Source: a virus
Length of the DNA stretch: 64,000 nucleotides
Strand: one strand, 5' to 3'
IMG/VR virus record: IMGVR_UViG_3300032323_002779
Span: 1 to 64,000 of that record
The notes under the pieces: model-generated
What the model saw: the letters and a program-made list of their open reading frames with translations, nothing else
Told to the model about the DNA's origin: nothing
The model's database searches: none
Shown here: positions 1 through 64,000 of the stretch, in pieces
Layout of the letters: each line of letters begins with the position of its first letter
Position numbering within the stretch: the stretch's first letter is position 1
Program-made: the position numbers and the translations under genes

Positions 1-1
1 A

Positions 2-208
2 GCAACTAATCAATACTTCCTAAAAAATAACCTTGAAAAAAAATGTTTTTGGTCGCCAAGTTCTGCCGTAAATAATTACAAGTATAAGAAGTTTAAGTTT
101 TTAAAAGGTATGTTTAAAGACCTGAAAATGTACTTCAATATCATCAAATATGTTGGTCTTAAAAATTACATAAATCAAGTTTTAACATTCTGTAAGCAAA
201 ACGTTTAA
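2..208 (+). CDS. Partial CDS (3' end), hypothetical protein
   Basis: Frame is open from the window edge (ATNQYFLKNNLEKKCFW...) to TAA at 206-208, just upstream of the next gene. Confidence 0.6.
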   Translation, partial: ATNQYFLKNNLEKKCFWSPSSAVNNYKYKKFKFLKGMFKDLKMYFNIIKYVGLKNYINQVLTFCKQNV

Positions 209-222
209 CAACAAAAAAAACT

Positions 223-930
223 ATGGAACATATACATAAAAAAGTTTGCGTAATTCTGCATTTATATTATGTAGATTTATGGGGTTATTTTCTGCCGTAT
301 CTTAAAAGGATTGATACTGATATTGATTTGTACGTTACGATTACAGACGGTCATTCGGGTCAATTTACAGACATACACGATGCTATAATGAGTGAGTTTC
401 CACAAGCGTACATTTACTCCTTGCCTAACAGGGGAATGGACGTTGCTCCTTTTCTGTACGTTATGAATCAAATTTTTTTAAGCGGAAACACTTACGATGT
501 AATTATTAAACTTCATAGCAAAAAGAGTTTGGCTCACAGTTACGAACTCGGAGAGCGTTGGCGAAATCAATTAACTGATGCCTTGTTAGGGTCTTTGCCT
601 AAATTACAAAACAATTACCTATCTTGTACCAATACAAACTCAAAAATGGTAGGTAGTGCAATTTGGACTTTAAACCAAAGCGTTATAGGTTATGAGCAAC
701 AGTACTTCTCTCAACCAATTACTTTTACCGATTATGAATTTGTTGGTGGCACTATGTTTATGGTTGATTTTTTTACTGTAATGAATTGGTTTGTTTGCGA
801 AAGAATTTTTGAAAGATTCTACGATAAATTTGAAGACGGCTACATAGGGGACGGCTCAATAGCGCATCACTTGGAAAGAGTTTTAGGGTGTTTAATAAAA
901 TTAAAGGGACATAACATTTTAAGAGCGTAA
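223..930 (+). CDS. Rhamnan synthesis F (RgpF)-like glycosyltransferase-related protein
   Basis: VILHLYYVDLW, NRGMDVAPFL, KLHSKKS, GGTMF and AHHLER are typical RgpF-family motifs. Confidence 0.8.
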   Translation: MEHIHKKVCVILHLYYVDLWGYFLPYLKRIDTDIDLYVTITDGHSGQFTDIHDAIMSEFPQAYIYSLPNRGMDVAPFLYVMNQIFLSGNTYDVIIKLHSKKSLAHSYELGERWRNQLTDALLGSLPKLQNNYLSCTNTNSKMVGSAIWTLNQSVIGYEQQYFSQPITFTDYEFVGGTMFMVDFFTVMNWFVCERIFERFYDKFEDGYIGDGSIAHHLERVLGCLIKLKGHNILRA

Positions 931-933
931 ACT

Positions 934-1311
934 ATGGATTTGGAAGAAAAAATTGCGGATTATACTAAAAAGAAAAAAGAAGCGCAAGGAGCGGTGGATT
1001 TTTACCAAATGCACCTTGACGCATTGTCAAAATTGACGCAACCGACAACCGATGAATTTTACTCAAATCTACCAAATGAAAAATATTATAGCGTGGAGTT
1101 TGAAAAAAAGAAGTACGAGTTTATTTTAGGTGGGGACGGAAGGAGTTCTGCTTGGAGCGAATGGAGAGAGGGTAATGTTTTGGTTGTAAAGGTTAAAGAG
1201 GGGTACTACATTACCAATGAATTAATAACCGTACTTACTAACTATGTAAAGGAAAAATACAAAGGGCAATACAGTCATTTGGAAACGCACTTTATGAATA
1301 TAAAATTGTAA
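934..1311 (+). CDS. Hypothetical protein
   Basis: 125-aa ORF with tight operon spacing. Confidence 0.7.
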   Translation: MDLEEKIADYTKKKKEAQGAVDFYQMHLDALSKLTQPTTDEFYSNLPNEKYYSVEFEKKKYEFILGGDGRSSAWSEWREGNVLVVKVKEGYYITNELITVLTNYVKEKYKGQYSHLETHFMNIKL

Positions 1312-1326
1312 ACTAATTCAAATAAA

Positions 1327-2004
1327 ATGGCACAAGGAGTTCATAAAATCACAGAGGATTTCGAGAAAGAATTAGCAAGATATACAGGTGCGCCTTATGT
1401 TATTTGCGTAGATAATCAAAGCAACGGATTGTTCTTGGCTTTGCATTATTGGGTCGAAAAAAGAAAAAAAGAGCATTACAAGTCAAAAGACTTTAAATAC
1501 ATAGAGATTATAGATGTTCCGCAACGTACTTACCCGTCCGTGCCTTGCGAAGTAATTCACGCAGGGGCGCAGGTAAACTTCACAAAAGTAGAGGGAGAAA
1601 CTATAAAGGGTGCTTATCAGTTAACACCAACTAACGTATGGGATTCTGCGCTACGCTTTACGGCTGATATGTACATACCTGAATCGATGATGTGTATTTC
1701 TTTTACAGGGGCTTACAAGCATTTTAAACTATCAAAAGGAGGTGCAATACTGTTGGACGATTTAGATGCCTACAATTGGCTAAAAAAAGCCCGTTTTAGC
1801 GGAAGAAGCGAATGTAGTTACCACGATGATAACTTTGACGATAATCCTGTAATCGGTTGGAACTTTTATATGATGCCTGAACTGTCTGCAAGGGGCTTAT
1901 TGTTGATGAACCAATTTTATAATGCTGACGGAAGCAAAAAGCATAATAAGGATTTGGAATTGCCTTATCCTGATTTAAGCAAATTTAAGATTTGGAAGCA
2001 ATGA
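1327..2004 (+). CDS. DegT/DnrJ/EryC1/StrS-family PLP sugar aminotransferase (short form)
   Basis: FEKELARYTG, TYPSVP, DSA, SFTGAYKH (PLP lysine), GGAIL and GWNFYM motifs; only 225 aa. Confidence 0.85.
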   Translation: MAQGVHKITEDFEKELARYTGAPYVICVDNQSNGLFLALHYWVEKRKKEHYKSKDFKYIEIIDVPQRTYPSVPCEVIHAGAQVNFTKVEGETIKGAYQLTPTNVWDSALRFTADMYIPESMMCISFTGAYKHFKLSKGGAILLDDLDAYNWLKKARFSGRSECSYHDDNFDDNPVIGWNFYMMPELSARGLLLMNQFYNADGSKKHNKDLELPYPDLSKFKIWKQ

Positions 2005-2726
2005 AAAAGCACCTGATTGTATTCTTGGCTTATCAACATTTGGACATTGTAAGATGTAGTTTTGAAAGCATTAAAAATGTTGATGCTGACATATTTGTTG
2101 TCGAAAACAAGTCTGAAAACTCAACTTTGATTGCTGATTATTTTAAAGACCAAAATCAAATTGGCTACATACAGTTTCACGAAAACGTAGCAAATAGTTC
2201 TATGAACATTTTTATAGATGACTTTTGGGATTTGATTAATCAATACGAGTATGTTACATTCACAGACGGCGACCTTTTTGTTTATGATGCAAAAGGAATG
2301 TTTGAAGAGGTGTTCGATGCTTTTAAAGACCCGCAAGTTATTATTAGTAGTGCCGACTTATGGCAGGGCAACAATTATCAAAATGCAGAACGACTTGGGA
2401 CTGATTGTTTTCTTCAGGAAATGAGTTCTAATCAAACCGAATTTGGAAGTATTCAGGGTCATACAGGAAACTTTTTCATAACGATAAAAAACCAAGACAT
2501 CGGTATTGTAAAACAAGGCAGATTATATTTGGACAGTTACCTTGCCGAAGCAGTAAATTCAATGAGCAGAAGTTGGTTTAAGACTAATAGAAATAAAGTT
2601 TATCACTTGACTTGGGATTTATACTTCGAGGGAAACCCGTATTTTGAATTTAAAAAACAAGTGTTTGATAAAATATGGTTCAGAGAACATAAGTCGGGTT
2701 ATGATATTCTAAAAAATAGTTTTTAA
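2001..2726 (+). CDS. Putative GT-A-fold glycosyltransferase
   Basis: IFVVENKS and FTDGD (DxD) motifs. ATG at 2001 overlaps the upstream stop. Confidence 0.6.
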   Translation: MKKHLIVFLAYQHLDIVRCSFESIKNVDADIFVVENKSENSTLIADYFKDQNQIGYIQFHENVANSSMNIFIDDFWDLINQYEYVTFTDGDLFVYDAKGMFEEVFDAFKDPQVIISSADLWQGNNYQNAERLGTDCFLQEMSSNQTEFGSIQGHTGNFFITIKNQDIGIVKQGRLYLDSYLAEAVNSMSRSWFKTNRNKVYHLTWDLYFEGNPYFEFKKQVFDKIWFREHKSGYDILKNSF

Positions 2727-2738
2727 AATTTAAAAAAA

Positions 2739-3068
2739 ATGGAAAACCAAGAACAACAAACACAGTCAGGCGGAGTAACTATCAATAACTTTTCCCAAAT
2801 GAAGTTTTCTAAAAAAAACTTTGAAGAGTTAAAAAGACTTTGCGTTGAAAAACATCAAGAAATCAATTTGATTTACGGCGTGTACCAACAAAATACCTCT
2901 TTAATCGAAACCATAAACGATTTGAAAAAATCTTTGAGCAGAGAAGAAAAAAAGACAGAGTATTATCGTGAATTCGTTTCGGTGCTTTGCGCAAAAATAA
3001 AAGCCCTAAAACTAAACGTGAAGTTTTACAAAAAAAGAATTAAGTTAAACAGAAAATCAATAGATTGA
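2739..3068 (+). CDS. Hypothetical coiled-coil protein
   Basis: 109-aa helical, charged ORF. Confidence 0.6.
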   Translation: MENQEQQTQSGGVTINNFSQMKFSKKNFEELKRLCVEKHQEINLIYGVYQQNTSLIETINDLKKSLSREEKKTEYYREFVSVLCAKIKALKLNVKFYKKRIKLNRKSID

Positions 3069-3070
3069 AA

Positions 3071-3742
3071 ATGGAAAATACGGAAAGCATAAAAGAAGAT
3101 TTAAAGGTTGAAGAAACAAAAAACATTCAACAAGACGAACAGTCTGTAACAAGACAATTAGAGCCTGTTTTGATTGGAGCAGGTGGTTTTGCAAGAGAAA
3201 TTAGAGGAGAAGTTAGACTGCAATATGGAAACGTGCTTAAAATGTATGTAGATGACCAATATTGGGTAGAGGGATTGTACAGGATTTCAGAGTTTGACCC
3301 GAAAACTCAAAGCGCACTAATTGCGGTAGGAAACCCTGCTGACAAGAAAAAGTTATTGGCTAAACTTCCTGAAAACACGGAGTTTTGGAACTATATTTCT
3401 CCCCGTGCTTATGTGAATAATTTAAGAATGGGTAAAGGTAATTTTATTTGCGCAGGAACTATAATCACGGTCAATGTAACGATTGGTAATCACGTTCACT
3501 TAAACTTACATACAACGGTTGGACACGATGCCGTGTTAGGCGATTTTGTGACTACTGCTCCTAATGTAAATATTAGCGGAAACGTAACGATTAAAGATGG
3601 GGTGTATTTGGGTACTGCTTCTTGCGTAAAAGAGAAGTTGACTATTTGCGAGGACGTTGTTTTAGGAATGAACGCAAGTGTCGTGAAAGACATTACCGAG
3701 AGCGGTACATACGTTGGTATTCCTGCTAAAAAAATTAAGTAA
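3071..3742 (+). CDS. NeuD/PglD-like sugar acetyltransferase (hexapeptide repeat)
   Basis: IGAGGFAREI, IAVGNP, hexapeptide beta-helix repeats, VGHDAVLG and YVGIPAK. Confidence 0.9.
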   Translation: MENTESIKEDLKVEETKNIQQDEQSVTRQLEPVLIGAGGFAREIRGEVRLQYGNVLKMYVDDQYWVEGLYRISEFDPKTQSALIAVGNPADKKKLLAKLPENTEFWNYISPRAYVNNLRMGKGNFICAGTIITVNVTIGNHVHLNLHTTVGHDAVLGDFVTTAPNVNISGNVTIKDGVYLGTASCVKEKLTICEDVVLGMNASVVKDITESGTYVGIPAKKIK

Positions 3743-3745
3743 TCA

Positions 3746-4249
3746 ATGGTAATTGAGCAATTAAAAAATAAGGAAGTAAGACCCTGCAAAGATTATCAGT
3801 TGCGGGTTTTATTTCTTGACCCAAAGCCAATTTACGACAGGATTAAGGTTGACCATTTTGCAAGAGTACAAAGTGTTCCTATTGGCGATATGTTTCCTTT
3901 AAATGGAAATTTATGCGGTTGCGGTTGCGGTGCGGAAGTGACAGGAAGAAGAAGACGTTGGGCTACGGATAGTTGTAAATATTTCGCACAAGCGGTTTGG
4001 GCTATTATAAATGGTCATTCTGAAACAATATCAAGTTATCTAAAACTGTATCACGGAGTAGTTGCTTGTATTGAGTGCGGAATAACAGATTTTTACACAG
4101 AATATGCAAATGGGTTATCTGTAAGTTCCGTACATAAAGACCACATAGTTCCTGTTTTTAAAGGCGGGGGCGGTTGTTGGTTATCAAACTATCAATATTT
4201 ATGCGATACCTGTCATAAACAAAAAACAAAAACTGATTTAAAAAAATAA
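3746..4249 (+). CDS. HNH endonuclease
   Basis: CIECG...DHIVPVFKGGG...NYQYLCDTCHKQKT. Confidence 0.85.
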   Translation: MVIEQLKNKEVRPCKDYQLRVLFLDPKPIYDRIKVDHFARVQSVPIGDMFPLNGNLCGCGCGAEVTGRRRRWATDSCKYFAQAVWAIINGHSETISSYLKLYHGVVACIECGITDFYTEYANGLSVSSVHKDHIVPVFKGGGGCWLSNYQYLCDTCHKQKTKTDLKK

Positions 4250-4251
4250 AA

Positions 4252-4896
4252 ATGGACTTAAAATTATCACAACTTTCATTGGATATGGTTCGGCAAATTG
4301 CCTCTGATGTTCCGACATTCCACCACCATTATCACATTCTTTACGACATAGCAAATACCTTTGGCGACAAGAAAATTAATTATGTAGAAATAGGTGCTTA
4401 CGCAGGAGGCAGTTCTTGTTTATTGATGCAGAGATTAAACACTACTATTATCAGTATAGATTTAGGAGAGCCTATGCCAAAAGCGGTAGTTTTTGAGAAC
4501 ATAATTAATTATAAAAATAATAATAATTATTATAAATATATACAAGGAAATTCTCAATCAATCGAAACAAAAAATCAAGTTATAGAAACTTTGAGTAATT
4601 CAAGGATTTTAGGATATAGCAACAGGATTGATGTATTGTTTATTGACGGCGACCACTCTTTTAACGGAGTACTTGCCGACTTTTCTATGTATAGCGATTT
4701 AGTGAATATTGGAGGTTATGTAATTTTTGATGATTACAACGATAGTGTTTACAGTCCTGAAGTAAAACAAGCCGTAGATAGTTTGTTACCAAGCCTTTCT
4801 GATTACGAAATTATTGGTACTTTGGAAAATACTTTAGGTGCTTATCCGAGCGAACTAAAAGAGGGTAATTGTTTCATCATTAAAAGAATCAAATAA
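4252..4896 (+). CDS. Class I SAM-dependent methyltransferase (Methyltransf_24-like)
   Basis: VEIGAYAGGS, LFIDGDHS and GGYVIFDDY. Confidence 0.9.
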   Translation: MDLKLSQLSLDMVRQIASDVPTFHHHYHILYDIANTFGDKKINYVEIGAYAGGSSCLLMQRLNTTIISIDLGEPMPKAVVFENIINYKNNNNYYKYIQGNSQSIETKNQVIETLSNSRILGYSNRIDVLFIDGDHSFNGVLADFSMYSDLVNIGGYVIFDDYNDSVYSPEVKQAVDSLLPSLSDYEIIGTLENTLGAYPSELKEGNCFIIKRIK

Positions 4897-5603
4897 TGAC
4901 GTTAGGGGTTACAATACACACATACCAAAGGGCTGACGGTCAAACACCTCACTTGCTTATGAGGGCTATCCAATGTGTAGTAAGTCAGTCGTACCAAAAC
5001 TATAAAATTTTTATAGTTGGGGATAAGTACGAAAATAATCAGGAGTTTGAAGATATTATAAATGAGTTTGTTGAAATCAAAGACAAAATAGTTTATGAAA
5101 ACTTACATTTTGCCCACGAAAGGGATAAGTATTTAGGGGTAAATAATACCGCTCTTTGGAATTGCGGAGGTGCAAATGCTCTTAATCACGCTAATAACTT
5201 GGCAAAGGCTCACGGAGTAACAAAGGTTTGTCATTTAGACCACGATGACGTTTGGTTGCCAAATCATTTAGAGGTTATTGCTAAAGCAATTGCAGAGAAA
5301 AACAATCCCGCTTTTATCCATACATTAAGTCGGTATCTAAACAATCCTGTGTTTCCTGCAATGGTTGTTGACGGGCAGGTAGCAGAGCATTATCCGTCTT
5401 ACTGTAATTTGATTCATAGTTCGGTTTATTACGATTTAGAGCAAATTCATTTGCCTTACAGGGATATGTATGAGGAAATGGGGGTTATATTTCCAAGTGA
5501 CGGAGATATGTGGGAAAGAATAGCCGACAAATGCCGTGCAGAGAACTTAAAAAGTTATGTAATCAGGCAGGTTACTTGCATACACGAAAACGAAAACTAT
5601 TAA
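4896..5603 (+). CDS. Glycosyltransferase family 2
   Basis: TYQR, QSYQNYKIFIVGD and HLDHDDVW. Confidence 0.85.
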   Translation: MTLGVTIHTYQRADGQTPHLLMRAIQCVVSQSYQNYKIFIVGDKYENNQEFEDIINEFVEIKDKIVYENLHFAHERDKYLGVNNTALWNCGGANALNHANNLAKAHGVTKVCHLDHDDVWLPNHLEVIAKAIAEKNNPAFIHTLSRYLNNPVFPAMVVDGQVAEHYPSYCNLIHSSVYYDLEQIHLPYRDMYEEMGVIFPSDGDMWERIADKCRAENLKSYVIRQVTCIHENENY

Positions 5604-5613
5604 AACGAAAATT

Positions 5614-6009
5614 ATGAAACTATTTTTAGCAATTTACCTGTTGGGGTCTATCATTTCGCTTATAATGACGATTATCACTTTAACGTTAAATAAGAAGAGA
5701 GGAGAGGCTATTATTGACCACGCTAACGATAAATTATCCGAAAAGTTTGACTGTTACGAGAGAGTTAATTTTGTCAATCCTAATATTTATTGTGCAATTA
5801 ACTTCATTATGTCTTGGGCGCAAGTGGCTATGTTTATTTACTCTTATTTGCCAAGTCGTTTTATTATAAAAATCTATTTTTACAGGATTATTTCTAAAAT
5901 ATTTATTTGGATTAGCGTCAAATCAAATGTAGTAGCACACGCAGTAGTTGAAAAGCATAATAATTTGATTAAAGAGTACAATAAAAAATACGGAATTAAG
6001 GAAGATTAA
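5614..6009 (+). CDS. Hypothetical membrane protein
   Basis: N-terminal and internal hydrophobic segments. Confidence 0.6.
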   Translation: MKLFLAIYLLGSIISLIMTIITLTLNKKRGEAIIDHANDKLSEKFDCYERVNFVNPNIYCAINFIMSWAQVAMFIYSYLPSRFIIKIYFYRIISKIFIWISVKSNVVAHAVVEKHNNLIKEYNKKYGIKED

Positions 6010-6047
6010 AACCTTTCGGAGTGTAGGTTATCCGATAATGATTGAAT

Positions 6048-6221
6048 ATGGAAAGAATGTTTACCGATACAGGTTTTGAAGTTACGCAATTAGTAAGCAA
6101 CAAGAAAACAATTTTTGTTGAAACAAGAGAGGAAGCAAGGAAACTAACAGAGAGAGTAGGGTATTTTTACACCATACTTGACGTAAAGAAAAATATAATC
6201 GGGTTTGGAATCCCTAAATAA
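6048..6221 (+). CDS. Small hypothetical protein (57 aa, not in ORF track)
   Basis: MERMFTDTGFEVTQ...GFGIPK; fills the gap between genes. Confidence 0.6.
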   Translation: MERMFTDTGFEVTQLVSNKKTIFVETREEARKLTERVGYFYTILDVKKNIIGFGIPK

Positions 6222-6229
6222 TTTAAGAT

Positions 6230-6556
6230 ATGCAAAAGACACACACAATAATTTATGGAGCATCTGATGATTCGGTGCTAATTGAGGGTCAAATAGATAG
6301 TGAATATCAGAATTGGACACTTGCTCAAAGGGGTATTCCTTTTGAATGTTCGGACGAAACGAAAGGCAGAATAACTTATGACGGGGATTGGAAAATAACC
6401 ATTGAAAAAGAGGGCAGTTTGTTTCAGGAATTAAGACCAAATGTAGGGGATAATGGTAAGCATACCGATTTGGCTTTTAAATGTACCCCGTATAGCGATG
6501 TCCTGATTTTTAAAGACGGAATTTTGTGGGTAAAAATGAATGGTAAAAAGGTTTAA
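6230..6556 (+). CDS. Hypothetical phage protein
   Basis: IYGASDD N-terminal motif seen in phage proteins. Confidence 0.65.
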   Translation: MQKTHTIIYGASDDSVLIEGQIDSEYQNWTLAQRGIPFECSDETKGRITYDGDWKITIEKEGSLFQELRPNVGDNGKHTDLAFKCTPYSDVLIFKDGILWVKMNGKKV

Positions 6557-6561
6557 ATGCC

Positions 6562-6569
6562 TATATTTG
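6562..6569 (+). promoter_or_regulatory. Possible Bacteroidota -7 promoter element
   Basis: Intergenic TATATTTG about 30 nt upstream of ATG 6601; no clear -33 box. Confidence 0.4.
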
Positions 6570-6600
6570 TAATCAAGAAACTTTAACTAACAACAAAAAA

Positions 6601-6864
6601 ATGGAAAATAACTTCTCAAAGATTCAATCCAAATATTTGTTTTATGCAAAATGGATTAATGATAATGCCGAAGAAAAGGCTATTGCAGTTATCTTATTAA
6701 TAGATTATAAAAGCCAAACTTTTAGCATTACTCCCGAAAACACATCGAATGATAAATTTGCCTTTATTGGAGGTCATAAAGACACTACTACTATGTGGTA
6801 TGCGGTTGCGGAGGCTATCGTCAAAGCAAATACTTTCGCCCGAAAAGAATTGGGTTTTGAATAA
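6601..6864 (+). CDS. Hypothetical protein
   Basis: 87-aa ORF with an A-rich start. Confidence 0.65.
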   Translation: MENNFSKIQSKYLFYAKWINDNAEEKAIAVILLIDYKSQTFSITPENTSNDKFAFIGGHKDTTTMWYAVAEAIVKANTFARKELGFE

Positions 6865-6899
6865 GAAATTTTATTAACACACTAAAAACAATAAAAATT

Positions 6900-7304
6900 A
6901 TGAATGAAACTATTCACACAGTACCTAAATTAGAGATACTTCAAATAGCAATGGTCTGTCATCAGGCAAACAAAGCGTGGTGCGATGCGCACGGGGATTC
7001 AACACAAAAAAATTGGGACGAAGCGGAAAATTGGCAACGCCAAAGCGCAATTAATGGAGTGATATTTAGGATAGGAAACCCCGATAAAGGACACGATGCG
7101 CAACATAACTCTTGGTTAGATGAAAAAGTAAAAGACGGTTGGGTTTACGGCGAGGTTAAAGATGCCGAAGCCAAAACACACCCTTGTATAGTTCCTTTTG
7201 AAGAACTGCCTGAATTCCAAAAGAAAAAAGACGCTTTGTTTTGCGCTATTGTAGATGCCTTATCTCAAGGTAAAACTCTTGTTTTAGAAGATTTAAAAAA
7301 ATAG
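6900..7304 (+). CDS. RyR-domain phage protein
   Basis: HNSWLDEKVKDGWVYGEVKDAEAKTHPCIVPFEELPEFQKKKD matches the RyR repeat pattern. Confidence 0.8.
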   Translation: MNETIHTVPKLEILQIAMVCHQANKAWCDAHGDSTQKNWDEAENWQRQSAINGVIFRIGNPDKGHDAQHNSWLDEKVKDGWVYGEVKDAEAKTHPCIVPFEELPEFQKKKDALFCAIVDALSQGKTLVLEDLKK

Positions 7305-7307
7305 AAA

Positions 7308-8573
7308 ATGGCTAAACCACAAACAATAAAGAATCTACTTTTCTTTGGCGACTTTGGTTGCACAACAGGATTTGGTAATGTTTCAAAAGAACTTATCGAT
7401 GAATGGTCAAAAGACAAAAACCTAAACATAGTTGTTTTTGCTATTAACAACTTTGCGGAAGTCCCGTATAATTACAAGGATAATGTAAAAGTTCTTCCTG
7501 CTATGACGTTATCCGAAAGCAAAAAAGACGTGTATTGCAGAATAGAGTTTTTAAAAGTGCTATATCAAAATAATTTTGATGTCTTGTTTTGTCTTAATGA
7601 CATTGAGATATTTAATGAGATGGGAGAGCATATTTTAAACGTCAAAACGCAAAAGAAAAAGGAAAACAAGCCAAACTTCAAGTCTATGGTTTATTTTCCG
7701 ATTGATAGCGAACCAAGACCTGTGGATTTGAAAATACTTTCTTTCTTTGACGAAATTATAACTTACACCGAATACGCAAAAAGCGTTTTGAAAAATCTAA
7801 CGACAGAGGCTAATTTCAAAAAAATAAGAGTTATTCCTCACGGTTGTAATACGACAGATTTTTACCCCTTGACTGATGCTGAAAAACTTGAAGCCAAATT
7901 GGAGATTTTAGGCGAAGCGGGAGATGCTGAAACCTACTTATTTGGAACTATAAACAGAAACTCCGCAAGAAAGGATTTAGCGAGTTTGATTTTGGGTTTT
8001 GCAACTTTCAAACATAGTAATCAAGTAAATGCCGTGTTGTATCTACATTGCAATCCTTTAGACCCATCGGGCATTAATATTTTTAGATTGTGTGAAAGAG
8101 TCGGATTAAGGCTTGGCGTAGATGTACTCGTACCAAAAAATTATTCTGAAAACAAAGGGGTGGATAGCGTAGAGTTAAACAGAATCTACAATGCGTTTGA
8201 TTGTTTTATTACCACTACTACCGCAGAGGGTTGGGGATTAACTATCACAGAGGCTATGGCTACTAAAACTTTGGTTATTTGCCCTAAACATACTTCTTTA
8301 ACTGAAATCACAAATGACGGCGACCTTACACTAAACTTTATGTTTATGCAACCTGCCGTGTTTGTAAACGATTTTGAGAAGATTAGATTTGTCTGCAATC
8401 CAAGCGAGGTAAACACTCTTTTAGGAGTTGCATATAATCTTAAAAATGACGAACAGGAATTGCAAGATATGGTTACTGAAAAAGTTGAAAGAGCATATCA
8501 AAAAGTAAAAGGTATGTCTTGGGATAAAATCGCAAAGCAGTTCAAAGTTAAAATTGACAAATTGGCAAAATAA
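7308..8573 (+). CDS. Glycosyltransferase family 4 (GT-B)
   Basis: TGFGNVS, IPHG, NRNSARKD and EGWGLTITEAMA. Confidence 0.9.
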   Translation: MAKPQTIKNLLFFGDFGCTTGFGNVSKELIDEWSKDKNLNIVVFAINNFAEVPYNYKDNVKVLPAMTLSESKKDVYCRIEFLKVLYQNNFDVLFCLNDIEIFNEMGEHILNVKTQKKKENKPNFKSMVYFPIDSEPRPVDLKILSFFDEIITYTEYAKSVLKNLTTEANFKKIRVIPHGCNTTDFYPLTDAEKLEAKLEILGEAGDAETYLFGTINRNSARKDLASLILGFATFKHSNQVNAVLYLHCNPLDPSGINIFRLCERVGLRLGVDVLVPKNYSENKGVDSVELNRIYNAFDCFITTTTAEGWGLTITEAMATKTLVICPKHTSLTEITNDGDLTLNFMFMQPAVFVNDFEKIRFVCNPSEVNTLLGVAYNLKNDEQELQDMVTEKVERAYQKVKGMSWDKIAKQFKVKIDKLAK

Positions 8574-8579
8574 ATAACT

Positions 8580-8804
8580 ATGGCAAAGAGATTGAAAAGT
8601 TTAGACAAACATAACTCAACGACTTCTACTTTCCATTGGAATATGATGCCTCAAGAACCAATTCCAAACGGTATTGCTTGTCCGAAGTGTGGGGAAGAAT
8701 TACTTGATACAAAACCAAACGAAATACTAACTTCTATGCCTCCGCAAAAAAACGTTAATTGCTCGAATAAAAAATGCGATTTTAGAGGTTATAGGGTCGC
8801 TTAA
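8580..8804 (+). CDS. Small zinc-ribbon protein
   Basis: CPKCG...CSNKKC. Confidence 0.65.
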   Translation: MAKRLKSLDKHNSTTSTFHWNMMPQEPIPNGIACPKCGEELLDTKPNEILTSMPPQKNVNCSNKKCDFRGYRVA

Positions 8805-8851
8805 AAAATAAATCAAGAACCCGATTGCAAGGATAATTGCTACAAAAAAAT

Positions 8852-9115
8852 ATGGAAAATCAAACAGAAAGAGGATTGACCTTTGGAGAAAAAGCCGTTG
8901 GATTAACTTTCAATCCGTCAGGAGATGAAAAAGTGAATAAGGCAAAACAACTTATGGCGGACGCTTTAGATTTGCTACAACAAGCAGAGTTGGAAAAAAG
9001 CGATTATGGTAAAGTAACGCAAAGTTGGGAGGCAAATGTCTTCAGGACAAACGCTTTCAATAAAGTTGTAGATGCTCAAATGGCTTTGGTCAAGTACATT
9101 ACTTGGAATAACTAA
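8852..9115 (+). CDS. Small helical-hairpin protein, possibly Acb2/Tad1-like
   Basis: FGEKAVGLTFNPSGD...AQMALVKYITW pattern; family recalled from memory. Confidence 0.5.
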   Translation: MENQTERGLTFGEKAVGLTFNPSGDEKVNKAKQLMADALDLLQQAELEKSDYGKVTQSWEANVFRTNAFNKVVDAQMALVKYITWNN

Positions 9116-9140
9116 AACATAAGTCTTATACAAAATAAAG

Positions 9141-9170
9141 AAGCCACCCTGTCGAGAGTGGCTTTTTTTT
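9141..9170 (+). terminator. Intrinsic terminator, probably bidirectional
   Basis: AAGCCAC...GTGGCTT hairpin plus T-run, A-rich on the other side, between convergent genes. Confidence 0.8.
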
Positions 9171-9187
9171 CGCAGATTAGCAAAGGA

Positions 9188-9310
9188 TTATCCTCTTTTG
9201 AATACCCCAACTTTCCAAGCAATAGCAACAACCCCTAAAAGGATTAAAGTATTGTGGACATTGTTTCCGCCAAGCCAATTTGGACTGCTGATGTCAAATG
9301 TTCCTTTCAT
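9188..9310 (-). CDS. 40-aa membrane peptide, the only credible minus-strand gene
   Basis: MKGTFDISSPNWLGGNNVHNTLILLGVVAIAWKVGVFKRG, with an A-rich start, its own promoter and a terminator. Confidence 0.7.
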   Translation of the reverse strand: MKGTFDISSPNWLGGNNVHNTLILLGVVAIAWKVGVFKRG

Positions 9311-9342
9311 AATTTTTTAAATTAATTATTAATAATTAGACA

Positions 9343-9375
9343 CAAATGTAATTAATAATTTTTTACATTTACAAA
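9343..9375 (-). promoter_or_regulatory. Bacteroidota sigma-A promoter for the minus-strand peptide
   Basis: Reverse strand reads TTTG-N21-TACATTTG. Confidence 0.65.
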
Positions 9376-9466
9376 TTATTATCTCATTTATGCTTTAGTA
9401 ATTAAAAAGTTACGAAAAAAAATCAAACTAACGACTATCCTAAATTATTATTATTTAAGATAAGAT

Positions 9467-9497
9467 TTTGATAATTCGTTTCGGTTTATTATATTTG
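9467..9497 (+). promoter_or_regulatory. Bacteroidota sigma-A promoter for the polyvalent block
   Basis: TTTG-N19-TATATTTG, 19 nt upstream of ATG 9517. Confidence 0.7.
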
Positions 9498-9516
9498 GCA
9501 CTTAATCCTTAATGCA

Positions 9517-10464
9517 ATGAAAGACAGTCATATAGATTATTCAGATTACTACGAAAATGGTGGAAAAGTAGATACCAAAATACCTTTAAGAATTAGAAAA
9601 GAAATTTATGATGCGGACGGCGAAAGACGCATCGATGAAAGAGCGATAGAGGTTTTAACAGACTACGCTGAAAATTTACCACAAACCAAAGACTTAAATA
9701 CCAACTCAAGAACAGGAAGTTATTTTCCTGAAAGACAAAGGCTTCATCGGAAAATTATGGATTCTTTTAAAAAGGATTTGGTTTGTATTGAAAATGACGA
9801 ACCAATCGCTATTCTTATGGGAGGTTCTCCTGCGAGTGGAAAAAGCACATTCTTGAGAAAATACGCCCCGTATTTGCTAAAAGAAGAAATTTTAAAAGTT
9901 GATGCTGACGAGATTAGAGCAAAACTTCCTGAATACAGAGGTTGGAACGCAACCCAAACACATCAAGAAACCAAAGATATTGTTAATACACTTTTGAGTG
10001 ATAGAACTATTGGAATTCCTTGTAAGTACGATGTTATTTATGATGGAACTATGAATAGCACCAAGAGTTATTATCCGCTAATTGCCCTATTGAAAAAATT
10101 AGGGTACAAAATCTTTATCGTTTATATCGATAAGGTTGAAGAAGAAGTTATTAAAAAACGTGCTTTAGAAAGGTACAAAAAGAGTGGTCGCTTCGTCCCT
10201 ATGGCGGTAATAGATGATTTCTTTACAAGGGGCAAAAGCGCACTTAACGAACTAAAAGACAAAGCGGACGGTTATATGATTGTTGACGGGTCAGGCGGAG
10301 ATTACAAAGTAATTGAGCGTGGGGGAATGAGATTGCCTAAACGCCGTGCTTACTCGAAATTGGGAGTTCCTATTGCGCAGTTAGAGAAAGAAAGTAAAAT
10401 GGAAAGTGGTGGGGCTACTGAAAGCAGAACGCCTGACTATTTAAGAATGTTTTTGGGGAAATAA
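9517..10464 (+). CDS. Zeta-toxin-like P-loop kinase with C-terminal PDYLRMFLGK tag
   Basis: GGSPASGKST, VDADEIR, IYDGT and RYKKSGRFVP; GG motifs near both ends. Confidence 0.85.
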   Translation: MKDSHIDYSDYYENGGKVDTKIPLRIRKEIYDADGERRIDERAIEVLTDYAENLPQTKDLNTNSRTGSYFPERQRLHRKIMDSFKKDLVCIENDEPIAILMGGSPASGKSTFLRKYAPYLLKEEILKVDADEIRAKLPEYRGWNATQTHQETKDIVNTLLSDRTIGIPCKYDVIYDGTMNSTKSYYPLIALLKKLGYKIFIVYIDKVEEEVIKKRALERYKKSGRFVPMAVIDDFFTRGKSALNELKDKADGYMIVDGSGGDYKVIERGGMRLPKRRAYSKLGVPIAQLEKESKMESGGATESRTPDYLRMFLGK

Positions 10465-10465
10465 A

Positions 10466-11362
10466 ATGAAAAACTTCGCCTTTATATTGGTAATAGAAAA
10501 CATAAAAAACCCAAACTTAATTTCAAGTGATGGGGTTAAAAACAAGTATAAAGGTGCTTACAAAAAGATTTTTGATATTTTAAATGAAGATTTTGTATTT
10601 GTTGAATTTGAAAGCGAAGACGAAGAGTTGATTGGAAACGATTTTTACTTGTATTTCAATCTCACTCCTGATTTAGAAAAATTACAACGAATAAGTAAAA
10701 TTCCAAATGTGAAAATAATTAGTCAAAGATATGGGTTAGGCGGAAGAACGATAGCCCAAACTCCTGCTCCCAAGAAAGACCGTGTTTATGGAAGCGATTT
10801 GAACAAGAGTGATTCGTCAAAAGATTTGTCAAGCGCAAAACTAATCAAGTTTGACGAAAAGACGCTTGAGGCTATTAAAAATAAGGTTCGGGAGCATAAT
10901 GAGGAACACCCTGATAAGAAAATAAACTTGTCAAGTGCTAAAGCGGTTGTTCGTAGAGGAATGGGGGCTTATTCTAAATCCCACAGACCGACTATCAAGG
11001 GCGGTAAACCGAACAGTAGAGTTGCTTGGGGATTAGCAAGATTAAACGCCTTTACATACAAAATTGTGAACGGCAAAAGTAAGTCGGGAAAATATAACCA
11101 AGACGATGATTTGATTGAGGAATTAGGTTTTAAAGTTGCTAATTATAAAAACGGCGGAGAAATGAAAAAAGACATACGTTGTATCAACTGCGGTTGGGAA
11201 TGGAATAAAAAGGATTCCGAGTTATGGGATATGTATGTTTGTCACAAGTGCGGTTTTGACAACACAACTTTCTATACTTCTATTCCTGTTAATAATTATA
11301 GCAAGGGAGGTAAAGTAGAATCGAAAAACCCTGACTATTTAAGAATGTTTTTAGGAAAATAA
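10466..11362 (+). CDS. Multi-module protein (DUF5824-like module plus Zn ribbon) with C-terminal PDYLRMFLGK tag
   Basis: VRRGMGAYSKSHRP...WGLARLNAF and CINCG...CHKCG; modules bounded by YGLGG, YKNGG and YSKGG. Confidence 0.65.
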   Translation: MKNFAFILVIENIKNPNLISSDGVKNKYKGAYKKIFDILNEDFVFVEFESEDEELIGNDFYLYFNLTPDLEKLQRISKIPNVKIISQRYGLGGRTIAQTPAPKKDRVYGSDLNKSDSSKDLSSAKLIKFDEKTLEAIKNKVREHNEEHPDKKINLSSAKAVVRRGMGAYSKSHRPTIKGGKPNSRVAWGLARLNAFTYKIVNGKSKSGKYNQDDDLIEELGFKVANYKNGGEMKKDIRCINCGWEWNKKDSELWDMYVCHKCGFDNTTFYTSIPVNNYSKGGKVESKNPDYLRMFLGK

Positions 11363-11366
11363 AGAT

Positions 11367-12359
11367 ATGAGCAACAAGTTATTAGCACCTAACGGCAAAC
11401 CAACCAACCTAAATGCTATGCAGTACGAATTAGTTCGTACCCCTGCGTTTAAAAAGTGGTTTGGGGATTGGGAAAACGACCCTGCTAATGCGAGTAAAGT
11501 TGTTGATGAAAATGGAGAGCCTTTGGTTGTTTATCACGGAACTAATAGCGATTTTACAAAATTCAGTTTAGAAAGAGTTGGTTCAAATGTTGATTACGGA
11601 ATGTGGGGAAGTGGATTTTACTTTTCTCCCTTGAGGTCATTTAGCAAATATTACGGAAGTAAGATTTTAAAATTATTTTTGAATATTAGAAATCCGTTTG
11701 TTAGGAATCCAAATATTCAAGGAAGTACTGTTCAATTCAAGCCTGTATATGGTAAAGAAGCATCTCTTAATTTAAGAAATCAAATATTATCATATAACTA
11801 TGATGGTGTTTTTCAATACGAATCGGGTCAAAAAAATCCGCTTATTCAAATTGTTGCGTTTCAGCCAAACCAAATAAAACTTGCTGACGGAACTAATAGG
11901 TTGTTTGATGCTAATTCAGACGACATTAGATTTGTAAAAGGAGGAAAAGTTAAAGGGGATTGTTATTTAGTTGCAGGTCAAATTGCAATGGAAATAAGAA
12001 GTAAAAAAATTGACTACAAAGGAACGCCTTATTTGGTTCACGCAGAAGTTAAGCATAGTACTTTAGACGGAGTTCGTTTTGGACACGCTTTTATTGAGGA
12101 CGATGAAAACGTTTATGATTTTTCAAACAACAGAGAAATTATAATGCCAAAGCAATTATACTACTATTTTGGGGACATAAACCCAAAAGACAAAAAGAAG
12201 TATAGAAAATATACTTTCAAACAGGCAAGAGAAAAAATGTTAAGTACAGGCAATTATGGTTGTTGGGATATAGATGTTGAGTTTAATAGCGGAGGGGAAA
12301 TAGTTAAGTCGTACAAAATGGAAATCCCCGATTATTTAAAAATGTTTTTAGGATTTTAG
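11367..12359 (+). CDS. ART-PolyVal-like ADP-ribosyltransferase domain plus Cys-His-Asp protease-like domain, with PDYLKMFLGF tag
   Basis: FKKWFGDW...GEPLVVYHGT...GFYFS...FLNIRNP...YDGV...VAFQPNQIK, followed by GDCY...GHAFIE...VYD. Confidence 0.75.
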   Translation: MSNKLLAPNGKPTNLNAMQYELVRTPAFKKWFGDWENDPANASKVVDENGEPLVVYHGTNSDFTKFSLERVGSNVDYGMWGSGFYFSPLRSFSKYYGSKILKLFLNIRNPFVRNPNIQGSTVQFKPVYGKEASLNLRNQILSYNYDGVFQYESGQKNPLIQIVAFQPNQIKLADGTNRLFDANSDDIRFVKGGKVKGDCYLVAGQIAMEIRSKKIDYKGTPYLVHAEVKHSTLDGVRFGHAFIEDDENVYDFSNNREIIMPKQLYYYFGDINPKDKKKYRKYTFKQAREKMLSTGNYGCWDIDVEFNSGGEIVKSYKMEIPDYLKMFLGF

Positions 12360-12362
12360 GTT

Positions 12363-12914
12363 ATGGAAAATTTAGAAATTTGGAAAGACATATCCGAATA
12401 TGAGGGACGCTATCAAGTATCTAATATTGGTAGAGTAAAGTCTGTTGCAAGAATAGTTGAAAGTAGAAAAGGTGTTTTCGGTAATAAAAAAGAGATTGTT
12501 TTAAAGCCAACTAAAACTAAAAAAGGATATTTAAGAATTAAACTATGTAAAGTTTTTTGCGAAAAATCTATTGAGAATAATTTTTACATACATACTTTAG
12601 TTGCTAAATCATTTTTAGAAAACCCTTTAAAAAAACCTCAAGTTAATCACATTAACGGAGTTAAAGACGATAATAGAATTGAGAATTTGGAGTGGGTTAC
12701 GGGTTCTGAAAATGTAATACATTCTCTTAATAATAATTTAAAAATACCACAGAAAGGTTCTGAACACGGAATGTCAAAACTTACGGAAAAGGAGGTTTTA
12801 GAAATAAGAGCAATAGGGAGGTCAAAAACATTAAAAGAAGTTTCTTTAAAATACAATGTTGACCAATCTTTGATTAGTTCAATCTTGTTAAATAAAATTT
12901 GGAATCACGTTTAA
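12363..12914 (+). CDS. NUMOD4/HNH homing endonuclease
   Basis: EIWKDI...YQVSNIGRVKS (NUMOD4) and VNHINGVKDDNRIENLEWVT (HNH). Confidence 0.92.
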   Translation: MENLEIWKDISEYEGRYQVSNIGRVKSVARIVESRKGVFGNKKEIVLKPTKTKKGYLRIKLCKVFCEKSIENNFYIHTLVAKSFLENPLKKPQVNHINGVKDDNRIENLEWVTGSENVIHSLNNNLKIPQKGSEHGMSKLTEKEVLEIRAIGRSKTLKEVSLKYNVDQSLISSILLNKIWNHV

Positions 12915-12928
12915 AAAAACAATTTAAA

Positions 12929-15900
12929 ATGCGAAAAGGCAAAATAAAATTAACTCAAAAAGAAGCAGAAAACACACCCGCAGGAGGTGTTGTTGTTGGT
13001 AAAAGAGATGGTCAAACAATGATTTATGATGACGCTTCTCTTGGAGGGTATTTTGTAGGTAAACTACATCGTGACGGGGGTATCAAAATGATTAATAAAT
13101 CAACGGGACAACCTTTGGAAGTTCAAGGTTCGGAGGTCATTATTACCGCTCCTGCCGTAAACGACCCTACTAAAAAAGAGTTTGAGGGCAAGATGATGAC
13201 TAATCGTGAAATACTTTCTAAAATTAATTCGGACGGTGGTGGCGTGTCTTTTGCGGACGGAGGCGATATTCCCGCTAAAATCCATACAACTGATTGCGAA
13301 TACAAATTTGGCGGAAAGTTGGTTAAAGACACCGACATAGCGCACTCTTTAGGTATGAACTCTACCTTGAAAAAAGGAAAACAACAATTTTCTTCAGGAG
13401 ATACAACTTATGACGTAGATGGTATTTATAATGCTATTAAAAAGGGCAAACTTCGCTTAAAAACTAAAGAGATTGAAACTTTCCCGATGAAGTACCCTGT
13501 GTATGACAAAAATTACGCAGAAAACCACAAAATTGATTTCAGAAAACCAAACGGGATTACTGTTCGCACAGAAAGTGGCGAAGAGGTTTTGATTGACGGT
13601 AATCATAGAATGAATGATGCCTACCTAAAGGGCAGAAAAACTATGAAAACTTATTACATCGAAGACCCAAAACAAATAGCCAAGTTTGCCAAAAAGAACA
13701 AATTTGAGTTAGGCGGGGAAAATAAAGTTGGCGGTCATTTATCAAAAAACAAATCATTGAAGCAAATTGCTGAAATGCACAATGTTTCTTTGGCTCACAT
13801 TAACGAAGAACTTGCGAAAGGTTTGGAGGTAGAGAAAGAACATTTTTCTGATTTTAAAGAGCGCACAAGGGTTGCTAAAGACCATTTAGTAGAAAACCCT
13901 AACTATTACACTATTCTTGCTAAAGCAGGGCTTAAAATGGGTGGACGTGTTCAAAGACAAGAGTTGGTTGAGAAATCGAAAAAAGGCGATACCCCTGCAA
14001 GAGATTTGAATAATTACAATGACATTATGGATTTAGAAGCAGACGGAGCGGTAGGTGGAGATAGTGGTTTGGCTTTTGCTGATGGTGGACAGGTATCTGA
14101 TTTGAAAATAGGAGATGTTCTTGAAATAGATTCAAATAGCAAGTATAGCGGACTGTCGTTGTATGTGCCGAGTGAAAACAACACTTATTTTTTTAACAAC
14201 GGAACTCAATTAAAATTAGTTAAGTTAAATAGCGGGGGAGATGAAGATTATAAGTCTTTTAGTTTAGAACAAGCGGGAGAAAAAATAATTGTTTCAATCG
14301 CAAACATAAGTTTGCAAAAAATGATTAATGAAAAATCCTTAAAAAAGGTTTCTTTTGCTGATGGCGGAATAACGCCGTATGATGCTAATGAAGAGGGGGA
14401 TTCAGTTGATATTGTTGAAGACGAATTCGCAAAAGGCGGGGTGGTTTATGATACCACAAAACCAAAAATTGAAAAAGTAACTATAAAAGAAACAAGGTTT
14501 GATGCGAGTTCTCCTGTTTATTCAGGTAGCCGACAAAACATCGTAGGTAAAATTGCTAACAATGTTTCTGAATTGCAACAAATTGTTTCTGACTACATAG
14601 GTTCAAGTCCTAAAGAAGAATACGATTGGATTAGTTTTTATGTGAATGATGCCTCAAGAGGTAAATATTATGTAGATTTAAACAAAGACAAGAAAAACAC
14701 GGTAAAAAATGTAAACCCCGAAACGCTTAATTCTGTAAACTTTAAAAGAGTAATAGATGCTAAAGATTATTTAGTGAAAAACTACGATTGGACTGACTTT
14801 TTTGAGGGCGCAAGTAATATACCTGCTCGTAGAGGCAAAACTGTTGAAGGAGTTAACGTGGTTTACTTTGATGTTGACGGAAAAACACGTCTAATTCAAG
14901 ATGTCAGAAATCCATTTCAACTTTATAATTTTTTAAAGAAGTTATATAATGACGGTAGTCGTTATGTAGAATTACAACCAAGCGGTTATGGAATTGTTAA
15001 ACAATTCCCTAAAATTATTCCAATCACTAATTCTGCTTGGCAAGACATACTTTTTGTAAAACCTGAAAAAGAGGCGGTTGAAGCAATTATGAACACACTT
15101 GCTTTTGCTCTTTTCCCTAAATTAGATTTTTCTAAATTTAATAATAGGTCTAATATCCCTGCTTCAACTTCTGCTTACAAAGCAGACAAAGAGGTTCAGT
15201 CAGTTTTGATTAAATACGGAAAAGGCAACGAATATACCGCATTGAACGGGGAATCTCTTTTATCTATGATGCAAGATATTTGGAACTCAAATGGCAAAAC
15301 AGTAAGAACGATTCAGATACAACCTAAAGGCAGGATAGCGCAGTTGTCTGTTTTAAAAATAATTGACTTGGTTGAAAAACCTTTTAATATTGAGTATGAA
15401 ATTAATCCTGATAAAATTACACTTAATGAATTAAGAGATAAATTATCAAAAGGAGAAGAATGGTACAATGACTTGGATTGGACGAGTTTCTTTAAAGAAA
15501 ACACTCCTGCCTCTTCAACTTCTGTTTCATCTCCAAAAAAAGAAAATGTTGTTCAATCAGTAAGGTTAAATTTTGAAAAACAAGACGGAACGCCATATAA
15601 TAAGATAACGGCAAATTCGGGCAGAGAACTCTTTAAAGAACTTGAATATGCTGAAAATAATTGGTTGACTGCTGAAGATGATTTTTTCAGATTTCAGTTC
15701 ATTGCTTATTATACGGATAGTAATGGCATTGGTAAATCTATGTCCGAACAATTTAATTTTGGAGATAAATTTTTTCTTCCAAGTAATTGGTCTTACGACA
15801 GTTTTAGAAGATTAGTCTATTATGATTGGTTTGGTAATAAGTTAGATTTTAGCGAGTTTTTCCATAAAACATACATTGCTTCGAGCGAAAGAGAAGTTAG

Positions 15901-18592
15901 CAAAGTTACGTTGACTTACGATACAGGTGTTTTACTTAAAGAAATTTGCTATAACGGGTCTGAATTGTTTGAGGCTTACAAATTAATTGAAGAAATGGCA
16001 GAGGGCGGTTCTTTGGAGGTTAATGTTACTTTAAGCGGAAAAGATAAAAGCGGACAATTTTTTGAAACTCAAGGTACTCCTCAAGAAGTTGGTCAGGGAG
16101 GTTTTGAGCCAAGTCAAATTTATTCTTTTGAGGAATTTGAAAAATATTTTAAAAGTTTGTATAGGCGGTTTGATTTTAATAATTTCTTTAGCGGAATTAC
16201 AGTTCCCAATAGTAGTGGAAATTCTGCTCAATCAACCGTAAATAGTTCGCCAATAGCAAATGCCAATAAAATATTAGGTCAAGACTTATATAACTCTAAA
16301 ATTTGGATTGGAAATGATTTAAAATTAAGAGATAAGGTTTTTGAAAAACTTGTGGATTTAGGATTTGTAATTGACCGCCAATATGACGGGGATTTTGACG
16401 TGGTTGTAACTATTGACGATTACAATTTCTATGTAAGTCAAGTTTCAAGAGAGGATTTTGAAAAAAACAAATTGTTAAAAGAAATATTTCCGTCAGATTT
16501 AGGGATTGATGTTCCTGCTTCTGCTAAAGGCAAACCAATAGTTGAAAAGTTATACACCGCTAATGGAGATGTTTTTTCTAATATCGAACAGGTTAGATAT
16601 TTCCTCGATAACAGAACTGCTTTTGTTGATAAAGTGTTCTTTAACGTAAATTCTTTAAATAGTCAAGATGTTTTTAGGGTTGAACTAAACGATGTAAATA
16701 GTGATTATTACTATAACAAAAGTGCAGGTTTAGAGCCTAAATATAGAAAACTGCAAGATATATTTGAGTTGAATCCTGCTTTTAAAAATTATGATTGGGA
16801 GGAATTCTTTTCGTTTTTTTCAAATACACAAACGCCTACAACGTCAAGTAATCCTAATAACATAGAACCTTATGATGCTTACCGAATTACTCTTATTTGG
16901 AAAGATAATTCAGGAAAGGAAATTATAGACTCTATGGATATTTTTAATGGAGTTAGTGGAGCATTTTTCATATCTCGATTAAAAGAAATAGAAGAGCAGT
17001 CACAAGGTAAAGATGTAGAGGTTATAATAAGAGCATTTGCTAATGATGACGAGGGCAATCAATTTGAAAAAAATGATTATTTTACTATTGGAGAAATTTG
17101 GTTTAAGCCAAGCACAAGAACAAATGAGGAAATAAAATCAGTTGTTGAAGAATGGATTGACGGAGTTAATTTTGACAAGTATTTTGCAGATGTGATTCCT
17201 TTAAGCGGAAGCCAATCATCTGCTACTCAATACAAGCCTATCGACTTATCTCAAACTAAAATTTGGATTGGAGATAATAGAGATGTTAGCAAACAGATAC
17301 AGGAAAGAGTGTTTGAACTTGGTTGGTCTTGGAAAAATTTAGCATTGCCTACAAGTCCAAATTATATGTTTCAACCTGCTCTTTATTTTCATAGCGACAA
17401 AGACATAAGTTACGGAGATGATAAGCAGTTGTTTGATAGCAATAAAGATTTCAAGGAAATTACTTTAGAAGACTTGTTTGCTAAAATCGAACCTGCACAA
17501 ATCACACAAACGCCTACTGTAAGTGGTGTGTCAGGCTCGGTTAAGGAAATTAACAATTTGAAAGAAGCCGTTGATGTTTTAGAGGGAATCGCTTCACAAG
17601 CATCTCAAAAATACAATACCAAAAAATATGAGGAAAGTTTAGAGTTGTTAAAACAAGTAAAAGAGGAATACGCACTTGCTTTAAGTTTTACTCCTGAAAG
17701 TTCATTTATGTATGAGCGAATTGAGTTGATGAAGAAAATAACCGAAATCCAAAAGGAAATCACAAGGATTACCGAGTTGAAAAACGGCGGAGCGTACTAT
17801 ATTTTGTCCAAAGTAATTGAAAGATTGAACAGAGGGGAAAATTGGAAAGAACTTGGAAACGGCGAGATAATGGTTAATGAAGTTCCTCAACAAGAAATCG
17901 ATACGGTTATTTATACCGAAAAATTCAAAAATTGGTTTGGAGATTGGGAACAAGCATTAATTACAAAAGAGTATGATTATGTGAGTAAAGCATTAACCGA
18001 AAGTGGAAAGCCTTGTGTGATGTATCACGGAGCGAAACGTATTAAATTCTCTTATCGACAAGTTAGCAACGGGGTTGTTTATTTGGCTGAAAACAGAAGT
18101 TATGCGGAATGGTTTAGCGCAAATGAAAGTCCTTATCAAAAGCAGGGGGATTATTTAACGCAATGTTTCGTAAATCTTAAAAATCCGATTGATTTAACTC
18201 CTTTTGGGGTAGAGGAAGTTGATTTAAGAGATATTATACAATACATTGATGCTTTATACCCACTTGCTAAAATCTATGATGTGTTGCCTCCAAATACGGC
18301 TATGGCAATTATGAATAATCAGTTGATTGGAAGAAACTTTAGGGCTTGGTACATAATTAGACAATTCCCTGAATTAAACAAGCACATAAGAGATAATACA
18401 ACTTATGATGGATTTATTTATTATGAGAACAACCCAAGCGATATGATTAGGACTGAATCAGGGGAGTTTGTAGAGAACGTAACCAAAGCAACTGCCGTGT
18501 TTAATTCAAACCAAGTAAAATTGGTAGATGCGATGTTGTTTGACAGTTCTTTAGACGATTGGAGATTTGAAACAGGAGGAAAAGTAAATTAA
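12929..18592 (+). CDS. Giant polyvalent protein: ParB-like, DUF5661-like, repeated unknown domains and a C-terminal ART-like domain
   Basis: LIDGNHR; GLEVEKEH...AKDHLVENPNYY; FKNWFGDW...MYHGA...FVNLKNP. ATG 12929 is preferred over TTG 12899, which overlaps the HNH gene. Confidence 0.8.
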   Translation: MRKGKIKLTQKEAENTPAGGVVVGKRDGQTMIYDDASLGGYFVGKLHRDGGIKMINKSTGQPLEVQGSEVIITAPAVNDPTKKEFEGKMMTNREILSKINSDGGGVSFADGGDIPAKIHTTDCEYKFGGKLVKDTDIAHSLGMNSTLKKGKQQFSSGDTTYDVDGIYNAIKKGKLRLKTKEIETFPMKYPVYDKNYAENHKIDFRKPNGITVRTESGEEVLIDGNHRMNDAYLKGRKTMKTYYIEDPKQIAKFAKKNKFELGGENKVGGHLSKNKSLKQIAEMHNVSLAHINEELAKGLEVEKEHFSDFKERTRVAKDHLVENPNYYTILAKAGLKMGGRVQRQELVEKSKKGDTPARDLNNYNDIMDLEADGAVGGDSGLAFADGGQVSDLKIGDVLEIDSNSKYSGLSLYVPSENNTYFFNNGTQLKLVKLNSGGDEDYKSFSLEQAGEKIIVSIANISLQKMINEKSLKKVSFADGGITPYDANEEGDSVDIVEDEFAKGGVVYDTTKPKIEKVTIKETRFDASSPVYSGSRQNIVGKIANNVSELQQIVSDYIGSSPKEEYDWISFYVNDASRGKYYVDLNKDKKNTVKNVNPETLNSVNFKRVIDAKDYLVKNYDWTDFFEGASNIPARRGKTVEGVNVVYFDVDGKTRLIQDVRNPFQLYNFLKKLYNDGSRYVELQPSGYGIVKQFPKIIPITNSAWQDILFVKPEKEAVEAIMNTLAFALFPKLDFSKFNNRSNIPASTSAYKADKEVQSVLIKYGKGNEYTALNGESLLSMMQDIWNSNGKTVRTIQIQPKGRIAQLSVLKIIDLVEKPFNIEYEINPDKITLNELRDKLSKGEEWYNDLDWTSFFKENTPASSTSVSSPKKENVVQSVRLNFEKQDGTPYNKITANSGRELFKELEYAENNWLTAEDDFFRFQFIAYYTDSNGIGKSMSEQFNFGDKFFLPSNWSYDSFRRLVYYDWFGNKLDFSEFFHKTYIASSEREVSKVTLTYDTGVLLKEICYNGSELFEAYKLIEEMAEGGSLEVNVTLSGKDKSGQFFETQGTPQEVGQGGFEPSQIYSFEEFEKYFKSLYRRFDFNNFFSGITVPNSSGNSAQSTVNSSPIANANKILGQDLYNSKIWIGNDLKLRDKVFEKLVDLGFVIDRQYDGDFDVVVTIDDYNFYVSQVSREDFEKNKLLKEIFPSDLGIDVPASAKGKPIVEKLYTANGDVFSNIEQVRYFLDNRTAFVDKVFFNVNSLNSQDVFRVELNDVNSDYYYNKSAGLEPKYRKLQDIFELNPAFKNYDWEEFFSFFSNTQTPTTSSNPNNIEPYDAYRITLIWKDNSGKEIIDSMDIFNGVSGAFFISRLKEIEEQSQGKDVEVIIRAFANDDEGNQFEKNDYFTIGEIWFKPSTRTNEEIKSVVEEWIDGVNFDKYFADVIPLSGSQSSATQYKPIDLSQTKIWIGDNRDVSKQIQERVFELGWSWKNLALPTSPNYMFQPALYFHSDKDISYGDDKQLFDSNKDFKEITLEDLFAKIEPAQITQTPTVSGVSGSVKEINNLKEAVDVLEGIASQASQKYNTKKYEESLELLKQVKEEYALALSFTPESSFMYERIELMKKITEIQKEITRITELKNGGAYYILSKVIERLNRGENWKELGNGEIMVNEVPQQEIDTVIYTEKFKNWFGDWEQALITKEYDYVSKALTESGKPCVMYHGAKRIKFSYRQVSNGVVYLAENRSYAEWFSANESPYQKQGDYLTQCFVNLKNPIDLTPFGVEEVDLRDIIQYIDALYPLAKIYDVLPPNTAMAIMNNQLIGRNFRAWYIIRQFPELNKHIRDNTTYDGFIYYENNPSDMIRTESGEFVENVTKATAVFNSNQVKLVDAMLFDSSLDDWRFETGGKVN

Positions 18593-18598
18593 AAAAAA

Positions 18599-19945
18599 AT
18601 GGAACAAGAAAAACAGTTATTAGCGAGTTTATTAGCGTATAATCAAATTCCTTTTGGAGATTACAAAAATTATGTAACTACCGATAGAGCAGTTGATTTA
18701 TTTGTTCAGGGGACACCTAAACAGGAAATTGACAAAATGTTCGTTTCGGCAGGTTTACCCGTACCAAAAGACGAATACCAAGCGTCACAAATATTTCAAA
18801 GAATTTATAATGAAATTTCTAACGTAGATAAAACTTCCTATTCGGGAACTTATCGTCAAGAGAAAGAGGAGGAACAACTACACAATCTATTAAATTCTTT
18901 ACACGAAAACCCGCACACAATACAGGTGGGCGGAAGCGGAGTAAATATGCCTAATAGTGGAAATAGTTTCTCTAATATTTTAAATCAAATTGAAAGTGGC
19001 TTTGTTTCAGGTCAAGGTCAAGGTCAAGGACAAGGACAAGGTCAAGGTCAAGGTCAAGGTCAGGGACAAGGACAAGGTCAGGGTCAAGGTCAAGGACAAG
19101 GTCAGGGTCAAGGTCAAGGTCAGGGTCAAGGTCAAGGTCAAGGACAAGAACAGGGTCAGGGTCAAGGAGAAAGCGGAGGAGAAGAGGGAGGAGAAAGAGA
19201 GCAAGAGCAAGGTCAAGGGCAGGGTCAAAGTCAGCAGGAGCAAGAGCAAGAGCAACGGGAAAATGATTTAGAAAGAGAAATCAGACTTTGTAGTGAGCAG
19301 ATTGCATCTTTGCAAATCACTTTAGCGGAACTTGAGGCTAAAAAGAAAAAAACACAAGCCGAACAAGACAATATTGAAAGTTTGGTAAAGCAAATAGCCG
19401 ATTTAGAGAACCAAATTTATATAATGATGGGGGCTTTGAATAATACTGAAGTATTGCAGGTTAACGACCAACAAGACTACGAATTGCCTTTGTATATGTT
19501 TGCCAATGTCAATAAACAATTAGGCGATTTAAAGTTTCAAATAGCAAAAAAATCTAATGATATTGAAAATCCTTATTTGAACGAAGTTGAAGATAAAAAA
19601 AGACGCAACGATTTAATTATCGATGTGGTGCTAACTAACTTAAAATATTACACTTACCAAAAATTAAAAAACGAAAATAAATTGTTAGATTTGTACCTTA
19701 CGGAAAAAGATTTAAAAGACCTTTTGATTAAATTCGGTAAAGGAAATTCAGTCGATAAAGTCGTTTTGAAAGTCAATGTGGCAGGTGCAGATGATTTAGT
19801 TATTGACAACGAAACAAGTATAGATTCTTTAGTTTATCAGTTGAACACAATTGAGAAAAACGTAGAAACTCTAAATAAAGATAAAAACATAGAACTTATT
19901 TTTACTGAAATGAAAAACGAATTACTAAATAAATTTATTATATAA
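18599..19945 (+). CDS. GQ-repeat and coiled-coil protein
   Basis: About 23 GQ dipeptides, then an E/Q-rich segment and a coiled coil; stop overlaps the AAA gene start. Confidence 0.75.
   Translation: MEQEKQLLASLLAYNQIPFGDYKNYVTTDRAVDLFVQGTPKQEIDKMFVSAGLPVPKDEYQASQIFQRIYNEISNVDKTSYSGTYRQEKEEEQLHNLLNSLHENPHTIQVGGSGVNMPNSGNSFSNILNQIESGFVSGQGQGQGQGQGQGQGQGQGQGQGQGQGQGQGQGQGQGQGQGQGQGQEQGQGQGESGGEEGGEREQEQGQGQGQSQQEQEQEQRENDLEREIRLCSEQIASLQITLAELEAKKKKTQAEQDNIESLVKQIADLENQIYIMMGALNNTEVLQVNDQQDYELPLYMFANVNKQLGDLKFQIAKKSNDIENPYLNEVEDKKRRNDLIIDVVLTNLKYYTYQKLKNENKLLDLYLTEKDLKDLLIKFGKGNSVDKVVLKVNVAGADDLVIDNETSIDSLVYQLNTIEKNVETLNKDKNIELIFTEMKNELLNKFII
19010..19165 (+). repeat. Hexamer tandem repeat encoding (GQ)n
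   Basis: Run of ggtcaa/ggacaa/ggtcag units. Confidence 0.95.
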
Positions 19946-21357
19946 TGGAAGATAATACAAGAGAAATAGAAAAATACCAAAGAATCATCGACAACAACGA
20001 CCCCGATAGTGTTGCGGTCAAAGTTGCGAAAGAACGGTTAGCCCAAATTCAACAACGTAAAAAAGTCGATGTTGACAAAGATTTTTCAGGAGTAGTTACT
20101 TCTATAAACACCTTAATCGATAAGGTTTACAATAGTAATGCGAGTTTGTCTAATAGAGATATTGACAATGCTATTAACGAAAGACTTAAAAAGTTCAAGA
20201 TTAAAGAAACCAATCTTTCTCCTGAACTTCAAAAGTTAATTGGGGAAACGAAAACTATTGAGGTAAAAGTAAATAACGTAAAAACTTTTGGTGGTAAAAC
20301 AGGCGAAGACCGAAGATTAATCGATGTTTTATTATCTGACTATGAGGCGCAAAACAACGTGTATTTGTACGGGGAGGCGGGAACAGGTAAAACTTTCGTA
20401 GCAGGTATTATTGCTGACAGAATTAACTACAAGTTGATTACCTTGAACTGTAACCAATATACTTCTCCTTTGGATATTTTAGGGGGACAAACAATTGACG
20501 GTTATCAAGAGGGTAGGTTGACCGAAGCGTGGGGGAATATCGATTTAGGATTAAATGCCAAAAATCAGCCTTACGAGGGTGCTTTATTGCTTTTGGACGA
20601 GTTGCCTAAAATCGACCCTAACACCGCAGGTTTATTGAATGACGCTTTAGCGAAAATCAAAGATGCCGTCAAAGTAGTTGAATTGGCTAACGGAAGCAAA
20701 ATAGAAGTTCAACCTACAATATCAAACGGTAGAGGGCAAAGAATTTCAAGAGCAAAGATTTTCATTATTGCCACAGGTAACTCTTTGCTGAACGAAGCAA
20801 ACAAAGACTACGAGGCGAATTTTAAACAGGACTTGTCGTTGCAAGACCGTTTTGCGGGAAGTTGTTACAGAATTACATACAACTACAAATTTGAGTATGA
20901 AAAAATAATGACAAACATATCTTCTGACAGTTTCCCTGACGGAACTATTATCGATATGACCTTTGCGTTTAACTTCTTGGCTCAATTGCGTATGAAAATT
21001 GTAGAGAAGAAATTGACAGGTATTGCTTTCGTTTCAACTCGTTTAATGATTGTAGCGAGAGATACTTTTATTGCTTACCTTGTGAACAGAGAGCAAACAC
21101 CAAACGTTATACCAAGACCTAAAAAGTTAAGCGAGGTTGTTAAGTCGTTCTTGTCTTTGTTTTCACAACAACAAAAAGAAACAATTGAGCAGGAATTGTC
21201 GGCAGAATTTAAAGCGTTTTACGACACCTGTGACGTCAAAGATGTAACGCCTTTGGCGCAATTAAATACGGCGACTGACGAAGAAAAAGAAACTGCTAAA
21301 CTGATTATTGAAGAAGCAGAAAAAAAATACGCTGACATTAGCGCAATTCCGTTATAA
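19945..21357 (+). CDS. MoxR/dynein-related AAA+ ATPase
   Basis: GEAGTGKT (Walker A), LLLDE (Walker B), IATGN (sensor 1) and LQDRF (arginine finger). Confidence 0.9.
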   Translation: MEDNTREIEKYQRIIDNNDPDSVAVKVAKERLAQIQQRKKVDVDKDFSGVVTSINTLIDKVYNSNASLSNRDIDNAINERLKKFKIKETNLSPELQKLIGETKTIEVKVNNVKTFGGKTGEDRRLIDVLLSDYEAQNNVYLYGEAGTGKTFVAGIIADRINYKLITLNCNQYTSPLDILGGQTIDGYQEGRLTEAWGNIDLGLNAKNQPYEGALLLLDELPKIDPNTAGLLNDALAKIKDAVKVVELANGSKIEVQPTISNGRGQRISRAKIFIIATGNSLLNEANKDYEANFKQDLSLQDRFAGSCYRITYNYKFEYEKIMTNISSDSFPDGTIIDMTFAFNFLAQLRMKIVEKKLTGIAFVSTRLMIVARDTFIAYLVNREQTPNVIPRPKKLSEVVKSFLSLFSQQQKETIEQELSAEFKAFYDTCDVKDVTPLAQLNTATDEEKETAKLIIEEAEKKYADISAIPL

Positions 21358-21360
21358 GAT

Positions 21361-22950
21361 ATGATAAATGCAACTCTTGCAAATAGATTAGAATTTTACT
21401 TCTACAATTCTCAAAGAGATTTGTTAAAAGAAGTTGAAGACTATTGGTTGAATAATCCAACAGAGGTGGATTCAATCAATAGTTATTCTACATCTGATAG
21501 AGATATTCGGAATTCTCCAAGTTTTTACGGCTACGACCCTAATAGCCCTAAAACTCTTGCGGAGCAGTTTTCTTATGACGAGATTAAAGCATTTAGCGAT
21601 ATGCCTTTGTTGGAAAGCACTTTAAATAGTTTTTCTGATATTAGAAAAAACTTGGACTTGGGAGGCGATTTTGATTCAGCAAGAATGAAGTTTACTTCCT
21701 TGCCTAAAGGGGTTTTTAATTTTGGCGTTGCCTCAAAAGGTTTGTACAGAAAAGTTGAGTATTATGACGAAGCAAACGATGTTGTAGTCGATAGCAACCT
21801 TGTTTTGCAAAGCGAAATAAATAATACCCCGTATTACATCTTTAAAGGAAACAGAGTTTATTTAAGAAAGCAACAAGAGGGTACTTCTTTGATTGAAAAA
21901 TATTGCAAAGACGTAAAAGTTGAATATTCAGAGGTTCATAAATTGAGTTTGCCTTTTAAAGACGGTAAAATTTATAATGGTTGTGGATTTGAGGTAGATA
22001 AAGAAAAAGGTATTTACGCAAAATTGAAGTACGCTACCACTACCAAAAAAGTCTTTATGTATAGAGAGAAACTTGGTGGCGGAATTTCGCCTTACGTTGA
22101 TTTATTCATAGTTGTAGGAGGTCTTGGAGATGTTGATACAGAGAATATGTTGGCTAAAAACTTACCGACATTTATCGTTGCTGACATTTTGGAAAAAGCG
22201 GGTGTTAAGGTTAGGATATATGGGGTTAGAGGGTATGATACACCTGAAAACACATTGGTTTTTTTACCTTTTGCTATAAAAGAGTACGGAGAAACGCTCG
22301 ACTTTGGAAATCTTGCCTCTTTTACTTCTGACATACGTTTTTTCAGGGTAAATCTTTGGCGCAGTTTGGCTACTGTTAGAAGAATGGCTCAAAAGGCAAA
22401 TGACCCAAATAGCACGAATTATCCTTACGGGTATGGTTCTACTTTATATGGGTTTAAAAACGGTCAGCGTGATGACTTATACGATGCTTTTCAAATGTTT
22501 AAAAATTGGGTTTTTAATCAAAAAGGCTCTGTAAGAAATACAACAAAAATTAACGACAAAGGATTAATGATTCTTGGTGGTTTAAGAAATTTGAGCAGTA
22601 CCGATAGGTTGACAAGTACAAATCAAGCACAGACTTTTCAAAAAATAAAAGAAGAGGTTTATAGAATTTTGGATTATGTAGGTATGTTGTTGACTAACAA
22701 CCCCTCAAAATTCATTCAAAATATTTACATCAGGGAGAAAGAAGACCCTAAATACGCAAATTTATCCGATGCTTATGTAAAGCAGGTAATTACAGGATAT
22801 TTGTCAGGTTTAATAAGGGATAATCTTCAAATCGTTCCAAATTTAGGCGACCCAAGATTAAAGGTTTACGAAACGCCTACTGATGAAGTTTTAAGAATCA
22901 AAGAAAGAACAGACGACTTGATTAAGGCAATCGAAAAAACATTAAGGTAA
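21361..22950 (+). CDS. Probable divergent VWA-like partner of the AAA+ ATPase
   Basis: Follows the MoxR gene; VDLFIVVG...DILEKAGVKVRIYG strand/helix pattern; MIDAS motif degenerate. Confidence 0.55.
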   Translation: MINATLANRLEFYFYNSQRDLLKEVEDYWLNNPTEVDSINSYSTSDRDIRNSPSFYGYDPNSPKTLAEQFSYDEIKAFSDMPLLESTLNSFSDIRKNLDLGGDFDSARMKFTSLPKGVFNFGVASKGLYRKVEYYDEANDVVVDSNLVLQSEINNTPYYIFKGNRVYLRKQQEGTSLIEKYCKDVKVEYSEVHKLSLPFKDGKIYNGCGFEVDKEKGIYAKLKYATTTKKVFMYREKLGGGISPYVDLFIVVGGLGDVDTENMLAKNLPTFIVADILEKAGVKVRIYGVRGYDTPENTLVFLPFAIKEYGETLDFGNLASFTSDIRFFRVNLWRSLATVRRMAQKANDPNSTNYPYGYGSTLYGFKNGQRDDLYDAFQMFKNWVFNQKGSVRNTTKINDKGLMILGGLRNLSSTDRLTSTNQAQTFQKIKEEVYRILDYVGMLLTNNPSKFIQNIYIREKEDPKYANLSDAYVKQVITGYLSGLIRDNLQIVPNLGDPRLKVYETPTDEVLRIKERTDDLIKAIEKTLR

Positions 22951-22951
22951 G

Positions 22952-23227
22952 ATGATAGAAGAAGTAACAAAGCGGAAAAAATATTACCAAGATTTTGGTA
23001 AACATAAAAACGTGTCTTTAAGTAAAGTTGAGGTGTTGAAGCACCCTGAAATTCCAAACACTTTTTTTATTCACGTCAATTACCATATTGGAGAGGGCGG
23101 TATTTACAAGGAAACAGAGATACTTGAAACATACATTCCTGAAAAGGGTTGGCAAAGTTTAGAAGACGGAATGACAAGGTTGGAATACGGTGCTTTTTTA
23201 GGCGATTTAAAGCCAACAGAAATTTAA
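22952..23227 (+). CDS. Hypothetical protein
   Basis: 91-aa ORF in the operon. Confidence 0.65.
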   Translation: MIEEVTKRKKYYQDFGKHKNVSLSKVEVLKHPEIPNTFFIHVNYHIGEGGIYKETEILETYIPEKGWQSLEDGMTRLEYGAFLGDLKPTEI

Positions 23228-23243
23228 TTTTAAAAGGTAAGAG

Positions 23244-24374
23244 ATGGAATTAATAATGGATTATAAAGAGGGTGGTTTAATATATGATTGGCGAGGCAAT
23301 ATGTACTTGGTTTCATTTAAGACCCTTTACAACTTGGTTTTGATAGAGTTTCAAAACGAAATTAAAAATGACAATCCGTATTCTCAATGGCAAGGTAATT
23401 TGCCTTTGTTCACTTGGAAAAATTATAATTTAACCAATTTGGACGATATTCGTGAACTAAATACAAAATTTGATGGTTCAGGTATGGTAACTGCCCCTGT
23501 GGGAGATTATAAAAAGGTTTATGGGGTTGAAATAGGTTCTGTTGTTGAGTTCGATTATAAGCAAATGATGTTGGTCGGACAAACAGACAGAAAGATTTTA
23601 AGTTTCACGCTAAAAAGACCTGTTTTATTTGATTTTAATAAGGTAAAAGAAAAATACATAGTATTTGATAGGTTGAACAAATTAAGCGATTTGCAGAGAG
23701 AATTTGATGCTAATTGGTCTGAATATCTAATAACTCCTTTTGCTTCAAAAGAAAACATTGATTGGACTGTTGTTAGAGATAGATTGCCTTTTGAAGAAGT
23801 TTTTACTAAATCGTTGATTATCGACACTTTTAAATATGCAACAACTTCGGACATAACTTTAGATGAATTTTATAGTGTAATTGACACTAAAAAGTTAAAT
23901 CAGATTAAAGACGAAAGCATTAAAAATGAGATTGTAGAACTCATAAAACAAACTTTGGTTCTTGCAAAAGAAAACAACAGTATCGGTGTTAAGGCAGAAC
24001 CTAAAAAGACTGTCGAACCAATAAATGTAGTTGATGATGAAAATGCGGGTAAAACTCTTTACAGGATAAATGTTGTTGTTTCAGCAATGGAAAAAGACGG
24101 CGGGACTAAATATCCTAAAATCTATGATGTTTATGCTGATAACGAAACGGAAGCATTAGAGAAAATAAGGCAGGATTTTAAAGACGATGAAGATTTTAGA
24201 TTAGGCGATTTGTACTATGACTATGATGAAATTGTAGAAGTAATTCCTCCGACTAAAAAAGAGCCTGTTTTAGAAAAACCGATTGAAGAAACAGATAATC
24301 TTGATGATTTGTTGGCACTTTATCAAATTGAAGAAACCGAAAATCTTGACGACTTATTAAAACTATACGAATAA
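23244..24374 (+). CDS. Hypothetical protein
   Basis: N-terminal DYKEGG and a duplicated C-terminal EET[DE]NLDDLL. Confidence 0.7.
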   Translation: MELIMDYKEGGLIYDWRGNMYLVSFKTLYNLVLIEFQNEIKNDNPYSQWQGNLPLFTWKNYNLTNLDDIRELNTKFDGSGMVTAPVGDYKKVYGVEIGSVVEFDYKQMMLVGQTDRKILSFTLKRPVLFDFNKVKEKYIVFDRLNKLSDLQREFDANWSEYLITPFASKENIDWTVVRDRLPFEEVFTKSLIIDTFKYATTSDITLDEFYSVIDTKKLNQIKDESIKNEIVELIKQTLVLAKENNSIGVKAEPKKTVEPINVVDDENAGKTLYRINVVVSAMEKDGGTKYPKIYDVYADNETEALEKIRQDFKDDEDFRLGDLYYDYDEIVEVIPPTKKEPVLEKPIEETDNLDDLLALYQIEETENLDDLLKLYE

Positions 24375-24389
24375 TTAAAAATTAAAAAT

Positions 24390-27300
24390 ATGAACGCTAC
24401 TTTATTAAAAAAATACGAAACGATTGACCAATCTAAAGTGTCTGAAAAAGACAAAAAAGTATTGGAGCAAGTGAAAAAACTTACCAATAGTTTCGAGGAA
24501 ACCGATGAAGCAAAAAACAAAGTTGCTGAAAAGATATTAGACCAAATTACAATGCTTAATCCTGATGCCGTAAAAAAGCCACAGGTGGTTGCTCAAAAAG
24601 TAGCCAAAGCGAAGAAAGTTGCTAAAGCAAAAAAACCTGCCACTACGTCAACCGCTAAAGGTTCAGGAAACAACATTATGTCTGTTGCCAAAGAAATCCA
24701 AAAAGCAGGAGAGTCTTGGAAAGATGCTATGGAACGTGCCAAACAAGTTCTTAAAGAGCGTAGAGAAAAAGTTGTTGAACAAAAGAAAACAGAATTAGAA
24801 AAACTTTATGCTCTTGTTAAAACTAAAAAAGAGTTGCAGGGTTTTGCGAAATCTGATATTCAACGTGACGCAGTTCGTGATGCTAAACCGAGAGGAGCGA
24901 GAGTTGTAACAAAAGCAGGTAAAACTTATAATCAATACGGAGAGTGGGATAACAAGATTGGAAGAAAGTATTGGGAAACTCGTGACCGCCACTCTGACCG
25001 TTTAGCACCTAACTACCCAAAAGATATGCCTAAATTGGCAAGTGGGGGTGCGGTAAGCGATGCTCCTTTTTCCGTTGAGGTTTTTAAAACTAAATTGAGA
25101 TTCGATAATCAACTTCCAAGTTCCTCAAAAGGCGACTTCCCAACATTTGCTAAAGCAAAAGAGTTTGCTATTGATATGATTGACAACGGTAATTACTACG
25201 CTTACATAAACAGTAAAAATGGTTACTTATGGGGGGTTGATTCTAAAGGTGTAGAGCAATTTGCTGACGGCGGAATGTTCAACACAAATGTTCATAGCGG
25301 TACTGCTTTTATGGATAATGCCTACTTCGCAGATGGCGGAGAATTAGATGATGAAATGCTTAAAAGCATATATTCTATAACTGAATTGACAAGTAAAAGG
25401 GAGCATAAGGCTTACATTGCTCTTCAAAATAAAAACAATAAATACGATATTATATTTGAGCCGTATGAGAAATACATAAACAATAGAGAGGATTATAAGG
25501 ACTATAAAAAACTTTATCAAGCAGGAGTACGCCATTTAGACGGAACTCCTTATTATGATAACGGTGGTAATGTAGGTCAAAAGAAATACCAAGTACAATA
25601 TAATGTTGGAAACGTTAAGTATTTGGTTAGTTTCCACGATGGTATTCAGAAACATAAAGACGGTAGTAATTTTTATGAAATTAGGACTTTTAATAACAAA
25701 AAAGACCTTGAGGATTTCTTAAACAAATTATCAAAACAGGGTTACAGAGAAATGGGTTATAATACTGCTTTTGATAATGGCGGAATGTTTGAAGCCCCTA
25801 TCGCAAAAATGAAAGAGGTTAAAGGCAAAACTGTTAGTGTGCCTGTAAGTGAAGAAATATACAGTTCAGAGATTAACGAGTTCGTTAACTATGTAGATTC
25901 TTTTTATGGTAAAAAAGGAATTTACGCAGAAGATTTGAACGGTGGTTTTACAAAAGCGGAAATTAGAAAAGCGGTCAATAAATACATTGAAAACTTAAAC
26001 TCTAATGGAACTTGGGGTGGTGGAGATTCTTTGGACAGAGAGCGTGTTAGACAGATATTGCAACCGTCATATAGTTTGTTAGAAAACGGAGGTGGAATTG
26101 ATGGCGGAATGAACAAATTAACAATTCAGGACGTTTCTTTCGCAAACGGCGGTGGCGTTGGTAAAATGCCTGAATGGTCTGTATCTATTACAAGCGAAGA
26201 TGGAGATACTTATGATTGGGTAGGTTTTGCTAAAAACGAAGACGATGCTTTATATAAAGCGGAACAAGAGGCGGGTTTTGAAAGCGTTGAATCGGGTATT
26301 AACGAAATTACCGATGCAGACGGTAATAAAATTGAATATGCAAACGGCGGTTCGCTTCCGTTTATGACAGACCCGAACTTTGGTAATTTCCAAGATACAG
26401 GTATGTTTGAGAGTGGTGGTAGTATGGCAAACTTAACCGAGCAAGAATTTTTGAAACAATACTTTGGCGTGAATGTATTTACTGAAAACCCGTCACAATA
26501 CTTTGAAATTAAAAAAATGTCAAGTTCTAATGATGACAAAATAGATGCTTTTGTAAAAGAGTTAAAAGCGGACGGCTTTACTGTTAAGAAAAGAGCGTAC
26601 TCTGATTTTACCTCTGTAATGGGTGTTAAAAAGAAAGGTTCTTACGAACTTGGCGGTGCGTTTGTGATGACTGATTTAGCAGGTCACACGGGAGGTTCTG
26701 ACGGTTTGGGTAATCCAATGCCTTTAAGCGGTACTTCAGGGACTTATTACACGGGTCTTGTAGGAGAAACAGGTGCTATGTCAAGCGGAGAGTTGTTTGC
26801 AAGAGGTGGTGCAGTTGGAGATAATGTTTTAGGATTGAAAAAAGGAGATATTTATAAAATTATAGATACATTCCATACCGCAAGTTATGATACAACAATG
26901 TCAGTATTTACTTTTATAGACTACGAAGACAAATACGGCGAAATCGTATTAAAGTCTATACCTTTTCCTCCAAACCCAAAACGAAAAAATGATTTTATTT
27001 ATGTTTCTGATGTTTCAAGTGACGGAATAAAAATTTTAAATGACGAAGAGATTGGTCAAGTAATTTCGAGAAAATATAAAAATTTCGTTCAAAATAATTA
27101 CGAAGCAGGTGGAGTTATGGCTCAAAACCAACAAGTAATCAACGATGCTTCTCAACCTTATGTAATTACCGAAGCATTTGGAAATCCTGCTCAACAACTT
27201 GGTATGTTGGCTAAAGGAGGGTCAATAGAAAATCAATATGAGGGTAGAACTCCTGAAGATGTTTGGGATAATTGGACGGAAAAACAAAAAATACATTTTT

Positions 27301-30300
27301 TATTAGACCATATATCGAACAAAGAGATTGTTAAATCTTCTAATTTAGAAGAAATATGTAAATTAACAGGAAGCGAGTTAATGGATTTTGAAAATCGTAA
27401 AATTATTGATGGTATTAAAGTTGTAGATATTAGAAATGCTTTAGTCATTCACGTTAGAGAGGGTCAATACGCTAAAGGTGGTTCAATCCCTAATAATTAT
27501 GAGGGAAGAGAACCTGAAGATATTTGGAATAATTGGGATTTATCACAAAAATTACATTTTTTAAGTGACCATACCGAAGAAGTTTATGGAAGAATATCAG
27601 TAAAAGGAGAAACAAATGATGAAATAAACGAGTTTTTCGGAAAATTGATTTATAAAAAATATGAGGACTTACCTCTAAACACAAAATTTGCTTTAGTTAT
27701 GCACACAACTCGTGGTCAATACGCAAGTGGCGGTTCATTAGGCGAAGAGTTAATGGGAGGTCAATCTAACGCAACTTTAAAACCAAGTGGTTATCATTTA
27801 GTTTCTGCAAAAGGTAGAGAAATAATCGTTTCTGATGACGGAGGAAACTCTAAAGAGAGATGGGTTAAAAATAACGGATTTAGTGGTTATAGACTTGTTT
27901 ACAAAGGAAACGACTATGAGTTTACAGATAGTTTTGAGGGAGGCGGAATGTTCGACCCAAACGTTTCTGACGGAACTCAATTTATGAATGGGGTTTATGC
28001 TAACGGCGGTTCGATTGAAGAGGGCGATAAAGTTACAATAACAACGAGTTCTTTAGGAAAAGACTATGTAGGTATGTCAGGAACTATAACTTCAAGAAAG
28101 TTGTTGAATGACAAATATTCTGTTAGATTATCAAATGGACTTGAAATGGCTTTTAGCAAAGACGAATTCAAACATAATTCTATAAATCCAAGATTTGCCA
28201 AAGGCGGATTTGTAGGAACAGTTGAATTTAATGCAGGAGATATTGTTTGGCAAAAAGACGAAAAACGATACGCTTTTGTAATGAATAATTACGGCGACCC
28301 TATTAACGGAAGTAGCGGAGAGATTAGACTTGACACAACAGGGAATACGCCTATTTTTACTTATAATAAAAATTTTACAAAGGAAACAGGTTACAACCTT
28401 GTTAAATTAGGAGAAAAAGGCGATACAGGAAAATTTACTCCTGAAGTTCTCGCTGAAATGAAAGAACAAGGAAAAAAGTATTTAGATTCTGCAAAAAGTA
28501 ATAAAGGAAGCCAACAAAAAGAAAATATCGCTTACATCGAAAAAGTTGTAAGAAGAACTCTTGACGGAGAGTTTGACGATATGGTTAAACCAACTATCTC
28601 AAGTGAAACTACTTATGTTCCAAACGCAGACGTAAAGGAATTAAGTGTGGTTGTTAAGGGGGAATTGAAAAATTTAACGGGTTCTGATATTGTAAACGGA
28701 GTTTATATCAAAAATACAGGCAAATCTACTCCCAAAGCAGATGCCAATGCCGTGTTTGCTAAAATCCTTAAAGATGCTAAAGAAGCAAAGGTTGGAAAGT
28801 CTAAAAAATTCGATGCTACTGATTTGAAGAAAATAAATCTTGAAATGGTGCAAAAACTTGTTGAAGCAGGTTATACAGAACAACAAATAAGAAATATTAT
28901 TTTCGGCTACGCTTTTGATAACGAAATTATTGCTGATAACGAACTTGAATACGATAATGGTATTTTTTCTTATGAAGAAAGTTATGTTGCTCAAAAAGTA
29001 GATGGTTTGGTTCAGGCTAAAAAAGAGAATGAGTTTGTATTAGGAATTGAATATCCTGATTTTGATTGGCAAGGTATTATTAAAAAATACAAAATATCTT
29101 CTAAACCAAAAGATTTGGTTCGCAAATTAAGAGCGGGAAGTTGGGGTCATACTGAATATTTCTACGAAGTGTTCGTAGGGGAAAATATTGTGTTAGGTCA
29201 CAATTACGGATACAAAAATTTTGATGCTGACGGAAAAGTGAAAGACGACTATATTGAGAAAGGTAAAAAAGTTTCAGACCCTACTAAACAAAATGCTTGG
29301 CAAAAAGAAAGAGAGTATAGAGCAGGTTTTAATGGTGGTTATTGGTATATCGTTTCTTCAAAAATCGAGATTATCGATGATGTTTTGAAAACCTTACTTG
29401 CTCAAAAAGGAGGGTATTGCAAAGAAATATCGTTTTATGATGATAATTTTGCTGAAACATTAACTGAAAACAAAATTTCTTTTGCTGATGGTGGCGCAAT
29501 CGGAATCGGTAAAAATGGATATGTAGCCTTTTACAAAGGAAAACGTATTGAAGTTTATGCTGACACTATGTATGAAGCACAAAAGACCGCTTCTCAACAT
29601 TTTAAAGCACGAAAAGATTACGATGTAAACGTTGTATTGGCAGAGGTTGACGGTAAGCCTTATATTAACTCTACTATGTTTGCTGACGGTGGCTCTATGT
29701 CGGAAGACGTGTCGGAGTGTAAGAAACTTGTTTCTGCTTTCTGTAAAGAATTTGGAGATAAATTTGGTCTTAATGAAGAAGCGATTTTAGAAAAAGTTAA
29801 GTTTAGAGATTATCTTGGATATGGCGCAAGTGTTTTTGTTAGTCTTTCAGTTTCTTCAAATGTTACAGATTTAAAAGTAGGAGAAACAAGACCGACAGGA
29901 GGTTATATAATTTTTACAAGTGACATTAATCCAAATGGAGTTACAGGTAAAGACGATATAGCAAGAACTTACACTATTGATATTGAAATAAAAGGAAGTA
30001 AAAGATATACCCAAAGAAGAACGGAAGAGGGTAGATACTTTAAGTCTTACAATTACGGAAGAACAATTGAGGAGGCTATGGATAAAACCGATACTAAAAT
30101 AATTTACGACCTATATCCTTTAGAGAAAAAAGATGATTTAAAATTTAAAATGAGTCATCTATTTGCTGACGGCGGAGGTGTTTCAGGAAAATTAGAAAGC
30201 GGTGTTTATAGAGTTGGTAAACCAACAAAAGTTTCGGCTAATTTGTACGAACAAAAAATTGCTGAAATTTTTGATAATGGAGATATTTCAACTGCAAGTG

Positions 30301-32735
30301 ATTACGGAAGAAAGTTGGGCGATTTTAAATCTCAAAAATATCCAATAATTACCAAAGAGCAATTAGAGAATCAATACAAAATGGCTGACGGCGGAAGTAC
30401 AGGTTCAGGTTTAGACCCTGTAAAAGTAAAAGTAGTTATGGCGGTAGGTCTTGATAGCGCAATTGAGTTCTATGATGCTGACTACCCAATCAGACCTTAT
30501 CAGTTACTTGAAAGAGCAGTAAGAGCAGGTTATATTACTCTTGACGAAATAAACGAAAGAGTTGTTGATTCTGCTATGGAAACTGCTCAAGATAGCGAAG
30601 ATATGGAGGAAGTCGGAAGTAGTGATTTTGGGGCTTATTTGCGTGATTTTTTAGACGAAGCAGGTTTTAAAGTTGGATATGTAAATGGTCGATTGACACG
30701 AGAGTATGCTAACGGCGGATTTATGAATGATGTTTATGCTAAAGGTGGTATATTTAATGACAATAACGCAAGTGTTTTTGGTTCTATTTTCCCGATTGGA
30801 ACTGAATTTAAAAGCGGAATTTACAGAACAAATATTGGAATAATAGGTGTTACCGATGTAAAAAACATTAATGGGTACGATTGGCATATTGTAACAAAAT
30901 TACCTTACTACGAGGGTGGTCTAACTACTTACGCTTATGCAGGTAAGTTTGTAAATGCAGGTAAATTACGTCCGCTTAATAACTACCATTATAAAAGCAA
31001 AGGCGACCCTATGATTAAATTATATAAGGATAAAAAAGAACCATTAAGAAATTCTGTAAAAAAGGTTGAAAAACAACATCTTTTGGCATTAGAAATTTTT
31101 AAAGAAAAAATGGAAAAAGGGGACTTTTCAGATAATAGTTTTGAAAATGATGTTTATGCTGACGGCGGATTTATGAATAATGTTTATGCTGACGGCGGTG
31201 GTGTTGATATGTTTTCAGAATTTGAATTAGACAAAAACGGAAATTTTTCTTCAACAATAAACGGTAAAAATTATGAAATAATTTACCGAGATGATAAAAG
31301 CCAATTGTATGACCTTTTTGAAAATGGAAAAAAAATAAGAAGCAGTAAATCTCTCCGTGATTTAATGAAATTTCAAAAATTTGCTGACGGCGGATTTATG
31401 AACGATGTTTATGCTGACGGTGGAGATTTAAGTGGTGTAGAACTGAATTTTACATTTGATACAGAGGGAGATGCTGAATATGAATATCCGCAAGAAGTTG
31501 AAAAAATTAGACTTTTGAGAGAAAGAATTAATTTTGATGAAGTTAGAGGTTCTATTGATTACGGAAAGACCAAAGACAATACTAATTTGGAGTTTTATAA
31601 AAACGGTAAATTGGTTATGACTTTGAAAGGAGATTACGATACCGCTTCTGAAATTTTAGATACTGATGTTGAAATTTTAGGTTCTAAACACAAAATTAAC
31701 TACCACCCTTACGATGGTATGGGAGGTGTAGATTACTACGCTCTTAAAAGCCAATTAGAAAAAACGGTTTTTGCTGACGGCGGAAGTACCGAGCAAAATA
31801 ATTGGTTAGAAAACCTACCTTATAAATTTGCTATTGATTTCGCTAATAAATTAGCAAAAAAAACACATAAAGACGTATTTGTTTACTACTATAAGCACGA
31901 TGATTCTTATGCGATAGACACAAAACCTTTAACTAATGAAAGAAAACACTATGAGTTAAAAGAAATCGTAAAATATTCGGACGGCGGTTTTATGAATGAT
32001 GTTTATGCTAAAGGTGGTTCAGCAGATAGTCTTTCTGTAAATAAAGCAAGTATTCTTTCTGCGACAAAAAAATGTACTGACGGAGATTCTGATAGAAGCA
32101 CTTGTCAAAGCGGAAATTTTGAAGTAACTATGGTTTATGATTACGGTACATTAGATTTAGATTTTGTTTATTTGGACTATAATAATCCAAGATTTAATCC
32201 GTCTAAAGAGCATTACGCTTCTTATAGTTTTACAAAAGGAGGTAAAGGAGTTTTAACTGATTTTGACCAAACTGTATATACTAAACAAGGAAGAAGAACA
32301 GATGCGAAAACAATTATTTCAAAAACTATTGATGTGTTAAAATCTTTAGGCTATCCTGTTGATTTAATTGTAGATTCAGATGGAGAGGAAATACAAGATG
32401 CTAAATATGCTAACGGCGGAATTTTTGACGACAATGACGGGTTTATGAGAGCAGACAATAATAGAAATTTCAGATACCCTGAAATGGAAGTTTATGTAGA
32501 AACTTTTGAAGAACCGATTGATTTGACGAGCAATATTAGTGTTCAAACAAATGAGGTTGTTGTTAGACCTCTTGACGAAGACATCGATTTAAGCGATGAT
32601 GGTAGAATAAGAGCAAGAATGACACAATCACATAGAGGTTCTGCTGAAAGTTTTTCTAAAATAAATCCAAGAGCATTTGAGTTTATTGGCGAAGAATTAC
32701 CAATGCCTATATCTCACACACATAAAAACGATTAA
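24390..32735 (+). CDS. 2781-aa GG-motif-segmented polyprotein-like protein
   Basis: Uninterrupted ORF with about 30 [FY][AE][DKN]GG-like motifs separating unrelated modules; basic N-terminus. Confidence 0.85.
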   Translation: MNATLLKKYETIDQSKVSEKDKKVLEQVKKLTNSFEETDEAKNKVAEKILDQITMLNPDAVKKPQVVAQKVAKAKKVAKAKKPATTSTAKGSGNNIMSVAKEIQKAGESWKDAMERAKQVLKERREKVVEQKKTELEKLYALVKTKKELQGFAKSDIQRDAVRDAKPRGARVVTKAGKTYNQYGEWDNKIGRKYWETRDRHSDRLAPNYPKDMPKLASGGAVSDAPFSVEVFKTKLRFDNQLPSSSKGDFPTFAKAKEFAIDMIDNGNYYAYINSKNGYLWGVDSKGVEQFADGGMFNTNVHSGTAFMDNAYFADGGELDDEMLKSIYSITELTSKREHKAYIALQNKNNKYDIIFEPYEKYINNREDYKDYKKLYQAGVRHLDGTPYYDNGGNVGQKKYQVQYNVGNVKYLVSFHDGIQKHKDGSNFYEIRTFNNKKDLEDFLNKLSKQGYREMGYNTAFDNGGMFEAPIAKMKEVKGKTVSVPVSEEIYSSEINEFVNYVDSFYGKKGIYAEDLNGGFTKAEIRKAVNKYIENLNSNGTWGGGDSLDRERVRQILQPSYSLLENGGGIDGGMNKLTIQDVSFANGGGVGKMPEWSVSITSEDGDTYDWVGFAKNEDDALYKAEQEAGFESVESGINEITDADGNKIEYANGGSLPFMTDPNFGNFQDTGMFESGGSMANLTEQEFLKQYFGVNVFTENPSQYFEIKKMSSSNDDKIDAFVKELKADGFTVKKRAYSDFTSVMGVKKKGSYELGGAFVMTDLAGHTGGSDGLGNPMPLSGTSGTYYTGLVGETGAMSSGELFARGGAVGDNVLGLKKGDIYKIIDTFHTASYDTTMSVFTFIDYEDKYGEIVLKSIPFPPNPKRKNDFIYVSDVSSDGIKILNDEEIGQVISRKYKNFVQNNYEAGGVMAQNQQVINDASQPYVITEAFGNPAQQLGMLAKGGSIENQYEGRTPEDVWDNWTEKQKIHFLLDHISNKEIVKSSNLEEICKLTGSELMDFENRKIIDGIKVVDIRNALVIHVREGQYAKGGSIPNNYEGREPEDIWNNWDLSQKLHFLSDHTEEVYGRISVKGETNDEINEFFGKLIYKKYEDLPLNTKFALVMHTTRGQYASGGSLGEELMGGQSNATLKPSGYHLVSAKGREIIVSDDGGNSKERWVKNNGFSGYRLVYKGNDYEFTDSFEGGGMFDPNVSDGTQFMNGVYANGGSIEEGDKVTITTSSLGKDYVGMSGTITSRKLLNDKYSVRLSNGLEMAFSKDEFKHNSINPRFAKGGFVGTVEFNAGDIVWQKDEKRYAFVMNNYGDPINGSSGEIRLDTTGNTPIFTYNKNFTKETGYNLVKLGEKGDTGKFTPEVLAEMKEQGKKYLDSAKSNKGSQQKENIAYIEKVVRRTLDGEFDDMVKPTISSETTYVPNADVKELSVVVKGELKNLTGSDIVNGVYIKNTGKSTPKADANAVFAKILKDAKEAKVGKSKKFDATDLKKINLEMVQKLVEAGYTEQQIRNIIFGYAFDNEIIADNELEYDNGIFSYEESYVAQKVDGLVQAKKENEFVLGIEYPDFDWQGIIKKYKISSKPKDLVRKLRAGSWGHTEYFYEVFVGENIVLGHNYGYKNFDADGKVKDDYIEKGKKVSDPTKQNAWQKEREYRAGFNGGYWYIVSSKIEIIDDVLKTLLAQKGGYCKEISFYDDNFAETLTENKISFADGGAIGIGKNGYVAFYKGKRIEVYADTMYEAQKTASQHFKARKDYDVNVVLAEVDGKPYINSTMFADGGSMSEDVSECKKLVSAFCKEFGDKFGLNEEAILEKVKFRDYLGYGASVFVSLSVSSNVTDLKVGETRPTGGYIIFTSDINPNGVTGKDDIARTYTIDIEIKGSKRYTQRRTEEGRYFKSYNYGRTIEEAMDKTDTKIIYDLYPLEKKDDLKFKMSHLFADGGGVSGKLESGVYRVGKPTKVSANLYEQKIAEIFDNGDISTASDYGRKLGDFKSQKYPIITKEQLENQYKMADGGSTGSGLDPVKVKVVMAVGLDSAIEFYDADYPIRPYQLLERAVRAGYITLDEINERVVDSAMETAQDSEDMEEVGSSDFGAYLRDFLDEAGFKVGYVNGRLTREYANGGFMNDVYAKGGIFNDNNASVFGSIFPIGTEFKSGIYRTNIGIIGVTDVKNINGYDWHIVTKLPYYEGGLTTYAYAGKFVNAGKLRPLNNYHYKSKGDPMIKLYKDKKEPLRNSVKKVEKQHLLALEIFKEKMEKGDFSDNSFENDVYADGGFMNNVYADGGGVDMFSEFELDKNGNFSSTINGKNYEIIYRDDKSQLYDLFENGKKIRSSKSLRDLMKFQKFADGGFMNDVYADGGDLSGVELNFTFDTEGDAEYEYPQEVEKIRLLRERINFDEVRGSIDYGKTKDNTNLEFYKNGKLVMTLKGDYDTASEILDTDVEILGSKHKINYHPYDGMGGVDYYALKSQLEKTVFADGGSTEQNNWLENLPYKFAIDFANKLAKKTHKDVFVYYYKHDDSYAIDTKPLTNERKHYELKEIVKYSDGGFMNDVYAKGGSADSLSVNKASILSATKKCTDGDSDRSTCQSGNFEVTMVYDYGTLDLDFVYLDYNNPRFNPSKEHYASYSFTKGGKGVLTDFDQTVYTKQGRRTDAKTIISKTIDVLKSLGYPVDLIVDSDGEEIQDAKYANGGIFDDNDGFMRADNNRNFRYPEMEVYVETFEEPIDLTSNISVQTNEVVVRPLDEDIDLSDDGRIRARMTQSHRGSAESFSKINPRAFEFIGEELPMPISHTHKND

Positions 32736-35700
32736 TTTAGAAATACTATGAAGTTATTTAATAAAACAATAGATAGACAATTATTTAGTCAATATTCACT
32801 TGGTAGCGACCTCTCTAAACAAGAGGTTGTTGTCAAGATATTTAATCCTCAAGGCGCAGGGACGTGGTTTATATTAAATTCCGACCCTGAAGACCCTGAT
32901 TACCTTTGGGCTATTGTTGATTTGGGGTATGGTGCTGAAGTTGGTTCGGTTAGCCGTAGTGACCTTGAAAATTATCGTGGTCGATTTGGATTAGGCTTTG
33001 AGCGTGATTTGTCTTTTGACCCTATAAACGCATTAGAACTTTATCAAGGGCTTCTTAATGGAGAATATTATGCTGACGGCGGAAACCTTTCAAGAGATAG
33101 AAAATTCTTGAATCATAGACAGAAATACGAAGTTCGTTATTCAAAGGGTAAAAATCGAAAAGGTTATGGTTATGCTGACGGTGGGGATATTTCAAGCGAA
33201 TTACAAGATTTGTTTTCTAAAATGAAAAACAGTTTAAGTAAAAAAGATTTTGATTCTTTTAATGAATTATCTAATCAAGTTCACGAAATATCTGATTCAA
33301 GGGGATTAAATGAAGAGGAGTACGATTTATGGGATTCTTTAAGAGAAGAAGAAAGAAACTTGCAAATGGAAAATTTTTTAAATAAATCTAAATATGCTGA
33401 CGGTGGCGACATTGAAAGTTTTAGCGATAACCAACGTATGATTATGAATCAAAACGTTGAGGTAGAGCATCATCACGAGGAATTAGAGGATATTTTAGAA
33501 GACGAAGTAGAAGTACCTGCTTGGGTTGTCGCAAAAATGGAAACCGCAACACAAAACCTTTCAGACATTACTCATTACCTTGACGGACAAAAAGAGATAA
33601 TGGAAGACCAATTAGAGGGAGATGATGACGATGATGACGATGATGACGATGATGATGAAATGACGGAAATCGAAAACAAAGAAGTTGTCGAACCAATAAA
33701 TGTTTCTGCGGGAACAAAGGCAGAATTGACTAAAAAGTTTACTGATGATGCTTGGGGGAACTTGAGAGGTTTCTTGAAAGGTATGGAGGGAATTGACCTG
33801 CGTGACGATTATACGTTTGATTACAAGGACGAACAGTTTGAAGTTGAGCCAATCATTAACTCTGATGAAAATGGTGTTTCTAATGCCGTGTTTACGATTT
33901 TTGACGGGGACGGAGAAGAACAAGGAGAGATTAGTTATAGCCGTGAGGGTGGAAAACAAAAGTTTACTGCTAACTCTGATTATTTTGAGTGGAGAAATGC
34001 GAAGTTTGAAGACGGCGGGTATTTTGACGGAACTATCCCGAATGTTTCAACCTATATGAGTACTTATGCTGATGGTGGAGAAATAAATCTTTGGAAGAGC
34101 GAACCAAATAACAAACCTGAAAAATTAAAAACTTTTAAATCATTACGGGCTTTTAATGCGTATATGACTAAAAACGCTAAATCCTTTAGAGATGAACATT
34201 CTAAAAATGGTGCAGGATTTTATGGGTTTGAAGCAGATGCTACTCAACAAGAAGTTGAAAGAAGTTTAGAAAATTTATATACTTCTGAAAATCAATATGC
34301 TGACGGTGGATTTATGGCTAATGTTTACGCAAAAGGCGGAGAAATTGCCAAAGCAGAAATTCTTGGTTTGAGCAAAAACATAATGGGAACTACTGATATT
34401 GAAATGAAAATTTCAGGAATGAGAAAATCTCAAGACTTCATTGTTTACCCAATTAGCAAAGACGATACAGATAAAATTATTACTATTCAATCTTCTACGA
34501 GAATTGGTAAAATTGATTTAAGTTCAGGTCGTGGATTAATGAGCCAAAGCCATTCTAACGGTGCTTACTTTGTGCATTTCCAAATGGACAAACTTACTCC
34601 TTTTATGTTAAGTGAAAGTGATTTACAAGACCTAAAATCTCACATATTTAAAACTGCGGGAGATAATGTAGGTTCGAGAGGTATTGTTTCTGATAATTCA
34701 GGGGCTTCAAGAATATTTGCTGACGGAGGAGAAGTTACGCCAAAATTAAATATGGAAATAACAAAAAGAGCAGAAGAAATTTATGCTAAAAATGGCGGTA
34801 AAACAAAAAAAGACTTTGACATAGCGTATGATAAGGCAATAAAAGAATTTGGCTACGACCCTGAATATTTCAAAAAAGAAATGCGGGAAATTGGTTCAGA
34901 ATATGGGTCTGAAGATGATGATTTTTACGCAAAAGGCGGAGAAGTTTATTCGCACAAACATAGTAAAGGTTGGGGCGAGGACATAACTATTGAGTTGTTA
35001 CAACCTACGGCTAAAGGTTGGAAAGTTAAGCAAACCACTAAAAAAGGAAGAAAAACATCAACCAAAACTGCCTTTTTCAGTAAAGAAGAAATAAGCGAAC
35101 TATTTGAAAAACAATATGCAAAAGGGGGAATTACTTACTACAAAAGCGAAAATGAACGTTTAAGCAGACCTAAAAGCGATATGGAGGAAGAGGTTTTTCA
35201 AAAAGTAAAAAACCAAATCAACCCTGAATTATTTGTTGGGAACTTTGGTTGGAAAACCCCGATGAACAAAACTACTTATGGGTATTTGTATTCGTTGGAC
35301 GACTTCGACAAAGATTATGTGAAAGACGTAAAACTTAAACAGGGAGAGGTAATTTTTAGATACGTCACTCGTATTACGGCTATTGGCGGAATGATGCCTT
35401 TTATTAAGATAAACATTGAAAAAGGGCTTTTGTATTTTCCTGTTTCAAACGATAATGATGATATAATTTTTGAAACAAAAGGCGTGACTCCGTTGTGGAT
35501 AAGTTTAATCGAGGATAGTTTCGCTAAAGGCGGAATTGTTGTTACTTCAATCAAAGATATACCGAATTTTGAGGAAAGGTTGAATCAAGGTAAAATAACT
35601 TATCGTGGATTAGGTTTGGGCAAATTATTTGATGATTTCTATGAATTAACAGGAACAACGGGAACAAGAATAAAAGTTGACGGAAAAGAATACTATATTA

Positions 35701-36182
35701 CCGATGAAGAATTTAAAACTTTCTCAAGAGATGCTGACGGAAAATTGAGAGTCCGTTTTGATGCGCCTTATAGAAAAGGATATGCTAACGGTGGAGGGAT
35801 AGGTTTTATTCCTATGGATTTAGAAGAAACTTTGCGTATTACGGCTAAATGGGGCGGAACTGACATCAAGGGTGTTATTGGTATTTTAAATGCTATGATT
35901 GATTCAGGTTTGACAGACGAAGATTTACAACCAAAACCAACAAAATCGGGTAGCGCATATCAAAACGCACTCGCAAAAAAGACAAAAGAAATTTGGGCTA
36001 AAATTGAGCCGAATTACAAAGGCGACTTCAAAGGCTATATGTATTATAGCACTATTCTTCACTTGGTTGAAAGGTCAACAACTTCTGATAATACTTTGAA
36101 GCGATTTAAACCTTTCAGAAAGTATCAAAAAGATTCTTATGCTGACGGTGGTTTTATGAATGATGTTTATGCTGACGGCGGA
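30705..36182 (+). repeat. Six dispersed 45-bp repeats encoding YADGGFMNDVYA[DK]GG
   Basis: Copies start at about 30705, 31155, 31380, 31974, 34296 and 36138, spread across two genes. Confidence 0.9.
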
Positions 36183-37001
36183 CAAATCAGAGTTGGCGAC
36201 AGATTTAAGTACGATTGGACTGACGGCAGAACAGGTGGTGTGAGAGGTTATGATGTTGTTGAGGTAATAAAAAGCAACGCCACAAGTAGCAGGGACTTCA
36301 AAACTAAAGTTATGGTTTTGAAAGTAATTGAAAGTTCAGACCCAAGCAACGTTGGACGAATAGATGAAGACCTTAAACCAAGTTTCAAAAAAGCAATTAG
36401 ATTAGGTATGATAGTGCCGTTGCAAGAAAGAAGAAGAAAAATGGTTGACGAATTTTACGCTAAAGGAGGAATGTCAAAATTTGAGAAACTTTCTGCTAAA
36501 GTGGCTAAAGAGTACGAGGGTAAACCCGTAAAAAGCGAATATCAAGACGAATACGGTAAAGTTTATTCTAAAGCGGAGGCGCAAGAAGTGGGCGACAAAG
36601 TTGCAGGAAAAGTAAAGGCGATGCAAACTGATAAAAAATCATTTGGAGGCTTTTTTAGCGGGGCGAAAAAGTTGGTAACTCCGAGCAAAAATTACCCTAA
36701 TTTAAGAGGCAAACAGGTTATGCTAAAGTCAGGTAAATATGTTCAGGTTTTTGAACAAATGGACAACAAAATAAGTATTGTAGAGTTGGGCAAAATAGGT
36801 TCAGGCGTAAGACCACATTATATTGACATTTCTGAAGTTGATATGGATTCTTTTAAAGCAGGAGGTAAAATTGCAAGGAAAAGAGTGAACGGCGGAACTG
36901 AAACCCTAAAAAGAGCAAATGAATTGGCTAAAAAAATCCGTAAAGACGGAGAAAGTTGGTTAGACGCTAAAAAAAGAGCGTTTGCGCAATTGAAAAAATA
37001 A
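32748..37001 (+). CDS. 1417-aa GG-motif-segmented protein with N-terminal DUF2958-like module
   Basis: KIFNPQGAGTWF...AEVGSVSRSDLE...FERDLSF; about 16 GG motifs; poly-Asp tract; basic C-terminus. Confidence 0.85.
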   Translation: MKLFNKTIDRQLFSQYSLGSDLSKQEVVVKIFNPQGAGTWFILNSDPEDPDYLWAIVDLGYGAEVGSVSRSDLENYRGRFGLGFERDLSFDPINALELYQGLLNGEYYADGGNLSRDRKFLNHRQKYEVRYSKGKNRKGYGYADGGDISSELQDLFSKMKNSLSKKDFDSFNELSNQVHEISDSRGLNEEEYDLWDSLREEERNLQMENFLNKSKYADGGDIESFSDNQRMIMNQNVEVEHHHEELEDILEDEVEVPAWVVAKMETATQNLSDITHYLDGQKEIMEDQLEGDDDDDDDDDDDDEMTEIENKEVVEPINVSAGTKAELTKKFTDDAWGNLRGFLKGMEGIDLRDDYTFDYKDEQFEVEPIINSDENGVSNAVFTIFDGDGEEQGEISYSREGGKQKFTANSDYFEWRNAKFEDGGYFDGTIPNVSTYMSTYADGGEINLWKSEPNNKPEKLKTFKSLRAFNAYMTKNAKSFRDEHSKNGAGFYGFEADATQQEVERSLENLYTSENQYADGGFMANVYAKGGEIAKAEILGLSKNIMGTTDIEMKISGMRKSQDFIVYPISKDDTDKIITIQSSTRIGKIDLSSGRGLMSQSHSNGAYFVHFQMDKLTPFMLSESDLQDLKSHIFKTAGDNVGSRGIVSDNSGASRIFADGGEVTPKLNMEITKRAEEIYAKNGGKTKKDFDIAYDKAIKEFGYDPEYFKKEMREIGSEYGSEDDDFYAKGGEVYSHKHSKGWGEDITIELLQPTAKGWKVKQTTKKGRKTSTKTAFFSKEEISELFEKQYAKGGITYYKSENERLSRPKSDMEEEVFQKVKNQINPELFVGNFGWKTPMNKTTYGYLYSLDDFDKDYVKDVKLKQGEVIFRYVTRITAIGGMMPFIKINIEKGLLYFPVSNDNDDIIFETKGVTPLWISLIEDSFAKGGIVVTSIKDIPNFEERLNQGKITYRGLGLGKLFDDFYELTGTTGTRIKVDGKEYYITDEEFKTFSRDADGKLRVRFDAPYRKGYANGGGIGFIPMDLEETLRITAKWGGTDIKGVIGILNAMIDSGLTDEDLQPKPTKSGSAYQNALAKKTKEIWAKIEPNYKGDFKGYMYYSTILHLVERSTTSDNTLKRFKPFRKYQKDSYADGGFMNDVYADGGQIRVGDRFKYDWTDGRTGGVRGYDVVEVIKSNATSSRDFKTKVMVLKVIESSDPSNVGRIDEDLKPSFKKAIRLGMIVPLQERRRKMVDEFYAKGGMSKFEKLSAKVAKEYEGKPVKSEYQDEYGKVYSKAEAQEVGDKVAGKVKAMQTDKKSFGGFFSGAKKLVTPSKNYPNLRGKQVMLKSGKYVQVFEQMDNKISIVELGKIGSGVRPHYIDISEVDMDSFKAGGKIARKRVNGGTETLKRANELAKKIRKDGESWLDAKKRAFAQLKK

Positions 37002-37002
37002 T

Positions 37003-37683
37003 ATGAACAAGAAATTATTTTATACCGTAACCACATTGATTGGGATTACTATAATTTATTTTACAGTTAAGAAATTCTTCGGCAAAAAGGCGCAACCTGT
37101 TGGTAGCGTTCTTTTTGTTGGGGATTCTATTACTGCAATCGAACACGATGGAAAACCTGTTACCACTACATATCCAAACATCATAAAAAAAGAGTTAGAA
37201 CCTAAAGGGGTCAAAGTTGATGTTGTGGCGCAGGGCGGTAAAAGAACTGATTGGATATTGGCTAATTTAATTGAAAAATTAAAAACTAACACTTACGACA
37301 GAGTTTATATCTACGGAGGGGTTAACGATATGTTTAGTGCGGTTTCCAAACAAAGAGCATTGCAAAACGTTCAGAAAATGGTTGATTTAATAAAAAGCAA
37401 GGGCGCAGAGCCGTTTGTAATTATTGGATATGATGCAGAAACTTTTATGGACAATGACAAGTTAAAACCAACAAGTTATGTTCCCACTAAAGCAGGAATG
37501 ATAGAATTAAAAAAGAAATATGTTGATTACCAAAATTCGATAGCAGACACTATTAAGGGGGCTACTATTGTTGAAAAGTTCAACATACCAAGCAGTATGA
37601 CCACCGATGCAATACACCCGACACCAAGAGGGCAAAAAATCATCGCAGAAAAACTTTTAGAAAACTTGAGTAAAAGCGTGTAA
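37003..37683 (+). CDS. Membrane-anchored SGNH/GDSL esterase
   Basis: N-terminal TM segment; GDSIT, GGVND and DAIHP catalytic motifs. Confidence 0.9.
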   Translation: MNKKLFYTVTTLIGITIIYFTVKKFFGKKAQPVGSVLFVGDSITAIEHDGKPVTTTYPNIIKKELEPKGVKVDVVAQGGKRTDWILANLIEKLKTNTYDRVYIYGGVNDMFSAVSKQRALQNVQKMVDLIKSKGAEPFVIIGYDAETFMDNDKLKPTSYVPTKAGMIELKKKYVDYQNSIADTIKGATIVEKFNIPSSMTTDAIHPTPRGQKIIAEKLLENLSKSV

Positions 37684-37705
37684 AACAAAAAGAATGTAAT
37701 AATTA

Positions 37706-37734
37706 TTTGCATATCTAATAATTTTTTATATTTG
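37706..37734 (+). promoter_or_regulatory. Bacteroidota-type promoter
   Basis: TTTG-N17-TATATTTG upstream of ATG 37769. Confidence 0.55.
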
Positions 37735-37768
37735 TAAATTAAATTAACTTTATTAAGTTCAAAACACT

Positions 37769-38263
37769 ATGGAAACAATTAATGATTTATTAAGAGCGTT
37801 GGACAACAAAGTACCTGCTTCAATTGCTAAAAGATTAGACGGTTTAAGTAAACTGAATGATAAATTAGTATTAGCAAGACAGGAAAATAGTGAAAATCCA
37901 ACAGAGGAATCGCAAGAGAAATTAGAACAGATTATTGAATTCATCTCGGACACCCAAGAGGATTTAAGAGAAGATTTGGCTGAACTTGTTGCTAAAAAAA
38001 GAGAGGCGGACGCAAAAGCCCGTCAAATTGCTAAAAACAAAGCAGATGCAGAGGCTAAAAAATTAGAGGAAGCAGAAGCCCTTAAAGCAAAGGAAAAAGA
38101 AGAATTAGAGCAGAAAGAATTATTGGAAAAACAAGCACTTGAGGCTACTCCAACAACTGACCCAAAAAAGAAGTCAGGAATTGGTTGGGGAGGTTTAGTT
38201 TTAGGAGGTGCGTTATTAATTCTTTCCGCAGGTGCAATAAACTATTTTGGAAAAAAACGATAA
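37769..38263 (+). CDS. Coiled-coil protein with C-terminal TM anchor
   Basis: E/K/A-rich helix followed by GWGGLVLGGALLILSAGAINYFGKKR. Confidence 0.75.
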   Translation: METINDLLRALDNKVPASIAKRLDGLSKLNDKLVLARQENSENPTEESQEKLEQIIEFISDTQEDLREDLAELVAKKREADAKARQIAKNKADAEAKKLEEAEALKAKEKEELEQKELLEKQALEATPTTDPKKKSGIGWGGLVLGGALLILSAGAINYFGKKR

Positions 38264-38431
38264 ATGACAAAAGCGCAAAAAATTTTATTAGTAGTAGGCA
38301 TTATAGGTGTTGGAATCGGAGGCTTTGTTCTCACGAAATACCTTACTCGTAACGTTAGAAAAATTCGAGGAGGAACTATTACGTTACAAACGTATGATAC
38401 TCCTCCAAGTGAAGAACCTTTAAGCGAATAA
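38264..38431 (+). CDS. Small membrane protein (55 aa, not in track)
   Basis: MTKAQKILLVVGIIGVGIGGFVLTKY...; abuts both neighbours. Confidence 0.7.
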   Translation: MTKAQKILLVVGIIGVGIGGFVLTKYLTRNVRKIRGGTITLQTYDTPPSEEPLSE

Positions 38432-38433
38432 TT

Positions 38434-39144
38434 ATGGGAAAGTACACGAAAATAGAGTTTAAAGTACCTGATGTTAATAGAAGTTTTGCGCAGGGAAGTT
38501 ATAAATATTCAAACCAAAGTGTGATTACGGCAAATACTGCTTTATTAAAAAAAATAGTCAGCACCTATTCACGCCAAATAAACACTTGGGGAGAAGAATT
38601 TGAAATTGATAATTCTATAATTGCGAGTTTTATTGCAACCGAAAGCGGAGGCAAAAACTCTCCTCCAAATAAATTCGATGCAACAGGTCTTATGCAAGTT
38701 ACCCCAAATGCAGTTTGGGAAACTATTGCTAAATGGAGAGTAATGGTAGATTCTCCGTTATCCGAAAAAGCAAAATCTTTTTTCAACAAAGTTATTCCGT
38801 CAAGCAAAAATTATAGTCCAAATAAATTGCCAACTTCTGCTATTAGAAGTGAAATACTTTTGGCATTACAAAAAAATCCTGAATTTAATATCGCAATAGG
38901 TACTGCGCTTTTAAGATGGCTTTTAGAAGCATTTAAAGACGGAAACACTACTCACTTAAATAAAGTAATGGTTTCTTATAACGCAGGTTACTACTCTATG
39001 AGAAATAAAGTCAAAGGCAAATTGACTACGGCAGAATTGCTTAACAACAAGTCAATTCCTTTTGAAAGCAGAGCGTATCTTTTAAAGATGTTAGGTATAA
39101 ATGGATTTTTAGATTTGTGGTTTAAGAGTAATATAAACGTTTAA
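38434..39144 (+). CDS. Lytic transglycosylase (SLT family)
   Basis: IATESGG, ATGLMQV and SYNAG. Confidence 0.9.
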   Translation: MGKYTKIEFKVPDVNRSFAQGSYKYSNQSVITANTALLKKIVSTYSRQINTWGEEFEIDNSIIASFIATESGGKNSPPNKFDATGLMQVTPNAVWETIAKWRVMVDSPLSEKAKSFFNKVIPSSKNYSPNKLPTSAIRSEILLALQKNPEFNIAIGTALLRWLLEAFKDGNTTHLNKVMVSYNAGYYSMRNKVKGKLTTAELLNNKSIPFESRAYLLKMLGINGFLDLWFKSNINV

Positions 39145-39154
39145 AATTAAAAAT

Positions 39155-39286
39155 ATGAAAAAAGAGTATGTTATTGGAGGTTTGGCATTAGTAGGCGTTA
39201 TTGCCTTGTTTGCTTGGTACAGTAAGCCGAAAAAGAACAAAGAGGGGTTTTATAGCGCAAGTGGTTGCGGTTGTGGAGCAAAATAA
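39155..39286 (+). CDS. MKKEY-family membrane peptide (43 aa, not in track)
   Basis: MKKEYVIGGLALVGVIALFAWYSKPKKNKEGFYSASGCGCGAK. Confidence 0.75.
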   Translation: MKKEYVIGGLALVGVIALFAWYSKPKKNKEGFYSASGCGCGAK

Positions 39287-39304
39287 TCATTAAAATCGAA
39301 TAAA

Positions 39305-39436
39305 ATGAAAAAAGAGTATATCATCGGAGGTTTAGCATTAGTTGGCATTATTGCCTTGTTTGCTTTTTATACAAAACCAAAAAAGAACAAAGACGGGTTT
39401 TATAGCGCAAGTGGTTGCGGTTATGGAGCAAAATAA
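39305..39436 (+). CDS. MKKEY-family membrane peptide, tandem duplicate (43 aa)
   Basis: MKKEYIIGGLALVGIIALFAFYTKPKKNKDGFYSASGCGYGAK. Confidence 0.75.
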   Translation: MKKEYIIGGLALVGIIALFAFYTKPKKNKDGFYSASGCGYGAK

Positions 39437-39729
39437 TGGCTTATAAAATTTTACCATATTCAAAAGCACAGGCGAACAAGTTGGGGGTTGAAATAAAACC
39501 CTCAACGAATTCGCTAAAAAAAATTGATGTTTTTAAGAATGGTAAAAAAGTCGCTACAATAGGGGCTTTGGGTATGAATGATTATCCAACCTATTTAGAG
39601 AAAGAAAAAAAAGGATATTTCCCAAAAGGGTATGCCAAAGAAAGACGCAGGTTGTATAAACAACGCCACGAAAAAGACCGTCATAAAAGAGGGACAAATG
39701 GTTGGTATGCAGACAAAATATTGTGGTAA
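39436..39729 (+). CDS. Small basic protein (DUF5754-like)
   Basis: KKIDVF...IGALGMNDYPTY...RRRLYKQRH...WYADKILW; TAATG start at 39436. Confidence 0.65.
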   Translation: MAYKILPYSKAQANKLGVEIKPSTNSLKKIDVFKNGKKVATIGALGMNDYPTYLEKEKKGYFPKGYAKERRRLYKQRHEKDRHKRGTNGWYADKILW

Positions 39730-40371
39730 ATGGCTTTAATATACGAAGATAAAGTACCCGCTTCTTATAGAAGTGGTTTTGTAAAAAAAGTATCTGAAAT
39801 TTCAGATAAGATAGGTATTAACCCTAATTGGTTAATGGCTATTATGTATTTTGAAAGCGCAAGAACGTTTAGTCCGTCAAAAGGCAATGATATTGGTTGT
39901 TACGGTCTTATTCAGTTTTGTCCTGATAGGGGTAAAAATTACAAAACTGTCAACGGTAAGCGATACTTAATGTCGGATATTGCTAAAATGGATTATTCCG
40001 AGCAATTAGACTTGGTTTACGAATATTACAAGCCATATACAGGAAAACTAAAAAGTTACACCGATACATATTTTGTAACATTTTTTCCTTTGGCTATCGG
40101 TAAGCCTGATGATTGGATTATTCAGGGCGGAGGTTTTACCGCAAGACAAATATACAATTCAAACCCTGCTTTTCATCAAGTAAAAGATGGTAAAATTAGG
40201 GTTTGGGAAGTAAAGAAAAAGATATTAGAAAAACTACCAAGCGAATGGGTTAATGAGGGGAGCGTTGGTTTAGCGGTTAAAGCATACAAAAATTATATTG
40301 CAGTTGGTATTTTGTCAATTGTAGCGGGGTTAACATTATTTTATTACACTTATGATAGACGCAGTAAATAA
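39730..40371 (+). CDS. Lysozyme-like/transglycosylase with C-terminal TM anchor
   Basis: WLMAIMYFES, GLIQF and EQLDLVYEY; C-terminal hydrophobic helix. Confidence 0.8.
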   Translation: MALIYEDKVPASYRSGFVKKVSEISDKIGINPNWLMAIMYFESARTFSPSKGNDIGCYGLIQFCPDRGKNYKTVNGKRYLMSDIAKMDYSEQLDLVYEYYKPYTGKLKSYTDTYFVTFFPLAIGKPDDWIIQGGGFTARQIYNSNPAFHQVKDGKIRVWEVKKKILEKLPSEWVNEGSVGLAVKAYKNYIAVGILSIVAGLTLFYYTYDRRSK

Positions 40372-40546
40372 TAGTCAAGGTGCATCTAAAAATGGTCAAA
40401 TTGACGAAAAAATACAAAAGGACGTAAATAAACAAATCCATCAACACTTATCTACAATTTTTGTAGTAGTAGGTATTGTTTCTTTTACATTAGGTGCTAT
40501 CGTAAATTGGTACACAATCAAAAGGATTAAAGCAGGTAAGTCGTAA
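40352..40546 (+). CDS. Small membrane protein
   Basis: Single C-terminal TM helix. Confidence 0.65.
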   Translation: MIDAVNNSQGASKNGQIDEKIQKDVNKQIHQHLSTIFVVVGIVSFTLGAIVNWYTIKRIKAGKS

Positions 40547-40971
40547 TGAAAATATTCGGACAGGTTTTAGATGTAGACGGTTTGCCAATGAGTTTGGCTA
40601 ACATAACTATTACAACAGGGGATAAAGCAGGAAAATTTGGCGATGAAGCCGACTTGGACGGTAACTTTGTGATAGACGATGCTTCTATTACTCCTGATTC
40701 TGAATTTAAAATTTCATACATTGGATATGTCCCTCAATTTTTCAAAGCGAGTGAACTTCAAGGTAAAAAAATAAAACTAAAGGAGGATATATTTGCTCTT
40801 GACGAAGTAATAATTACTTCGGGCGGAGGTAAGCCTAAAGGCAATTATCCTCAAGTAGTCGCCTCTAAAAAGAACAAATTCGTTCAGCACTTACAAGACC
40901 ATAAATTTATTTATGCAGGATTAGGTGGTTTAGCAGGTATATTGCTAATTGTTAGAGCGTTAAAAAAATAA
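40546..40971 (+). CDS. Carboxypeptidase-regulatory-like domain protein with C-terminal TM
   Basis: GQVLDVDGLPMSLANI...ADLDGNF...ISYIGY...LDEVII resembles the SusC N-terminal CarbopepD_reg_2 pattern. Confidence 0.75.
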   Translation: MKIFGQVLDVDGLPMSLANITITTGDKAGKFGDEADLDGNFVIDDASITPDSEFKISYIGYVPQFFKASELQGKKIKLKEDIFALDEVIITSGGGKPKGNYPQVVASKKNKFVQHLQDHKFIYAGLGGLAGILLIVRALKK

Positions 40972-40977
40972 AAATTT

Positions 40978-41322
40978 ATGGAAAAATATAAATTAAAAGA
41001 AGATATAGTTTGGGGTGTTTTACAAAATGGCGAACCAAATATAATTTTCAAAAAAGGAGATGTAATACAAGGCGTAGAAATCGAAAAATTTATTTTTAAT
41101 AAAATTACTAAAGGAGTTGAGTCAAAACCTACTGTTACAAGCGCAAAAGTAGAAACATCAGATGGTTTAGCCTTTGTTCCGTTATCAAGTATTGAAAAAA
41201 TAACTGATACTTCAATCGCAGACGTTCCACCGCAAACATTTTTACAAAAAAATAAAACCAATTTACTAATAATAGGAGTATTGGTTTTAGGATATTTAGC
41301 ATATAAAAAATTTAATAAATAA
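40978..41322 (+). CDS. SH3-like membrane-anchored protein
   Basis: KYKLKED...FKKGDVI...VPLSSIEK plus a C-terminal TM. Confidence 0.6.
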   Translation: MEKYKLKEDIVWGVLQNGEPNIIFKKGDVIQGVEIEKFIFNKITKGVESKPTVTSAKVETSDGLAFVPLSSIEKITDTSIADVPPQTFLQKNKTNLLIIGVLVLGYLAYKKFNK

Positions 41323-41328
41323 AATATT

Positions 41329-41661
41329 ATGGAAGCAGAAGTGGCAGTAGCACCCGTAGCACCCGCACCCGTAGCACCCGCACCCGTAGCACCCGCACCC
41401 GTAGCACCGACATCAGGTGGAGGCGGAGATGACGTGTTTGAAAGTATGGGGTCACAAAAACCAATGGATTTAAAAAGTTTGCTTGTGTTCGGGCTTTTGA
41501 TTGCATTTTCAATATATGGAATTACATATTATAGAAAGGCAATTGCCAAACTGAATGACGACAAAAAGCCAAACGAAGATTTCCTTAATTTGGTAGATGA
41601 CGTAGAGGAAGTGAAATACAATGTTAAAAAAGCATTGGGGAAAAGATACTCAACAACTTAA
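41329..41661 (+). CDS. Membrane protein with N-terminal PVAPA repeats
   Basis: 15-bp tandem repeats at about 41347-41410; central TM helix. Confidence 0.7.
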   Translation: MEAEVAVAPVAPAPVAPAPVAPAPVAPTSGGGGDDVFESMGSQKPMDLKSLLVFGLLIAFSIYGITYYRKAIAKLNDDKKPNEDFLNLVDDVEEVKYNVKKALGKRYSTT

Positions 41662-41670
41662 TAAGTAGTT

Positions 41671-41874
41671 ATGGCAACTGAATCAAATAACGGCAAAGCA
41701 GTTTTGTTAGCAGTCCCTTTGGGATTTGCCATCTACTCTTATTCCAAAGGTTTTAGCATCGGCAAAGGAATATTAGTAACTGTTTTGGGAAGTTTAGCAG
41801 TAGGCGTTGCGTTAGGTGTAACAACTGTTGTTTACGGCACTTATAAAATTGCCAATAAAGATTATACAAAATAA
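41671..41874 (+). CDS. Small membrane protein
   Basis: Two hydrophobic segments. Confidence 0.65.
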   Translation: MATESNNGKAVLLAVPLGFAIYSYSKGFSIGKGILVTVLGSLAVGVALGVTTVVYGTYKIANKDYTK

Positions 41875-41898
41875 ACCAAGAAATAACAACAAAGGACT

Positions 41899-42081
41899 AT
41901 GGAAAAGAGCAAAGGGTTAGGCGATACCGTAGCAAAAATTACTAAATTTACAGGAATTAAAATGATTGTAGATGCGGTAACAGAAGATTGTGGTTGCGAA
42001 GCAAGACAAGAGTGGTTAAACGGCAAAGTGCCTTATGACGGAAAGAACGTTCAGAGAATTTTGAAGTTATTTAAAAAATAA
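41899..42081 (+). CDS. Small phage protein with DCGC motif
   Basis: KSKGLGDTVAKITKFTGIK...DCGCEARQEWLN. Confidence 0.7.
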   Translation: MEKSKGLGDTVAKITKFTGIKMIVDAVTEDCGCEARQEWLNGKVPYDGKNVQRILKLFKK

Positions 42082-42095
42082 AAACTTTTAAAAAA

Positions 42096-42311
42096 GTGAA
42101 AATAAACGAAGTTAGGACAGAAACAATACAAGAATTTCAAAAAAGCCAAGCGATTAGAATTATTGATGTTTTTGTTATCGCTCCAATTTGCGTTTATGCA
42201 GGATTAAAAGGTAAAACTCTGCCAAAACTAATACAATACAGTTTGATTATTATTGGCATTTCTACTTTTTATTACAATGGGAAAAACTATTTAAAAAACA
42301 AAAAAAAATAA
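42096..42311 (+). CDS. Small two-TM membrane protein
   Basis: KSQAIRIIDVFVIAP...FYYNGKNY. Confidence 0.65.
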   Translation: MKINEVRTETIQEFQKSQAIRIIDVFVIAPICVYAGLKGKTLPKLIQYSLIIIGISTFYYNGKNYLKNKKK

Positions 42312-42322
42312 AAATAGAAATT

Positions 42323-42460
42323 ATGGCAAAAAAATTAAACGGGTATTTCAAGGCAATGTTGGAAGCCAAAAAGAGTAATAAGGCATCATTTACCTACAAC
42401 GGTAAAACGTATGTAGCATTAAAAACCAAAACAGGTATGACTGTTTACAAAGCAAAATAA
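42323..42460 (+). CDS. Small basic protein (45 aa, not in track)
   Basis: MAKKLNGYFKAMLEAKKSNKASFTYNGKTYVALKTKTGMTVYKAK. Confidence 0.7.
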   Translation: MAKKLNGYFKAMLEAKKSNKASFTYNGKTYVALKTKTGMTVYKAK

Positions 42461-42462
42461 TT

Positions 42463-42717
42463 ATGAAGACAAGAGATTTAGTATTAGTAGGAGCAGGATT
42501 GTTAGTAGGCTACCTTTTAGTGGGGTATTTGAATAAATCAAAAGACAACGCTCAAGGAACAATGGGTTCATCAGATTCAACAGTTGACCAAGCAAAAATT
42601 GACGCTTGTAATAAACAAGTAGCGGATTTTATGGCTACTGCTAAATTTGGGGCAGGTGCAGATTTAGACGCAATTAGAAAAGAGCAGTTTGATGCTTGTA
42701 TGGCGAAAACCGCTTAA
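42463..42717 (+). CDS. N-anchored membrane protein with a two-Cys C-terminal hairpin
   Basis: TM segment plus KIDAC...FDACMA; paralog of the next gene. Confidence 0.7.
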   Translation: MKTRDLVLVGAGLLVGYLLVGYLNKSKDNAQGTMGSSDSTVDQAKIDACNKQVADFMATAKFGAGADLDAIRKEQFDACMAKTA

Positions 42718-42729
42718 TTAAAAAAAAAT

Positions 42730-43059
42730 ATGAACAATAGAGAGGTAATTTTATTTGGAGTTGGTTTTTTAGTCGGGTATATGGTTATAAGAGCAACAAA
42801 AAACAATGTTGTTCTTAATCCTGCAACTCAAAGTCTTCCGAACACTTATGCTGAAACAATTCCACCTGCAACGGCAGGGACGGTGGCAGGTACTACTCAA
42901 ATTCAAGAACCTGAAATTGTGGAAACATTAGAAGACCCTAAAATCGCAGATTGTAAAGAAAAATGGATTAAATTCGCAGAAACAAGAAAATTTGCTTCTG
43001 CGGAACAAGAACAAGCGACATACGATAACTTTATGACAAGTTGCGTAGCGCAATCTTAA
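42730..43059 (+). CDS. N-anchored membrane protein, paralog of 42463
   Basis: TM segment plus KIADC...MTSCVA. Confidence 0.7.
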   Translation: MNNREVILFGVGFLVGYMVIRATKNNVVLNPATQSLPNTYAETIPPATAGTVAGTTQIQEPEIVETLEDPKIADCKEKWIKFAETRKFASAEQEQATYDNFMTSCVAQS

Positions 43060-43069
43060 AAAAACGTAT

Positions 43070-43714
43070 ATGGAGTTTAATGATTTGACATACGGAAATC
43101 CTACTCACGACCAATTACAGTTCGTCAAAGAGGCTTGTTTGGTCGATAATCTATTTGAAACTTTTAAGGATTCGGTTATACCTAAAAATGATTCGGAATT
43201 AGTTAAAGAAGAACTTAACGAAATTGCTGACTGTTTAGCGGTTATTTCTCAACCTGAAAACCAAAATTACCTCAAAAGATATTTGGCTTACGACAGGAAT
43301 TTAATTCAAGCGTTGTCAAGTATTTTTAAGCAAAAAGATATTGAGGTTGAGGAACTAATCACGGAGGTTGTAAAGGATATTCAGAATTTGATTTACAAAT
43401 TAAAGTTTCACTTTCAAAGACCAAGACCTTTTCAATTGGCGCAGTATTACAAACTCAAACTTTTTCCTTATAAAAGTTTCTCTGCTCATACACCGTCATA
43501 CCCGTCAGGGCATACGATTCAAGCAATTGTAATACTTAATGTCATCGGAAATAAATATCCAACAGAATACCAATATTGCAAAGAATTAATAGAAGATATT
43601 ATTTATAGCAGGGTGTATTTAGGGCATCATTTCCCAAGCGATAATGACGGCGGAAGAGAAATAGGCAAGGCGATATTAAAAGACCCTGAATTTACCAAGA
43701 AATACGGAATTTAA
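43070..43714 (+). CDS. PAP2/haloperoxidase-superfamily phosphatase
   Basis: KFHFQRPRP, PSYPSGH and SRVYLGHHFPSD. Confidence 0.9.
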   Translation: MEFNDLTYGNPTHDQLQFVKEACLVDNLFETFKDSVIPKNDSELVKEELNEIADCLAVISQPENQNYLKRYLAYDRNLIQALSSIFKQKDIEVEELITEVVKDIQNLIYKLKFHFQRPRPFQLAQYYKLKLFPYKSFSAHTPSYPSGHTIQAIVILNVIGNKYPTEYQYCKELIEDIIYSRVYLGHHFPSDNDGGREIGKAILKDPEFTKKYGI

Positions 43715-43737
43715 CAACCAAGAACAAAACAACAACA

Positions 43738-44124
43738 ATGAAACACGAGGAATATGAATTACAAAAATCGGTAGCCCGTTATTTATCTTACCAATATCCT
43801 GACGTTGATTTTTTATCAGATACAATCGCATCTATAAAACTAACGGAAAGACAGGCGGGGAGAAATAAACTCATTCAAAAGAACGGGTTTAAATGTCCTG
43901 ATGTTTTAATTCTTGAACCACGAAAAAACTACTGTGGCTTATTTATAGAACTTAAAACAGAAAGCCCTTTTAAAAAAGACGGCACAATTAAGGCTTCTCA
44001 AAAAGACCACTTAAAATTACAACACGAATCTTTGCAAAGACTATCTTCAAAAGGTTATTGCGCAGAATTTTCGTGGAGTTTTGATATGACCAAAAAAATT
44101 ATTGACGAATACTTAACAGATTAG
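43738..44124 (+). CDS. VRR-NUC-like PD-(D/E)xK nuclease
   Basis: EYELQ...CPDVLI...GLFIELK...Q. Confidence 0.8.
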   Translation: MKHEEYELQKSVARYLSYQYPDVDFLSDTIASIKLTERQAGRNKLIQKNGFKCPDVLILEPRKNYCGLFIELKTESPFKKDGTIKASQKDHLKLQHESLQRLSSKGYCAEFSWSFDMTKKIIDEYLTD

Positions 44125-44126
44125 AT

Positions 44127-44570
44127 ATGAAACAGGAAACTGACAACGTGTCTATGGTCTTTAAGGAATTAGATAAGACGATACAGATTATTGGTGCTGA
44201 AAAACTAATTGAAATTTTGAAGTACTCAAGAAAAAATCCCCCAACACTAAATCAAGAGCAAATTGAAAAAGCGTTGAAATTAGTTCAGGTGGTGTGTGAT
44301 GAATTTAAAATTTCTTTGGACGACATTTTCGATATGAAGCGAAAAAACAACCGAAGAATTTCAATAGGCATTTGCGCCTTTGTAATACAGAAACAATTGA
44401 ATCTTGACAACTCCAACATATCCTATATTTTGAAGAAATCAGATACTTTAGTATCTTTGTATAAGCAAGAAATTTTACGTTTAAATTCAAACCACCCGTC
44501 AGATAGACAAATATTAGAAAAAATTGACAACATTAATGCTAACATAGATAAATTATTTAAAAATGGTTAA
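44127..44570 (+). CDS. DnaA-domain-IV-like HTH protein
   Basis: VCDEFKISLDDIF...R...ICAFVIQKQLNL...ISYILKK pattern. Confidence 0.5.
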   Translation: MKQETDNVSMVFKELDKTIQIIGAEKLIEILKYSRKNPPTLNQEQIEKALKLVQVVCDEFKISLDDIFDMKRKNNRRISIGICAFVIQKQLNLDNSNISYILKKSDTLVSLYKQEILRLNSNHPSDRQILEKIDNINANIDKLFKNG

Positions 44571-45657
44571 CCAAGAAAACTTTGAAACAATTGAGGACGC
44601 ACAAATTATTAATGATGATTTTTCTCCTTTAGACGCACCTGTAAAACAAAGGTCGTACACACAACACAAAATGGACGATGCTCAATATATGGGCGAATTA
44701 GAAGAGCCGTCTTTTGAAAGACCGAGTTTTGCCGACCTTGATGGTAGTGCTGAAGAAGAAGCCTCTGAACCCGAAAGACCATTCAACCCGTCTTACAACG
44801 AGTTAGACGGTAAAGAGAAAACTATGGGGGCAGAAATGATGGCTGAAATGACTTTAGACATCTACGAGAAAGGTTGCTTCTATTTAGGTAAAATCCCTGA
44901 AATAAGTGAGGGTAAAATCGATAAGTTAATTGCGGAGGGGGAAATAGACCCGTCAATCCAACTTCAAACTGAAGCAGGAGCAATGCCAATCAAAGAATTT
45001 GCAGTAGAATTTAACGACAGTATAAAAGAAGCGTTTCTTGTAAGTGATGAATTTAAAGAAAAGGTAAAACCGCCTTTAATTCGTGTGTTCAAAAAGCGTG
45101 GTATCGGAATGACTGACGAACAGTTGTTGGCATACTACTTTGTTACGGATTTAGGCGCAAAGGGCGCACAAGCATTTATGTTGCGTAAAACAACAAATAG
45201 CATTATAGATTCTTTAAGAGAGAACACTATGGCTATGAGAGAAAACCAAATGAATAGCGAAAGACCTCAACCACAGGGTCAGCCTCAACAACAATATCAG
45301 GAAAGACCTCCTGTTTATTCAGAACCGTCAACAGATGACGTTTCCTACACAGATAATATAGCGGAAGTTGTAGAAGAACCTGTAAGCAGAACTCGAAGAA
45401 GACCACAAAGAAGTGAACCTAAAACTAATTTAGACGAACAGTTGGCTTATTTTGAACCTGAAGAACAAGGCGTTTATAGCAACCTTAAAGATAATGGAGG
45501 CTTTACAGATGACTTTACAGACGTAGCAGGTATGCCAAAGTTCGGCGACCCTACAATTCTTTCGGAATTAGAAAGATTAAGTGGCAACGAGCCGACCAAG
45601 CCTGTGAGAAAGAGAAGAACTACCGCAGTAAAAAAACCAAGAGGAGGTAAAAAATAA
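44563..45657 (+). CDS. Acidic, partly disordered protein upstream of the packaging ATPase
   Basis: 364 aa, D/E/P-rich, with a basic tail. Confidence 0.7.
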   Translation: MVNQENFETIEDAQIINDDFSPLDAPVKQRSYTQHKMDDAQYMGELEEPSFERPSFADLDGSAEEEASEPERPFNPSYNELDGKEKTMGAEMMAEMTLDIYEKGCFYLGKIPEISEGKIDKLIAEGEIDPSIQLQTEAGAMPIKEFAVEFNDSIKEAFLVSDEFKEKVKPPLIRVFKKRGIGMTDEQLLAYYFVTDLGAKGAQAFMLRKTTNSIIDSLRENTMAMRENQMNSERPQPQGQPQQQYQERPPVYSEPSTDDVSYTDNIAEVVEEPVSRTRRRPQRSEPKTNLDEQLAYFEPEEQGVYSNLKDNGGFTDDFTDVAGMPKFGDPTILSELERLSGNEPTKPVRKRRTTAVKKPRGGKK

Positions 45658-45659
45658 TT

Positions 45660-45776
45660 ATGGCTACCAATTTGACGAATAATAAAAACAACAATAACAA
45701 CTCTTTGTGGGTTGTTTTGTTGGTATTCGTGATTTGGTTTATTGTATTTATTTTTAAACTAAAACAACAAATGTAA
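45660..45776 (+). CDS. 38-aa membrane peptide (not in track)
   Basis: MATNLTNNKNNNNNSLWVVLLVFVIWFIVFIFKLKQQM; fills the gap before the ATPase. Confidence 0.55.
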   Translation: MATNLTNNKNNNNNSLWVVLLVFVIWFIVFIFKLKQQM

Positions 45777-45777
45777 T

Positions 45778-46593
45778 ATGGAGATTAGAGAACCAAAATT
45801 AGGAGTTGCGGTAGGTAGGAAAGGTTGCGGAAAGACCTACACTACTACTAAAATGATTAAACAATACGTTTTAGGAAATCCCTCAAGAGGTGTTCCTGCA
45901 AGACGTGCATTAATTCTTGATGTTAATGATGAATTTGAAGACATTAAAGCATTAAAACAATCGGACATAGTTAGATTTTCGGCGCACCCTAAAATTGAAG
46001 CGAGAAGAATTAGACCGTTTCACGACAACGGTGTTAGAATGACTTTAAGAGAAATACAAGAAGTACTATTTAAAATATTAAACGATTACAGGGGTGGATT
46101 ATTACTTATCGAAGACATTAACCGCTACGTTAGTGACTACTTACCGAATGACCTTGTTGGTGCAATCTGTACTAACAGACACACGGACACAGACATTATT
46201 CTTCACTTTCAGTCCATAGGGCGTATTTCGCCTAAAATTTGGCAGAATTTGAATTGGATTAGATTTCATAAAATCACAGATGATGTAATCAAGCACAGGA
46301 ATAAGTTTGAGGAAAAATTAGAGTTACTGCTATTGGTTGAGGCATACATCAACACACAATACGAAGAGGGCGATAAAAGGGTTTTTACCTACGTTGATAT
46401 TGATGACGAAAAGGTTTTGGTAAAAGACAAGGCGAGGTTTCAAAAAATAATTGAAAACTACCTTATTGCCAATCAAAAGAAATTATTAGTACCTTTAACG
46501 GTTAAAAATCCGCTTATCTCTGCGAAGCCTATGACGCTTGAGGGTGCTTTAAAACACAAAACACAATTGCTTATGAAGCAATATGTCGGATAA
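45778..46593 (+). CDS. Stand-alone FtsK-HerA/A32-like P-loop ATPase, probable genome-packaging ATPase
   Basis: GRKGCGKT near the N-terminus, LLLIED Walker B, TNRH arginine finger and ILHFQ; 271 aa with no nuclease domain. Confidence 0.75.
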   Translation: MEIREPKLGVAVGRKGCGKTYTTTKMIKQYVLGNPSRGVPARRALILDVNDEFEDIKALKQSDIVRFSAHPKIEARRIRPFHDNGVRMTLREIQEVLFKILNDYRGGLLLIEDINRYVSDYLPNDLVGAICTNRHTDTDIILHFQSIGRISPKIWQNLNWIRFHKITDDVIKHRNKFEEKLELLLLVEAYINTQYEEGDKRVFTYVDIDDEKVLVKDKARFQKIIENYLIANQKKLLVPLTVKNPLISAKPMTLEGALKHKTQLLMKQYVG

Positions 46594-46618
46594 ACATTAA
46601 CCATTAAATTAACAGACT

Positions 46619-46981
46619 ATGAGAAAGTTTTTAGTTAAAAATTTTGTGCTTGACTACCAAATCAAGTTATTTGGAAAATGCTACAACGCTCCGAGAGCAA
46701 GTAGAATAATTTTTCCGCTTTTTGTAATTACGGGAACGGCAAACGCTTTAAACGACAACTTTCCTACGCCAACAACCTTAATATGGGTTTTATATGCTCT
46801 AACTGTTTTGGCTTTGTTTTTCGGGTTTGTTTATTTCCATATTTATCCTGTAAAATTTTCAGAACTTGACAATTATCAAAAATTGCTTTACGGTTTTGTT
46901 GCTTTTGAACGGCTTACAAAAGACGAAATCAAAGAATGGGAAGAAATAAGAAAAGAATACGAATTAACGACTAATTGTTAA
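46619..46981 (+). CDS. Two-TM membrane protein
   Basis: Two hydrophobic segments. Confidence 0.65.
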   Translation: MRKFLVKNFVLDYQIKLFGKCYNAPRASRIIFPLFVITGTANALNDNFPTPTTLIWVLYALTVLALFFGFVYFHIYPVKFSELDNYQKLLYGFVAFERLTKDEIKEWEEIRKEYELTTNC

Positions 46982-47062
46982 TATTTTTTTTATTTTTGAA
47001 AAATAATATTTCCAAACCAAGAAACTTTAATTAACTGAATATTAATCAATAAAATTAAAGTT

Positions 47063-47338
47063 ATGGAAAAAAATAAACAAGAAAGATGGTTTTTGACAAA
47101 GTTTTTTTGTGAAAAATCAGAGCCAAGTTCCAAAAGACTTGTTGGTATAGTTGGGGCTTTTACATTATTCGCAACACTTTTTGCAAATAGTTTTACTCAC
47201 GTTGATAATGCGCCAAGCGACACTTTAGTTCAAGCAGTCGCATTTTTATCTTTTGGAGCATTAGGTATTACAGGTTTTGAAAGGATATTTTCAAAAAAAG
47301 AGCCTGTTTCTAAAAACGAAGAAAACTCTCCTGAATAA
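47063..47338 (+). CDS. Putative holin
   Basis: SSKRLVG plus two TMs and a charged C-terminal tail, directly upstream of the endolysin. Confidence 0.6.
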   Translation: MEKNKQERWFLTKFFCEKSEPSSKRLVGIVGAFTLFATLFANSFTHVDNAPSDTLVQAVAFLSFGALGITGFERIFSKKEPVSKNEENSPE

Positions 47339-47366
47339 TAAAAAAAACAACTAAAAAATAAAAATT

Positions 47367-47831
47367 ATGAAATTATCAGAGCATTTATCATTGTCAGAAG
47401 TTACTCGAAGCGATATGGCAAAAAGAAAGGGCATTAGCAATATGCCGACACCTGAACACATTGAGAACTTTAAAAAATTGGCAGAAAATATTTTTGAGCC
47501 AATTCGTAAACATTTTGGAGTTCCAATATTTGTATCGTCAGGGTACAGAAGCAAGGCACTCAATACTGCTATCGGCGGAAGTTTGTCAAGCCAACATTGT
47601 CAGGGCGAAGCAATTGACATCGATATGGACGGTAGCGCAAATGGAGTTACAAACAAAATGGTTTTTGATTACATCAAAGCCCATTTAAACTTTGACCAAT
47701 TAATTTGGGAGTTTGGAACTAAAGACAATCCTGATTGGGTACACGTTTCTTACGAATCCACAGGAAAGCAACGTAAACAAGTTTTAAGAGCAATAAAAAG
47801 CGGAGGAAAAACTACTTATCAGCCTTATTAG
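47367..47831 (+). CDS. Endolysin, peptidase M15 family
   Basis: SSGYRS, SQHCQGEAIDID and WVHVSY Zn-binding motifs. Confidence 0.9.
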   Translation: MKLSEHLSLSEVTRSDMAKRKGISNMPTPEHIENFKKLAENIFEPIRKHFGVPIFVSSGYRSKALNTAIGGSLSSQHCQGEAIDIDMDGSANGVTNKMVFDYIKAHLNFDQLIWEFGTKDNPDWVHVSYESTGKQRKQVLRAIKSGGKTTYQPY

Positions 47832-47833
47832 TA

Positions 47834-48229
47834 ATGGAAAACGTAAAAAACGTCCTGTCAAATAAGATGACATTATTAATGATAATGATTTGTCTTGTTT
47901 TTTGCTTTCAAGTATTCAACTTGTTTAGTAACGGTACTGAATCTGTAAAGGTAGATTATATCAAAAAGGAAATAAACGGCTTAAAAGATGACGTAAACGA
48001 AATCCATAAGTCGGAAAAGGCTTTAGACAAAAAAATAGATACTTTTAATTATCAAATTAAAAACATACACGAAGCAGTTACCATAAATAACACGAAAATT
48101 GAAAACCTTAAAAAATATGAAAAAGTTCAAAATGATAAGTTTAAGTCTTATGATGCTCGTATGTGGGAGAAGTATTTCGCAGACCGTTACGCCTCAAAAA
48201 TTACCAACTCCACAGAAACAAGAGAATAG
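47834..48229 (+). CDS. Putative i-spanin-like protein
   Basis: N-terminal TM plus coiled coil, following the endolysin. Confidence 0.55.
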   Translation: MENVKNVLSNKMTLLMIMICLVFCFQVFNLFSNGTESVKVDYIKKEINGLKDDVNEIHKSEKALDKKIDTFNYQIKNIHEAVTINNTKIENLKKYEKVQNDKFKSYDARMWEKYFADRYASKITNSTETRE

Positions 48230-48560
48230 TGTTGTCATAGACACGACTGTCGCAAGACTAATAGCCAAAGACCTTGTTAGCGGAGATGTTTGTAAGCAGG
48301 AAATAAAGTTAGTTAGGAGCAATTTGGCTTTAACCAAGAAAGAAGTTGTTTTCAAAGACAGTATTATTAACACGTTAAGTATTCAAAAAGATAAACTTAA
48401 TTTGATTATCTCAAAGAAAGACGAAATGTTTACCAAGCAAGAGGAAATTTCTAATACATACAAAAAGGCACTTTCAAAGCAAAAGACAACAACCTTTCTT
48501 TACAAAGCATTATCCTTGTTAGGTGTAATTTCCACCACACTACTTATAATTAAACCATAA
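48117..48560 (+). CDS. Putative spanin partner (signal peptide, coiled coil, C-terminal hydrophobic helix)
   Basis: Overlaps the previous gene by 113 nt in another frame; starts MKKFKMISLSLMMLVCG. Confidence 0.5.
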   Translation: MKKFKMISLSLMMLVCGRSISQTVTPQKLPTPQKQENSVVIDTTVARLIAKDLVSGDVCKQEIKLVRSNLALTKKEVVFKDSIINTLSIQKDKLNLIISKKDEMFTKQEEISNTYKKALSKQKTTTFLYKALSLLGVISTTLLIIKP

Positions 48561-48567
48561 AAACGAA

Positions 48568-48594
48568 GCGCACCAATACGGTGCGTTTTTTTTT
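48568..48594 (+). terminator. Intrinsic terminator after the lysis cassette
   Basis: CGCACC-AATAC-GGTGCG followed by T9. Confidence 0.85.
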
Positions 48595-48676
48595 GCGCAA
48601 TTAATTTAAAATAGTTTAAAAAAAATTTGTTTAAGATAAAGTAGGCATTAACTTATCATCAATGTAGTTTATATTA

Positions 48677-48684
48677 TAAATTTG
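48677..48684 (+). promoter_or_regulatory. Possible -7 promoter element for the capsid operon
   Basis: TAAATTTG in the AT-rich intergenic region after the terminator. Confidence 0.4.
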
Positions 48685-48748
48685 GCTTGATATTATTTCT
48701 GTAAATAATTATCATTAAAAATAAGTTTAATCGAAAAATCATTCTGTA

Positions 48749-48877
48749 ATGAAAAACGAAATTGTTCCTTTACTAAAAAGTGTTGCCGTAGTTGTTGTAG
48801 GTGTGTTAATTGCGAATTATGTTCAGACAACATTGTTAGCAAAGAAAGTTGACGCTCCTGCTGATGCAAAAATGTAA
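48749..48877 (+). CDS. 42-aa membrane peptide (not in track)
   Basis: MKNEIVPLLKSVAVVVVGVLIANYVQTTLLAKKVDAPADAKM. Confidence 0.7.
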   Translation: MKNEIVPLLKSVAVVVVGVLIANYVQTTLLAKKVDAPADAKM

Positions 48878-48932
48878 TTTGGTGTCAAACCGAGTTTAGA
48901 AAAAAGTTATTAAATCATAAAAATTAATCAAA

Positions 48933-49634
48933 ATGTCAAACGTAAGAAGATATTTAAGCAACGCACGTCAGAGTGCAATGGAATCTTTCTCAAATGCTGA
49001 CGGATTCATCGACCAAGACTTGTCTTTCACAGGCGATGATTTCTTCCGTGCAGATGGAGGAATGTCTATGGGTGGAGATATTCAAACATCTCAACCGTAT
49101 ATTATCAACGTGACTTCTACTTCAGGGTCAGCAGTTGCTAATTTTGACGTATTAGGTTCATACCAATACATCAACAACGCAGGTTTCCAAACAAACGGAA
49201 ACTTGATTATCGGTTCTGTAACTATTAGTTCAGGAATCCCTAACATTACATACCAAGAGATGTTGTATCAGTTTATGAACAACCCGTATTCTGTTGGTTT
49301 AACTTACATTCAATCTGCTACTGCTAACCAAGTGTTACAAACATTGGCGGTTAACACACGAGATGCGAATGGTAACTTGGCGCAAAAGACTTTAGTGCCT
49401 ACAATCGACCCATATCAGCAACAAACTACAATTATTGCGATGAAGTATGCTTACAGAATTGATGGTTTCACAAAAATCACAATTGCTCAAGTGTTAGCAA
49501 ATGCTACTGTATCGTTATACTTCTATCCTGCTGATAACATCAACCTTGCGAGAGCATTAGGTGGACAACCTGTAAGCAGACAATTCGGTACGCCTCCTGT
49601 AACTAATGGTCAAACCATTAAGTTAAGAGCGTAA
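48933..49634 (+). CDS. Candidate major capsid protein (beta-rich, possibly single jelly-roll)
   Basis: Soluble, rich in T/S/N/Q/I/V strands, frequent AAC/ATC/TTC/TAC codons suggesting high expression, own terminator, close to the ATPase. Fold not verified. Confidence 0.55.
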   Translation: MSNVRRYLSNARQSAMESFSNADGFIDQDLSFTGDDFFRADGGMSMGGDIQTSQPYIINVTSTSGSAVANFDVLGSYQYINNAGFQTNGNLIIGSVTISSGIPNITYQEMLYQFMNNPYSVGLTYIQSATANQVLQTLAVNTRDANGNLAQKTLVPTIDPYQQQTTIIAMKYAYRIDGFTKITIAQVLANATVSLYFYPADNINLARALGGQPVSRQFGTPPVTNGQTIKLRA

Positions 49635-49676
49635 TTATCAGCAATGATATAACGAATTAATGTATAATTTAGAAAG

Positions 49677-49710
49677 AGAGCAAGTGATTCATTTCTACTT
49701 GCTCTTTTTT
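49677..49710 (+). terminator. Intrinsic terminator after the candidate capsid gene
   Basis: AGAGCAAGT...ACTTGCTCT followed by a T-run. Confidence 0.8.
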
Positions 49711-49728
49711 GCTTAAAAACAAAAAATT

Positions 49729-50157
49729 ATGAACGTATTCAGATATGTTGCAGAGTCTAATCCAAATGGCGCAGTACAGATAATCAATTCTTTCGGTTAT
49801 GATGTTACAAGCACCTCTGATTTAGGTAAAAGTTTGAGTGAGTTAGTAGCCGAAGTAGGAGAACCTGCTTTCAAAAAGGTTATGGACAACCACCCTGACA
49901 AAGATGTTATTTTAGAATTATACGGAAGCGATATTACCAAAGATAAAGAAGAGAAAACTTGCGGTTGCGACTTTTGTCGAAATAGGTATAGAGCCGTAGA
50001 GCATTTACAGTATCTTAACGCCACAGGTAGTGGTACTTTCGCAGACGAAAAACCAAGTGGTTCTAACACAAATACACATTTATTGGCTAACCAAACAAAC
50101 GTTATTTTAGTCGTTTCTGCTTTGTTCATAGCAACTGCATTAATCTTAAAAAAATAA
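49729..50157 (+). CDS. C-anchored putative virion membrane protein
   Basis: CGCDFC, YLNATG and a C-terminal TM followed by KK. Confidence 0.7.
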   Translation: MNVFRYVAESNPNGAVQIINSFGYDVTSTSDLGKSLSELVAEVGEPAFKKVMDNHPDKDVILELYGSDITKDKEEKTCGCDFCRNRYRAVEHLQYLNATGSGTFADEKPSGSNTNTHLLANQTNVILVVSALFIATALILKK

Positions 50158-50162
50158 AAAAA

Positions 50163-50882
50163 ATGGCAAAAACAGTCAAACCAACGATTGAAACGGGAGC
50201 AATGACTTTAGTCTTGCTTGTTAAGTATTACAAAAGCCAAATGATTGCTTTATTGTTGAAGAATGGAGTTACTGTACCAAGAGGGGCTTCTGACCAACAA
50301 ATCGCAATGCTTATGGCTAATTTATTAAAAGTGTCAAAATCATTTTTTGTTGATTTGAACAATTTTATTCAAAATCCAAAAGTTATTGAAACTCTTGCGG
50401 GAGGAATGACGCAAACCGCCGAATACTTTAAAATGAGTGGAAACGCTCAATATTTTAGAATGAGTGGAAATGCTCAATATTTTAAAATGAGCGGAAAGGG
50501 CTATATGAATAGCACAGGCGGAGAAGACGGTTTTACAGACACAGGAGAACCTGCACCGTCAGGAACGCCAATAAAAGATAAAGAGGGTTTTTGGTCAAAC
50601 CTTAATTTCGGAAATTTATTTTCTCAAGCATTAGGTGCTTTTGGACAGTTTAACACTAACCAAGCCAACGTTGCTATTGCTAATGCTCACGCACAATCAC
50701 AACAAGCAGGTTCAGACGTAGGTTCAGGTGGAGTCACAGGTGGAGGCGCAGGTGGAAGCACAAGTTCAGGGAAAAAAACTCCTGAAAAGGGAATGTCAAC
50801 AACTACAATTGTAGTATTGAGTTTGTTGGGTGTTGCCGTAATAGGAACAATTATCTACTTCGTAGCAAAACCTAAAGAATAA
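50163..50882 (+). CDS. C-anchored putative virion membrane protein
   Basis: Three YF[KR]MSG repeats, YMNSTGG, a Gly-rich linker and a C-terminal TM. Confidence 0.7.
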   Translation: MAKTVKPTIETGAMTLVLLVKYYKSQMIALLLKNGVTVPRGASDQQIAMLMANLLKVSKSFFVDLNNFIQNPKVIETLAGGMTQTAEYFKMSGNAQYFRMSGNAQYFKMSGKGYMNSTGGEDGFTDTGEPAPSGTPIKDKEGFWSNLNFGNLFSQALGAFGQFNTNQANVAIANAHAQSQQAGSDVGSGGVTGGGAGGSTSSGKKTPEKGMSTTTIVVLSLLGVAVIGTIIYFVAKPKE

Positions 50883-50894
50883 AAACAAACAGTT

Positions 50895-51122
50895 ATGGTT
50901 ATTGATGAACAAATGTTGTCAAAAATAATTGGGTCTTCTGTTGGAATGTACCCAAATGATGTAGCGGATATGCTTGTTCGTAATAACGTACTTGCACCCG
51001 CACCTGATTACACGCTAAACCAATTGGTAGAGGGTGTTTTTGTTGGTTTAAATCAAAACCCAAGTTTTACTCAAGAGTATGGTTCTTGGTTAGAGCAAAT
51101 CGTAACTACATTAACTTTTTAA
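50895..51122 (+). CDS. Small helical protein
   Basis: Resembles the N-terminal domain of the two preceding genes. Confidence 0.65.
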   Translation: MVIDEQMLSKIIGSSVGMYPNDVADMLVRNNVLAPAPDYTLNQLVEGVFVGLNQNPSFTQEYGSWLEQIVTTLTF

Positions 51123-51132
51123 ATATATAGAT

Positions 51133-51441
51133 ATGGCTTGGGATTGGGGAGGAATAGTTAAGTCGATAGCACCTGCTCTTGTAGGTTTTGGGACAAGTAT
51201 GATTGTCAATAATCAAAACGTCAAAAACGCACAAGGTCAAGCAAACGCAACTCAAAATGCACTTAATCAGCAATATCAAATTGCTTTGCAAAATCAGCAA
51301 AACATAAAATTGATGCAACAGGCAGGTCAAGCACCTCCTGAAAAAGAAAAAAGCAATTTACCTCTTTACATAGGTTTAGGTGTTGGCGGAGTAGTATTAC
51401 TTGGAGTTGTAATATTTGCGGTCACACGGAGGTCTAATTAA
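51133..51441 (+). CDS. Q/N-rich C-anchored membrane protein
   Basis: C-terminal TM. Confidence 0.7.
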   Translation: MAWDWGGIVKSIAPALVGFGTSMIVNNQNVKNAQGQANATQNALNQQYQIALQNQQNIKLMQQAGQAPPEKEKSNLPLYIGLGVGGVVLLGVVIFAVTRRSN

Positions 51442-51454
51442 TTAAACATCTATT

Positions 51455-51670
51455 ATGCAAAATTTTATAGCGGAAGCAAAGGCAATTGCGAGTAAAGACA
51501 AAAGAGAAGTTCTTATGGTAACTACAAGAGCATCAGTTAATGGTGCGGTTACGGGACTTGTTTTAGGTCTTATGCTTGGATATTGGAAAAACAAAAACGT
51601 TTATGTAACGGGTCTTGTGGGTGCTATTATTGGTGGCGTTGCTACAAGCATTATAGTTAACAAAAAATAA
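51455..51670 (+). CDS. Small two-TM glycine-zipper protein
   Basis: GxxxG-rich helices. Confidence 0.7.
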   Translation: MQNFIAEAKAIASKDKREVLMVTTRASVNGAVTGLVLGLMLGYWKNKNVYVTGLVGAIIGGVATSIIVNKK

Positions 51671-51677
51671 ATCAAAA

Positions 51678-51788
51678 ATGAAAAAACCAAATATTTTAAT
51701 GGCGGTAGTAGGATTAGTAGTTTCTATTGGAGTTATTTATGGCTACACATACGTTATAGGAAAGTCTTGGAAAGCAAGTCAAAAATAA
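51678..51788 (+). CDS. 36-aa membrane peptide (not in track)
   Basis: MKKPNILMAVVGLVVSIGVIYGYTYVIGKSWKASQK; similar to 52827. Confidence 0.65.
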   Translation: MKKPNILMAVVGLVVSIGVIYGYTYVIGKSWKASQK

Positions 51789-51807
51789 TCTAACTTTTTA
51801 AATCAAA

Positions 51808-52230
51808 ATGAAAAAAGAGTATATCATCGGAGGTTTAGCACTATTAGGCGTTATTGGGGTTATTTCTTATTTGAGAAAACCAAAGAGAAATTCAGAGGGC
51901 TTTTATAATGCGGTAGGAACAAAAACGGCAGGAAATATTCGACCGTTCCCGACAAAACAAGAGGTTTGTAATTTGCCTAATAATTTTGTTAGACAAGTAG
52001 TTACTAATAACAATGGCGTGACTAAAACTTTTTGTGGTAGATACGATAGGGTTGTAACTATGACTCCAACAGGTAAAGGGTTTCAATATAGATTACGACC
52101 TGAAATTCCAAATGCAACTTTTGTGAATGGTGGTTTTGTAAATTCAAACGGAACAAGTATTGTTACAACATTTCAAATAATTAGTGGTTCTGATTATGAA
52201 TCCGCATTTATAAATGGACAATACTGTTAA
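51808..52230 (+). CDS. MKKEY-family membrane protein
   Basis: Conserved N-terminus to EGFYNAVG, then a unique tail. Confidence 0.75.
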   Translation: MKKEYIIGGLALLGVIGVISYLRKPKRNSEGFYNAVGTKTAGNIRPFPTKQEVCNLPNNFVRQVVTNNNGVTKTFCGRYDRVVTMTPTGKGFQYRLRPEIPNATFVNGGFVNSNGTSIVTTFQIISGSDYESAFINGQYC

Positions 52231-52257
52231 AAAACATTAATCAATAAATCAAAAAAA

Positions 52258-52518
52258 ATGAAGAAAGAGTATATCATCGGAGGTTTAGCACTATTAGGCG
52301 TTATTGGGGTTGTTTCTTATTTGAGAAAACCAAAGAGAAATTCAGAGGGTTTTTTCGGAGCGTCAGGTAGAGGCAGTTCGATAAGAAGAGTTTCAAGTCA
52401 AAATTGCGCTTGGTGCAAAACGAATGACGGAACTATTTATCACACAGGAGGCGACAGAAATTGTAGCGCAGGAGATAGATGTATCACAAGATACGCTTTT
52501 TCTAAAGGCATTAATTAA
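52258..52518 (+). CDS. MKKEY-family membrane protein with a four-Cys tail
   Basis: Conserved N-terminus to EGFFGASG, then CAWC...C...GDRC. Confidence 0.75.
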   Translation: MKKEYIIGGLALLGVIGVVSYLRKPKRNSEGFFGASGRGSSIRRVSSQNCAWCKTNDGTIYHTGGDRNCSAGDRCITRYAFSKGIN

Positions 52519-52536
52519 TCATTAAAATCAAATAAA

Positions 52537-52782
52537 ATGAAAAAAGAGTATATCATCGGAGGTTTAGCCTTGTTAGGCATTATTGGGGTTGTTTCTTATT
52601 TAAGAAAACCAAAAAGAAATTCAGAGGGCTTCTTTGGAGCAAGTGGAAGAACGAGTACAGGAGGTTGTAGAGTTTGTGAGGGCGGAAGCAGTAATTATTT
52701 TGCCGTTTATGGTCAATGCAGACGAGGCGACAGATGTTTACAAACTGTAAAACAGTTTACTCAAGCGCAAAGTATGGATTAA
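52537..52782 (+). CDS. MKKEY-family membrane protein with a four-Cys tail
   Basis: Conserved N-terminus to EGFFGASG, then CRVC...C...GDRC. Confidence 0.75.
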   Translation: MKKEYIIGGLALLGIIGVVSYLRKPKRNSEGFFGASGRTSTGGCRVCEGGSSNYFAVYGQCRRGDRCLQTVKQFTQAQSMD

Positions 52783-52826
52783 GAACTTTTGTTAAAAAAA
52801 ACATTAATAAAATAAAATTTAAGAAT

Positions 52827-52961
52827 ATGGACAATTTTTATGACAATCAAAAAAAGGCGAGTACAACAGATAAATTGATTTACATTGGGGTATCAGCGGT
52901 AGTTGTATTTGGATTGGTTTATCTTGTAGGTCGTGCTTGGAAAAAAAGTCAAACTGCATAA
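52827..52961 (+). CDS. Small membrane peptide
   Basis: Likely start ATG 52827 (MDNFYDN...); TM followed by GRAWKKSQ. Confidence 0.65.
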   Translation: MDNFYDNQKKASTTDKLIYIGVSAVVVFGLVYLVGRAWKKSQTA

Positions 52962-52967
52962 TTAATT

Positions 52968-53375
52968 ATGGTTTCTGTTCCGCACCCTAAATATAAATTT
53001 AAGGAGGATTTTACTGCGAAGTTATGTACTAACTACATAGAGTCTTACACCACTAAAACACCTTGTAAATCTTACGAGGATTTAGTGTTTAAAAAGGGGA
53101 ATGTTTTTGAGGCGGTAAAAAACATCAATATAACTGACCCAAATGTAATTGTTGGGTTGGCTAAAATGACACCTTTTCAAGTCCCTTTAAATGTTTTAGA
53201 AAAAGTTGACGATTCAACACCAATTACAGACATTATTCAAGGCGACCCTTTGGTTAACAAAGCGAAAAAACAAGCGGAAACAGATGCGGAAGAAAAAAAA
53301 GTAAAAATGATGTTTATTGTACCTACAATCGCTATATTAGCAATTGTTTGGATATACGGCATTAAAAAACTTTAA
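52968..53375 (+). CDS. SH3-like C-anchored membrane protein
   Basis: KYKFKEDF...FKKGNVF...VPLNVLEKVDDSTP plus TM. Confidence 0.65.
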   Translation: MVSVPHPKYKFKEDFTAKLCTNYIESYTTKTPCKSYEDLVFKKGNVFEAVKNINITDPNVIVGLAKMTPFQVPLNVLEKVDDSTPITDIIQGDPLVNKAKKQAETDAEEKKVKMMFIVPTIAILAIVWIYGIKKL

Positions 53376-53378
53376 ATT

Positions 53379-53555
53379 ATGCAAAAAGTTATAAAAGTAG
53401 GAGCGTTATTAGTAGTATCTACGGGTATTATTTACGCCTCTTACATTATGTACGATAACTATGTTAAGAAGCATAAAAAGCCACAAGAGGTTCAACCTTT
53501 ATTTTCAGGAGGTACAATGGGTAACATTGGTTGCATACAACCTCCCTGTTTTTAA
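53379..53555 (+). CDS. 58-aa membrane peptide (not in track)
   Basis: MQKVIKVGALLVVSTGIIYASY...LFSGGTMGNIGCIQPPCF. Confidence 0.65.
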   Translation: MQKVIKVGALLVVSTGIIYASYIMYDNYVKKHKKPQEVQPLFSGGTMGNIGCIQPPCF

Positions 53556-53569
53556 GAAAAAAAATTATT

Positions 53570-53872
53570 ATGAGTAAAAATACAATGCTTTACGGATTAT
53601 TGATTGCAGGGGGTTTACTTGCTTACTTCGCTTGGAAAAAAAAGAGCGCAGAATCGGCAAAATCTTCTGAAACCGCATCTAATTCTACTTCAGGGACTTT
53701 TGTAGATGACGTTCCTGTTTCACAAGAAGTTGCTAATGAGTTGTTGCAGGGTACAGGCGGTATTAGACCTCCAAAAACCATAAAAAACACGTTAAGTCAA
53801 ATTGCCGAGCCTTTAATCGGGACAAAGCAACAAGTGGAATTATCAGGCAAGGGTCAATTCCTTGAATCATAA
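53570..53872 (+). CDS. N-anchored membrane protein
   Basis: Likely start MSKNTML; TM followed by KKK. Confidence 0.7.
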   Translation: MSKNTMLYGLLIAGGLLAYFAWKKKSAESAKSSETASNSTSGTFVDDVPVSQEVANELLQGTGGIRPPKTIKNTLSQIAEPLIGTKQQVELSGKGQFLES

Positions 53873-53884
53873 AAACGAAACCTT

Positions 53885-54031
53885 ATGGAAACTAAAAAAA
53901 TCATAGGAATAGTAATGTTAGGTGCTTCTGTGGGGCTATTAGTTTTTCTCTACAAGGGCTATTTACAACCAAGAATAGAAGTTGATAACGAGGCAAAAGA
54001 CGGTAAGACTTCTCCAACAACAACAAAATAA
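53885..54031 (+). CDS. 48-aa membrane peptide (not in track)
   Basis: METKKIIGIVMLGASVGLLVFLYK... Confidence 0.65.
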   Translation: METKKIIGIVMLGASVGLLVFLYKGYLQPRIEVDNEAKDGKTSPTTTK

Positions 54032-54037
54032 CAAGAT

Positions 54038-54370
54038 ATGGAAGCAGAAAAGAAAAGTCCTAATAAACTTTGGAGAGAAAGTGGAACTTCATTAAGTTTT
54101 GCTGATTGGATTCAAAGAGAAAAAGACAAAGGTGCTTTTTTAGCCAATAAAAAATTCGAGAACTTCGCAAGTGTTGAGGGAGGAATCGACTATATGGATT
54201 GGATTGAAAAAATTAAGGCGCAAAACAGACTTGATTTAGGGATTGATAAGGTTATTGACCCAAACAAAAAAGACAATACGTTTTTAGGTTTAAGCAAACC
54301 TGTATTGATTGTGTCGGGGTTATTGATACTTGGGGCAATAGGGTATAAGATTTATCAAAATAGAAAGTAG
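54038..54370 (+). CDS. C-anchored membrane protein
   Basis: LWRESGTSLSFADWIQREK, FENFASVEGG and a C-terminal TM. Confidence 0.7.
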   Translation: MEAEKKSPNKLWRESGTSLSFADWIQREKDKGAFLANKKFENFASVEGGIDYMDWIEKIKAQNRLDLGIDKVIDPNKKDNTFLGLSKPVLIVSGLLILGAIGYKIYQNRK

Positions 54371-54371
54371 T

Positions 54372-55157
54372 ATGAATTTAAGGTTAGATACACGATACGA
54401 AGAAATGTGCTTGGTGGTAAAAGTAGCAGTTACAATGCCTACTAAAGTCAGAATTAGAATTTTTGACGAGCAAAAGCCGAAAATCGTTTTTACCGACAGA
54501 TATAAAACCGTTACTTCTGACTACACTTTTTATGTTCGTATGCCAATTACTTCCAAAAGCATTATAGTTTCTGTTTACGATGATAAAAAAGGGAATACGC
54601 CTCAAGAACAAGAAAAAAACGTAAGGGTGGTTTCGGTTGACAAAACTCCTTTACAAAAAAGAATTGACGTAGTTGATATTCACAATCCGACCATAGCGTA
54701 TTTCGTTGATTTTGCGCAAAGATTTTGTTTTAATGCACCTTATCTACAAGCAAACAAGTCTTATCAGTCAGATAACGGAAATTTTATGATTGAGTACTTG
54801 CCAACGATAGTGGATTCAAGAGGAAAGGAACTTACAACACCTGCGAGAATATCAAGAATTTCAGGTCGTATTCAAGTTTCAAAGAAACAGTTTGACGAAT
54901 ACACAGTACCAATGAGATTTGCCATTCTTTGTCACGAGTTCGCTCATTTCTACGTTAACGAAGATATGACCGATGAAAGTGAGGCTGACATAAATGGATT
55001 GTTGATTTATTTAGGGCTTGGTTATCCAAGAATCGAAGCGTTTGAAGCGTTTTTAGAAGTTTTTGAGCATTACCCAAGTCAAGAGAACAAAAGACGTTAC
55101 GATAAGATTAAAAATTTTATCGACAACTTTGAAAAAAACAATATTGTATTTAGATAA
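54372..55157 (+). CDS. Zincin-like metallopeptidase
   Basis: HEFAH with downstream ESEAD. Confidence 0.7.
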   Translation: MNLRLDTRYEEMCLVVKVAVTMPTKVRIRIFDEQKPKIVFTDRYKTVTSDYTFYVRMPITSKSIIVSVYDDKKGNTPQEQEKNVRVVSVDKTPLQKRIDVVDIHNPTIAYFVDFAQRFCFNAPYLQANKSYQSDNGNFMIEYLPTIVDSRGKELTTPARISRISGRIQVSKKQFDEYTVPMRFAILCHEFAHFYVNEDMTDESEADINGLLIYLGLGYPRIEAFEAFLEVFEHYPSQENKRRYDKIKNFIDNFEKNNIVFR

Positions 55158-55168
55158 AATTTACAGTT

Positions 55169-56116
55169 ATGGAAAAAGACCAATCAATGATAAGACCAAT
55201 TAAAGGAGGTGTTTCAGTTATAAATGAGAATCCGATAGGTGTTCTTGAGAAATTAGGTAAGTATGAATTTGTTTATGATTACAAAGTGCCTAATTATTGG
55301 GATAATTTAATGTCGGTGTCTTTTCCGAAACCTGTAAAGGTAAATTCAGACCCGCAAAGTGGACTTTTGTCGGGAGAATCTCTCCCGCAACCTGTTAAAA
55401 TAAATTCAGAGGCGCAAGTTGGTTTTTTCTCAAAGGGTAATATTGTAAATGTTCTTCGTTTTGACGGAAACAATGCTATTATCGAAAACATTAATTATAA
55501 AGCCCCTGACCCAACTGTCGTAAAGACTGTTTGGGGAGAATTATTAGGGAGTGTCTTAAATAAAAAAGAATTTTCTGTTCCTAAAGATTATTTAAGAAAG
55601 GCAGACGATACTTTAGAGCCAACGCTTTTAACAGGAATTAATTATGGGACTAATATGAAGCAACCAACTTTCATTATGCCTCCTGTAAAACCAATTCCTT
55701 ATAGCCCTGTAACCCAAACTATTCTTGAAGAAAACGCAAGTTTTGTTTTAAATAGAGATTTTCAGTACGTTTCACATTATGGTTCAAGTTATTGTAGTCC
55801 TGACGGATTGTGTACTACGGATATGTCGCCTAAATTTTCTACTCTTAAAGCAGGAACTAAAGTAACAGGTCGCTTATTTAGCGAAAGCCAAACATTCAAG
55901 ACATCTATGGTTATAGTTGAGCCAAAACAATTTCTTGCCGTTAAAGGTTATGGAGATAAAGGCTCAATTAATATTCCAATAGAATTTTTAACAAAAGAAG
56001 TTCCAACAAATAGCGGTGCGGTTGTTCCCGCAAAAAATGACAACAAAAATCTGTTGATGATAGTAGGTGCTTTTTTAGTAGGCTACGTTGTATTCAGCAA
56101 AGGAAAGAGCGAATAA
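55169..56116 (+). CDS. C-anchored membrane protein with two SH3-like domains
   Basis: YEFVYDY...FSKGNIV...VPKDYL and LNRDF...LKAGTKV...IPIEFL, plus a TM. Confidence 0.65.
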   Translation: MEKDQSMIRPIKGGVSVINENPIGVLEKLGKYEFVYDYKVPNYWDNLMSVSFPKPVKVNSDPQSGLLSGESLPQPVKINSEAQVGFFSKGNIVNVLRFDGNNAIIENINYKAPDPTVVKTVWGELLGSVLNKKEFSVPKDYLRKADDTLEPTLLTGINYGTNMKQPTFIMPPVKPIPYSPVTQTILEENASFVLNRDFQYVSHYGSSYCSPDGLCTTDMSPKFSTLKAGTKVTGRLFSESQTFKTSMVIVEPKQFLAVKGYGDKGSINIPIEFLTKEVPTNSGAVVPAKNDNKNLLMIVGAFLVGYVVFSKGKSE

Positions 56117-56131
56117 TTAAAAAAGGAAGTT

Positions 56132-56806
56132 ATGGCACTTGCAAAAAAACAACTAATAAATACCCAATTTCTAACTCCTATGCAGGAAATAGAAGTTTTG
56201 GAAATACAACCAATTGTAAAAGAAAAACCGTTGGGTAAATTTGTTTTTTTATTCGATTACGAAACAACAATCTATACTAACGAGGCAAAGACAATAATGG
56301 CTCAATCTAAAGGTAATTTTATTTTGCCTCCCAATTCATCATTTAATTTAAGATACTCAAAAGGAGATGTTGTTGATGTTGTTGGGTTAGGGGTTAATAG
56401 CAATGGAATCGGAAGCACGATAAATAGTGATTTAAAAATTATTGATGTTCCTAAATTTGTAAAACCGTTGTGTACGAGTTTAACACCTTATACGGAAACT
56501 TGTCCAACGCCCCAATCATATTCGCCAACAATAACAATTGACAATAGTTTAGGGTTTTTACAAAAAGTAGCCGATTCAACACCTGCGACATTAAAATTAG
56601 GCAAAAACTTTGGAAGTAACCCAAATCCTAAAATCCAACCTGTAATGCCTATTCAAACAGATATAAAAACAGACGCTCCTGTTGTAGTCTATGGTGTTCA
56701 AAATGCAACAGAAACAGAAAGTTTTTTTGACGATAAAAATAATTTACTAATGGTAGCGGGTATTCTTTTAATTGGGTACTTGTTACTGAACGATAAAAGC
56801 GAATAA
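56132..56806 (+). CDS. C-anchored SH3-like membrane protein, paralog of 55169
   Basis: LGKFVFLFDY...YSKGDVV...KVADSTP; NNLLMVAG TM. Confidence 0.65.
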   Translation: MALAKKQLINTQFLTPMQEIEVLEIQPIVKEKPLGKFVFLFDYETTIYTNEAKTIMAQSKGNFILPPNSSFNLRYSKGDVVDVVGLGVNSNGIGSTINSDLKIIDVPKFVKPLCTSLTPYTETCPTPQSYSPTITIDNSLGFLQKVADSTPATLKLGKNFGSNPNPKIQPVMPIQTDIKTDAPVVVYGVQNATETESFFDDKNNLLMVAGILLIGYLLLNDKSE

Positions 56807-56808
56807 TT

Positions 56809-57531
56809 ATGGCTAATAAACCTATTAATGTAAATAAAGCGATGACCGTTGTTTACTTCAATAATCTAATTCTTGGAGAATTAAGAAAAAACGGGATTGA
56901 AAGTTGGATTGCGGGTGGTGTTTTAAGGGATTACTTCTTGGATAAGCCCTTAAAATCTGATTGCGATATTTTCTTTCCTAACATTGAAGAGTTCAACAAA
57001 GCAAAAGCATATTTAACGTCAAAAGGAGCAAAAATAATTTGGGAAAGTGAAAACGGAATGAAAGTTACCTACAAGGGCAATACTTTTGATTTAGTTAAAA
57101 TCTTTGCGCCAAATCCTTTGGCTACTATTGGTCGTTTTGATTTTACGATTTCAATGTTGGCTACTGACGGAAAACAAGTTTTTTACGGAAATAATACCCT
57201 AAAAGACTTACAAGATAGAAAATTGGTAATCAATACTATTGTGAATCCATTAAGCACTCTTAAAAGAGTATTGAAGCACTATAAGAAAGGGTTCACTATG
57301 TCTGCGGAGGAAACCAAAAAACTATATGAGGCTTTAAATAGTATGCCTTATAACGATACTGACGATATGCTCAATGCAAGAGGGGTTTCAGGGGATAATT
57401 TTAGACCAACGGTTGTGGCAACGCAACCTGCGCCTGTGGCTAAACCTGATTATTTGAAGTACGCTATGATTGGCGTACTTGCGCTTTTGGTTGGGTATGT
57501 TGCTTATAAAAAATTTAATAAACCACAGTAA
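56809..57531 (+). CDS. CCA-adding/poly(A)-polymerase-type nucleotidyltransferase head with C-terminal TM anchor
   Basis: IAGGVLRD, SDCDIF, RFDFTI, DLQDRKL and LKRVLKHYKKGF, followed by a hydrophobic helix. Confidence 0.8.
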   Translation: MANKPINVNKAMTVVYFNNLILGELRKNGIESWIAGGVLRDYFLDKPLKSDCDIFFPNIEEFNKAKAYLTSKGAKIIWESENGMKVTYKGNTFDLVKIFAPNPLATIGRFDFTISMLATDGKQVFYGNNTLKDLQDRKLVINTIVNPLSTLKRVLKHYKKGFTMSAEETKKLYEALNSMPYNDTDDMLNARGVSGDNFRPTVVATQPAPVAKPDYLKYAMIGVLALLVGYVAYKKFNKPQ

Positions 57532-57533
57532 TT

Positions 57534-58055
57534 ATGGGAAGTTTCGGAGGAGTAAAAATTGATGCGCAAAATTTCAATGAAACTGTTGCTTTGGCTCAAG
57601 AAAAAGCACTATTTCAGCAACAATTAATTGACCAAAATAGAGTGAATACTTTAGCACAGTCTTTACAAGATTATCGTGTTAATTTATTGAATTCTACATT
57701 TCCTGACGGGCAATATTATATCACGTCTGATTTCAATTCAACTTTAGTTCAGTTTCAGGGAGGTAAATATAGCGCAAATGAAATAATCGCAGTTATGCCT
57801 GTTGTAAGGCAATTTAAAAGAGGCGAATTAGTTACCGTCATTACAACGCCTACTAATATGGTAGGAGGCGTAGCAAAGGCAATTCAAACTGATTCAGGTA
57901 ACTTTTATGCAGACCAAAACAGACTTTCTAAAACAAAGCCTGTTGACCCTGTAACGACTGAATCTTTAAGTGAAACGAGAGCGAAAAACGTAAATAAAAC
58001 AACGGTAATGATTATAGGGGCTTTTATATTAGGGTTCTTGTTGAGTAATGATTAA
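57534..58055 (+). CDS. C-anchored membrane protein (SH3-like)
   Basis: YYITSDF...FKRGELV plus TM. Confidence 0.6.
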   Translation: MGSFGGVKIDAQNFNETVALAQEKALFQQQLIDQNRVNTLAQSLQDYRVNLLNSTFPDGQYYITSDFNSTLVQFQGGKYSANEIIAVMPVVRQFKRGELVTVITTPTNMVGGVAKAIQTDSGNFYADQNRLSKTKPVDPVTTESLSETRAKNVNKTTVMIIGAFILGFLLSND

Positions 58056-58077
58056 AGTTTAATAAATAGAATTTAAA

Positions 58078-58518
58078 ATGGGGTTTTTTCGAGATTTGAG
58101 TTTTAATAACATAGAAGATTTTATTAAAGGTAATGTAAAATCTGCCGTGAAAGATAGCGCACATTTAGTACAACAGTACATTAACAACCCTATAACAAGT
58201 GCTATTGCGCCAACTGCTTTATCTGCTTTTGGAGTGCCACCTGAAGCCTACAATGTTGTAAAGAATTTACAAAACAAAGGATTAAATAGTCTTCAGGGGA
58301 TAAAAGAAGCGGTTGCGGGTACTGAATACAGTCAAGAAATTCAAGGCTTGAACGAAGTGCAGTTTCAGGCAATGTTAAGAATGATTGAAGAAGAAAAAAG
58401 ACAGGAAGAAGAGAAAAAGAAAAAGGAGAATAGAAAGAAACTATACATAGTGCTTGGTGGTGTATTTTTAATAGTGGCTACGTCTTTTGTGACATACAAA
58501 ATATTAAAGAAAAAATAA
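58078..58518 (+). CDS. C-anchored membrane protein
   Basis: Charged helix followed by TM and KKK. Confidence 0.7.
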   Translation: MGFFRDLSFNNIEDFIKGNVKSAVKDSAHLVQQYINNPITSAIAPTALSAFGVPPEAYNVVKNLQNKGLNSLQGIKEAVAGTEYSQEIQGLNEVQFQAMLRMIEEEKRQEEEKKKKENRKKLYIVLGGVFLIVATSFVTYKILKKK

Positions 58519-58524
58519 AAAAAT

Positions 58525-58827
58525 ATGAAAGGAAATAAAATTTTAATTGCAGGTTTGGTTTTGGCGGGAGTTGGAACTGCTTTGTTTTTCGTTTTGAAAA
58601 AATCAAAAGAAAAGTCAAAAAAAGAATTTATACTTTTGACTTTTGAAGAAAAAGGTGTAAATGATGACGAGTATAGCAACATAAGTTATGCTTTGGACAA
58701 AATGAGTTCAGAAGAATTAGGGGTTGTTTATGAATTTATGGTGTTTATTTCAAACGAGGAAAGTGCGCCTCAAAGTTTACAGAACAAAGCGTCAAGAATT
58801 TTCGATAGGTACTATTTTCCAAAATAA
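58525..58827 (+). CDS. N-anchored membrane protein
   Basis: N-terminal TM. Confidence 0.7.
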   Translation: MKGNKILIAGLVLAGVGTALFFVLKKSKEKSKKEFILLTFEEKGVNDDEYSNISYALDKMSSEELGVVYEFMVFISNEESAPQSLQNKASRIFDRYYFPK

Positions 58828-58829
58828 TT

Positions 58830-59120
58830 ATGACTAATACTAAAAAAGTGTTTTATGTTTTAGGAGGGGCTATTGCTATAACAGGCATAGTCTTGTTTTT
58901 GATACCGCCCAAAGCAAAAGTAGTAATAAGAAAGGACGGTACAGGAACGGCTTCGTTAGGGGGTTCTACAAAAGAGTTCTCAATGGATAAAGGAGTTGAC
59001 ATTACAACTTTCAATGGGTATGAATTACACGTTTTTGGAGAGGATATTTGGTTAAGAAAATGGGGTAGAGATGTAAAAAATGCAGACGGTAGCCCTAAAG
59101 TAGAAATTGTAGCAGTATAA
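58830..59120 (+). CDS. N-anchored membrane protein
   Basis: N-terminal TM followed by a beta-rich domain. Confidence 0.7.
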   Translation: MTNTKKVFYVLGGAIAITGIVLFLIPPKAKVVIRKDGTGTASLGGSTKEFSMDKGVDITTFNGYELHVFGEDIWLRKWGRDVKNADGSPKVEIVAV

Positions 59121-59124
59121 AATT

Positions 59125-59457
59125 ATGAATTTAGACGCAAAACAAAAAAAGTTTTTAATTATTGGCGGAGCAGTTGTGTTAGGTGTTTACTTAATTAGTA
59201 AATGGCTTCATAGTTTGCCTAAACCGCTTCCTGCTGATTTACAAGCGGAAGTTTTAGATAAAGAAAAAGTTCTTAAAAAAGGCTCTCAAGGTGCGGAGGT
59301 TTCCGAACTGCAAAGAGTTCTAAAAAAAGACTATAACGCTGATTTGGGAAAAACAGGCGTTAATCAAGACGGTATTGACGGCGATTTTGGATTGCTGACA
59401 GAAGTTGCTTTAAAAAGCGCAAAAGGTGTAACAGAAATATCATTAAAAGATTTGTAA
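59125..59457 (+). CDS. N-anchored peptidoglycan-binding-domain protein
   Basis: LKKGSQGAEVSELQRVL...IDGDFGLLTEVAL (PG_binding_1 pattern). Confidence 0.75.
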   Translation: MNLDAKQKKFLIIGGAVVLGVYLISKWLHSLPKPLPADLQAEVLDKEKVLKKGSQGAEVSELQRVLKKDYNADLGKTGVNQDGIDGDFGLLTEVALKSAKGVTEISLKDL

Positions 59458-59458
59458 T

Positions 59459-59815
59459 ATGAATTCAAAAGACAAAAAAACCGCTATGATTGTTGGCGGA
59501 ATAGTTTTAGGTTTAGGAGTATTTATTTACTTTTTATTCAAAAATAAACCATTAGGTGTTGAGGTTAATAAAATTAATCCTGAAGACATAAATCCTCAAC
59601 CTCAAAATAATTTGGATATGAATTTAGTTTTAAAACAAGGTTCAGAGGGCGCAGAAGTTGCTGAAATGCAAAGAATCTTAATCGAGAAATACGGTCAGGA
59701 TTTAGGTACTTTCGGAGAGAATAAAGACGGTATTGACGGAATATTTGGGACAGTTACTTTGGCAGGTTTGGTCAAAGCAAAACAAGTTTCTGAAATCGCA
59801 TTAAAAGATTTGTAA
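59459..59815 (+). CDS. N-anchored peptidoglycan-binding-domain protein (paralog)
   Basis: LKQGSEGAEVAEMQRIL...IDGIFG. Confidence 0.75.
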   Translation: MNSKDKKTAMIVGGIVLGLGVFIYFLFKNKPLGVEVNKINPEDINPQPQNNLDMNLVLKQGSEGAEVAEMQRILIEKYGQDLGTFGENKDGIDGIFGTVTLAGLVKAKQVSEIALKDL

Positions 59816-59816
59816 A

Positions 59817-60026
59817 ATGGGAAAAGGATATTACATAGTTGGAGCAGTATTGCTTGGGGTTGGGGTGTATTTCTTGTATAGCAAAATCAAGAAAGGAAAC
59901 TTGGGTTTTAACTTGAGAAACGAGTATGTGGCAGAATCGGAAGAGGGTAGTCATTTAGAACCGCCTATGGAAACAACTTCTAACACTCCGCCAATCGCAA
60001 CACCGCCTTTTGTGCCAACAGTTTAA
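59817..60026 (+). CDS. Small N-anchored membrane protein
   Basis: TM plus a Pro/Thr-rich tail. Confidence 0.65.
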   Translation: MGKGYYIVGAVLLGVGVYFLYSKIKKGNLGFNLRNEYVAESEEGSHLEPPMETTSNTPPIATPPFVPTV

Positions 60027-60037
60027 AAAAAAACGAT

Positions 60038-60364
60038 ATGACTAACAATCAAAAAGTAATTATAGTATCGGCAGGTCTAATAATTTTAGGACTGTACTTC
60101 TTTTATAAGCAAAAAAAACAAGGTGCTGAACCTGCAAAACAAGATGCTAATTCCGAAACAAGTATGCAAACTGAAAAAGCGGATTGGGATAAGGTTTTGA
60201 AAAAAGGCTCAAAAGGAGTTGAAGTTGGAATACTTCAAAAAGCATTGAAAAAATTAGAAGTCGATAATGATTTTGGCGATTTAACTGAAGCAAGGCTTAA
60301 AGAAGTTATGAAAGTAACTCAAACGTCATTAAACGAATATAATAAGTTCATCAACAAAAAATAA
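60038..60364 (+). CDS. N-anchored peptidoglycan-binding-domain protein
   Basis: LKKGSKGVEVGILQKAL...VDNDFGDLTEARL. Confidence 0.72.
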   Translation: MTNNQKVIIVSAGLIILGLYFFYKQKKQGAEPAKQDANSETSMQTEKADWDKVLKKGSKGVEVGILQKALKKLEVDNDFGDLTEARLKEVMKVTQTSLNEYNKFINKK

Positions 60365-60368
60365 TATT

Positions 60369-60914
60369 ATGAATAAGAACGTAGTAATAATAGGAAGTAT
60401 CGCTTTGTTAGGGGTTGGTGCGTACTTTTATTTTAAGCCAAAAGCAAAAGGAGCAACAGGCGCAGGATTAACGGGAACAGGACTAACAGGTACAGGGCTA
60501 ACAGGCGCAGGATTAACGGGTGCAGGACTAACAGGCGCAGGACTAACAGGAGTAGGGACAATAGGTACAGGAGCAACAGGCGTAGGCGGAGGCTCTGTAA
60601 GCGTCCCACCAACAGGAACGGTTTTGGCTTCTCCTGAACAAGTCGCAGATATTGCTAAAAAAATTGCTGAAGCCAAAAGTTTAGCGACTAAAATATCGGA
60701 TTTGAGAACTAAAAGAAATTCTTATTTGGTAATAAGTTTGAAAGACTATGCGGTTGCTTCGGGTAATGAGTTTTGGAGTAATAATGAGCGTATGTTAAAA
60801 ACCTTAAAGGCAAACGATATTGCTAAATTTGAAAAAGAAATCAAAGATTTAGACGAGAAATTAGGTATGTTAGGGTATATGGAAGTTAATGGTTCTATAA
60901 GCAAAATCGTGTAA
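60369..60914 (+). CDS. N-anchored protein with G[AT]GLT pentapeptide repeats
   Basis: 15-bp repeats at about 60455-60555; helical C-terminal domain. Confidence 0.72.
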   Translation: MNKNVVIIGSIALLGVGAYFYFKPKAKGATGAGLTGTGLTGTGLTGAGLTGAGLTGAGLTGVGTIGTGATGVGGGSVSVPPTGTVLASPEQVADIAKKIAEAKSLATKISDLRTKRNSYLVISLKDYAVASGNEFWSNNERMLKTLKANDIAKFEKEIKDLDEKLGMLGYMEVNGSISKIV

Positions 60915-60932
60915 TTGTAAATTTAAAAAATT

Positions 60933-61418
60933 ATGAATAAGACCGTAGTAATAATAGGAAGTATCGCTTTGTTAGGAGTTGGTGCGTATTTTTATTTTAA
61001 GCCAAAAGCAAAAGGAGCAACAGGCGCAGGAGCAACAGACGCAGGAACAACAGGTACAGGCGGAATGGGCGCACTTACAGGAACAACGGGTGCAATTATG
61101 CCACCTGCGGGAACTGTTTTTACGACACCTGAACAAGTAGAAGCAATTACTGTAAAAGTTTCAAACGCAAGAGATTTGACTAAAACCATTTGCGATTTGA
61201 AAAAACAGTACAAGATAACTGAAGACGAAATGAATGACTTTATGAATTTCACAAGTGTAAGCAACGACCTTATAAAAAGCAATATGACTACTGCTCAATC
61301 TCTTGCTCAAACTGCACTTGCAAGAAAAAATGCGGTTAAGACAGTTGCGGATAGCATCAATAAACTAAAAGAATTGGGTTATAAAGAAGTTGATTGCAAA
61401 ATGGTGCAAATTGCGTAA
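60933..61418 (+). CDS. Paralog of 60369
   Basis: Near-identical first 30 or so residues. Confidence 0.72.
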   Translation: MNKTVVIIGSIALLGVGAYFYFKPKAKGATGAGATDAGTTGTGGMGALTGTTGAIMPPAGTVFTTPEQVEAITVKVSNARDLTKTICDLKKQYKITEDEMNDFMNFTSVSNDLIKSNMTTAQSLAQTALARKNAVKTVADSINKLKELGYKEVDCKMVQIA

Positions 61419-61452
61419 TTTTTAATAAATTCGTATTTTAAATAATAATAAT

Positions 61453-61917
61453 ATGGCAGTAATTAATTGGAATACCGTCCCTGATTATGACGAATGGGGT
61501 TATGATACTTGGTGGGATTGCGAAGATTGGATAATGTGGCATAAAAGGTTGGTTGAACATTTTAATAAACCAACTGCTAATGACATTTGGAATTACGCCT
61601 TTGCAAAGTCAGGAAGTTTAAGCGGAAATCTTGATTGCCGTACATTCAATTCTTCTTTTAGAAAATACGTTAAGGAAAATGGTTTGTCGCCTTATGACGG
61701 AGCGGGGGTATTTACTCCTGTTTTACAAGGGTATGGAACTGCGAGTGATATTGTAATAGGAGGTCTTGACACGACTTCAAATGTTGCGTCAGGTTTATTT
61801 GGAACTGTTGATAGTGTTTTTGGTGGTAAAAATTTGAAAAGAACATTAACCATTGCTTTGGTAGTAGGCGGTATTATAGGTGTTGCTTACGTTTACAAAG
61901 CATTTAAAAAAACATAG
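61453..61917 (+). CDS. Trp-rich C-anchored membrane protein
   Basis: MAVINWNTVPDYDEWG...; C-terminal TM. Confidence 0.72.
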   Translation: MAVINWNTVPDYDEWGYDTWWDCEDWIMWHKRLVEHFNKPTANDIWNYAFAKSGSLSGNLDCRTFNSSFRKYVKENGLSPYDGAGVFTPVLQGYGTASDIVIGGLDTTSNVASGLFGTVDSVFGGKNLKRTLTIALVVGGIIGVAYVYKAFKKT

Positions 61918-61918
61918 T

Positions 61919-62365
61919 ATGGCGGTAATAAATTGGAACACAGTTCCTAATTATGACGAATGGGGTTGGGACGACTATTGGAAATGTGATGATTGGGTAA
62001 CTTGGCATCAAAAATTGACAGAGCATTTTGGAGAAAAAACGGCGACAGAAATATGGAATTACGCTTTTGAAAAGTCATCTTCGTTAAGTAACGTTTATAA
62101 TTGCAGTTCATTTGACGCTTCTTTTAGGGCTTATTATAAAAAGCATAATTTAAGAGTAAACGAAGATGTCGCTACTGAAATTTGGGGTACGGCAACCGAC
62201 ATTAGTTTAGGTGCGCTTGGCACTACTTCAAATGTTGCTTCAGGGTTGTTAGGAACTGTTGATAGCGTATTTGGAGGTAATAATCTTAAAAGAACAATAA
62301 ATATAGTTCTTATAGTGGGTGGTATTATTGGTGTCGCCTATGTTTATAAAGCGTTTAAAAAGTAA
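61919..62365 (+). CDS. Tandem paralog of 61453
   Basis: MAVINWNTVPNYDEWG...; start placed at 61919 by homology. Confidence 0.72.
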   Translation: MAVINWNTVPNYDEWGWDDYWKCDDWVTWHQKLTEHFGEKTATEIWNYAFEKSSSLSNVYNCSSFDASFRAYYKKHNLRVNEDVATEIWGTATDISLGALGTTSNVASGLLGTVDSVFGGNNLKRTINIVLIVGGIIGVAYVYKAFKK

Positions 62366-62370
62366 AAGTT

Positions 62371-62535
62371 ATGAAAAATAAAAAATTGATAATAATAGGT
62401 GCTACGTCTGTAATAGTTTTGGGAATACTTTACTTTGCTTTCAAAAAAGCAAACCAAAAAGACATTACAAATGACCCTCAACTTAAAGCAGATTTTGATT
62501 CTGTAATCAAAGCAATTGATAACGCTGAAAAATAA
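62371..62535 (+). CDS. 54-aa membrane peptide (not in track)
   Basis: MKNKKLIIIGATSVIVLGILYFAFKK... Confidence 0.68.
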   Translation: MKNKKLIIIGATSVIVLGILYFAFKKANQKDITNDPQLKADFDSVIKAIDNAEK

Positions 62536-62541
62536 AAAAAA

Positions 62542-63096
62542 ATGAACGGAGATAAAAAATTATACTTGTATTCAGGATTGGCTATCGCTTTAGCGGTAGT
62601 TGCTTATGTTGTTATCACAAAGAAAAAGCCTTTGCCTACTACTTCCGCTGAAGAAGCCTCAACCGAAGAACAAGATGACGTGGTTGTTACTCCAAGTGGA
62701 GATACTATTACGACTGAACAGGCTATTATAGACCCTGCTTTAAGCGAAATTTTAAAGTTGCCTCTTGCCGAAATAAAGTTGAAAATGTTGAATAAGAAAC
62801 TTTATACAAAAGTTGACAACGTTAACCCAAGACAAACTCCTTATGTGAATAATGGTTGGTTTGTAAATAACGGTGTTGGTGGTAAAATAACTAAAAAAGG
62901 CACTTTTGCGGGTACGGTAACAGATGTTGCAAAAGACAAAGGCTCAATGAGTAATGCTCAAGGCAGAGTTTATATTTGGTTTAAAGTTAAACCGTCTGCT
63001 GAAGCCGTAAAGCAAATAAAAGACGATGCAAACATACTTGTCCCAACAAAAACTGATACTTTTTGGTTGAGAGAAGATGTTGTAGTAAAAAAATAA
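62542..63096 (+). CDS. N-anchored membrane protein, possible SH3b-like C-terminal domain
   Basis: TM; VNPRQTP...WFKV...WLREDVV. Confidence 0.65.
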   Translation: MNGDKKLYLYSGLAIALAVVAYVVITKKKPLPTTSAEEASTEEQDDVVVTPSGDTITTEQAIIDPALSEILKLPLAEIKLKMLNKKLYTKVDNVNPRQTPYVNNGWFVNNGVGGKITKKGTFAGTVTDVAKDKGSMSNAQGRVYIWFKVKPSAEAVKQIKDDANILVPTKTDTFWLREDVVVKK

Positions 63097-63103
63097 AATT
63101 ATT

Positions 63104-63535
63104 ATGAGAACAAATGATATGCGAACCACTATGTTGGTAGCGGATTATGACAATCAAATAATGCCTGTTGATGAAAACTCAACATACACAGGGGGTGGTT
63201 CAAATATTGTTGAGCCTGAAATTGTAATTCCTGTAAACAATGAAATTGCAACTCCGATTGGCGCAGGTTCGGCAAGTGCTGAACAAGTAGAAATATTAAC
63301 TCAACAAGCAGGAAATACTTCTCAATCAGGTACAAGTACGGTTGTAGAGCCTAATATAGATGCAGAGCCAAGCGCAACTACTGACGAAACAAAAACATAC
63401 GTTGGCGGAGGGACTACTCCTGATTCAAATATCATAATAGACAAACCAAAACGTAATTATCTTATGTATGGTCTTATTGGTGTTGTTGGGGCGTATGTTA
63501 TTTACAAAGTGTTTTTCAATAAAAAAAGCCAATAA
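63104..63535 (+). CDS. S/T-rich C-anchored membrane protein
   Basis: Disordered linker plus TM. Confidence 0.68.
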   Translation: MRTNDMRTTMLVADYDNQIMPVDENSTYTGGGSNIVEPEIVIPVNNEIATPIGAGSASAEQVEILTQQAGNTSQSGTSTVVEPNIDAEPSATTDETKTYVGGGTTPDSNIIIDKPKRNYLMYGLIGVVGAYVIYKVFFNKKSQ

Positions 63536-63546
63536 AATAAAAGATT

Positions 63547-63681
63547 ATGAGTCAGAATAAAGAGGGTTTGCAAGGCACTCAAAACAAACAGGTTTCTTTT
63601 TTAGAGAGCCACCCAAAACTTATAATGACGGTTTTTATTGCAGTTGGTCTTTACATAGGGTATAAAAAATTTATGAAGTAA
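63547..63681 (+). CDS. 44-aa membrane peptide (not in track)
   Basis: MSQNKEG...LIMTVFIAVGLYIGYKKFMK. Confidence 0.62.
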   Translation: MSQNKEGLQGTQNKQVSFLESHPKLIMTVFIAVGLYIGYKKFMK

Positions 63682-63682
63682 T

Positions 63683-64000
63683 ATGGTTATAAATCCAAAC
63701 ACATCTTTTCAAAACACATCTTTTCAAAAAGAAAGCAAATTCATTTTGAAAGTAGTTGCGGTTGCAAGTGTTATTACTGCTTTGGCGGGAGGATATTACT
63801 TTTTTGTAAACAACGTTTGGAAACCAAAGGTTAAGGTTTTAAGTGTTGATTTTACGAATGGTTTCGCAACAGTAGAAATGCCCTTTGGAAGAAAAGTAGA
63901 TATTTATGGAGATTCACAGTTTTTGATTGGGGGAGATTGGGGTGTGAAATTCGGTACTGTGAATAGAGGAGGTAAAACATCATACGAAAATCTACAACTT
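63683..64000 (+). CDS. Partial N-anchored membrane protein
   Basis: MVINPNTSF...VVAVASVITALAGGYYFF...; open to the window edge. Confidence 0.65.
   Translation, partial: MVINPNTSFQNTSFQKESKFILKVVAVASVITALAGGYYFFVNNVWKPKVKVLSVDFTNGFATVEMPFGRKVDIYGDSQFLIGGDWGVKFGTVNRGGKTSYENLQL

Follow-up and report, generated by a model that had tools for sequence, protein, structure and literature searches.

The Gly-Gly seam as a junction code

Three giant genes of this uncultured virus of bacteria are assembled from about 55 small, swappable modules joined by a short Gly-Gly peptide, here termed the seam, which is a real junction code and one that is undescribed within the described class of polyvalent proteins. 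In the window, by which we mean the whole stretch of 64,000 nucleotides analysed, the genes of positions 9517-37001 encode such polyvalent proteins, each a chain of small autonomous modules, and the seam is probably a cutting or recognition signal.

All genes described here lie on the + strand. W_B (24390..32735, 2781 aa) contains about 30 seams in the motif list, which delimit modules of 10-429 aa, and W_C (32748..37001, 1417 aa) carries an N-terminal DUF2958 domain (E 3.3e-15), 16 seams, and 14 modules (A-N). W_A (12929..18592) probably starts at ATG 12929 rather than TTG 12899; six seam-delimited modules, DUF5661 among them, occupy its first ~510 aa; the 1380-aa body beyond them lacks the motif, contains internal repeats, and has an ART-like domain at its C-terminus, and the protein terminates with the seam FETGG plus KVN. 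Among the smaller genes, a Zeta-toxin-like kinase ORF (9517..10464; Zeta_toxin, E 3.7e-25) has a 16-aa N-terminal leader ending in YENGG and, past MESGG, a tag of 16 aa at the C-terminus, both conserved in the related records G001 and G002, and a three-module ORF (10466..11362) with the seams YGLGG, YKNGG, and YSKGG also carries the 16-aa tag. ORF 11367 (11367..12359) consists of ART-PolyVal (E 4.5e-22), FVKGG, a papain-like module, FNSGG, and a 20-aa tag, while a conserved 376-aa ORF (23244..24374) has an 11-aa N-terminal leader ending in YKEGG. Altogether, N-terminal leaders of 11-20 aa end in a seam, and a common C-terminal tag of 16-20 aa follows a seam on three unrelated proteins.

The first-pass annotation had counted about 30, 16, and 8 motifs in the three giant ORFs and about 60 overall, including copies in the four smaller ORFs, and these figures are closely matched by a search for [FY]xxGG, which gave 30 copies in 24390-32735, 16 in 32748-37001, and 7 in 12899/12929-18592 (6 of these 7 within the first 520 aa), together with 1, 3, 2, and 1 in the ORFs at 9517, 10466, 11367, and 23244, respectively, making 60 in the region 9517-37001. 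The seam is non-random. Its strict form, [FY][AE]xGG, occurs 46 times in this region and not once in the 9,665 aa of the window's remaining ORFs of at least 100 aa; W_A, W_B, and W_C contain 6, 25, and 15 copies, whereas 2000 residue shuffles per ORF gave means of 0.12, 0.35, and 0.17 and maxima of 2, 3, and 2.

Sequence constraints on the seam

The full seam comprises seven residues, aromatic-Ala-x-Gly-Gly-x-[IVLTFM], or, in a broader form, aromatic (or L/M)-Ala/Glu-x-Gly-Gly-x-[I/V/L/T/F/M]. The second residue past the GG (P2') is I/V/L/M/F/T in 55 of 59 window sites, compared with 17 of 39 other GG sites and a background of 31%. Among 1,023 distinct family sites, which are related sequences de-duplicated solely by identical 24-aa context, P2' belongs to this set in 97%, P1' is never Pro or Trp, and both L/F/W/Y (6.4% vs. 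17.3% background) and K/R (7.4% vs. 14.5% background) are depleted at P1'. Such stringency is what one would expect of a P1' that turns into a new N-terminus or sits in a protease subsite. In a possible, though rather unlikely, alternative, the seam would be an uncleaved, repeated docking or loading motif, and the modules would be packaged intact by multivalent binding to a pocket on the capsid interior, an internal membrane, or a loading chaperone such as the neighbouring CobS/MoxR-like AAA+ ATPase. A seven-residue constraint extending to either side of the GG suits binding as well as cutting; however, docking gives no reason for Pro to be entirely missing at P1' or for N-degron residues to be scarce there.

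The seam is under protein-level selection, several synonymous codons being used at every position with the residues nonetheless fixed. This conservation, together with that of the obligatory hydrophobic P2', which lies outside the repeated DNA core, speaks against a further and doubtful alternative, namely that the seam is mainly an evolutionary device, a flexible Gly-Gly hinge that nothing reads in the protein and whose conserved DNA gives in-frame micro-homology for cassette shuffling. In favour of the latter, seam codons are biased toward GCT GAC GGC GGA, with GGC as the first Gly codon in 25 of 46 seam positions vs. 14% elsewhere, and in the six doubled seams of the window, in which one GG follows another at a distance of 10 aa, the DNA shows greater similarity than codon usage would lead one to expect. 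Nucleotide comparison of these 45-bp units (30705..30749 on the + strand, 31155-31199, 31380-31424, 31974-32018, 34296-34340, and 36138-36182) gave a mean identity of 84%, and identical residues share the codon in 72% of cases vs. 45% expected from codon usage. Nevertheless, a role in recombination and a reader at the protein level could coexist. Doubled seams are common, since 132 of 1,020 inter-seam distances among the listed family homologues are exactly 10, and they would raise avidity in a docking motif; the release of conserved decapeptides from them by cleavage would have no obvious purpose and fits a binding motif equally well.

Terminal copies of the seam, in leaders, before tags, and at W_A ends, argue against a mere hinge, as the extreme N- and C-terminal ones join nothing. 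In W_A orthologues from five genomes, the C-terminus is always GG + x + hydrophobic, 2-4 residues past the GG (GG+KVN, GG+IL, or GG+YVRI), so that P1'-P2' are always kept and the tail residues differ. As binding sites, copies with only 2-4 trailing residues would still be fully functional; their trimming by a protease would have no obvious purpose, and they fit a binding motif equally. Docking is less easily reconciled with the common C-terminal tag, which already resembles a separate targeting signal and is itself preceded by a seam. The capsid candidate (48933..49634), which exceeds every other protein of the genome in conservation (98% identical in G001, 90% in G002), contains FFRADGG in its N-terminal arm, ~10 aa before the conserved core, and its family shows a related N-arm motif, [FYW]-x-[NY]-A-[DN]-G; in the case of docking, the cargo could mimic this arm.

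Seam position and module exchange

The seam is placed in flexible linkers between predicted domains. The location at domain borders proposed in the initial reading agrees with all four cases examined: DUF2958 spans aa 26-99 of W_C, with a motif at 108-112; ART-PolyVal spans aa 47-177 of ORF 11367, with a motif at 189-193; FETGG lies directly past the C-terminal ART of the 1897-aa protein (W_A); and DUF5661 is bracketed by two motifs. Two tandem homologous modules that had also been suggested are 41-43% identical (aa 909-1031 and 1032-1115 of the 2781-aa protein); a suggested ParB-like module, on the other hand, found no backing, as a Pfam search of 13316-13717 returned no family at E<=0.1. The AF2 model of W_C is poor, with a mean pLDDT of 50 and 5 of 14 seams in uninformative stretches; in its interpretable part (aa 147-986), all 9 seams fall in segments with pLDDT<50, which constitute 37.6% of that part, and two GGs that are not seams, at 401-402 and 683-684, are embedded in confidently modelled domains. 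In the model of ORF 11367, a confident papain-like domain is flanked by both seams. Placement in disordered linkers would also suit a hinge.

The median distance between seams is ~84 aa, and segment comparison bears out the early impression that the modules between them are mostly unrelated to each other; 11 of 24 W_B segments of at least 30 aa have no match in the compared relatives. W_C modules align end to end with their homologues (97/97, 15/15, 2/2, 92/105, 7/7, 68/68, 2/2, 3/3, 22/23, 30/30, 21/21, and 10/10), and a seam is found no more than 10 aa away from 24 of 41 internal HSP ends in W_B and 14 of 22 in W_C, vs. 21-22% of random positions. Relatives of W_C share the core A-D-F...M-N and add variable cassettes, whole modules being gained, lost, and re-joined exactly after the GG. 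G001 combines the modules of ORFs 10466 and 11367 in one 773-aa ORF, where the last two modules of ORF 10466 follow the papain-like module and the junction is exactly after the GG. In these alignments, the seam bounds units of homology and is the point of whole-module exchange between genes and between related viruses; swaps exactly at the seam would likewise be produced by a recombinational hinge.

In 120 listed homologues of 264 found, 1,140 strict motifs are present in 164,105 aa, with at least two in all 120 and at least five in 106, and the GG columns, where they can be aligned, show no or hardly any variation. Distant relatives with different DNA retain a degenerate seam, hydrophobic-x-x-GG-x-hydrophobic, which a hinge acting through DNA does not explain. 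Modules also occur as stand-alone genes elsewhere, and such homologues of two modules, which come from unrelated viruses, lack the seam, so it would not be a module-intrinsic address label, as docking might suggest. Moreover, the presence of exactly one seam per joint points to a need of separation rather than of docking.

Cleavage and candidate enzymes

The best explanation, with a case that is evenly balanced, is that a protease reads the seam and cuts there. The three giant and four smaller genes would then yield ~55-60 separate small proteins, and the short N-terminal leaders and the common 16-20-aa C-terminal tag would be removed like capsid-targeting peptides. Cleavage could take place after the GG, as at double-glycine, adenain, or ASFV-type sites, or a position further on, with the obligatory hydrophobic residue directly behind the cut, an arrangement that would suit a zincin. 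Because of the polyvalent protein class, the products might travel in the particle and work soon after infection begins; that they serve against host defences, as the first-pass annotation proposed, would be a further possibility.

Pfam and PHROGs searches of the genome turned up an M15 cell-wall enzyme as the sole peptidase and nothing recognisable as a maturation-type or Gly-Gly-specific protease, and MPTase-PolyVal gave no match even at E<=10; docking would fit this picture. ORF 11367 contains a papain/transglutaminase-like Cys-His-Asp module (aa ~198-305; 11946..12296, + strand) identified by alignment, model, and structural neighbours, and it is very improbable that this module is the protease cutting the seams. 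Its residues C199, H225, H240, and D251 are invariant in 29 sequences, the model (pLDDT 66-92) puts the Cys at the N-terminus of a helix, the module is itself seam-flanked, and the structural neighbours of aa 190-305 are, with few exceptions, enzymes of papain or transglutaminase fold, including LapG and the ComA double-glycine peptidase domain (5xe8, Z 3.4). However, the best neighbours, all of papain fold, are amidases or glutaminases as much as proteases, with Z<=5.2, under the tool's stated noise level, and Foldseek gave no significant match. Moreover, all five related records carry seam-rich polyproteins and only one has the module, which is missing even from a 102-kb record rated complete; as a general processing enzyme it was therefore rejected. 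It has varied fusion partners, like a shuffled cassette, and its stand-alone 114-aa homologue, Barnyard gp61, comes from a mycobacteriophage genome in which searches found no such polyproteins. The module has a plausible fold and, given its absence from four of five relatives, is an accessory cargo cassette.

The remaining enzyme candidates are a conserved HExxH core protein and a host enzyme. The former (54372..55157, 261 aa) is weakly indicated as a zinc metallopeptidase, SprT-like, and as an alternative seam protease: its HEFxH...ExEAD motif is invariant in 12 sequences, which means little at their 65-95% identity, its SprT-like score of 14-15.5 bits is below the 25.6-bit cut-off, and no PDB sequence matched. 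Relatives with few canonical seams conserve it to the same degree.

Comparison with known systems

Double-glycine leaders cut by C39 (ComA-type) peptidases have Gly-Gly at P2-P1 and hydrophobic positions upstream, as here, but there a single N-terminal leader is cut during export by a transporter-fused peptidase, and the leader consensus does not fit aromatic-Ala-x-GG; Pfam detected no C39 domain in the genome. Polyubiquitin precursors consist of head-to-tail units ending in Gly-Gly, with the extra residue(s) of the last unit trimmed, and W_A orthologues similarly end in GG plus 2-4 residues; however, the units here share no relationship with one another or with ubiquitin, and no E1-like or deubiquitinase-like gene was seen.

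The site rules of ASFV pS273R and adenovirus adenain are of the Gly-Gly-x type. ASFV makes the polyproteins pp220 and pp62 (PMC10308890). In ASFV as in adenovirus, particle components of a DNA virus are made as polyproteins cut at Gly-Gly with a hydrophobic residue upstream. These are eukaryotic viruses with a clan CE cysteine protease, a handful of sites, and structural products, whereas here no clan CE protease was found and there are tens of sites, an obligatory hydrophobic P2', and unrelated effector-like modules. In T4, the prohead protease gp21 removes the capsid-targeting sequence of internal proteins at L/I-x-E. A terminal targeting peptide of the cargo is there split off at a protease site also present in capsid proteins, which is paralleled here by the leaders and common tag set off by the seam and by the related motif of the capsid candidate; nevertheless, no prohead protease family was detected here, the motif differs, and each T4 cargo is a protein by itself rather than a chain of dozens of modules.

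In phage T5, the cut in the tape-measure protein pb2 maps to ...FVPR|AEGGMMYP (Linares et al. 2023, PMC10038345) and adjoins A-E-G-G-M-M, resembling FFRADGGM of the capsid candidate and the seam core. It falls, however, after Arg1127, four residues before the end of the GG and not after it, at one site of one protein, and the five-residue resemblance may be chance.

The closest framework is that of polyvalent proteins of phages and conjugative elements, a described class (Iyer, Burroughs, Anand, de Souza, Aravind 2017, PMC5512222). The first-pass annotation knew of no such phage system, which does not hold for the proteins and does hold for the seam: the wider literature search found no mention of it, and the words "linker" and "glycine" do not occur in the main text of that paper, whose supplementary alignments and architectures might show it. 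The likeness lies in very large bacterial-virus proteins built from several unrelated domains of effector type, in extensive mosaicism, and in predicted processing into functional units and delivery with DNA; signature families are shared as well, with ART-PolyVal and Zeta toxin here and LPD11 and RelA/SpoT in homologues. The paper predicts proteolytic processing by embedded zincin peptidases (MPTase domains), none of which is detectable here, and gives 2-15 domains per protein, whereas here one fixed peptide links up to ~30 modules of 50-130 aa, most of them without a family.

Seams as Borders of Exchangeable Modules

The giant polyproteins W_A (12929-18592), W_B (24390-32735, 2781 aa) and W_C (32748-37001, 1417 aa, modules A to N) are divided by a recurrent junction peptide, aromatic-Ala-x-Gly-Gly-x-[IVLTFM], referred to here as the seam, which is certainly the border of autonomous, exchangeable modules. 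The looser pattern [FY]xxGG occurs 60 times, in agreement with the first-pass annotation, with 30, 16 and 7 copies in W_B, W_C and W_A and 1, 3, 2 and 1 in ORFs 9517, 10466, 11367 and 23244 (named by start coordinate), respectively. The strict form, [FY][AE]xGG, is present 25, 15 and 6 times in W_B, W_C and W_A versus shuffle means of 0.35, 0.17 and 0.12, the maximum of 2000 shuffles being 3, and is absent from the 9,665 aa of the window's other ORFs. The syntenic giant ORFs of related viruses carry 16-19 strict seams each.

Gain and loss among homologues take place at the motif, as had been anticipated: window segments cut at the seam match relatives from first to last residue, and modules are present, absent or reordered. 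For example, residues 1769-1929 of W_B recur as a 95% identical module in L003, a locus fetched from a relative, on the other side of a 429-aa module, and 11 of the 24 W_B segments of at least 30 aa have no match in the fetched relatives, some of these being truncated by locus ends. Distinct internal ends of local alignment matches are no more than 10 aa away from a seam in 24/41 cases for W_B and 14/22 for W_C, versus 21-22% for random positions, and those of the motif-free W_A body show no seam pattern (1/25). This body (14441-18580, W_A aa 515-1894) contains seven copies of another junction, [DN]-[WF]-x(2-3)-[FY]-F and then a stretch rich in Ser/Thr/Pro, at aa 630, 860, 953, 983, 1092, 1299 and 1424, where they separate internally repeated homologous domains and look like a second kind of seam.

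The W_C family extends these observations. A database search found 264 homologues, and the figures given here rest on the 120 that were listed, which hold 1,140 strict seams, at least two in all of them and at least five in 106. The W_C modules align end to end in 97/97, 15/15, 2/2, 92/105, 7/7, 68/68, 2/2, 3/3, 22/23, 30/30, 21/21 and 10/10 homologues, and the family architecture consists of a core A-D-F...M-N plus variable cassettes. Moreover, a 773-aa ORF of the related record G001 has the order ART, ART, papain-like, two modules and tag, with the new joints exactly after GG, and its last two modules are part of the neighbouring ORF 10466 in the window.

Modules also occur as stand-alone genes elsewhere, which the first-pass annotation had left as a point to check. 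The papain-like module (aa ~198-305 of ORF 11367) corresponds to gp61 (114 aa) of mycobacteriophage Barnyard, which has identical borders and no seam, and module F of W_C is found in separate ORFs of 120-140 aa, on contigs of up to 33.7 kb, that stop where the seam would begin. The seam could instead be a docking or recognition motif that is never cleaved, which seems unlikely; on docking, the stand-alone copies of module F are silent, since their sole viral-contig relative lies in an unrelated contig without polyproteins.

Seams and Folded Domains

The motif had been placed at domain borders, and the AF2 models bear this out. The model of W_C aa 1-1200, built on a 40-row alignment and with a mean pLDDT of only 50, contains confident domains at 147-213, 323-422, 464-505, 532-638, 664-717, 744-786, 811-919 and 935-986. 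All nine seams in aa 147-986 fall in segments of pLDDT <50, which make up 316 of these 840 residues, and the chance of such an outcome is ~1.5e-4 if seams are taken as independent. The non-seam GGs at 401-402 and 683-684 lie inside confident domains of the same model, and five further W_C seams sit in uniformly low-confidence stretches (1-146 and 987-1200), where they are uninformative. In the model of ORF 11367, which rests on a 29-row alignment, the papain-like domain is confident at aa 198-309 (pLDDT 66-92), and both the segment with FVKGG (189-193) and the tail past FNSGG are below pLDDT 50.

The Seam as a Probable Protein-Level Signal

The signal is longer than the motif first described, with an aliphatic or beta-branched residue nearly always two residues past GG (P2'; P1' is the first). 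A residue of this class occupies P2' in 55/59 window sites versus 17/39 other GG sites, the background being 31%, and is kept in 97% of 1,023 distinct family sites, each followed by a module of at least 30 aa and all related by descent. The strict motifs of the window carry GG in 46/46 cases. Across the same 1,023 sites, Pro and Trp never occur at P1', where L/F/W/Y (6.4% vs 17.3%) and K/R (7.4% vs 14.5%) are under-represented and Glu, Ser, Asn and Gln over-represented. This bias is as expected from N-degron avoidance at new N-termini, and could also reflect a subsite preference or linker composition.

Upstream, positions P10-P6 lean to F/L-M-N-D-V, which is the sequence of the conserved 10-aa spacer that makes doubled seams (two GG 10 aa apart, a 45-bp unit). 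There are six doubled seams in the window, and among the listed homologues the inter-seam distance is exactly 10 aa in 132/1,020 cases. Every motif position uses several synonymous codons with the residue fixed and a bias to GCT-GAC-GGC-GGA, and nucleotide identity among the six doubled units is 84%, the same residue having the same codon in 72% of cases versus 45% expected. Since synonymous variation at fixed residues is combined with homogenised DNA, the seam is a recombination joint and a constrained peptide at once.

The homogenised DNA and the exchange of modules are what would be seen if the seam served only as a hinge or a recombination device, an explanation that is nevertheless quite improbable in view of the copies at protein ends. 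A leader of 16-20 aa that closes with ...DYSDYYxxGG opens ORF 9517 and its orthologues, and the N-terminus of ORF 23244 is MELIMDYKEGG. At the other end, three unrelated proteins, ORFs 9517, 10466 and 11367, finish with a seam directly followed by a shared tag of 16-20 aa, ...PDYL[RK]MFLG (10417-10464, 11315-11362 and 12300-12359), which is kept in the related records G001 and G002 and is a candidate removable targeting peptide. Likewise, W_A orthologues end in GG+KVN in three genomes, in GG+IL in G007 and in GG+YVRI in G011. The terminal copies keep all seven residues of the signal, the hydrophobic P2' among them, where nothing follows, an arrangement for which a simple hinge or a scar of recombination does not account. 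The seam is very likely a signal at the level of the protein and not just a hinge or a joint in the DNA. That this signal is a cut site is given an even chance.

Apart from the seam, hydrophobic-x-N-A-x-G occurs six times in other ORFs (1327-2004, 49729-50157, 51808-52230, 56809-57531 and 62542-63096) versus 0.87 expected, and one of 500 shuffles also reached six, the highest count among them; as a second, related motif, this enrichment is too weak to build on. Furthermore, W_B aa ~62-123 (24570-24760) and the C-terminal module N of W_C (36867-36998) share a helical module, ...GESW.DA..RA..., with 29-43% identity. W_C homologues end with the same module, by which the two neighbouring giant proteins may both be anchored.

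Candidate Readers of the Seam

In the papain-like module, C199, H225, H240 and D251 are invariant in 29 sequences and kept in Barnyard gp61, and C199 opens a helix in the model (199-212), giving a Cys at a helix N-terminus. Nearly all the neighbours returned by VIA-align have a papain/transglutaminase fold, namely 3c9q (NTAQ1; Z 5.2, rmsd 3.6, 104 aligned residues), LapG (Z 4.5) and others, many at Z 3-4, including protein glutaminases, SpvD, SseI, NlpC/P60 and the C39 domain of ComA (3.4); all these Z values are under the noise level stated for the tool, and Foldseek gave no match at E<=0.001. The module is present in only one of five related records, is not in the complete 102-kb relative and has varied fusion partners; since its occurrence is so limited and its partners vary, it was rejected as the seam protease and is read as cargo.

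A regex scan found no HExxH inside the polyproteins, and the sole copy outside a low-complexity protein belongs to the separate ORF 54372-55157, a 261-aa protein of the morphogenesis block with 95% and 89% identity in G001 and G002, respectively. Its HEFxH...ExEAD signature (H188, E189, H192, E202, E204 and D206) is invariant in 12 sequences of 65-95% identity. It is the only SprT-like match of the genome, with 14.1-15.5 bits over 33 residues versus a cut-off of 25.6, and has no PDB sequence match. ORF 54372 is equally conserved in more distant relatives with few canonical [FY]A[DN]GG copies (1, 1, 4, 4 and 0 DNA-pattern matches in five records), the polyproteins of which, as in G007 and G011, keep a looser hydrophobic-x-x-GG-x-hydrophobic seam. 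As a putative seam-reading zincin, this protein is no more than a lead. The preferred cut of a zincin would fall before the obligatory hydrophobic residue, and thus the scissile bond might be GG-x/hydrophobic and not GG/x.

No clan CE cysteine protease, the group of adenain, pS273R and I7, was found by Pfam and PHROGs, in a genome where many ORFs have no family and with structures predicted for two proteins. Two mechanisms without a protease were rejected as well: self-cleavage at Asn/Asp-Gly through succinimide chemistry, because Lys is at that position in 10/46 window copies, and 2A-like ribosome skipping, because no Pro follows the Gly.

Genome Setting and Relatives

The source record is a single sequence of 73,240 bp, rated complete by CheckV, of which the window is the first 64 kb. 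All ORFs of at least 150 aa are on the + strand, and the GC content is ~35%. Among the ORFs scanned, Pfam and PHROGs recognised no capsid, portal, terminase or tail protein, bar ORF 45778, which has a weak terminase-like ATPase match in a profile search. The most conserved protein, with 98% and 90% identity in G001 and G002, is the capsid candidate ORF 48933-49634, the family of which has 565 representative homologues (E<=0.001) and no Pfam or PHROG match; in the ESM Atlas, it scores under 0.9. The N-terminal arm of this candidate contains FFRADGG, which is unchanged in both relatives, and the family keeps [FYW]-x-[NY]-A-[DN]-G ~10-15 residues before a TSQPY core (Ala in 86/116, Gly in 68/116). 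This family motif is related to the seam and not the same, as it is without the second Gly and the hydrophobic P2', and the likeness of the two peptides is suggestive only.

In all relatives, a conserved block (18599-23227) lies between the polyprotein genes and encodes a 448-aa protein with an RG-rich stretch, a CobS/MoxR-like AAA_5 ATPase (19945), a DUF7192 protein (21361) and a 91-aa ORF; neither the ATPase nor the DUF7192 protein, which matches only DUF7192 clusters in the ESM Atlas, is a protease. PDB sequence searches of ORFs 18599, 21361, 23244 and 54372 gave nothing meaningful. The AAA+ ATPase gene led to six related IMG/VR contigs (65-93% identity), and the doubled-seam DNA pattern matched ten stretches on seven contigs. 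Among GenBank phages, a nucleotide search with the conserved block had no match and tblastn with W_C matched in the DUF2958 part alone; tblastn with a 25-aa doubled-seam stretch found no match at E<=10.

These viruses occur in freshwater samples. One closely related virus is carried by a contig of 132 kb in the bin of a Sediminibacterium MAG, at 84% identity for one module and 97% for the capsid candidate, which hints at a Bacteroidota host. The more distant relative G007 (72,545 bp, loci L050-L053) has an exact 123-bp inverted terminal repeat, is also classed under ITRs in IMG/VR and fits a linear, possibly protein-primed genome; a terminal repeat was looked for in the window's own record and none was found.

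Two other loci are of note. An HNH endonuclease ORF (12363-12914; PHROG 59, E 6.8e-44) lies between ORF 11367 and W_A and overlaps the TTG-extended W_A start. It has no homologue in G001, where the flanking orthologues are three bases apart, and has a 45%-identical copy elsewhere in G002; it has the look of a mobile homing endonuclease. At 223-8573, the Pfam tally over the other ORFs, not mapped to individual ORFs, comprises RgpF, DegT aminotransferase, hexapeptide acetyltransferase with PglD_N, methyltransferases and three glycosyltransferase families, consistent with a sugar-modification cluster.

Polyvalent Proteins and a Possible Polyprotein Strategy

Judged by their domains, the window proteins are polyvalent proteins of the kind described by Iyer et al. 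2017 (PMC5512222). The ORFs of 1887, 2781 and 1417 aa are large multi-domain proteins on a virus record, as in this class, which is encoded by phages, prophages and conjugative elements and predicted to enter the host with the DNA, and Pfam identified ART-PolyVal (PF18760, 79.8 bits, cut-off 31.2) in ORF 11367, Zeta_toxin (89 bits) in ORF 9517, a second ART at the W_A C-terminus (28.3 bits, under cut-off), DUF5661 in W_A and DUF2958 at the W_C N-terminus. W_C homologues carry LPD11 (114 bits in P0039), Zeta toxin and RelA/SpoT domains. ART-PolyVal, LPDs, Zeta toxin and RelA/SpoT are among the families by which the class is recognised. Most modules are without a family, and the label 'ParB-like', given earlier to one of them, found no support, as ten larger modules searched against Pfam at E<=0.1 gave nothing above cut-off.

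These data would be compatible with a true polyprotein strategy in a bacterial DNA virus, a proposal that falls a little short of an even chance, in which one seven-residue Gly-Gly code would be read by one enzyme, possibly a host protease or the HExxH protein of the conserved core. Some 55 separate small proteins would then come from three genes, many of them lineage-specific and probably counter-defence factors; these would be made in advance, loaded by means of leader and tail tags that can be removed, and brought in together with the genome. The code would double as an in-frame recombination joint, allowing single effectors to be exchanged without new genes, promoters or start sites.

Few phage proteins are as large or as poorly understood as the polyvalent proteins, and whether and how they come apart has been a matter of prediction since 2017. 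A fixed, countable code (~1,140 sites in the 120 listed homologues) makes it directly testable, and in-silico cuts at the seam give hundreds of autonomous, fast-turning-over modules of 50-130 aa, a list of counter-defence candidates that come with natural domain boundaries. If cut, the seam would be a new way for bacterial viruses to organise genes and might supply a specific pair of protease and site; if uncut, it would be a new multivalent packaging or recognition motif.

Comparison with Known Systems

The protein class is known, and the Gly-Gly seam code itself is not described in the literature searched, a negative on which the supplements of PMC5512222 may bear. In that paper, zincin MPTase domains embedded in the proteins are predicted to do the processing, and its main text does not contain 'linker', 'glycine', 'papain' or 'DUF2958'. 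The embedded zincin is a common theme of polyvalent proteins, not an obligatory one; here it was not detected (no match to MPTase-PolyVal, PF18818, anywhere in the genome at E<=10). The tape-measure protein of T5 is cut after R1127, according to PMC10038345, and in the T5 sequence (...FVPR/AEGGMMYP) AEGG adjoins the mapped cut, yet the cut is before Ala and not after GG, and the likeness to the seam is five residues long. In double-glycine leader systems, the C39 peptidase is normally fused to an ABC exporter and encoded with its substrate, whereas none was found in this virus (no Pfam match to Peptidase_C39 or an ABC transporter among 10 + 6 + 54 ORFs of the virus genome). The likeness to these systems lies in the joint itself, as GG stands directly before the junction there and homology breaks directly after GG here too.

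What the first reader, a model, noticed from the sequence alone, without database searches (positions are those of the whole stretch)
37003..64000. Morphogenesis module of an unusually large tailless, membrane-containing Bacteroidota phage
Seen: about 50 small proteins with terminal TM helices flanked by Lys. There is a stand-alone 271-aa ATPase with Walker A, Walker B, an RH finger and hhhhQ motifs, a tiny TM gene directly upstream of it, and a beta-rich 233-aa capsid candidate with its own terminator. There are two muralytic enzymes apart from the endolysin. No terminase, portal, HK97 capsid or tail genes are recognisable in 64 kb. Known: this layout matches PRD1-type and sphaerolipovirus-type viruses (P9/A32 ATPase, small membrane packaging proteins, P7 transglycosylase), whose prokaryotic members usually have genomes of about 10-35 kb. 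Inference: a lineage of jelly-roll phages with a genome of at least 64 kb and a greatly expanded membrane proteome.
Basis: partly seen in the sequence, partly recalled or inferred. Interest (0 to 1): 0.85.

Follow-up and report, generated by a model that had tools for sequence, protein, structure and literature searches.

The report
Large jelly-roll, membrane-rich Bacteroidota phage candidate
This stretch looks like the particle-building module of an uncultured 100-130 kb virus of freshwater Bacteroidota. It has none of the usual tailed-phage genes. Instead it pairs a packaging ATPase like those of membrane-containing phages with a conserved jelly-roll protein and dozens of small membrane proteins, though a jelly-roll capsid is still unproven.

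Summary
In 37003-64000, 44 of 64 ORFs carry one terminal TM helix, usually Lys/Arg-flanked.

The 271-aa ATPase has the stated motifs. It aligns with the Thermus sphaerolipovirus packaging ATPases (hhalign 89-93%; controls ≤6%). Its only PHROG hit is the family that holds the PRD1, PM2, SH1 and P23-77 packaging ATPases.

The 233-aa protein models as a single jelly roll. It has its own terminator and is the most conserved core gene.

No TerL, portal or HK97 capsid was found in the 73-kb contig or in five collinear relatives of 79-132 kb. An unrelated prophage in the same MAG did score for Terminase_3, portal and HK97 capsid.

The genome is 100-132 kb, not merely at least 64 kb. Earlier scan notes concerned this genome only.

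The parts
37003..64000 (+). Block dominated by small single-pass membrane proteins (44 of 64 ORFs)
   Evidence: Hydropathy scan against controls. Many are conserved in related loci.
37003..37683 (+). GDSL/SGNH lipase-acylhydrolase with N-terminal TM helix
   Evidence: Pfam Lipase_GDSL_2 E 3.6e-13. The TM helix is read from the sequence.
38434..39144 (+). Lytic transglycosylase (SLT)
   Evidence: Pfam SLT E 1.1e-13, above the cut-off. PHROG endolysin/transglycosylase hits.
39415..39729 (+). Highly conserved basic 104-aa core protein of unknown role
   Evidence: Found in 34 of 38 loci at 61% identity or more. Core in all 5 genomes. Faint DUF5754 hit.
39730..40371 (+). SLT-like protein with C-terminal TM anchor (possible virion-membrane transglycosylase)
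   Evidence: Pfam SLT E 0.0034, below the cut-off. C-terminal TM helix.
40352..41661 (+). Core small TM proteins (64, 141 and 110 aa). The 141-aa protein has a CarboxypepD_reg-like beta domain plus a tail anchor.
43070..43714 (+). PAP2-superfamily phosphatase, core gene
   Evidence: Pfam PAP2 E 1.5e-13. Found in 36 of 38 loci.
43738..44570 (+). Two small conserved soluble proteins (faint VRR-NUC hit and faint DnaA-C HTH hit)
   Evidence: both below the cut-offs. Found in 29 and 34 of 38 loci.
44563..45657 (+). Acidic 364-aa protein with low-complexity stretches and a basic tail, directly upstream of the ATPase. Possible scaffold or packaging accessory (inferred).
   Evidence: Found in 37 of 38 loci. 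Consensus sequence. No Pfam or PHROG hit.
45660..45776 (+). 38-aa TM protein directly upstream of the ATPase
   Evidence: A positional equivalent exists in 19 of 38 loci.
45778..46593 (+). FtsK/HerA-superfamily ATPase, candidate genome-packaging ATPase
   Evidence: Motifs. DUF87 in 20 of 28 members. phrog_2666 E 2.7e-5, which is the packaging-ATPase family of PRD1, PM2, SH1 and P23-77. hhalign 89.5% to P23-77, 88.8% to IN93 and 93.4% to a Helvetiavirae mini-profile, with controls at 6% or less.
47367..47831 (+). Peptidase M15 (endolysin-type)
   Evidence: Pfam Peptidase_M15_3 E 5.7e-20.
48565..48589 (+). Intrinsic terminator closing the upstream unit
   Evidence: Stem of 10 pairs followed by a T-run.
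48687..48715 (+). Best sigma-70-like promoter match in 45-51 kb. Weak evidence, because the host's promoter type differs.
   Evidence: 10 of 12 positions match.
48749..48877 (+). 42-aa TM ORF co-transcribed with the jelly-roll gene
   Evidence: found in 15 of 38 loci.
48933..49634 (+). Single jelly-roll protein, most conserved core gene, candidate major capsid protein
   Evidence: AF2 core residues 53-200 at pLDDT 70-90. Jelly-roll matches. 75-90% identity across 5 genomes. 811 cluster representatives.
49672..49710 (+). Terminator hairpin plus T-run after the jelly-roll gene
   Evidence: z -4.9.
49729..50882 (+). Two core tail-anchored proteins (142 and 239 aa) following the jelly-roll gene
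   Evidence: No PHROG hit.
54372..55157 (+). Core 261-aa protein with an N-terminal beta domain and an HEFAH motif. Possible zincin protease (inferred).
   Evidence: 60-89% identity in 5 genomes. Faint SprT-like hit E 0.043. Motif read.
56809..57531 (+). Nucleotidyltransferase with C-terminal TM anchor
   Evidence: phrog_1614 E 8.5e-11. The TM tail is read from the sequence.

Best explanation
The region is the late (particle-building and lysis) module of an uncultured lineage of large dsDNA viruses of freshwater Chitinophagaceae-type Bacteroidota. Full genomes are about 100-132 kb.

The lineage does not use the tailed-phage head-tail machinery. A small FtsK/HerA-type ATPase, related to the packaging ATPase of Thermus sphaerolipoviruses, pumps the genome into a preformed shell. 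That shell is built mainly from the conserved 233-aa single jelly-roll protein. Smaller paralogs of this protein probably sit at the vertices, next to variable spike proteins.

The shell would enclose or be lined by a lipid membrane holding dozens of virus-encoded single-pass proteins. TM-anchored and soluble transglycosylases would open the wall at entry, and an M15 peptidase would lyse the cell at exit. The upstream giant polyvalent proteins would be packaged cargo.

Shown: the gene content, conservation, ATPase affinity, jelly-roll fold, transcription unit, and the lack of detectable tailed-phage hallmarks. Inferred: capsid role, membrane, tailless particle, packaging direction, and cargo delivery.
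For: (1) ATPase. Only the two Thermus sphaerolipovirus ATPases align through Walker A, Walker B and the R/Q region: 89.5% and 88.8% over about 140 columns, and 93.4% (E 2.5e-7) against a 3-sequence profile. PRD1 P9 scored 5.8%, a Zot-like protein 6.0%, and the window's MoxR and Zeta proteins 2.6% and 1.9%. The single PHROG hit is the family that holds the SH1, PRD1, PM2 and P23-77 packaging ATPases and is not found in lambda. DUF87/HerA is hit in 20 of 28 members.

(3) A second small paralog (147-180 aa) is present in all five full-length genomes. It lies beside three TM genes and a large variable repeat or propeller protein, which resembles a vertex module.

(4) No Terminase_6N, TerL_ATPase, Terminase_3, Terminase_6C, Phage_portal, SPP1_portal or Phage_capsid in G001, G002, G003, G005 or G006:C9. 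Terminase_3, Phage_portal and Phage_capsid did score on another contig (C29) of G006. About 80 individual proteins scanned in Pfam or PHROGs gave no head, portal or tail family apart from weak tail-labelled hits to two enzymes, the GDSL lipase and the SLT.

(5) TM-gene density is twice that of PRD1, PM2 and Bam35 and six times that of lambda. Lipid-acting enzymes are present: a TM-anchored GDSL lipase and a core PAP2 phosphatase.

(6) Weak hint: in one freshwater RNA library, contigs tile 48709-49961, the jelly-roll unit. Contigs cannot rank expression.

Against: The naturally fused two-domain paralog, modelled well (pLDDT 78.5, pTM 0.71), does not superpose on DJR capsid proteins as a whole. 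Only one domain aligns, and Foldseek prefers tandem CBM32, neuropilin and bicupins at TM 0.19 or less.

The family profile has no similarity to 12 of 12 tested SJR or DJR capsid or penton proteins (0.6% or less), while its own paralog scores 97.3%.

G003 carries three extra paralogs inside its sugar/glycosyltransferase cluster. That would also fit a carbohydrate-binding role.

The ATPase match to PRD1 P9, PM2, Bam35 and SH1 is weak or limited to the P-loop. phrog_2666 is broad, ringing in all 14 control cellular genomes.

The tiny TM gene upstream of the ATPase is present in only 19 of 38 loci. SSIP-1, the largest cultured phage of this type I examined, shows no detectable relationship.

No record has terminal repeats, so completeness rests on CheckV estimates and on similar contig lengths.
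Confidence: 0.5

Rival explanations
1. It is a tailed phage (Caudoviricetes) whose capsid, portal and terminase have diverged beyond profile detection. The small ATPase serves another DNA-handling role. The jelly-roll proteins are decoration, cement, fibre-head or glycan-binding proteins. The TM proteins act on the host membrane (exclusion, lysis, secretion).
For: Jelly-roll domains are common in tail fibres, cement proteins and CBMs, and such chains appear in the match lists: KHP40 cement, Pa223 and Kp7 tail chains, 7-7-1 fibres. The viral library's top hits are fibre or collagen/C1q-like proteins. Extra paralogs lie in a glycosyltransferase cluster. Giant polyvalent proteins are typical of phages and conjugative elements (Pfam ART-PolyVal, DUF5661, DUF2958). 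The DUF7192 partner of MoxR sits in clusters labelled Uroviricota. Large fibre-like repeat proteins are present.
Against: No core gene has the size and composition expected of a portal, TerL or HK97 MCP. Seven hallmark Pfam families are undetected in five genomes, while three of them (Terminase_3, Phage_portal, Phage_capsid) score on a prophage in the same MAG. No PHROG head, portal or tail hits except weak ones to enzymes. TerL is normally the easiest phage gene to detect. Receptor-binding or decoration proteins are rarely the most conserved gene.
Confidence: 0.2
2. It is a virus or virus-like element with a non-icosahedral, lipid-based particle (pleomorphic or enveloped, or a plasmid spread in specialised vesicles). 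The many TM proteins form the envelope. The ATPase moves DNA across a membrane. The jelly-roll protein is a surface spike, a matrix protein or a pilus-like subunit.
For: TM-gene density is exceptional. Three lipid-related enzymes are present (plus an LRAT-like motif read). FtsK/HerA and Zot-like ATPases also serve non-capsid systems: Zot is hit in 3 of 28 members, and the P23-77 ATPase itself hits inovirus proteins. Ena pilin jelly rolls are among the top matches.
Against: From recall, no capsid-less particle is known to carry 100-130 kb. The ATPase aligns best with icosahedral sphaerolipovirus packaging ATPases and only at 6% with a Zot-like protein. A conserved, separately transcribed jelly-roll gene plus a small paralog next to spike-like genes fits shell plus vertex better.
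Confidence: 0.15
3. It is a conjugative or mobilisable plasmid or ICE rather than a virus. The TM proteins, transglycosylases and ATPase would form a DNA-transfer apparatus.
For: Polyvalent proteins, a Zeta toxin, DUF932, SLT transglycosylases and many small TM proteins all occur in conjugative elements.
Against: No VirB4/TraG-sized ATPase, relaxase or coupling protein appeared among any scanned ORF of 300 aa or more. The element is present in only 2 of 301 sampled genomes of the putative host family. Relatives are IMG/VR virus records with similar lengths and strict collinearity. An M15 lysin and a RecT/exonuclease module are phage-like.
Confidence: 0.04

Closest known systems
Thermus phages P23-77 and IN93 (Matshushitaviridae, Helvetiavirae; sphaerolipovirus type)
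   Same: The packaging ATPase is the closest detectable relative (hhalign 89.5% and 88.8%, about 140 columns). Their capsids are built from single jelly-roll MCPs and they have an internal membrane (review passages). In P23-77 the annotated ATPase gene lies upstream of the capsid genes, with small genes between them, as here. Endolysin and transglycosylase genes are also annotated in P23-77.
   Different: Genome of 17-20 kb against 100-132 kb here. Their two MCP genes are adjacent, whereas here the 233-aa gene and the roughly 150-aa paralog are about 28 kb apart. No sequence similarity between the jelly-roll proteins (0.6% or less). They have no giant polyvalent proteins and no glycosylation cluster. 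Under the same scan P23-77 shows 2 TM ORFs against 54 here.
PRD1 / Tectiviridae and PM2 / Corticoviridae (double jelly-roll, internal membrane)
   Different: No double jelly-roll MCP was found. The direct ATPase match to P9 is limited to the P-loop (5.8%). No protein-primed polymerase or terminal protein was detected. The genome is about 7-13 times larger.
[quoted passage not shown]
   Same: It is a membrane-containing icosahedral phage of a bacterium then classed in Bacteroidetes, and it has two MCP types (review passages). Its genome is unusually large for the type at 43.8 kb, and it encodes a giant 2319-aa structural protein.
   Different: No detectable homology: the best ATPase-profile match is 9.1% (P-loop only), the jelly-roll profile reaches 1% or less, and there is one marginal blastp hit.
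Polyvalent-protein-carrying phages and conjugative elements
   Same: The upstream giants carry ART-PolyVal, DUF5661 and DUF2958 domains, and there is a Zeta-toxin module.
   Different: No MuF-type portal-attachment domain and no head-tail genes were detected in the proteins scanned.

Membership tests
Helvetiavirae (sphaerolipovirus-type viruses) | FtsK/HerA-type packaging ATPase homologous to P23-77 ORF13 and SH1 ORF17 | tested here: met
   hhalign 89.5% to P23-77, 88.8% to IN93, and 93.4% to a 3-sequence profile. SH1 alone scored only 37% over 37 columns. Controls were 6% or less. Same PHROG family.
Helvetiavirae (sphaerolipovirus-type viruses) | Two vertical single jelly-roll major capsid proteins | tested here: inconclusive
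Helvetiavirae (sphaerolipovirus-type viruses) | Internal lipid membrane under an icosahedral shell | not testable with these tools
   Only indirect evidence: 44 of 64 ORFs have a TM helix, and GDSL lipase and PAP2 enzymes are present.
Bamfordvirae prokaryotic members (Tectiviridae, Corticoviridae, Autolykiviridae; PRD1 type) | [quoted passage not shown] | tested here: inconclusive
Bamfordvirae prokaryotic members (Tectiviridae, Corticoviridae, Autolykiviridae; PRD1 type) | A32/P9-clade packaging ATPase | tested here: inconclusive
   Same PHROG as P9. Direct hhalign to PRD1 P9 gave 5.8%, PM2 P9 35% and Bam35 37%, all over short stretches.
Tectiviridae | Linear genome with inverted terminal repeats, terminal protein and protein-primed family B polymerase | tested here: inconclusive
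   There is no ITR at the ends of the (truncated) contig. No polymerase hit appeared among the ORFs scanned. Not every ORF was scanned, and the true genome ends are unknown.
Caudoviricetes (tailed phages) | HK97-fold major capsid protein, portal and large terminase | tested here: not met
   PF03237, PF03354, PF04466, PF17289, PF04860, PF05133 and PF05065 gave no match in G001, G002, G003, G005 or G006:C9. PF04466, PF04860 and PF05065 matched G006:C29. Individual scans gave no such hit. Extreme divergence cannot be excluded.
Conjugative elements (T4SS-based) | VirB4/TraG-type ATPase, relaxase and coupling protein | tested here: not met
   None appeared among the scanned ORFs of 300 aa or more of the contig and of the extra regions of G002 and G006:C9. 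These families were not searched by name.

The most novel reading that the evidence does not exclude
A widespread, uncultured freshwater lineage of 100-130 kb Bacteroidota viruses builds a large tailless icosahedral shell from a single jelly-roll protein family. That family has diversified into a major form, a small vertex form and natural tandem fusions, which would be a living view of the single-to-double jelly-roll transition. The shell surrounds a membrane holding about 50 virus-encoded proteins, and the particle delivers giant polyvalent effector proteins without any tail. This would extend prokaryotic jelly-roll viruses roughly 3-fold beyond the largest cultured example I examined (SSIP-1, 43.8 kb) and about 7-fold or more beyond the 7-18 kb range of the 2018 census.
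Probability: 0.3. Interest if true: 0.95.

Novelty: new variant of a known kind. Interest (0 to 1): 0.8.

Why it matters
Known tailless, membrane-containing phages are small. The 2018 metagenomic census of prokaryotic DJR viruses reports roughly 7-18 kb (passages read). SH1 is 30.9 kb and SSIP-1 is 43.8 kb. Large genomes among jelly-roll viruses are known only from eukaryotic giant viruses.

A bacterial lineage of 100-132 kb with this hallmark pair would show that genome gigantism in this type of virus also arose in bacteria. It would bring with it a greatly expanded membrane proteome, its own glycosylation genes (with APS-kinase and sulfotransferase genes in relatives) and giant injected effectors.

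The lineage is not rare. The ATPase has 828 relatives at E 0.001 or better, and the jelly-roll profile finds 811 cluster representatives. Automated pipelines probably file these contigs as unclassified or as tailed phages.

Whatever the particle turns out to be, none of the core structural candidates scanned against PHROGs matches a PHROG of known structural function, and most match none. Its architecture is therefore an open and directly testable question.

Tried and rejected
Nucleotide and protein searches against 50,697 GenBank phage records found nothing. Megablast of 1-24900 and of 37003-61900 gave no match. tblastn of the ATPase and of the 364-aa protein gave no match at E 1e-3.

phmmer and profile searches of the ATPase against PDB sequences gave only P-loop matches to ClpB. 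The 529-aa MoxR partner gave no PDB sequence match. In the ESM atlas it gave only DUF7192-type clusters. The atlas result for the 233-aa protein was at noise level, 0.80.

I first suspected that the 364-aa protein upstream of the ATPase was a DJR capsid protein. Its acidic, low-complexity consensus argued against that, and I did not fold it.

I hoped the tandem-fused paralog would fold as a canonical double jelly roll. It did not. It also proved to be an extra paralog in G003, not a replacement for the single gene.

SSIP-1 was tested as the closest relative and rejected.

The PF09018 (PRD1 P3) genome scan is uninformative, because nothing rang in any control.

The 248-aa and 320-aa core pair in the minus-strand block was inspected by eye as a possible protease plus HK97 capsid. 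It looked unlike either and was not pursued. This is an impression, not a test.

RNA evidence: one metatranscriptome held about 5% of the sampled words. Most of the 9.9-kb stretch had no cover in its contigs.

The family-wide search of 301 genomes of G006's family found the ATPase only in G006 and, distantly, in G178. This means it was not found in those searched, not that it is absent.

Complex prediction was not used. A homo-oligomer pass would not separate a capsomer from a fibre head.

Literature searches returned no paper describing a jelly-roll or membrane-containing phage of this size or a Sediminibacterium phage of this kind. I saw only listings and abstract starts, plus passages of PMC5894146 and PMC6356626. 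I did not ask for supplementary files. The additional files of PMC5894146 list its contigs and could contain larger ones.

Full report
WHERE THE WINDOW LIES. The window is bases 1-64000 of a single 73,240-bp virus record. The record has no terminal repeat, and an ORF runs off its 3' end, so it is truncated. All long ORFs are on the + strand and GC is an even 0.33-0.37.

Upstream of the flagged region lie three blocks:
- A sugar-modification cluster: RgpF-like, DegT, PglD-like, a methyltransferase and glycosyltransferases, with an HNH endonuclease.
- A Zeta-toxin-domain protein, ART-PolyVal proteins and three giants of 1897, 2781 and 1417 aa carrying polyvalent-protein domains (DUF5661, ART-PolyVal, DUF2958).
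- A MoxR-type AAA+ protein with a 529-aa DUF7192-type partner.

THE OBSERVATION. It is real.
- Under one hydropathy pipeline, 44 of 64 ORFs in 37003-64000 have a TM helix. Of these, 24 are single N-terminal and 17 tail-anchored. 43 of the 44 are at most 250 aa, and 40 of the 44 are flanked by at least 2 K/R. The first 37 kb has 1 of 29.
- The density is 16.3 per 10 kb. That is about twice that of PRD1, PM2 and Bam35 (6.7-8.0) and six times that of lambda (2.5) under the same pipeline.
- The 233-aa gene is beta-rich. It is bracketed by a strong upstream terminator and a downstream hairpin plus T-run.
- Pfam confirms an SLT transglycosylase, an M15 peptidase, a GDSL lipase with a TM helix and a PAP2 phosphatase. 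The second transglycosylase (39730) is only sub-threshold.

RELATIVES AND TRUE SIZE. The ATPase has 828 relatives at E 0.001 or better among 2302 candidates. The 120 listed are almost all 268-280 aa, with a few shorter fragments. IMG/VR holds 38 related loci on contigs of up to 102 kb.

Three relatives of 100.3, 101.2 and 102.2 kb, and two of 76.7 and 79.4 kb, are rated 100% complete by CheckV, but all are 'linear' with no end repeats.

A 132,486-bp contig of a Sediminibacterium MAG is collinear with our contig at 80-88% nucleotide identity. Our 3.7-69.5 kb corresponds to its 25.2-83.6 kb. Its GC is uniform with no host-like flanks, so it is probably all viral. The genome is therefore about 100-132 kb, and our contig lacks roughly 25 kb at one end and up to about 49 kb at the other.

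In the relatives the missing parts encode the following (some readings by eye):
- multiple DNA methyltransferases, RNase T, RecT, a PD-(D/E)XK nuclease and DUF932
- a DnaD-like replication protein (read by eye)
- a sulfotransferase with an APS-kinase-like protein (the latter read by eye) and further glycosyltransferases
- large variable repeat or propeller proteins

IS IT A TAILED PHAGE? I found no evidence that it is.
- Every ORF of 300 aa or more in the contig was scanned in Pfam and/or PHROGs without a terminase, portal, capsid or tail family. The only tail-labelled hits were weak ones to two enzymes, the GDSL lipase and the SLT.
- Six-frame scans of four IMG/VR relatives and the MAG gave no match in the relatives or on contig C9. 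The families were Terminase_6N (IMG/VR relatives only, G001-G005), TerL_ATPase, Terminase_3, Terminase_6C, Phage_portal, SPP1_portal and Phage_capsid.
- Terminase_3, Phage_portal and Phage_capsid all matched a different contig (C29) of the same MAG. That is an ordinary prophage and serves as an in-sample positive control.
- The core gene set shared by five genomes contains no protein with the size and character of a portal, TerL or HK97 capsid.
- Extreme divergence cannot be excluded, and I could not fold all the candidates.

THE ATPASE. Pfam gives only weak hits for the window's protein. Across 28 members, DUF87 (HerA central domain) is hit in 20, AAA_22 in 27 and Zot in 3.

The sole PHROG hit (phrog_2666, E 2.7e-5, profile positions 325-525 of 555) is labelled 'terminase large subunit'. 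I searched that PHROG in reference genomes. It matches the packaging ATPases of SH1 (1.6e-78), PRD1 P9 (1.2e-67), PM2 P9 (2.9e-53) and P23-77 (2.9e-40) over the same profile region, and nothing in lambda. It also rings in all 14 cellular controls, so it is a broad FtsK/HerA-type family.

Profile-sequence comparison is more specific:
- P23-77: 89.5% (E 2e-6, 142 columns spanning Walker A to the R/Q region)
- IN93: 88.8%
- A three-sequence Helvetiavirae alignment: 93.4% (E 2.5e-7)
- SH1 37%, PM2 35% and Bam35 37%, all over short stretches
- PRD1 P9 5.8% and an inovirus Zot-like protein 6.0%
- The window's own MoxR and Zeta P-loop proteins: 2.6% and 1.9%

I therefore read it as a stand-alone FtsK/HerA-superfamily ATPase whose nearest characterised relatives are the sphaerolipovirus-type packaging ATPases.

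A 38-aa TM gene directly upstream is present at the same position in 19 of 38 loci. The suggested analogy to PRD1's small membrane packaging proteins therefore holds for only part of the family.

THE JELLY-ROLL PROTEIN. With a 22-sequence alignment, AlphaFold2 gives a confident beta core (residues about 53-200, pLDDT 70-90) and disordered termini (overall pLDDT 64, pTM 0.61).
- Foldseek against PDB has no hit at E 0.001 or better. Its best rows (E 1.4e-3 and weaker) are picornavirus VP2/VP3 and STMV coat proteins, plus C1q-type domains, at TM about 0.25.
- The viral predicted-structure library returns mostly fibre, collagen or C1q-like proteins.

The arguments for a major structural role are contextual:
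- It is the most conserved core gene (75-90% identity across five genomes).
- It has its own terminator-bounded unit.
- It lies 2.3 kb downstream of the ATPase.
- Its family is large: 811 cluster representatives at E 0.001 or better and 426 at 1e-10 or better.

In one freshwater RNA library, contigs tile 48709-49961. That is only a weak hint.

PARALOGS. Every full-length genome has a second, smaller paralog of 147-180 aa (hhalign 97.3% to the family profile). It is preceded by three small TM genes and followed by a protein of about 155 aa. In G006:C9 that protein shows an NCEHF motif and a C-terminal TM helix, which is LRAT/PLAAT-like by recall and untested. After it comes a large variable DUF285 or NHL-propeller protein. 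This resembles a vertex module of penton plus spike, like PRD1's adjacent P2, P31 and P5 genes.

Some family members are natural tandem fusions. P0128 is 397 aa with domains at 43-204 and 233-391. About 41 clusters of 381-410 aa exist.

The fusion is also an extra gene in G003. That genome has five family members, three of them inside its sugar/glycosyltransferase cluster. Multiple capsid paralogs are usual in large jelly-roll viruses (recalled), but this placement equally suits a glycan-binding role.

The family profile has no similarity to P23-77 VP16/VP17, IN93 ORF13/14, SH1 VP4/VP7, PRD1 P3/P31/P5, PM2 P1/P2 or the Bam35 MCP: 12 of 12 score 0.6% or less.

HOST. Ten loci in the GTDB species genomes encode a relative of the ATPase. 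The two closest (98% and 92% identity) are in a Sediminibacterium MAG and an 'uncultured Bacteroidetes' MAG, and a distant one (35%) is in a Chitinophaga MAG. The seven others (53-64%) are binned with a Bathyarchaeia archaeon, a Gammaproteobacteria bacterium, Opitutia, Chlamydiae, Ignavibacteria, Planktophila and an unclassified bacterium. I take this to be binning noise, or real host diversity among the more distant relatives.

Only 2 of 301 sampled genomes of G006's family hold the ATPase, so it is not a common prophage. On the DNA itself, only 5 of 102 gene starts have an SD-like core and the leaders are 57% A. Five of the six intergenic + strand TAnnTTTG motifs lie 27-72 nt upstream of a start. 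These features fit Bacteroidota, although the motif is recalled and the numbers are small.

MECHANISM PROPOSED, AND HOW SURE. At about 0.5, this is the late module of a tailless virus. In this model an internal or lining membrane, loaded with dozens of virus-encoded single-pass proteins, is enclosed by a shell of the 233-aa jelly-roll protein. The small paralog and the variable spikes would sit at the vertices.

The sphaerolipovirus-like ATPase would fill the shell with DNA. SLT enzymes (one of them membrane-anchored) would breach the wall at entry, and the M15 peptidase would lyse the cell at exit. The GDSL, PAP2 and LRAT-like enzymes would act on lipid. The 261-aa HExxH protein might be a maturation protease. 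The giant polyvalent proteins would be packaged cargo.

Only the gene-level facts are shown. Every particle-level statement is inference.

Rivals are a highly divergent tailed phage (0.2), a non-icosahedral lipid particle or vesicle-borne element (0.15) and a conjugative element (0.04).

COMPARISON WITH WHAT IS KNOWN. The census of prokaryotic DJR viruses reports genomes of roughly 7-18 kb (PMC5894146, passages only). SH1 is 30.9 kb and SSIP-1 is 43.8 kb. SSIP-1 also has a 2319-aa structural protein but shows no detectable homology to this lineage.

Four literature searches found no description of a comparable lineage. I file this as a new variant of a known kind: it works like a sphaerolipovirus or PRD1-type virus on present evidence, but membership of either kingdom is not established (see the membership table).

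EARLIER SCAN NOTES. All of them are on this same genome. They describe GG-delimited polyproteins, a shared C-terminal tag, a five-gene leader family, a membrane-tethered nucleotidyltransferase and the glycosylation cluster. My Pfam and PHROG results and my sequence reading agree with the last three. I did not test the polyprotein-processing ideas.

Noticed in passing
window 39155-39286, 39305-39436, 51808-52230, 52258-52518, 52537-52782: Five paralogous small proteins share a near-identical N-terminal signal-anchor (MKKEYIIGGLAL...KPK[KR]N..GF) followed by variable Cys-rich tails. They look like a diversifying family of secreted or membrane-displayed peptides.
   Followed up: no
window 61453-61917 and 61880-62365: Two adjacent proteins of 154 and 161 aa end in nearly the same tail anchor (NLKRT..IVGGIIGVAYVYKAFKK), which suggests a recent tandem duplication within the TM block.
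   Followed up: no
G006:C9:36825-37304 (minus strand; c9r 95183-95662): The 159-aa protein next to the small jelly-roll paralog has an NCEHF motif and a C-terminal TM helix. That recalls LRAT/PLAAT phospholipid-acting NlpC/P60 enzymes (recalled motif, no family search hit).
   Followed up: partly
G003 6650-7174, 14648-15112, 17225-18418: Three extra jelly-roll family genes, including a 397-aa tandem fusion, lie inside or beside the glycosyltransferase cluster of this 102-kb relative. The window's contig has none at the equivalent place (8.6-9.5 kb).
   Followed up: partly
G002 (L040) 1943-7910: Five N6_N4 DNA methyltransferase genes and one MT-A70 gene lie in a row at the start of the 101-kb relative, and another is in the minus-strand block. 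That is an unusually heavy anti-restriction load.
   Followed up: no
G002 80516-82703 and G006:C9 (c9r 89328-93032): A sulfotransferase, an APS-kinase-like protein (read by eye) and a GT9-like protein are core genes downstream of the fibre-like giants. This suggests virus-encoded sulfated glycans.
   Followed up: no
G006:C29:8925-14409: An ordinary prophage (Terminase_3, Phage_portal and HK97-type Phage_capsid) sits on another contig of the same Sediminibacterium MAG. I used it as a positive control.
   Followed up: partly
L092 (SSIP-1) 26863-33822: The membrane-containing Salisaeta phage SSIP-1 encodes a 2319-aa annotated structural protein. This parallels the giants here, so giant virion proteins are not confined to tailed phages.
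   Followed up: partly
window 65097-66203 in contig coordinates (L001 2097-3203); G002 50489-51604: A 368-aa tandem PAS-domain protein is 86% identical between relatives. In G002 it sits right after the M15 peptidase, in our contig about 17 kb further on, so it appears to be a relocated sensory gene.
   Followed up: no
G005 40053-51371: In the 79-kb relative the fibre-like repeat proteins are replaced by a single ORF of 3772 aa.
   Followed up: no
window 47148-47478: In the RNA-library contigs the deepest bin (word depth 47) lies in the M15 peptidase gene. It may come from another organism's homologue.
   Followed up: no

What the first reader, a model, noticed from the sequence alone, without database searches (positions are those of the whole stretch)
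48933..57531. The candidate capsid and several membrane proteins carry a related [FYM]-x-x-A-x-G motif, linking the structural genes to the polyprotein motif
Seen: the capsid candidate has FSNADG and FFRADGG in an N-terminal extension of about 50 aa before the beta-rich core. Related motifs lie between anchor and payload in other genes: YLNATG (49729), three YF[KR]MSG plus YMNSTGG (50163), FYNAVG and FFGASG (51808-52782), FYSASG (39155, 39305), FASVEGG (54038) and MLNARG (56809). Inference: one genome-wide maturation signal trims the capsid propeptide and frees domains from membrane anchors, as in adenovirus or poxvirus (AG/x) maturation. Alternatively it is a shared capsid-binding peptide.
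Basis: partly seen in the sequence, partly recalled or inferred. Interest (0 to 1): 0.74.

Follow-up and report, generated by a model that had tools for sequence, protein, structure and literature searches.

The report
Shared peptide signal in virion proteins
An uncultured 73-kb bacterial virus and its many relatives carry the same six-residue peptide on the floppy arm of their likely coat protein and next to the membrane anchor of several small proteins, so one partner probably reads it during particle assembly, although neither binding nor cutting has been shown.

Summary
Every listed motif is at its coordinates.

- In the N-terminal arms of 95 distant relatives of the coat candidate it occurs 70 times against 8.2.
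- In orthologues it is a conserved island inside variable linkers.

The best consensus is aromatic-x-[N/S/G]-[A/V/M]-x-G. FASVEGG is weak, and five carriers are paralogues.

The link to the polyprotein motif is only partial. The giant proteins use a different signal, [FYML]-x-[DKNE]-G-G. It occurs 48 times against 3.0 expected, only in the giant proteins, and D swaps with K at one apparently orthologous site.

Cutting is untested. An M48-like zinc peptidase is always in the gene block, in 25 of 25 loci. Against pure "release from the anchor" are conserved 41-48-aa proteins made only of anchor plus motif, and tandem arrays with a 7-9-residue period.

I favour a docking signal, possibly followed by trimming. 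Earlier agents of this scan noted the same motif on other genomes. My four literature searches found no paper on this virus group or motif.

The parts
48933..49634 (+). Coat (capsid) candidate of 233 aa. N-terminal arm aa 1-50 (nt 48933-49082), single jelly-roll core aa 51-233.
   Evidence: AF2 mean pLDDT 87. Best structural matches are generic and viral jelly rolls at Z 5-6. 2017 relatives and 565 representative clusters. No named family.
48987..49004 (+). Motif copy 1 in the coat arm, FSNADG (aa 19-24), directly after the N-terminal helix.
   Evidence: Matched in 30 of 30 distinct orthologues, column identity 0.92. Of the 63 arms in which one search's regex found a motif (of 95), the first motif starts at aa 16-22 in 42.
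49041..49061 (+). Motif copy 2 in the coat arm, FFRADGG (aa 37-43).
   Evidence: FF-x-A-x-G is kept in 30 of 30 orthologues and the x positions vary. It lies in a segment with pLDDT below 50.
49729..50157 (+). 142-aa protein with a C-terminal anchor. YLNATG (aa 95-100, nt 50011-50028) lies 18 aa before the membrane segment.
   Evidence: Motif found in 30 of 31 orthologues, column identity 0.71 against 0.08 in the flanks.
50163..50882 (+). 239-aa protein with a C-terminal anchor and a tandem array of four motif copies (aa 88-120, nt 50424-50522). The first three copies repeat every 9 residues.
   Evidence: At least one copy in 17 of 19 orthologues, in an otherwise unconserved linker.
51808..52230 (+). 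140-aa protein with an N-terminal anchor, then RKPKRNSEG-FYNAVG (aa 32-37, nt 51901-51918), then a C-terminal domain.
   Evidence: 9 of 9 orthologues.
52258..52518 (+). 86-aa paralogue: N-terminal anchor, FFGASG (nt 52351-52368), Cys-rich tail.
   Evidence: 11 of 11 orthologues.
52537..52782 (+). 81-aa paralogue: N-terminal anchor, FFGASG (nt 52630-52647), Cys-rich tail.
   Evidence: 9 of 10 orthologues.
39155..39286 (+). 43-aa minimal protein: membrane anchor, KPKKNKEG-FYSASG (nt 39248-39265), then 6 residues. There is no payload domain.
   Evidence: Similar 41-48-aa ORFs occur in 8 of 37 related loci. Codon differences favour coding.
39305..39436 (+). Second 43-aa minimal anchor-plus-motif protein (FYSASG, nt 39398-39415).
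   Evidence: 6 synonymous and 6 conservative non-synonymous codon differences from its neighbour.
54038..54370 (+). 110-aa protein with a C-terminal anchor. FASVEGG (nt 54164-54184) is a weak member of the motif set.
   Evidence: A motif-like peptide at this place in only 7 of 28 orthologues. The segment is deleted in several.
56809..57531 (+). 240-aa nucleotidyltransferase with a C-terminal anchor. MLNARG (aa 187-192, nt 57367-57384) lies between the enzyme domain and the anchor.
   Evidence: phrog_4400 E 4.4e-18 and phrog_1614 E 8.5e-11. [ML]L[NS]A[RN]G in 4 of 4 orthologues, all close relatives.
54372..55157 (+). 261-aa candidate reader or protease: N-terminal beta-sandwich (aa 1-96) plus a zincin-like domain with HEFAH (aa 188-192, nt 54933-54947) and a downstream E-x-E-A-D.
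   Evidence: H188, E189, H192, E202 and E204 are invariant in 21 sequences. AF2 mean pLDDT 90.5. VIA Z 8.8 to E. coli BepA, 7.1 to 3c37, 6.4 to ZMPSTE24. Present in 25 of 25 loci with at least 7 kb downstream of the coat gene.
45778..46593 (+). 271-aa P-loop NTPase upstream of the coat gene, a candidate packaging ATPase.
   Evidence: Found in 36 of 37 loci. Only weak family signals: phrog_2666 E 2.7e-5 and HerA E 0.046 over the Walker A region.
12899..18592 (+). 1897-aa polyvalent protein with 6 junction motifs [FYML]-x-[DKNE]-G-G, 3 of them FADGG.
   Evidence: DUF5661 E 3.7e-9, ART-PolyVal 28.3 bits, below the cut-off. Motif positions.
24390..32735 (+). 2781-aa giant protein with 27 junction motifs, 11 of them [FYM]ADGG. 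Some form tandem pairs such as YADGGFMNNVYADGG.
32748..37001 (+). 1417-aa polyvalent protein with 15 junction motifs, 8 of them [FY]ADGG. The first lies just after the DUF2958 domain (aa 26-99).
   Evidence: DUF2958 E 3.3e-15. Motif positions.

Best explanation
The motif is aromatic-x-[N/S/G]-[A/V/M]-x-G, with NADG as its commonest core. I read it as a short linear docking signal, an assembly address, that one common partner recognises while the particle is built.

Where it sits (shown): on disordered segments, namely the acidic N-terminal arm of the jelly-roll coat protein and the stretch 9-35 residues from the membrane anchor of several unrelated small proteins.

How I think it works (inferred):
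- The anchored copies display the peptide at the membrane face on which the coat lattice assembles. This couples the membrane to the coat and selects which membrane proteins enter the virion, including a tail-anchored nucleotidyltransferase.
- The 41-48-aa proteins are minimal tethers.
- Tandem copies raise avidity.
- The coat arm carries the same peptide for contacts between subunits, or to hold its own binding site until the membrane is reached.

The partner is not identified. Candidates are the coat core and the conserved zinc peptidase with its beta-sandwich domain. Trimming after docking, as with the T4 capsid-targeting sequence, is possible but not required by the data.

The giant proteins' [FYML]-x-[DKNE]-G-G is a second, separate signal.
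For: Enrichment and conservation, which point to a reader:
- ADG is the most enriched 3-mer in those arms, 52 against 4.9 expected.
- In unrelated proteins the motif is a conserved island in variable linkers.
- In the six whole genomes examined, many of the regex hits lie in the coat gene and the small genes beside it.

Pointing to docking rather than release:
- Two 43-aa ORFs here, and 9 ORFs of 41-48 aa in 8 of 37 related loci, consist only of anchor, basic stretch and motif, and end 1-11 residues after it.
- Their codon differences are mostly synonymous or conservative: 8 synonymous to 2 non-synonymous, 3 to 1, and 6 to 6.
- Tandem arrays have a 7-9-residue period, in 50163 and in relatives' arms, where W-x-x-A-D repeats sometimes lack the G.
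- The x positions vary freely and no fixed residue follows the G.

The motifs lie in low-confidence, presumably flexible segments.
Against: - No binding was shown and no partner was identified.
- A conserved zinc peptidase sits in every complete gene block, which fits cutting at least as naturally.
- A coat arm that carries the same peptide as the membrane proteins would compete with them for one site.
- Three anchored proteins of the block that I read for it (55169, 56132, 57534) show no motif, so it is not a general entry ticket.
- The membrane topology is inferred only from the lack of signal peptides and the charge pattern.
- The refined regexes were written after seeing the data.
- That the 233-aa protein is the coat is itself an inference.
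Confidence: 0.42

Rival explanations
1. Maturation-protease site. The conserved M48-like zinc peptidase (54372-55157) cuts at or next to the motif. This removes the coat arm as a propeptide and clips the membrane proteins, as adenovirus protease does with its precursors.
For: - HExxH plus a downstream Glu is invariant in 21 sequences.
- The fold is closest to the M48 peptidases BepA (Z 8.8), 3c37 (Z 7.1) and ZMPSTE24 (Z 6.4).
- The gene is present in 25 of 25 loci with enough downstream sequence.
- It is the only zincin-like HExxH ORF in the genome. The one other HExxH string, in 18599-19945, lacks that context.
- The motif sits between domains and anchors and in an N-terminal arm that looks like a propeptide.
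- M48 enzymes act on membrane-proximal segments (recalled knowledge, not tested here).
Against: - Minimal proteins with nothing to release.
- Tandem sites 7-9 residues apart.
- No conserved residue after the G, so no clear scissile-bond signature.
- No sequence-level M48 match: PF01435 found nothing at E up to 1 while the control rang in 13 of 14 genomes, and Pfam gave only SprT-like at E 0.043.
- No cleavage data of any kind.
Confidence: 0.33
2. One genome-wide signal. The structural motif and the polyproteins' [FY]ADGG are the same signal, read by the same partner.
For: - In this genome both contain A-D-G after an aromatic residue.
- The coat arm holds an exact ADGG, the only 1 of 23 outside the giants.
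- [FYW]A[DN]G, the polyprotein register, is enriched in distant coat arms, 12 against 1.4.
- 22 of 143 A-x-G sites in arms have Y or F directly before the A.
Against: - The registers differ. The aromatic is at -1 in 22 of 22 giant-protein sites, against -3 with N or S at -1 in the structural proteins.
- In relatives the giants use FEKGG, MAKGG or FAKGG while their coat and membrane proteins keep F-x-N-A-x-G.
- [FYML]-x-[DKNE]-G-G is enriched only in proteins of 600 aa or more, 48 against 3.0 here. It reached 0 of 500 shuffles in five genomes and 10 of 500 in the sixth.
- It is not enriched in small proteins or in coat arms (5 against 2.1).
Confidence: 0.2
3. No common reader. The motif is a favoured local turn (Asn/Asp-Gly) or a by-product of A/N/D/G-rich linkers and of paralogy.
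For: - Five carriers are paralogues.
- The arms are rich in A, N, D and G.
- The 54038 site is poorly kept.
- A repeat protein outside the window produces 6 unrelated regex hits.
Against: - Shuffles confined to the arms, which keep their composition, still give 74 against 4.0.
- The motif is the only conserved island in linkers of unrelated proteins: 0.71 against 0.08 column identity in 49729.
- It recurs in the coat-adjacent genes of all six genomes examined.
Confidence: 0.08

Closest known systems
Adenovirus protease (AVP) consensus sites in virion precursor proteins, with the ASFV pS273R GG-X and poxvirus I7L AG-X sites (consensus sequences recalled, from no call)
   Same: One short peptide recurs in several unrelated virion proteins of a jelly-roll-type virus, and giant polyproteins carry a ...G-G signal. 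A viral peptidase gene lies in the morphogenesis block.
   Different: - The candidate enzyme is a zincin with an M48-like fold, not a clan CE cysteine protease.
- The structural motif has a single G and A-x-G, not A-G-X or x-G-G.
- In the polyprotein signal the hydrophobic residue is one place further from GG than in the AVP consensus.
- No cleavage has been shown.
T4 capsid-targeting sequence with gp21 processing, and encapsulin cargo-loading peptides (recalled knowledge)
   Same: A short peptide on otherwise unrelated proteins would direct them to the assembling shell. In T4 it is cut off afterwards.
   Different: - Here the peptide is internal and close to the membrane, not terminal.
- It occurs on the coat protein itself and in tandem arrays.
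- The particle appears to be of the membrane-containing tailless type.
- No partner is known.
Polyvalent proteins of phages and conjugative elements (Iyer et al. 2017, PMC5512222; I read the search listing and passages found with 'cleavage', 'processing' and 'autoproteoly')
   Same: The three giant ORFs carry ART-PolyVal, DUF5661 and DUF2958 domains. That paper proposes processing by zincin-like metallopeptidases.
   Different: - No peptidase domain was detected inside these giants.
- The only zincin is a separate 261-aa protein in the structural block.
- The 12 of 18 passages shown name no junction peptide such as [FYML]-x-[DKNE]-G-G.
M48 metallopeptidases (BepA/YfgC, Ste24/ZMPSTE24)
   Same: HExxH with a downstream Glu, and the best structural matches of aa 106-256 (Z 8.8, 7.1, 6.4, 6.2).
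   Different: - No sequence-level match to PF01435.
- No membrane segments.
- An added N-terminal beta-sandwich.
- Z under about 8-9 is only moderate by the tool's own note.

Membership tests
Adenovirus-type maturation system (AVP sites) | Clan CE cysteine protease (Peptidase_C5) encoded by the virus | tested here: inconclusive
   PF00770 found nothing in the 73-kb genome, but the control rang in none of 14 genomes.
Adenovirus-type maturation system (AVP sites) | Site consensus (M/I/L)-x-G-G|x or (M/I/L)-x-G-x|G (recalled) | tested here: not met
   The structural motif is aromatic-x-[NSG]-[AVM]-x-G. The polyprotein motif is [FYML]-x-[DKNE]-G-G, with the hydrophobic residue one place further out.
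Adenovirus-type maturation system (AVP sites) | Precursors are cut at the motif in virions | not testable with these tools
   This needs virion proteomics or N-terminal sequencing.
Poxvirus I7L / AG-X processing | Peptidase_C57 and A-G|X sites (recalled) | tested here: inconclusive
   PF03290 gave no match, and the control was silent. The motif has A-x-G, not A-G-X.
Tailed-phage prohead proteases | S78 (HK97-type) or S77 (T4-type) peptidase | tested here: not met
   PF04586 gave no match while the control rang in 4 genomes. PF03420 gave no match but its control was silent, so that half is inconclusive.
M48 zinc metallopeptidases (for ORF 54372-55157) | HExxH with a downstream Glu ligand | tested here: met
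   H188, E189, H192, E202 and E204 are invariant in 21 sequences of 51-95% identity.
M48 zinc metallopeptidases (for ORF 54372-55157) | Sequence match to Peptidase_M48 (PF01435) | tested here: not met
   No match at E up to 1, while the control rang in 13 of 14 genomes. The Pfam scan gave only SprT-like at E 0.043.
M48 zinc metallopeptidases (for ORF 54372-55157) | M48-like catalytic fold | tested here: inconclusive
   VIA Z 8.8 (rmsd 4.2, 120 aligned) to BepA, 7.1 to 3c37, 6.4 to ZMPSTE24 and 6.2 to Ste24p. This is moderate by the tool's own note. Foldseek found nothing at E 0.001 or better.
Polyvalent proteins (Iyer et al. 2017) | Giant multidomain proteins with PolyVal-type domains in a phage or mobile element | tested here: met
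   DUF5661 E 3.7e-9, DUF2958 E 3.3e-15, ART-PolyVal 28.3 bits in the giant (below the cut-off of 31.2), and E 4.5e-22 in the neighbouring 330-aa ORF.
Tailless internal-membrane viruses (PRD1/sphaerolipovirus-like) | Vertical jelly-roll major capsid protein | tested here: inconclusive
   Single jelly roll. VIA Z 5-6 to PR772, FLiP, phiCjT23 and PM2 chains, but equally to non-viral beta-sandwiches. Foldseek matches are weak.
Tailless internal-membrane viruses (PRD1/sphaerolipovirus-like) | FtsK/HerA-A32-type packaging ATPase | tested here: inconclusive
   A 271-aa P-loop protein lies next to the coat gene in 36 of 37 loci. Only Walker-A-level similarity was found: HerA E 0.046, ClpB E 0.021. The single-sequence PDB search gave nothing.
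Tailless internal-membrane viruses (PRD1/sphaerolipovirus-like) | No HK97-type capsid, portal or large terminase; many small membrane proteins | tested here: met
   PF05065, PF04860 and PF03354 gave no match while their controls rang. At least a dozen small single-anchor ORFs lie between 49.7 and 58 kb.

The most novel reading that the evidence does not exclude
This widespread, uncultured, apparently tailless and membrane-containing virus family uses a two-letter peptide code.
- One six-residue address sorts the coat protein, minimal membrane tethers and anchored enzymes into the particle.
- A second [FYML]-x-[DKNE]-G-G signal punctuates about 6,100 residues of injected effector polyproteins.
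- Both are read by the single conserved M48-like zincin.

To my recollection no maturation protease has been described for a bacterial tailless membrane-containing virus, so this would be the first. It would be a functional analogue of adenovirus AVP built on a different enzyme.
Probability: 0.2. Interest if true: 0.82.

Novelty: new variant of a known kind. Interest (0 to 1): 0.64.

Why it matters
Shared sorting or processing peptides are known for adenovirus, T4 and encapsulins. I recall none for bacterial tailless, membrane-containing viruses, whose assembly is known from a few small cultured phages.

Here one six-residue signal is conserved across a family with at least 565 sequence clusters. 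It marks which proteins belong to the particle, so it gives three things:
- a sequence-based way to list virion proteins of an uncultured virus group;
- a concrete peptide-and-partner pair to test at the bench;
- a clean separation of this signal from the second signal that punctuates the giant effector proteins.

If the zincin reads it, this would be a new kind of virion maturation system.

Tried and rejected
Tried without result:
- Complex prediction with the peptidase, the coat core (aa 46-233) and the four-copy motif segment of 50163 (aa 80-134) as partner. The verdict was 'no answer': score 0.00 in two runs, and the controls were not folded. This is no evidence either way.
- Phage collection searches with the 8.6-kb region and with the coat protein: no match.
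- PDB sequence searches for the peptidase profile and the ATPase: nothing usable.
- NCBIfam for four core proteins: nothing.
- ESM Atlas: nothing for the coat protein (best 0.80). For the peptidase, only leads under 0.9: DUF4344 at 0.84, and a cluster with M48 on 25% of its members at 0.82.
- Phylogenetic profiling through coat relatives that lack the acidic arm. These turned out to be a second jelly-roll paralogue. In the L020/L060 contig it is in the same genome as the arm-bearing coat gene and the peptidase. So no genome lacking motif and peptidase together was obtained.
- Four literature searches returned no paper on this virus group or motif.

Ideas considered and dropped:
- N-glycosylation sequon: N-A-T/S fits some copies, but NADG does not.
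- Covalent Asp/Asn isopeptide tag: the residue between A and G is D or N in only 75 of 143 sites.
- RTX-like calcium motif: no fit.

Full report
**Context**

The window is the first 64 kb of a single 73,240-bp virus record, which CheckV rates as complete. Nearly all genes lie on the + strand: 101 of 108 ORFs in my simple longest-ORF call. GC content is about 35%.

- The left half holds three giant ORFs of 1897, 2781 and 1417 aa. They carry polyvalent-protein domains: DUF5661, ART-PolyVal (below the cut-off) and DUF2958. Beside them are a zeta-toxin-like kinase and a stand-alone ART-PolyVal protein.
- The stretch from 38 to 58 kb holds two SLT transglycosylases, a PAP2 phosphatase, a 271-aa P-loop NTPase, the 233-aa coat candidate, and a run of small proteins with a single membrane anchor.
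- The block also holds a 261-aa HExxH protein.
- No HK97-type capsid, portal or large-terminase family matched, while the controls rang.
- The coat candidate has no named family, but it has 2017 relatives in the large protein collection and 565 representative clusters at E 0.001 or better.
- Its AlphaFold2 model (mean pLDDT 87) has a helix at aa 3-20, a low-confidence segment at aa 21-50, and a single jelly roll at aa 51-233.
- Structural matches are only moderate, Z 5-6. They include viral jelly rolls (PR772, FLiP, phiCjT23, PM2, Faustovirus) among unrelated beta-sandwiches (Foldseek).
- So 'capsid protein' is a reasonable inference, not a demonstrated fact.

**The observation**

The sites at 39155 and 39305 are two tandem 43-aa ORFs that my 45-aa ORF threshold had missed.

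Chance in this genome (2000 per-protein shuffles):
Only 7 shuffles reached 22.
- The strongest signal is not that regex. ADG occurs 35 times against 6.0, and ADGG 23 times against 0.49, with no shuffle reaching either.
- Of the 23 ADGG sites, 22 lie in the three giants, each with F, Y or M directly before the A. One lies in the coat arm.

**Independent test on relatives**

I took the best 150 representatives of the coat family.
- I kept the 114 that are 205-275 aa long and start with M. The other 36 were dropped as fragments or fusions.
- Of these, 95 had a core start that a simple pattern could find. The other 19 were dropped.

Results on the 95 arms:
- The arms are 22-93 residues long and mostly acidic, with negative net charge in 68 of 95.
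- Without any prior pattern, ADG is their most enriched 3-mer (52 against 4.9 expected) and NADG the most enriched 4-mer (18 against 0.5).
- Around the 143 A-x-G sites: position -3 is F, Y or W in 75. Position -2 is mostly L or F. Position -1 is N or S in 70 and Y or F in 22. The x is D in 52 and N in 23. No residue dominates after the G.
None of 1000 shuffles reached either value.
- The refined regex was written after seeing the data.

**Conservation in orthologues**

I used 37 IMG/VR loci with 10-kb flanks, found orthologues by BLAST, and counted distinct sequences.
- Both coat sites are kept in 30 of 30.
- In 49729 the motif is found in 30 of 31. Column identity is 0.71 against 0.08 for the flanking 40 columns, so it is an island in a variable linker just before the anchor.
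- In 50163 at least one copy is kept in 17 of 19, in a linker that is otherwise unalignable.
- The N-terminally anchored family keeps it in 9 of 9, 11 of 11 and 9 of 10.
- 56809 keeps [ML]L[NS]A[RN]G in 4 of 4, but only relatives of 71-76% identity were found.
- 54038 keeps a motif-like peptide in only 7 of 28, and several orthologues have deleted the segment. It is the weakest case.
- The five N-anchored carriers share the module MKKEY..(membrane segment)..KPK.N..GF-motif, so they are paralogues.
- In five further whole genomes of the family, the refined regex exceeds shuffles about twofold in three (G001, G003, G004: 0, 3 and 1 of 300 shuffles reached it) but not in G002 or G005 (76 and 43 of 300). 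In this genome it is 20 against 9.9.
- In all six genomes many of the hits lie in the coat gene and the small genes beside it.
- The two hits outside the structural blocks of this genome that I looked at gave no sign of being this signal: FYNADG lies in an anchor-less protein with one homologue among the five relatives, and YQRADG has only a weak homologue. I did not check whether either motif is conserved.

**The polyprotein link**

- In this genome the giants' sites read [FYM]-A-D-G-G, with the aromatic at -1.
- In relatives the giants carry FEKGG or YEKGG (G001), MAKGG (G004), FAKGG (G005), and MADGG or YAKGG (G002).
- One site has near-identical flanks in four genomes, so I take it as orthologous. 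It reads GGGVSF-ADGG-DIP here, GGGVSF-EKGG-DIP in G001, GGGVSF-AKGG-DIP in G005 and GGGVAF-ADGG in G002.
- So the kept features there are the hydrophobic residue and GG, not A-D.
- The general pattern [FYML].[DKNE]GG occurs 48 times in this genome's four ORFs of 600 aa or more, against 3.0 in shuffles. All 48 are in the three giants.
- It is enriched in the large proteins of all six genomes: 0 of 500 shuffles in five, 10 of 500 in G005.
- It is not enriched in proteins under 600 aa (7 against 4.3 here), nor in coat arms (5 against 2.1, reached by 69 of 1000 shuffles).
- Meanwhile the coat and membrane proteins of G001, G004 and G005 keep F-x-N-A-x-G.
- A partial bridge remains. [FYW]A[DN]G is enriched in coat arms (12 against 1.4), and this genome's coat arm holds an exact ADGG.
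- I conclude there are two signals that happen to share A-D-G in this lineage. A common reader is possible but not indicated.

**Who reads the motif?**

The 261-aa protein at 54372-55157 was my first suspect from its HEFAH string.
- In 21 sequences of 51-95% identity, H188, E189, H192, E202 and E204 are invariant.
- Its model (mean pLDDT 90.5) has a beta-sandwich at aa 1-96 and an alpha/beta domain.
- The best structural matches of that domain are M48 peptidases: BepA (Z 8.8, rmsd 4.2, 120 aligned), 3c37 (Z 7.1), ZMPSTE24 (Z 6.4) and Ste24p (Z 6.2).
- There is no sequence-level M48 match, and Foldseek found nothing at E 0.001 or better.
- The gene is present 2.5-7.4 kb downstream of the coat gene in 25 of 25 loci with at least 7 kb of downstream sequence, and in 30 of 37 loci overall. 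The seven without it are cut short or lack a called coat ORF.
- It is the only zincin-like HExxH ORF in the genome.
- This supports the idea of a maturation protease. It does not show cutting.

**Cutting or docking?**

Three observations argue that release of a payload is not the motif's main purpose.
1. Minimal proteins.
   - The two 43-aa ORFs here, and 9 ORFs of 41-48 aa in 8 of 37 related loci, consist of an anchor, a basic stretch and the motif, and stop 1-11 residues later.
   - They come in at least three sequence types, each kept in several genomes.
   - Their codon differences are mainly synonymous or conservative: 8 to 2, 3 to 1, and 6 to 6. I therefore take them as real genes.
   - Cutting them would free almost nothing.
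2. Tandem arrays.
   - 50163 has four copies.
   - Some relatives' arms have three or four W-x-x-A-D units 7 residues apart, sometimes without the G.
   - Such arrays are typical of avidity-driven binding motifs and wasteful as cleavage sites.
3. Placement.
   - Of the 63 arms in which one search's regex found a motif, the first one starts at aa 16-22 in 42, right after the conserved N-terminal helix.
   - The distance from the last motif to the core ranges from 5 to 45 residues.
   - No residue is fixed after the G.

On the other side:
- The conserved peptidase needs a role.
- An arm bearing the same peptide as the membrane proteins would compete with them for one site.
- Three anchored proteins of the block that I read for it (55169, 56132, 57534) show no motif.

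My single complex prediction gave no verdict.

**Verdict**

- I rate a shared docking address, with optional later trimming, at about 0.42.
- I rate a pure protease site at about 0.33.
- The two together, that is one common reader of either kind, come to about 0.75.
- The 'one genome-wide signal' idea, which overlaps both, I rate at about 0.2.
- 'No common reader' I rate at about 0.08.

Earlier agents of this scan reported the same motif and the same peptidase on other genomes of the family, and read the family as large tailless, membrane-containing viruses.
- I reached the motif statistics, the conservation and the peptidase independently.
- I could not confirm their STIV-B204-type assignment of the ATPase.

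Four literature searches and the passages I read of Iyer et al. 2017 gave no description of this motif or virus group.

Noticed in passing
window 12899-18592, 24390-32735, 32748-37001: The three giant proteins are punctuated by 48 copies of [FYML]-x-[DKNE]-G-G, against 3.0 in shuffles, spaced 10 to about 600 residues apart. Several copies form tandem pairs such as YADGGFMNNVYADGG. Relatives use FEKGG, MAKGG or FAKGG, in one case at a site with near-identical flanks. This is a candidate junction or cleavage signal distinct from the structural motif.
   Followed up: partly
L055-L058 (record G005, relative with 83% coat identity): This 72.5-kb relative has a 123-bp inverted terminal repeat. That suggests a linear genome of the kind replicated from terminal proteins. 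The window's own record shows no such repeat.
   Followed up: partly
L060:10001-10654, and L059:605-1267: Some relatives encode a second jelly-roll paralogue, about 40% identical to the coat core. Its N-terminus is basic and hydrophobic instead of the acidic motif-bearing arm. In L060 it lies directly upstream of the ATPase gene. G003 instead has two tandem arm-bearing coat genes.
   Followed up: partly
window 56809-57531: A nucleotidyltransferase (phrog_4400, E 4.4e-18) is fused to a C-terminal membrane anchor, with the motif in between. An enzyme apparently addressed to the virion membrane.
   Followed up: partly
window 43070-43714: A PAP2-superfamily lipid phosphatase (E 1.5e-13) is conserved in 33 of 37 related loci, just upstream of the ATPase and coat genes. 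A lipid-modifying enzyme in a morphogenesis block.
   Followed up: no
window 18599-19945: A 448-aa protein holds 25 overlapping GQGQ words, that is a long Gly-Gln repeat.
   Followed up: no
L038:6343-8403 (genome 69343-71403, outside the window): A 686-aa protein is built of short repeats ending in ...[AV]-x-G-G. It produces six false hits to the motif regex. Relatives have larger versions rich in STIGGG and CNTAS words. Possibly a fibre or spike.
   Followed up: no
L038:2097-3203 (genome 65097-66203, outside the window): A 368-aa protein with two PAS domains (E 2.5e-23), an unusual sensor-type protein for a virus genome.
   Followed up: no
window 55169-56116, 56132-56806, 57534-58055: Three proteins end in similar C-terminal anchors (...NLLM[IV].G.. 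or ...TVMIIGAF..) after beta-rich domains and show no motif. They may be paralogues; I did not compare them.
   Followed up: no
window 9517-10464 and 11367-12359: Stand-alone zeta-toxin-like kinase (E 3.7e-25) and ART-PolyVal ADP-ribosyltransferase (E 4.5e-22) genes lie just upstream of the first giant protein.
   Followed up: no
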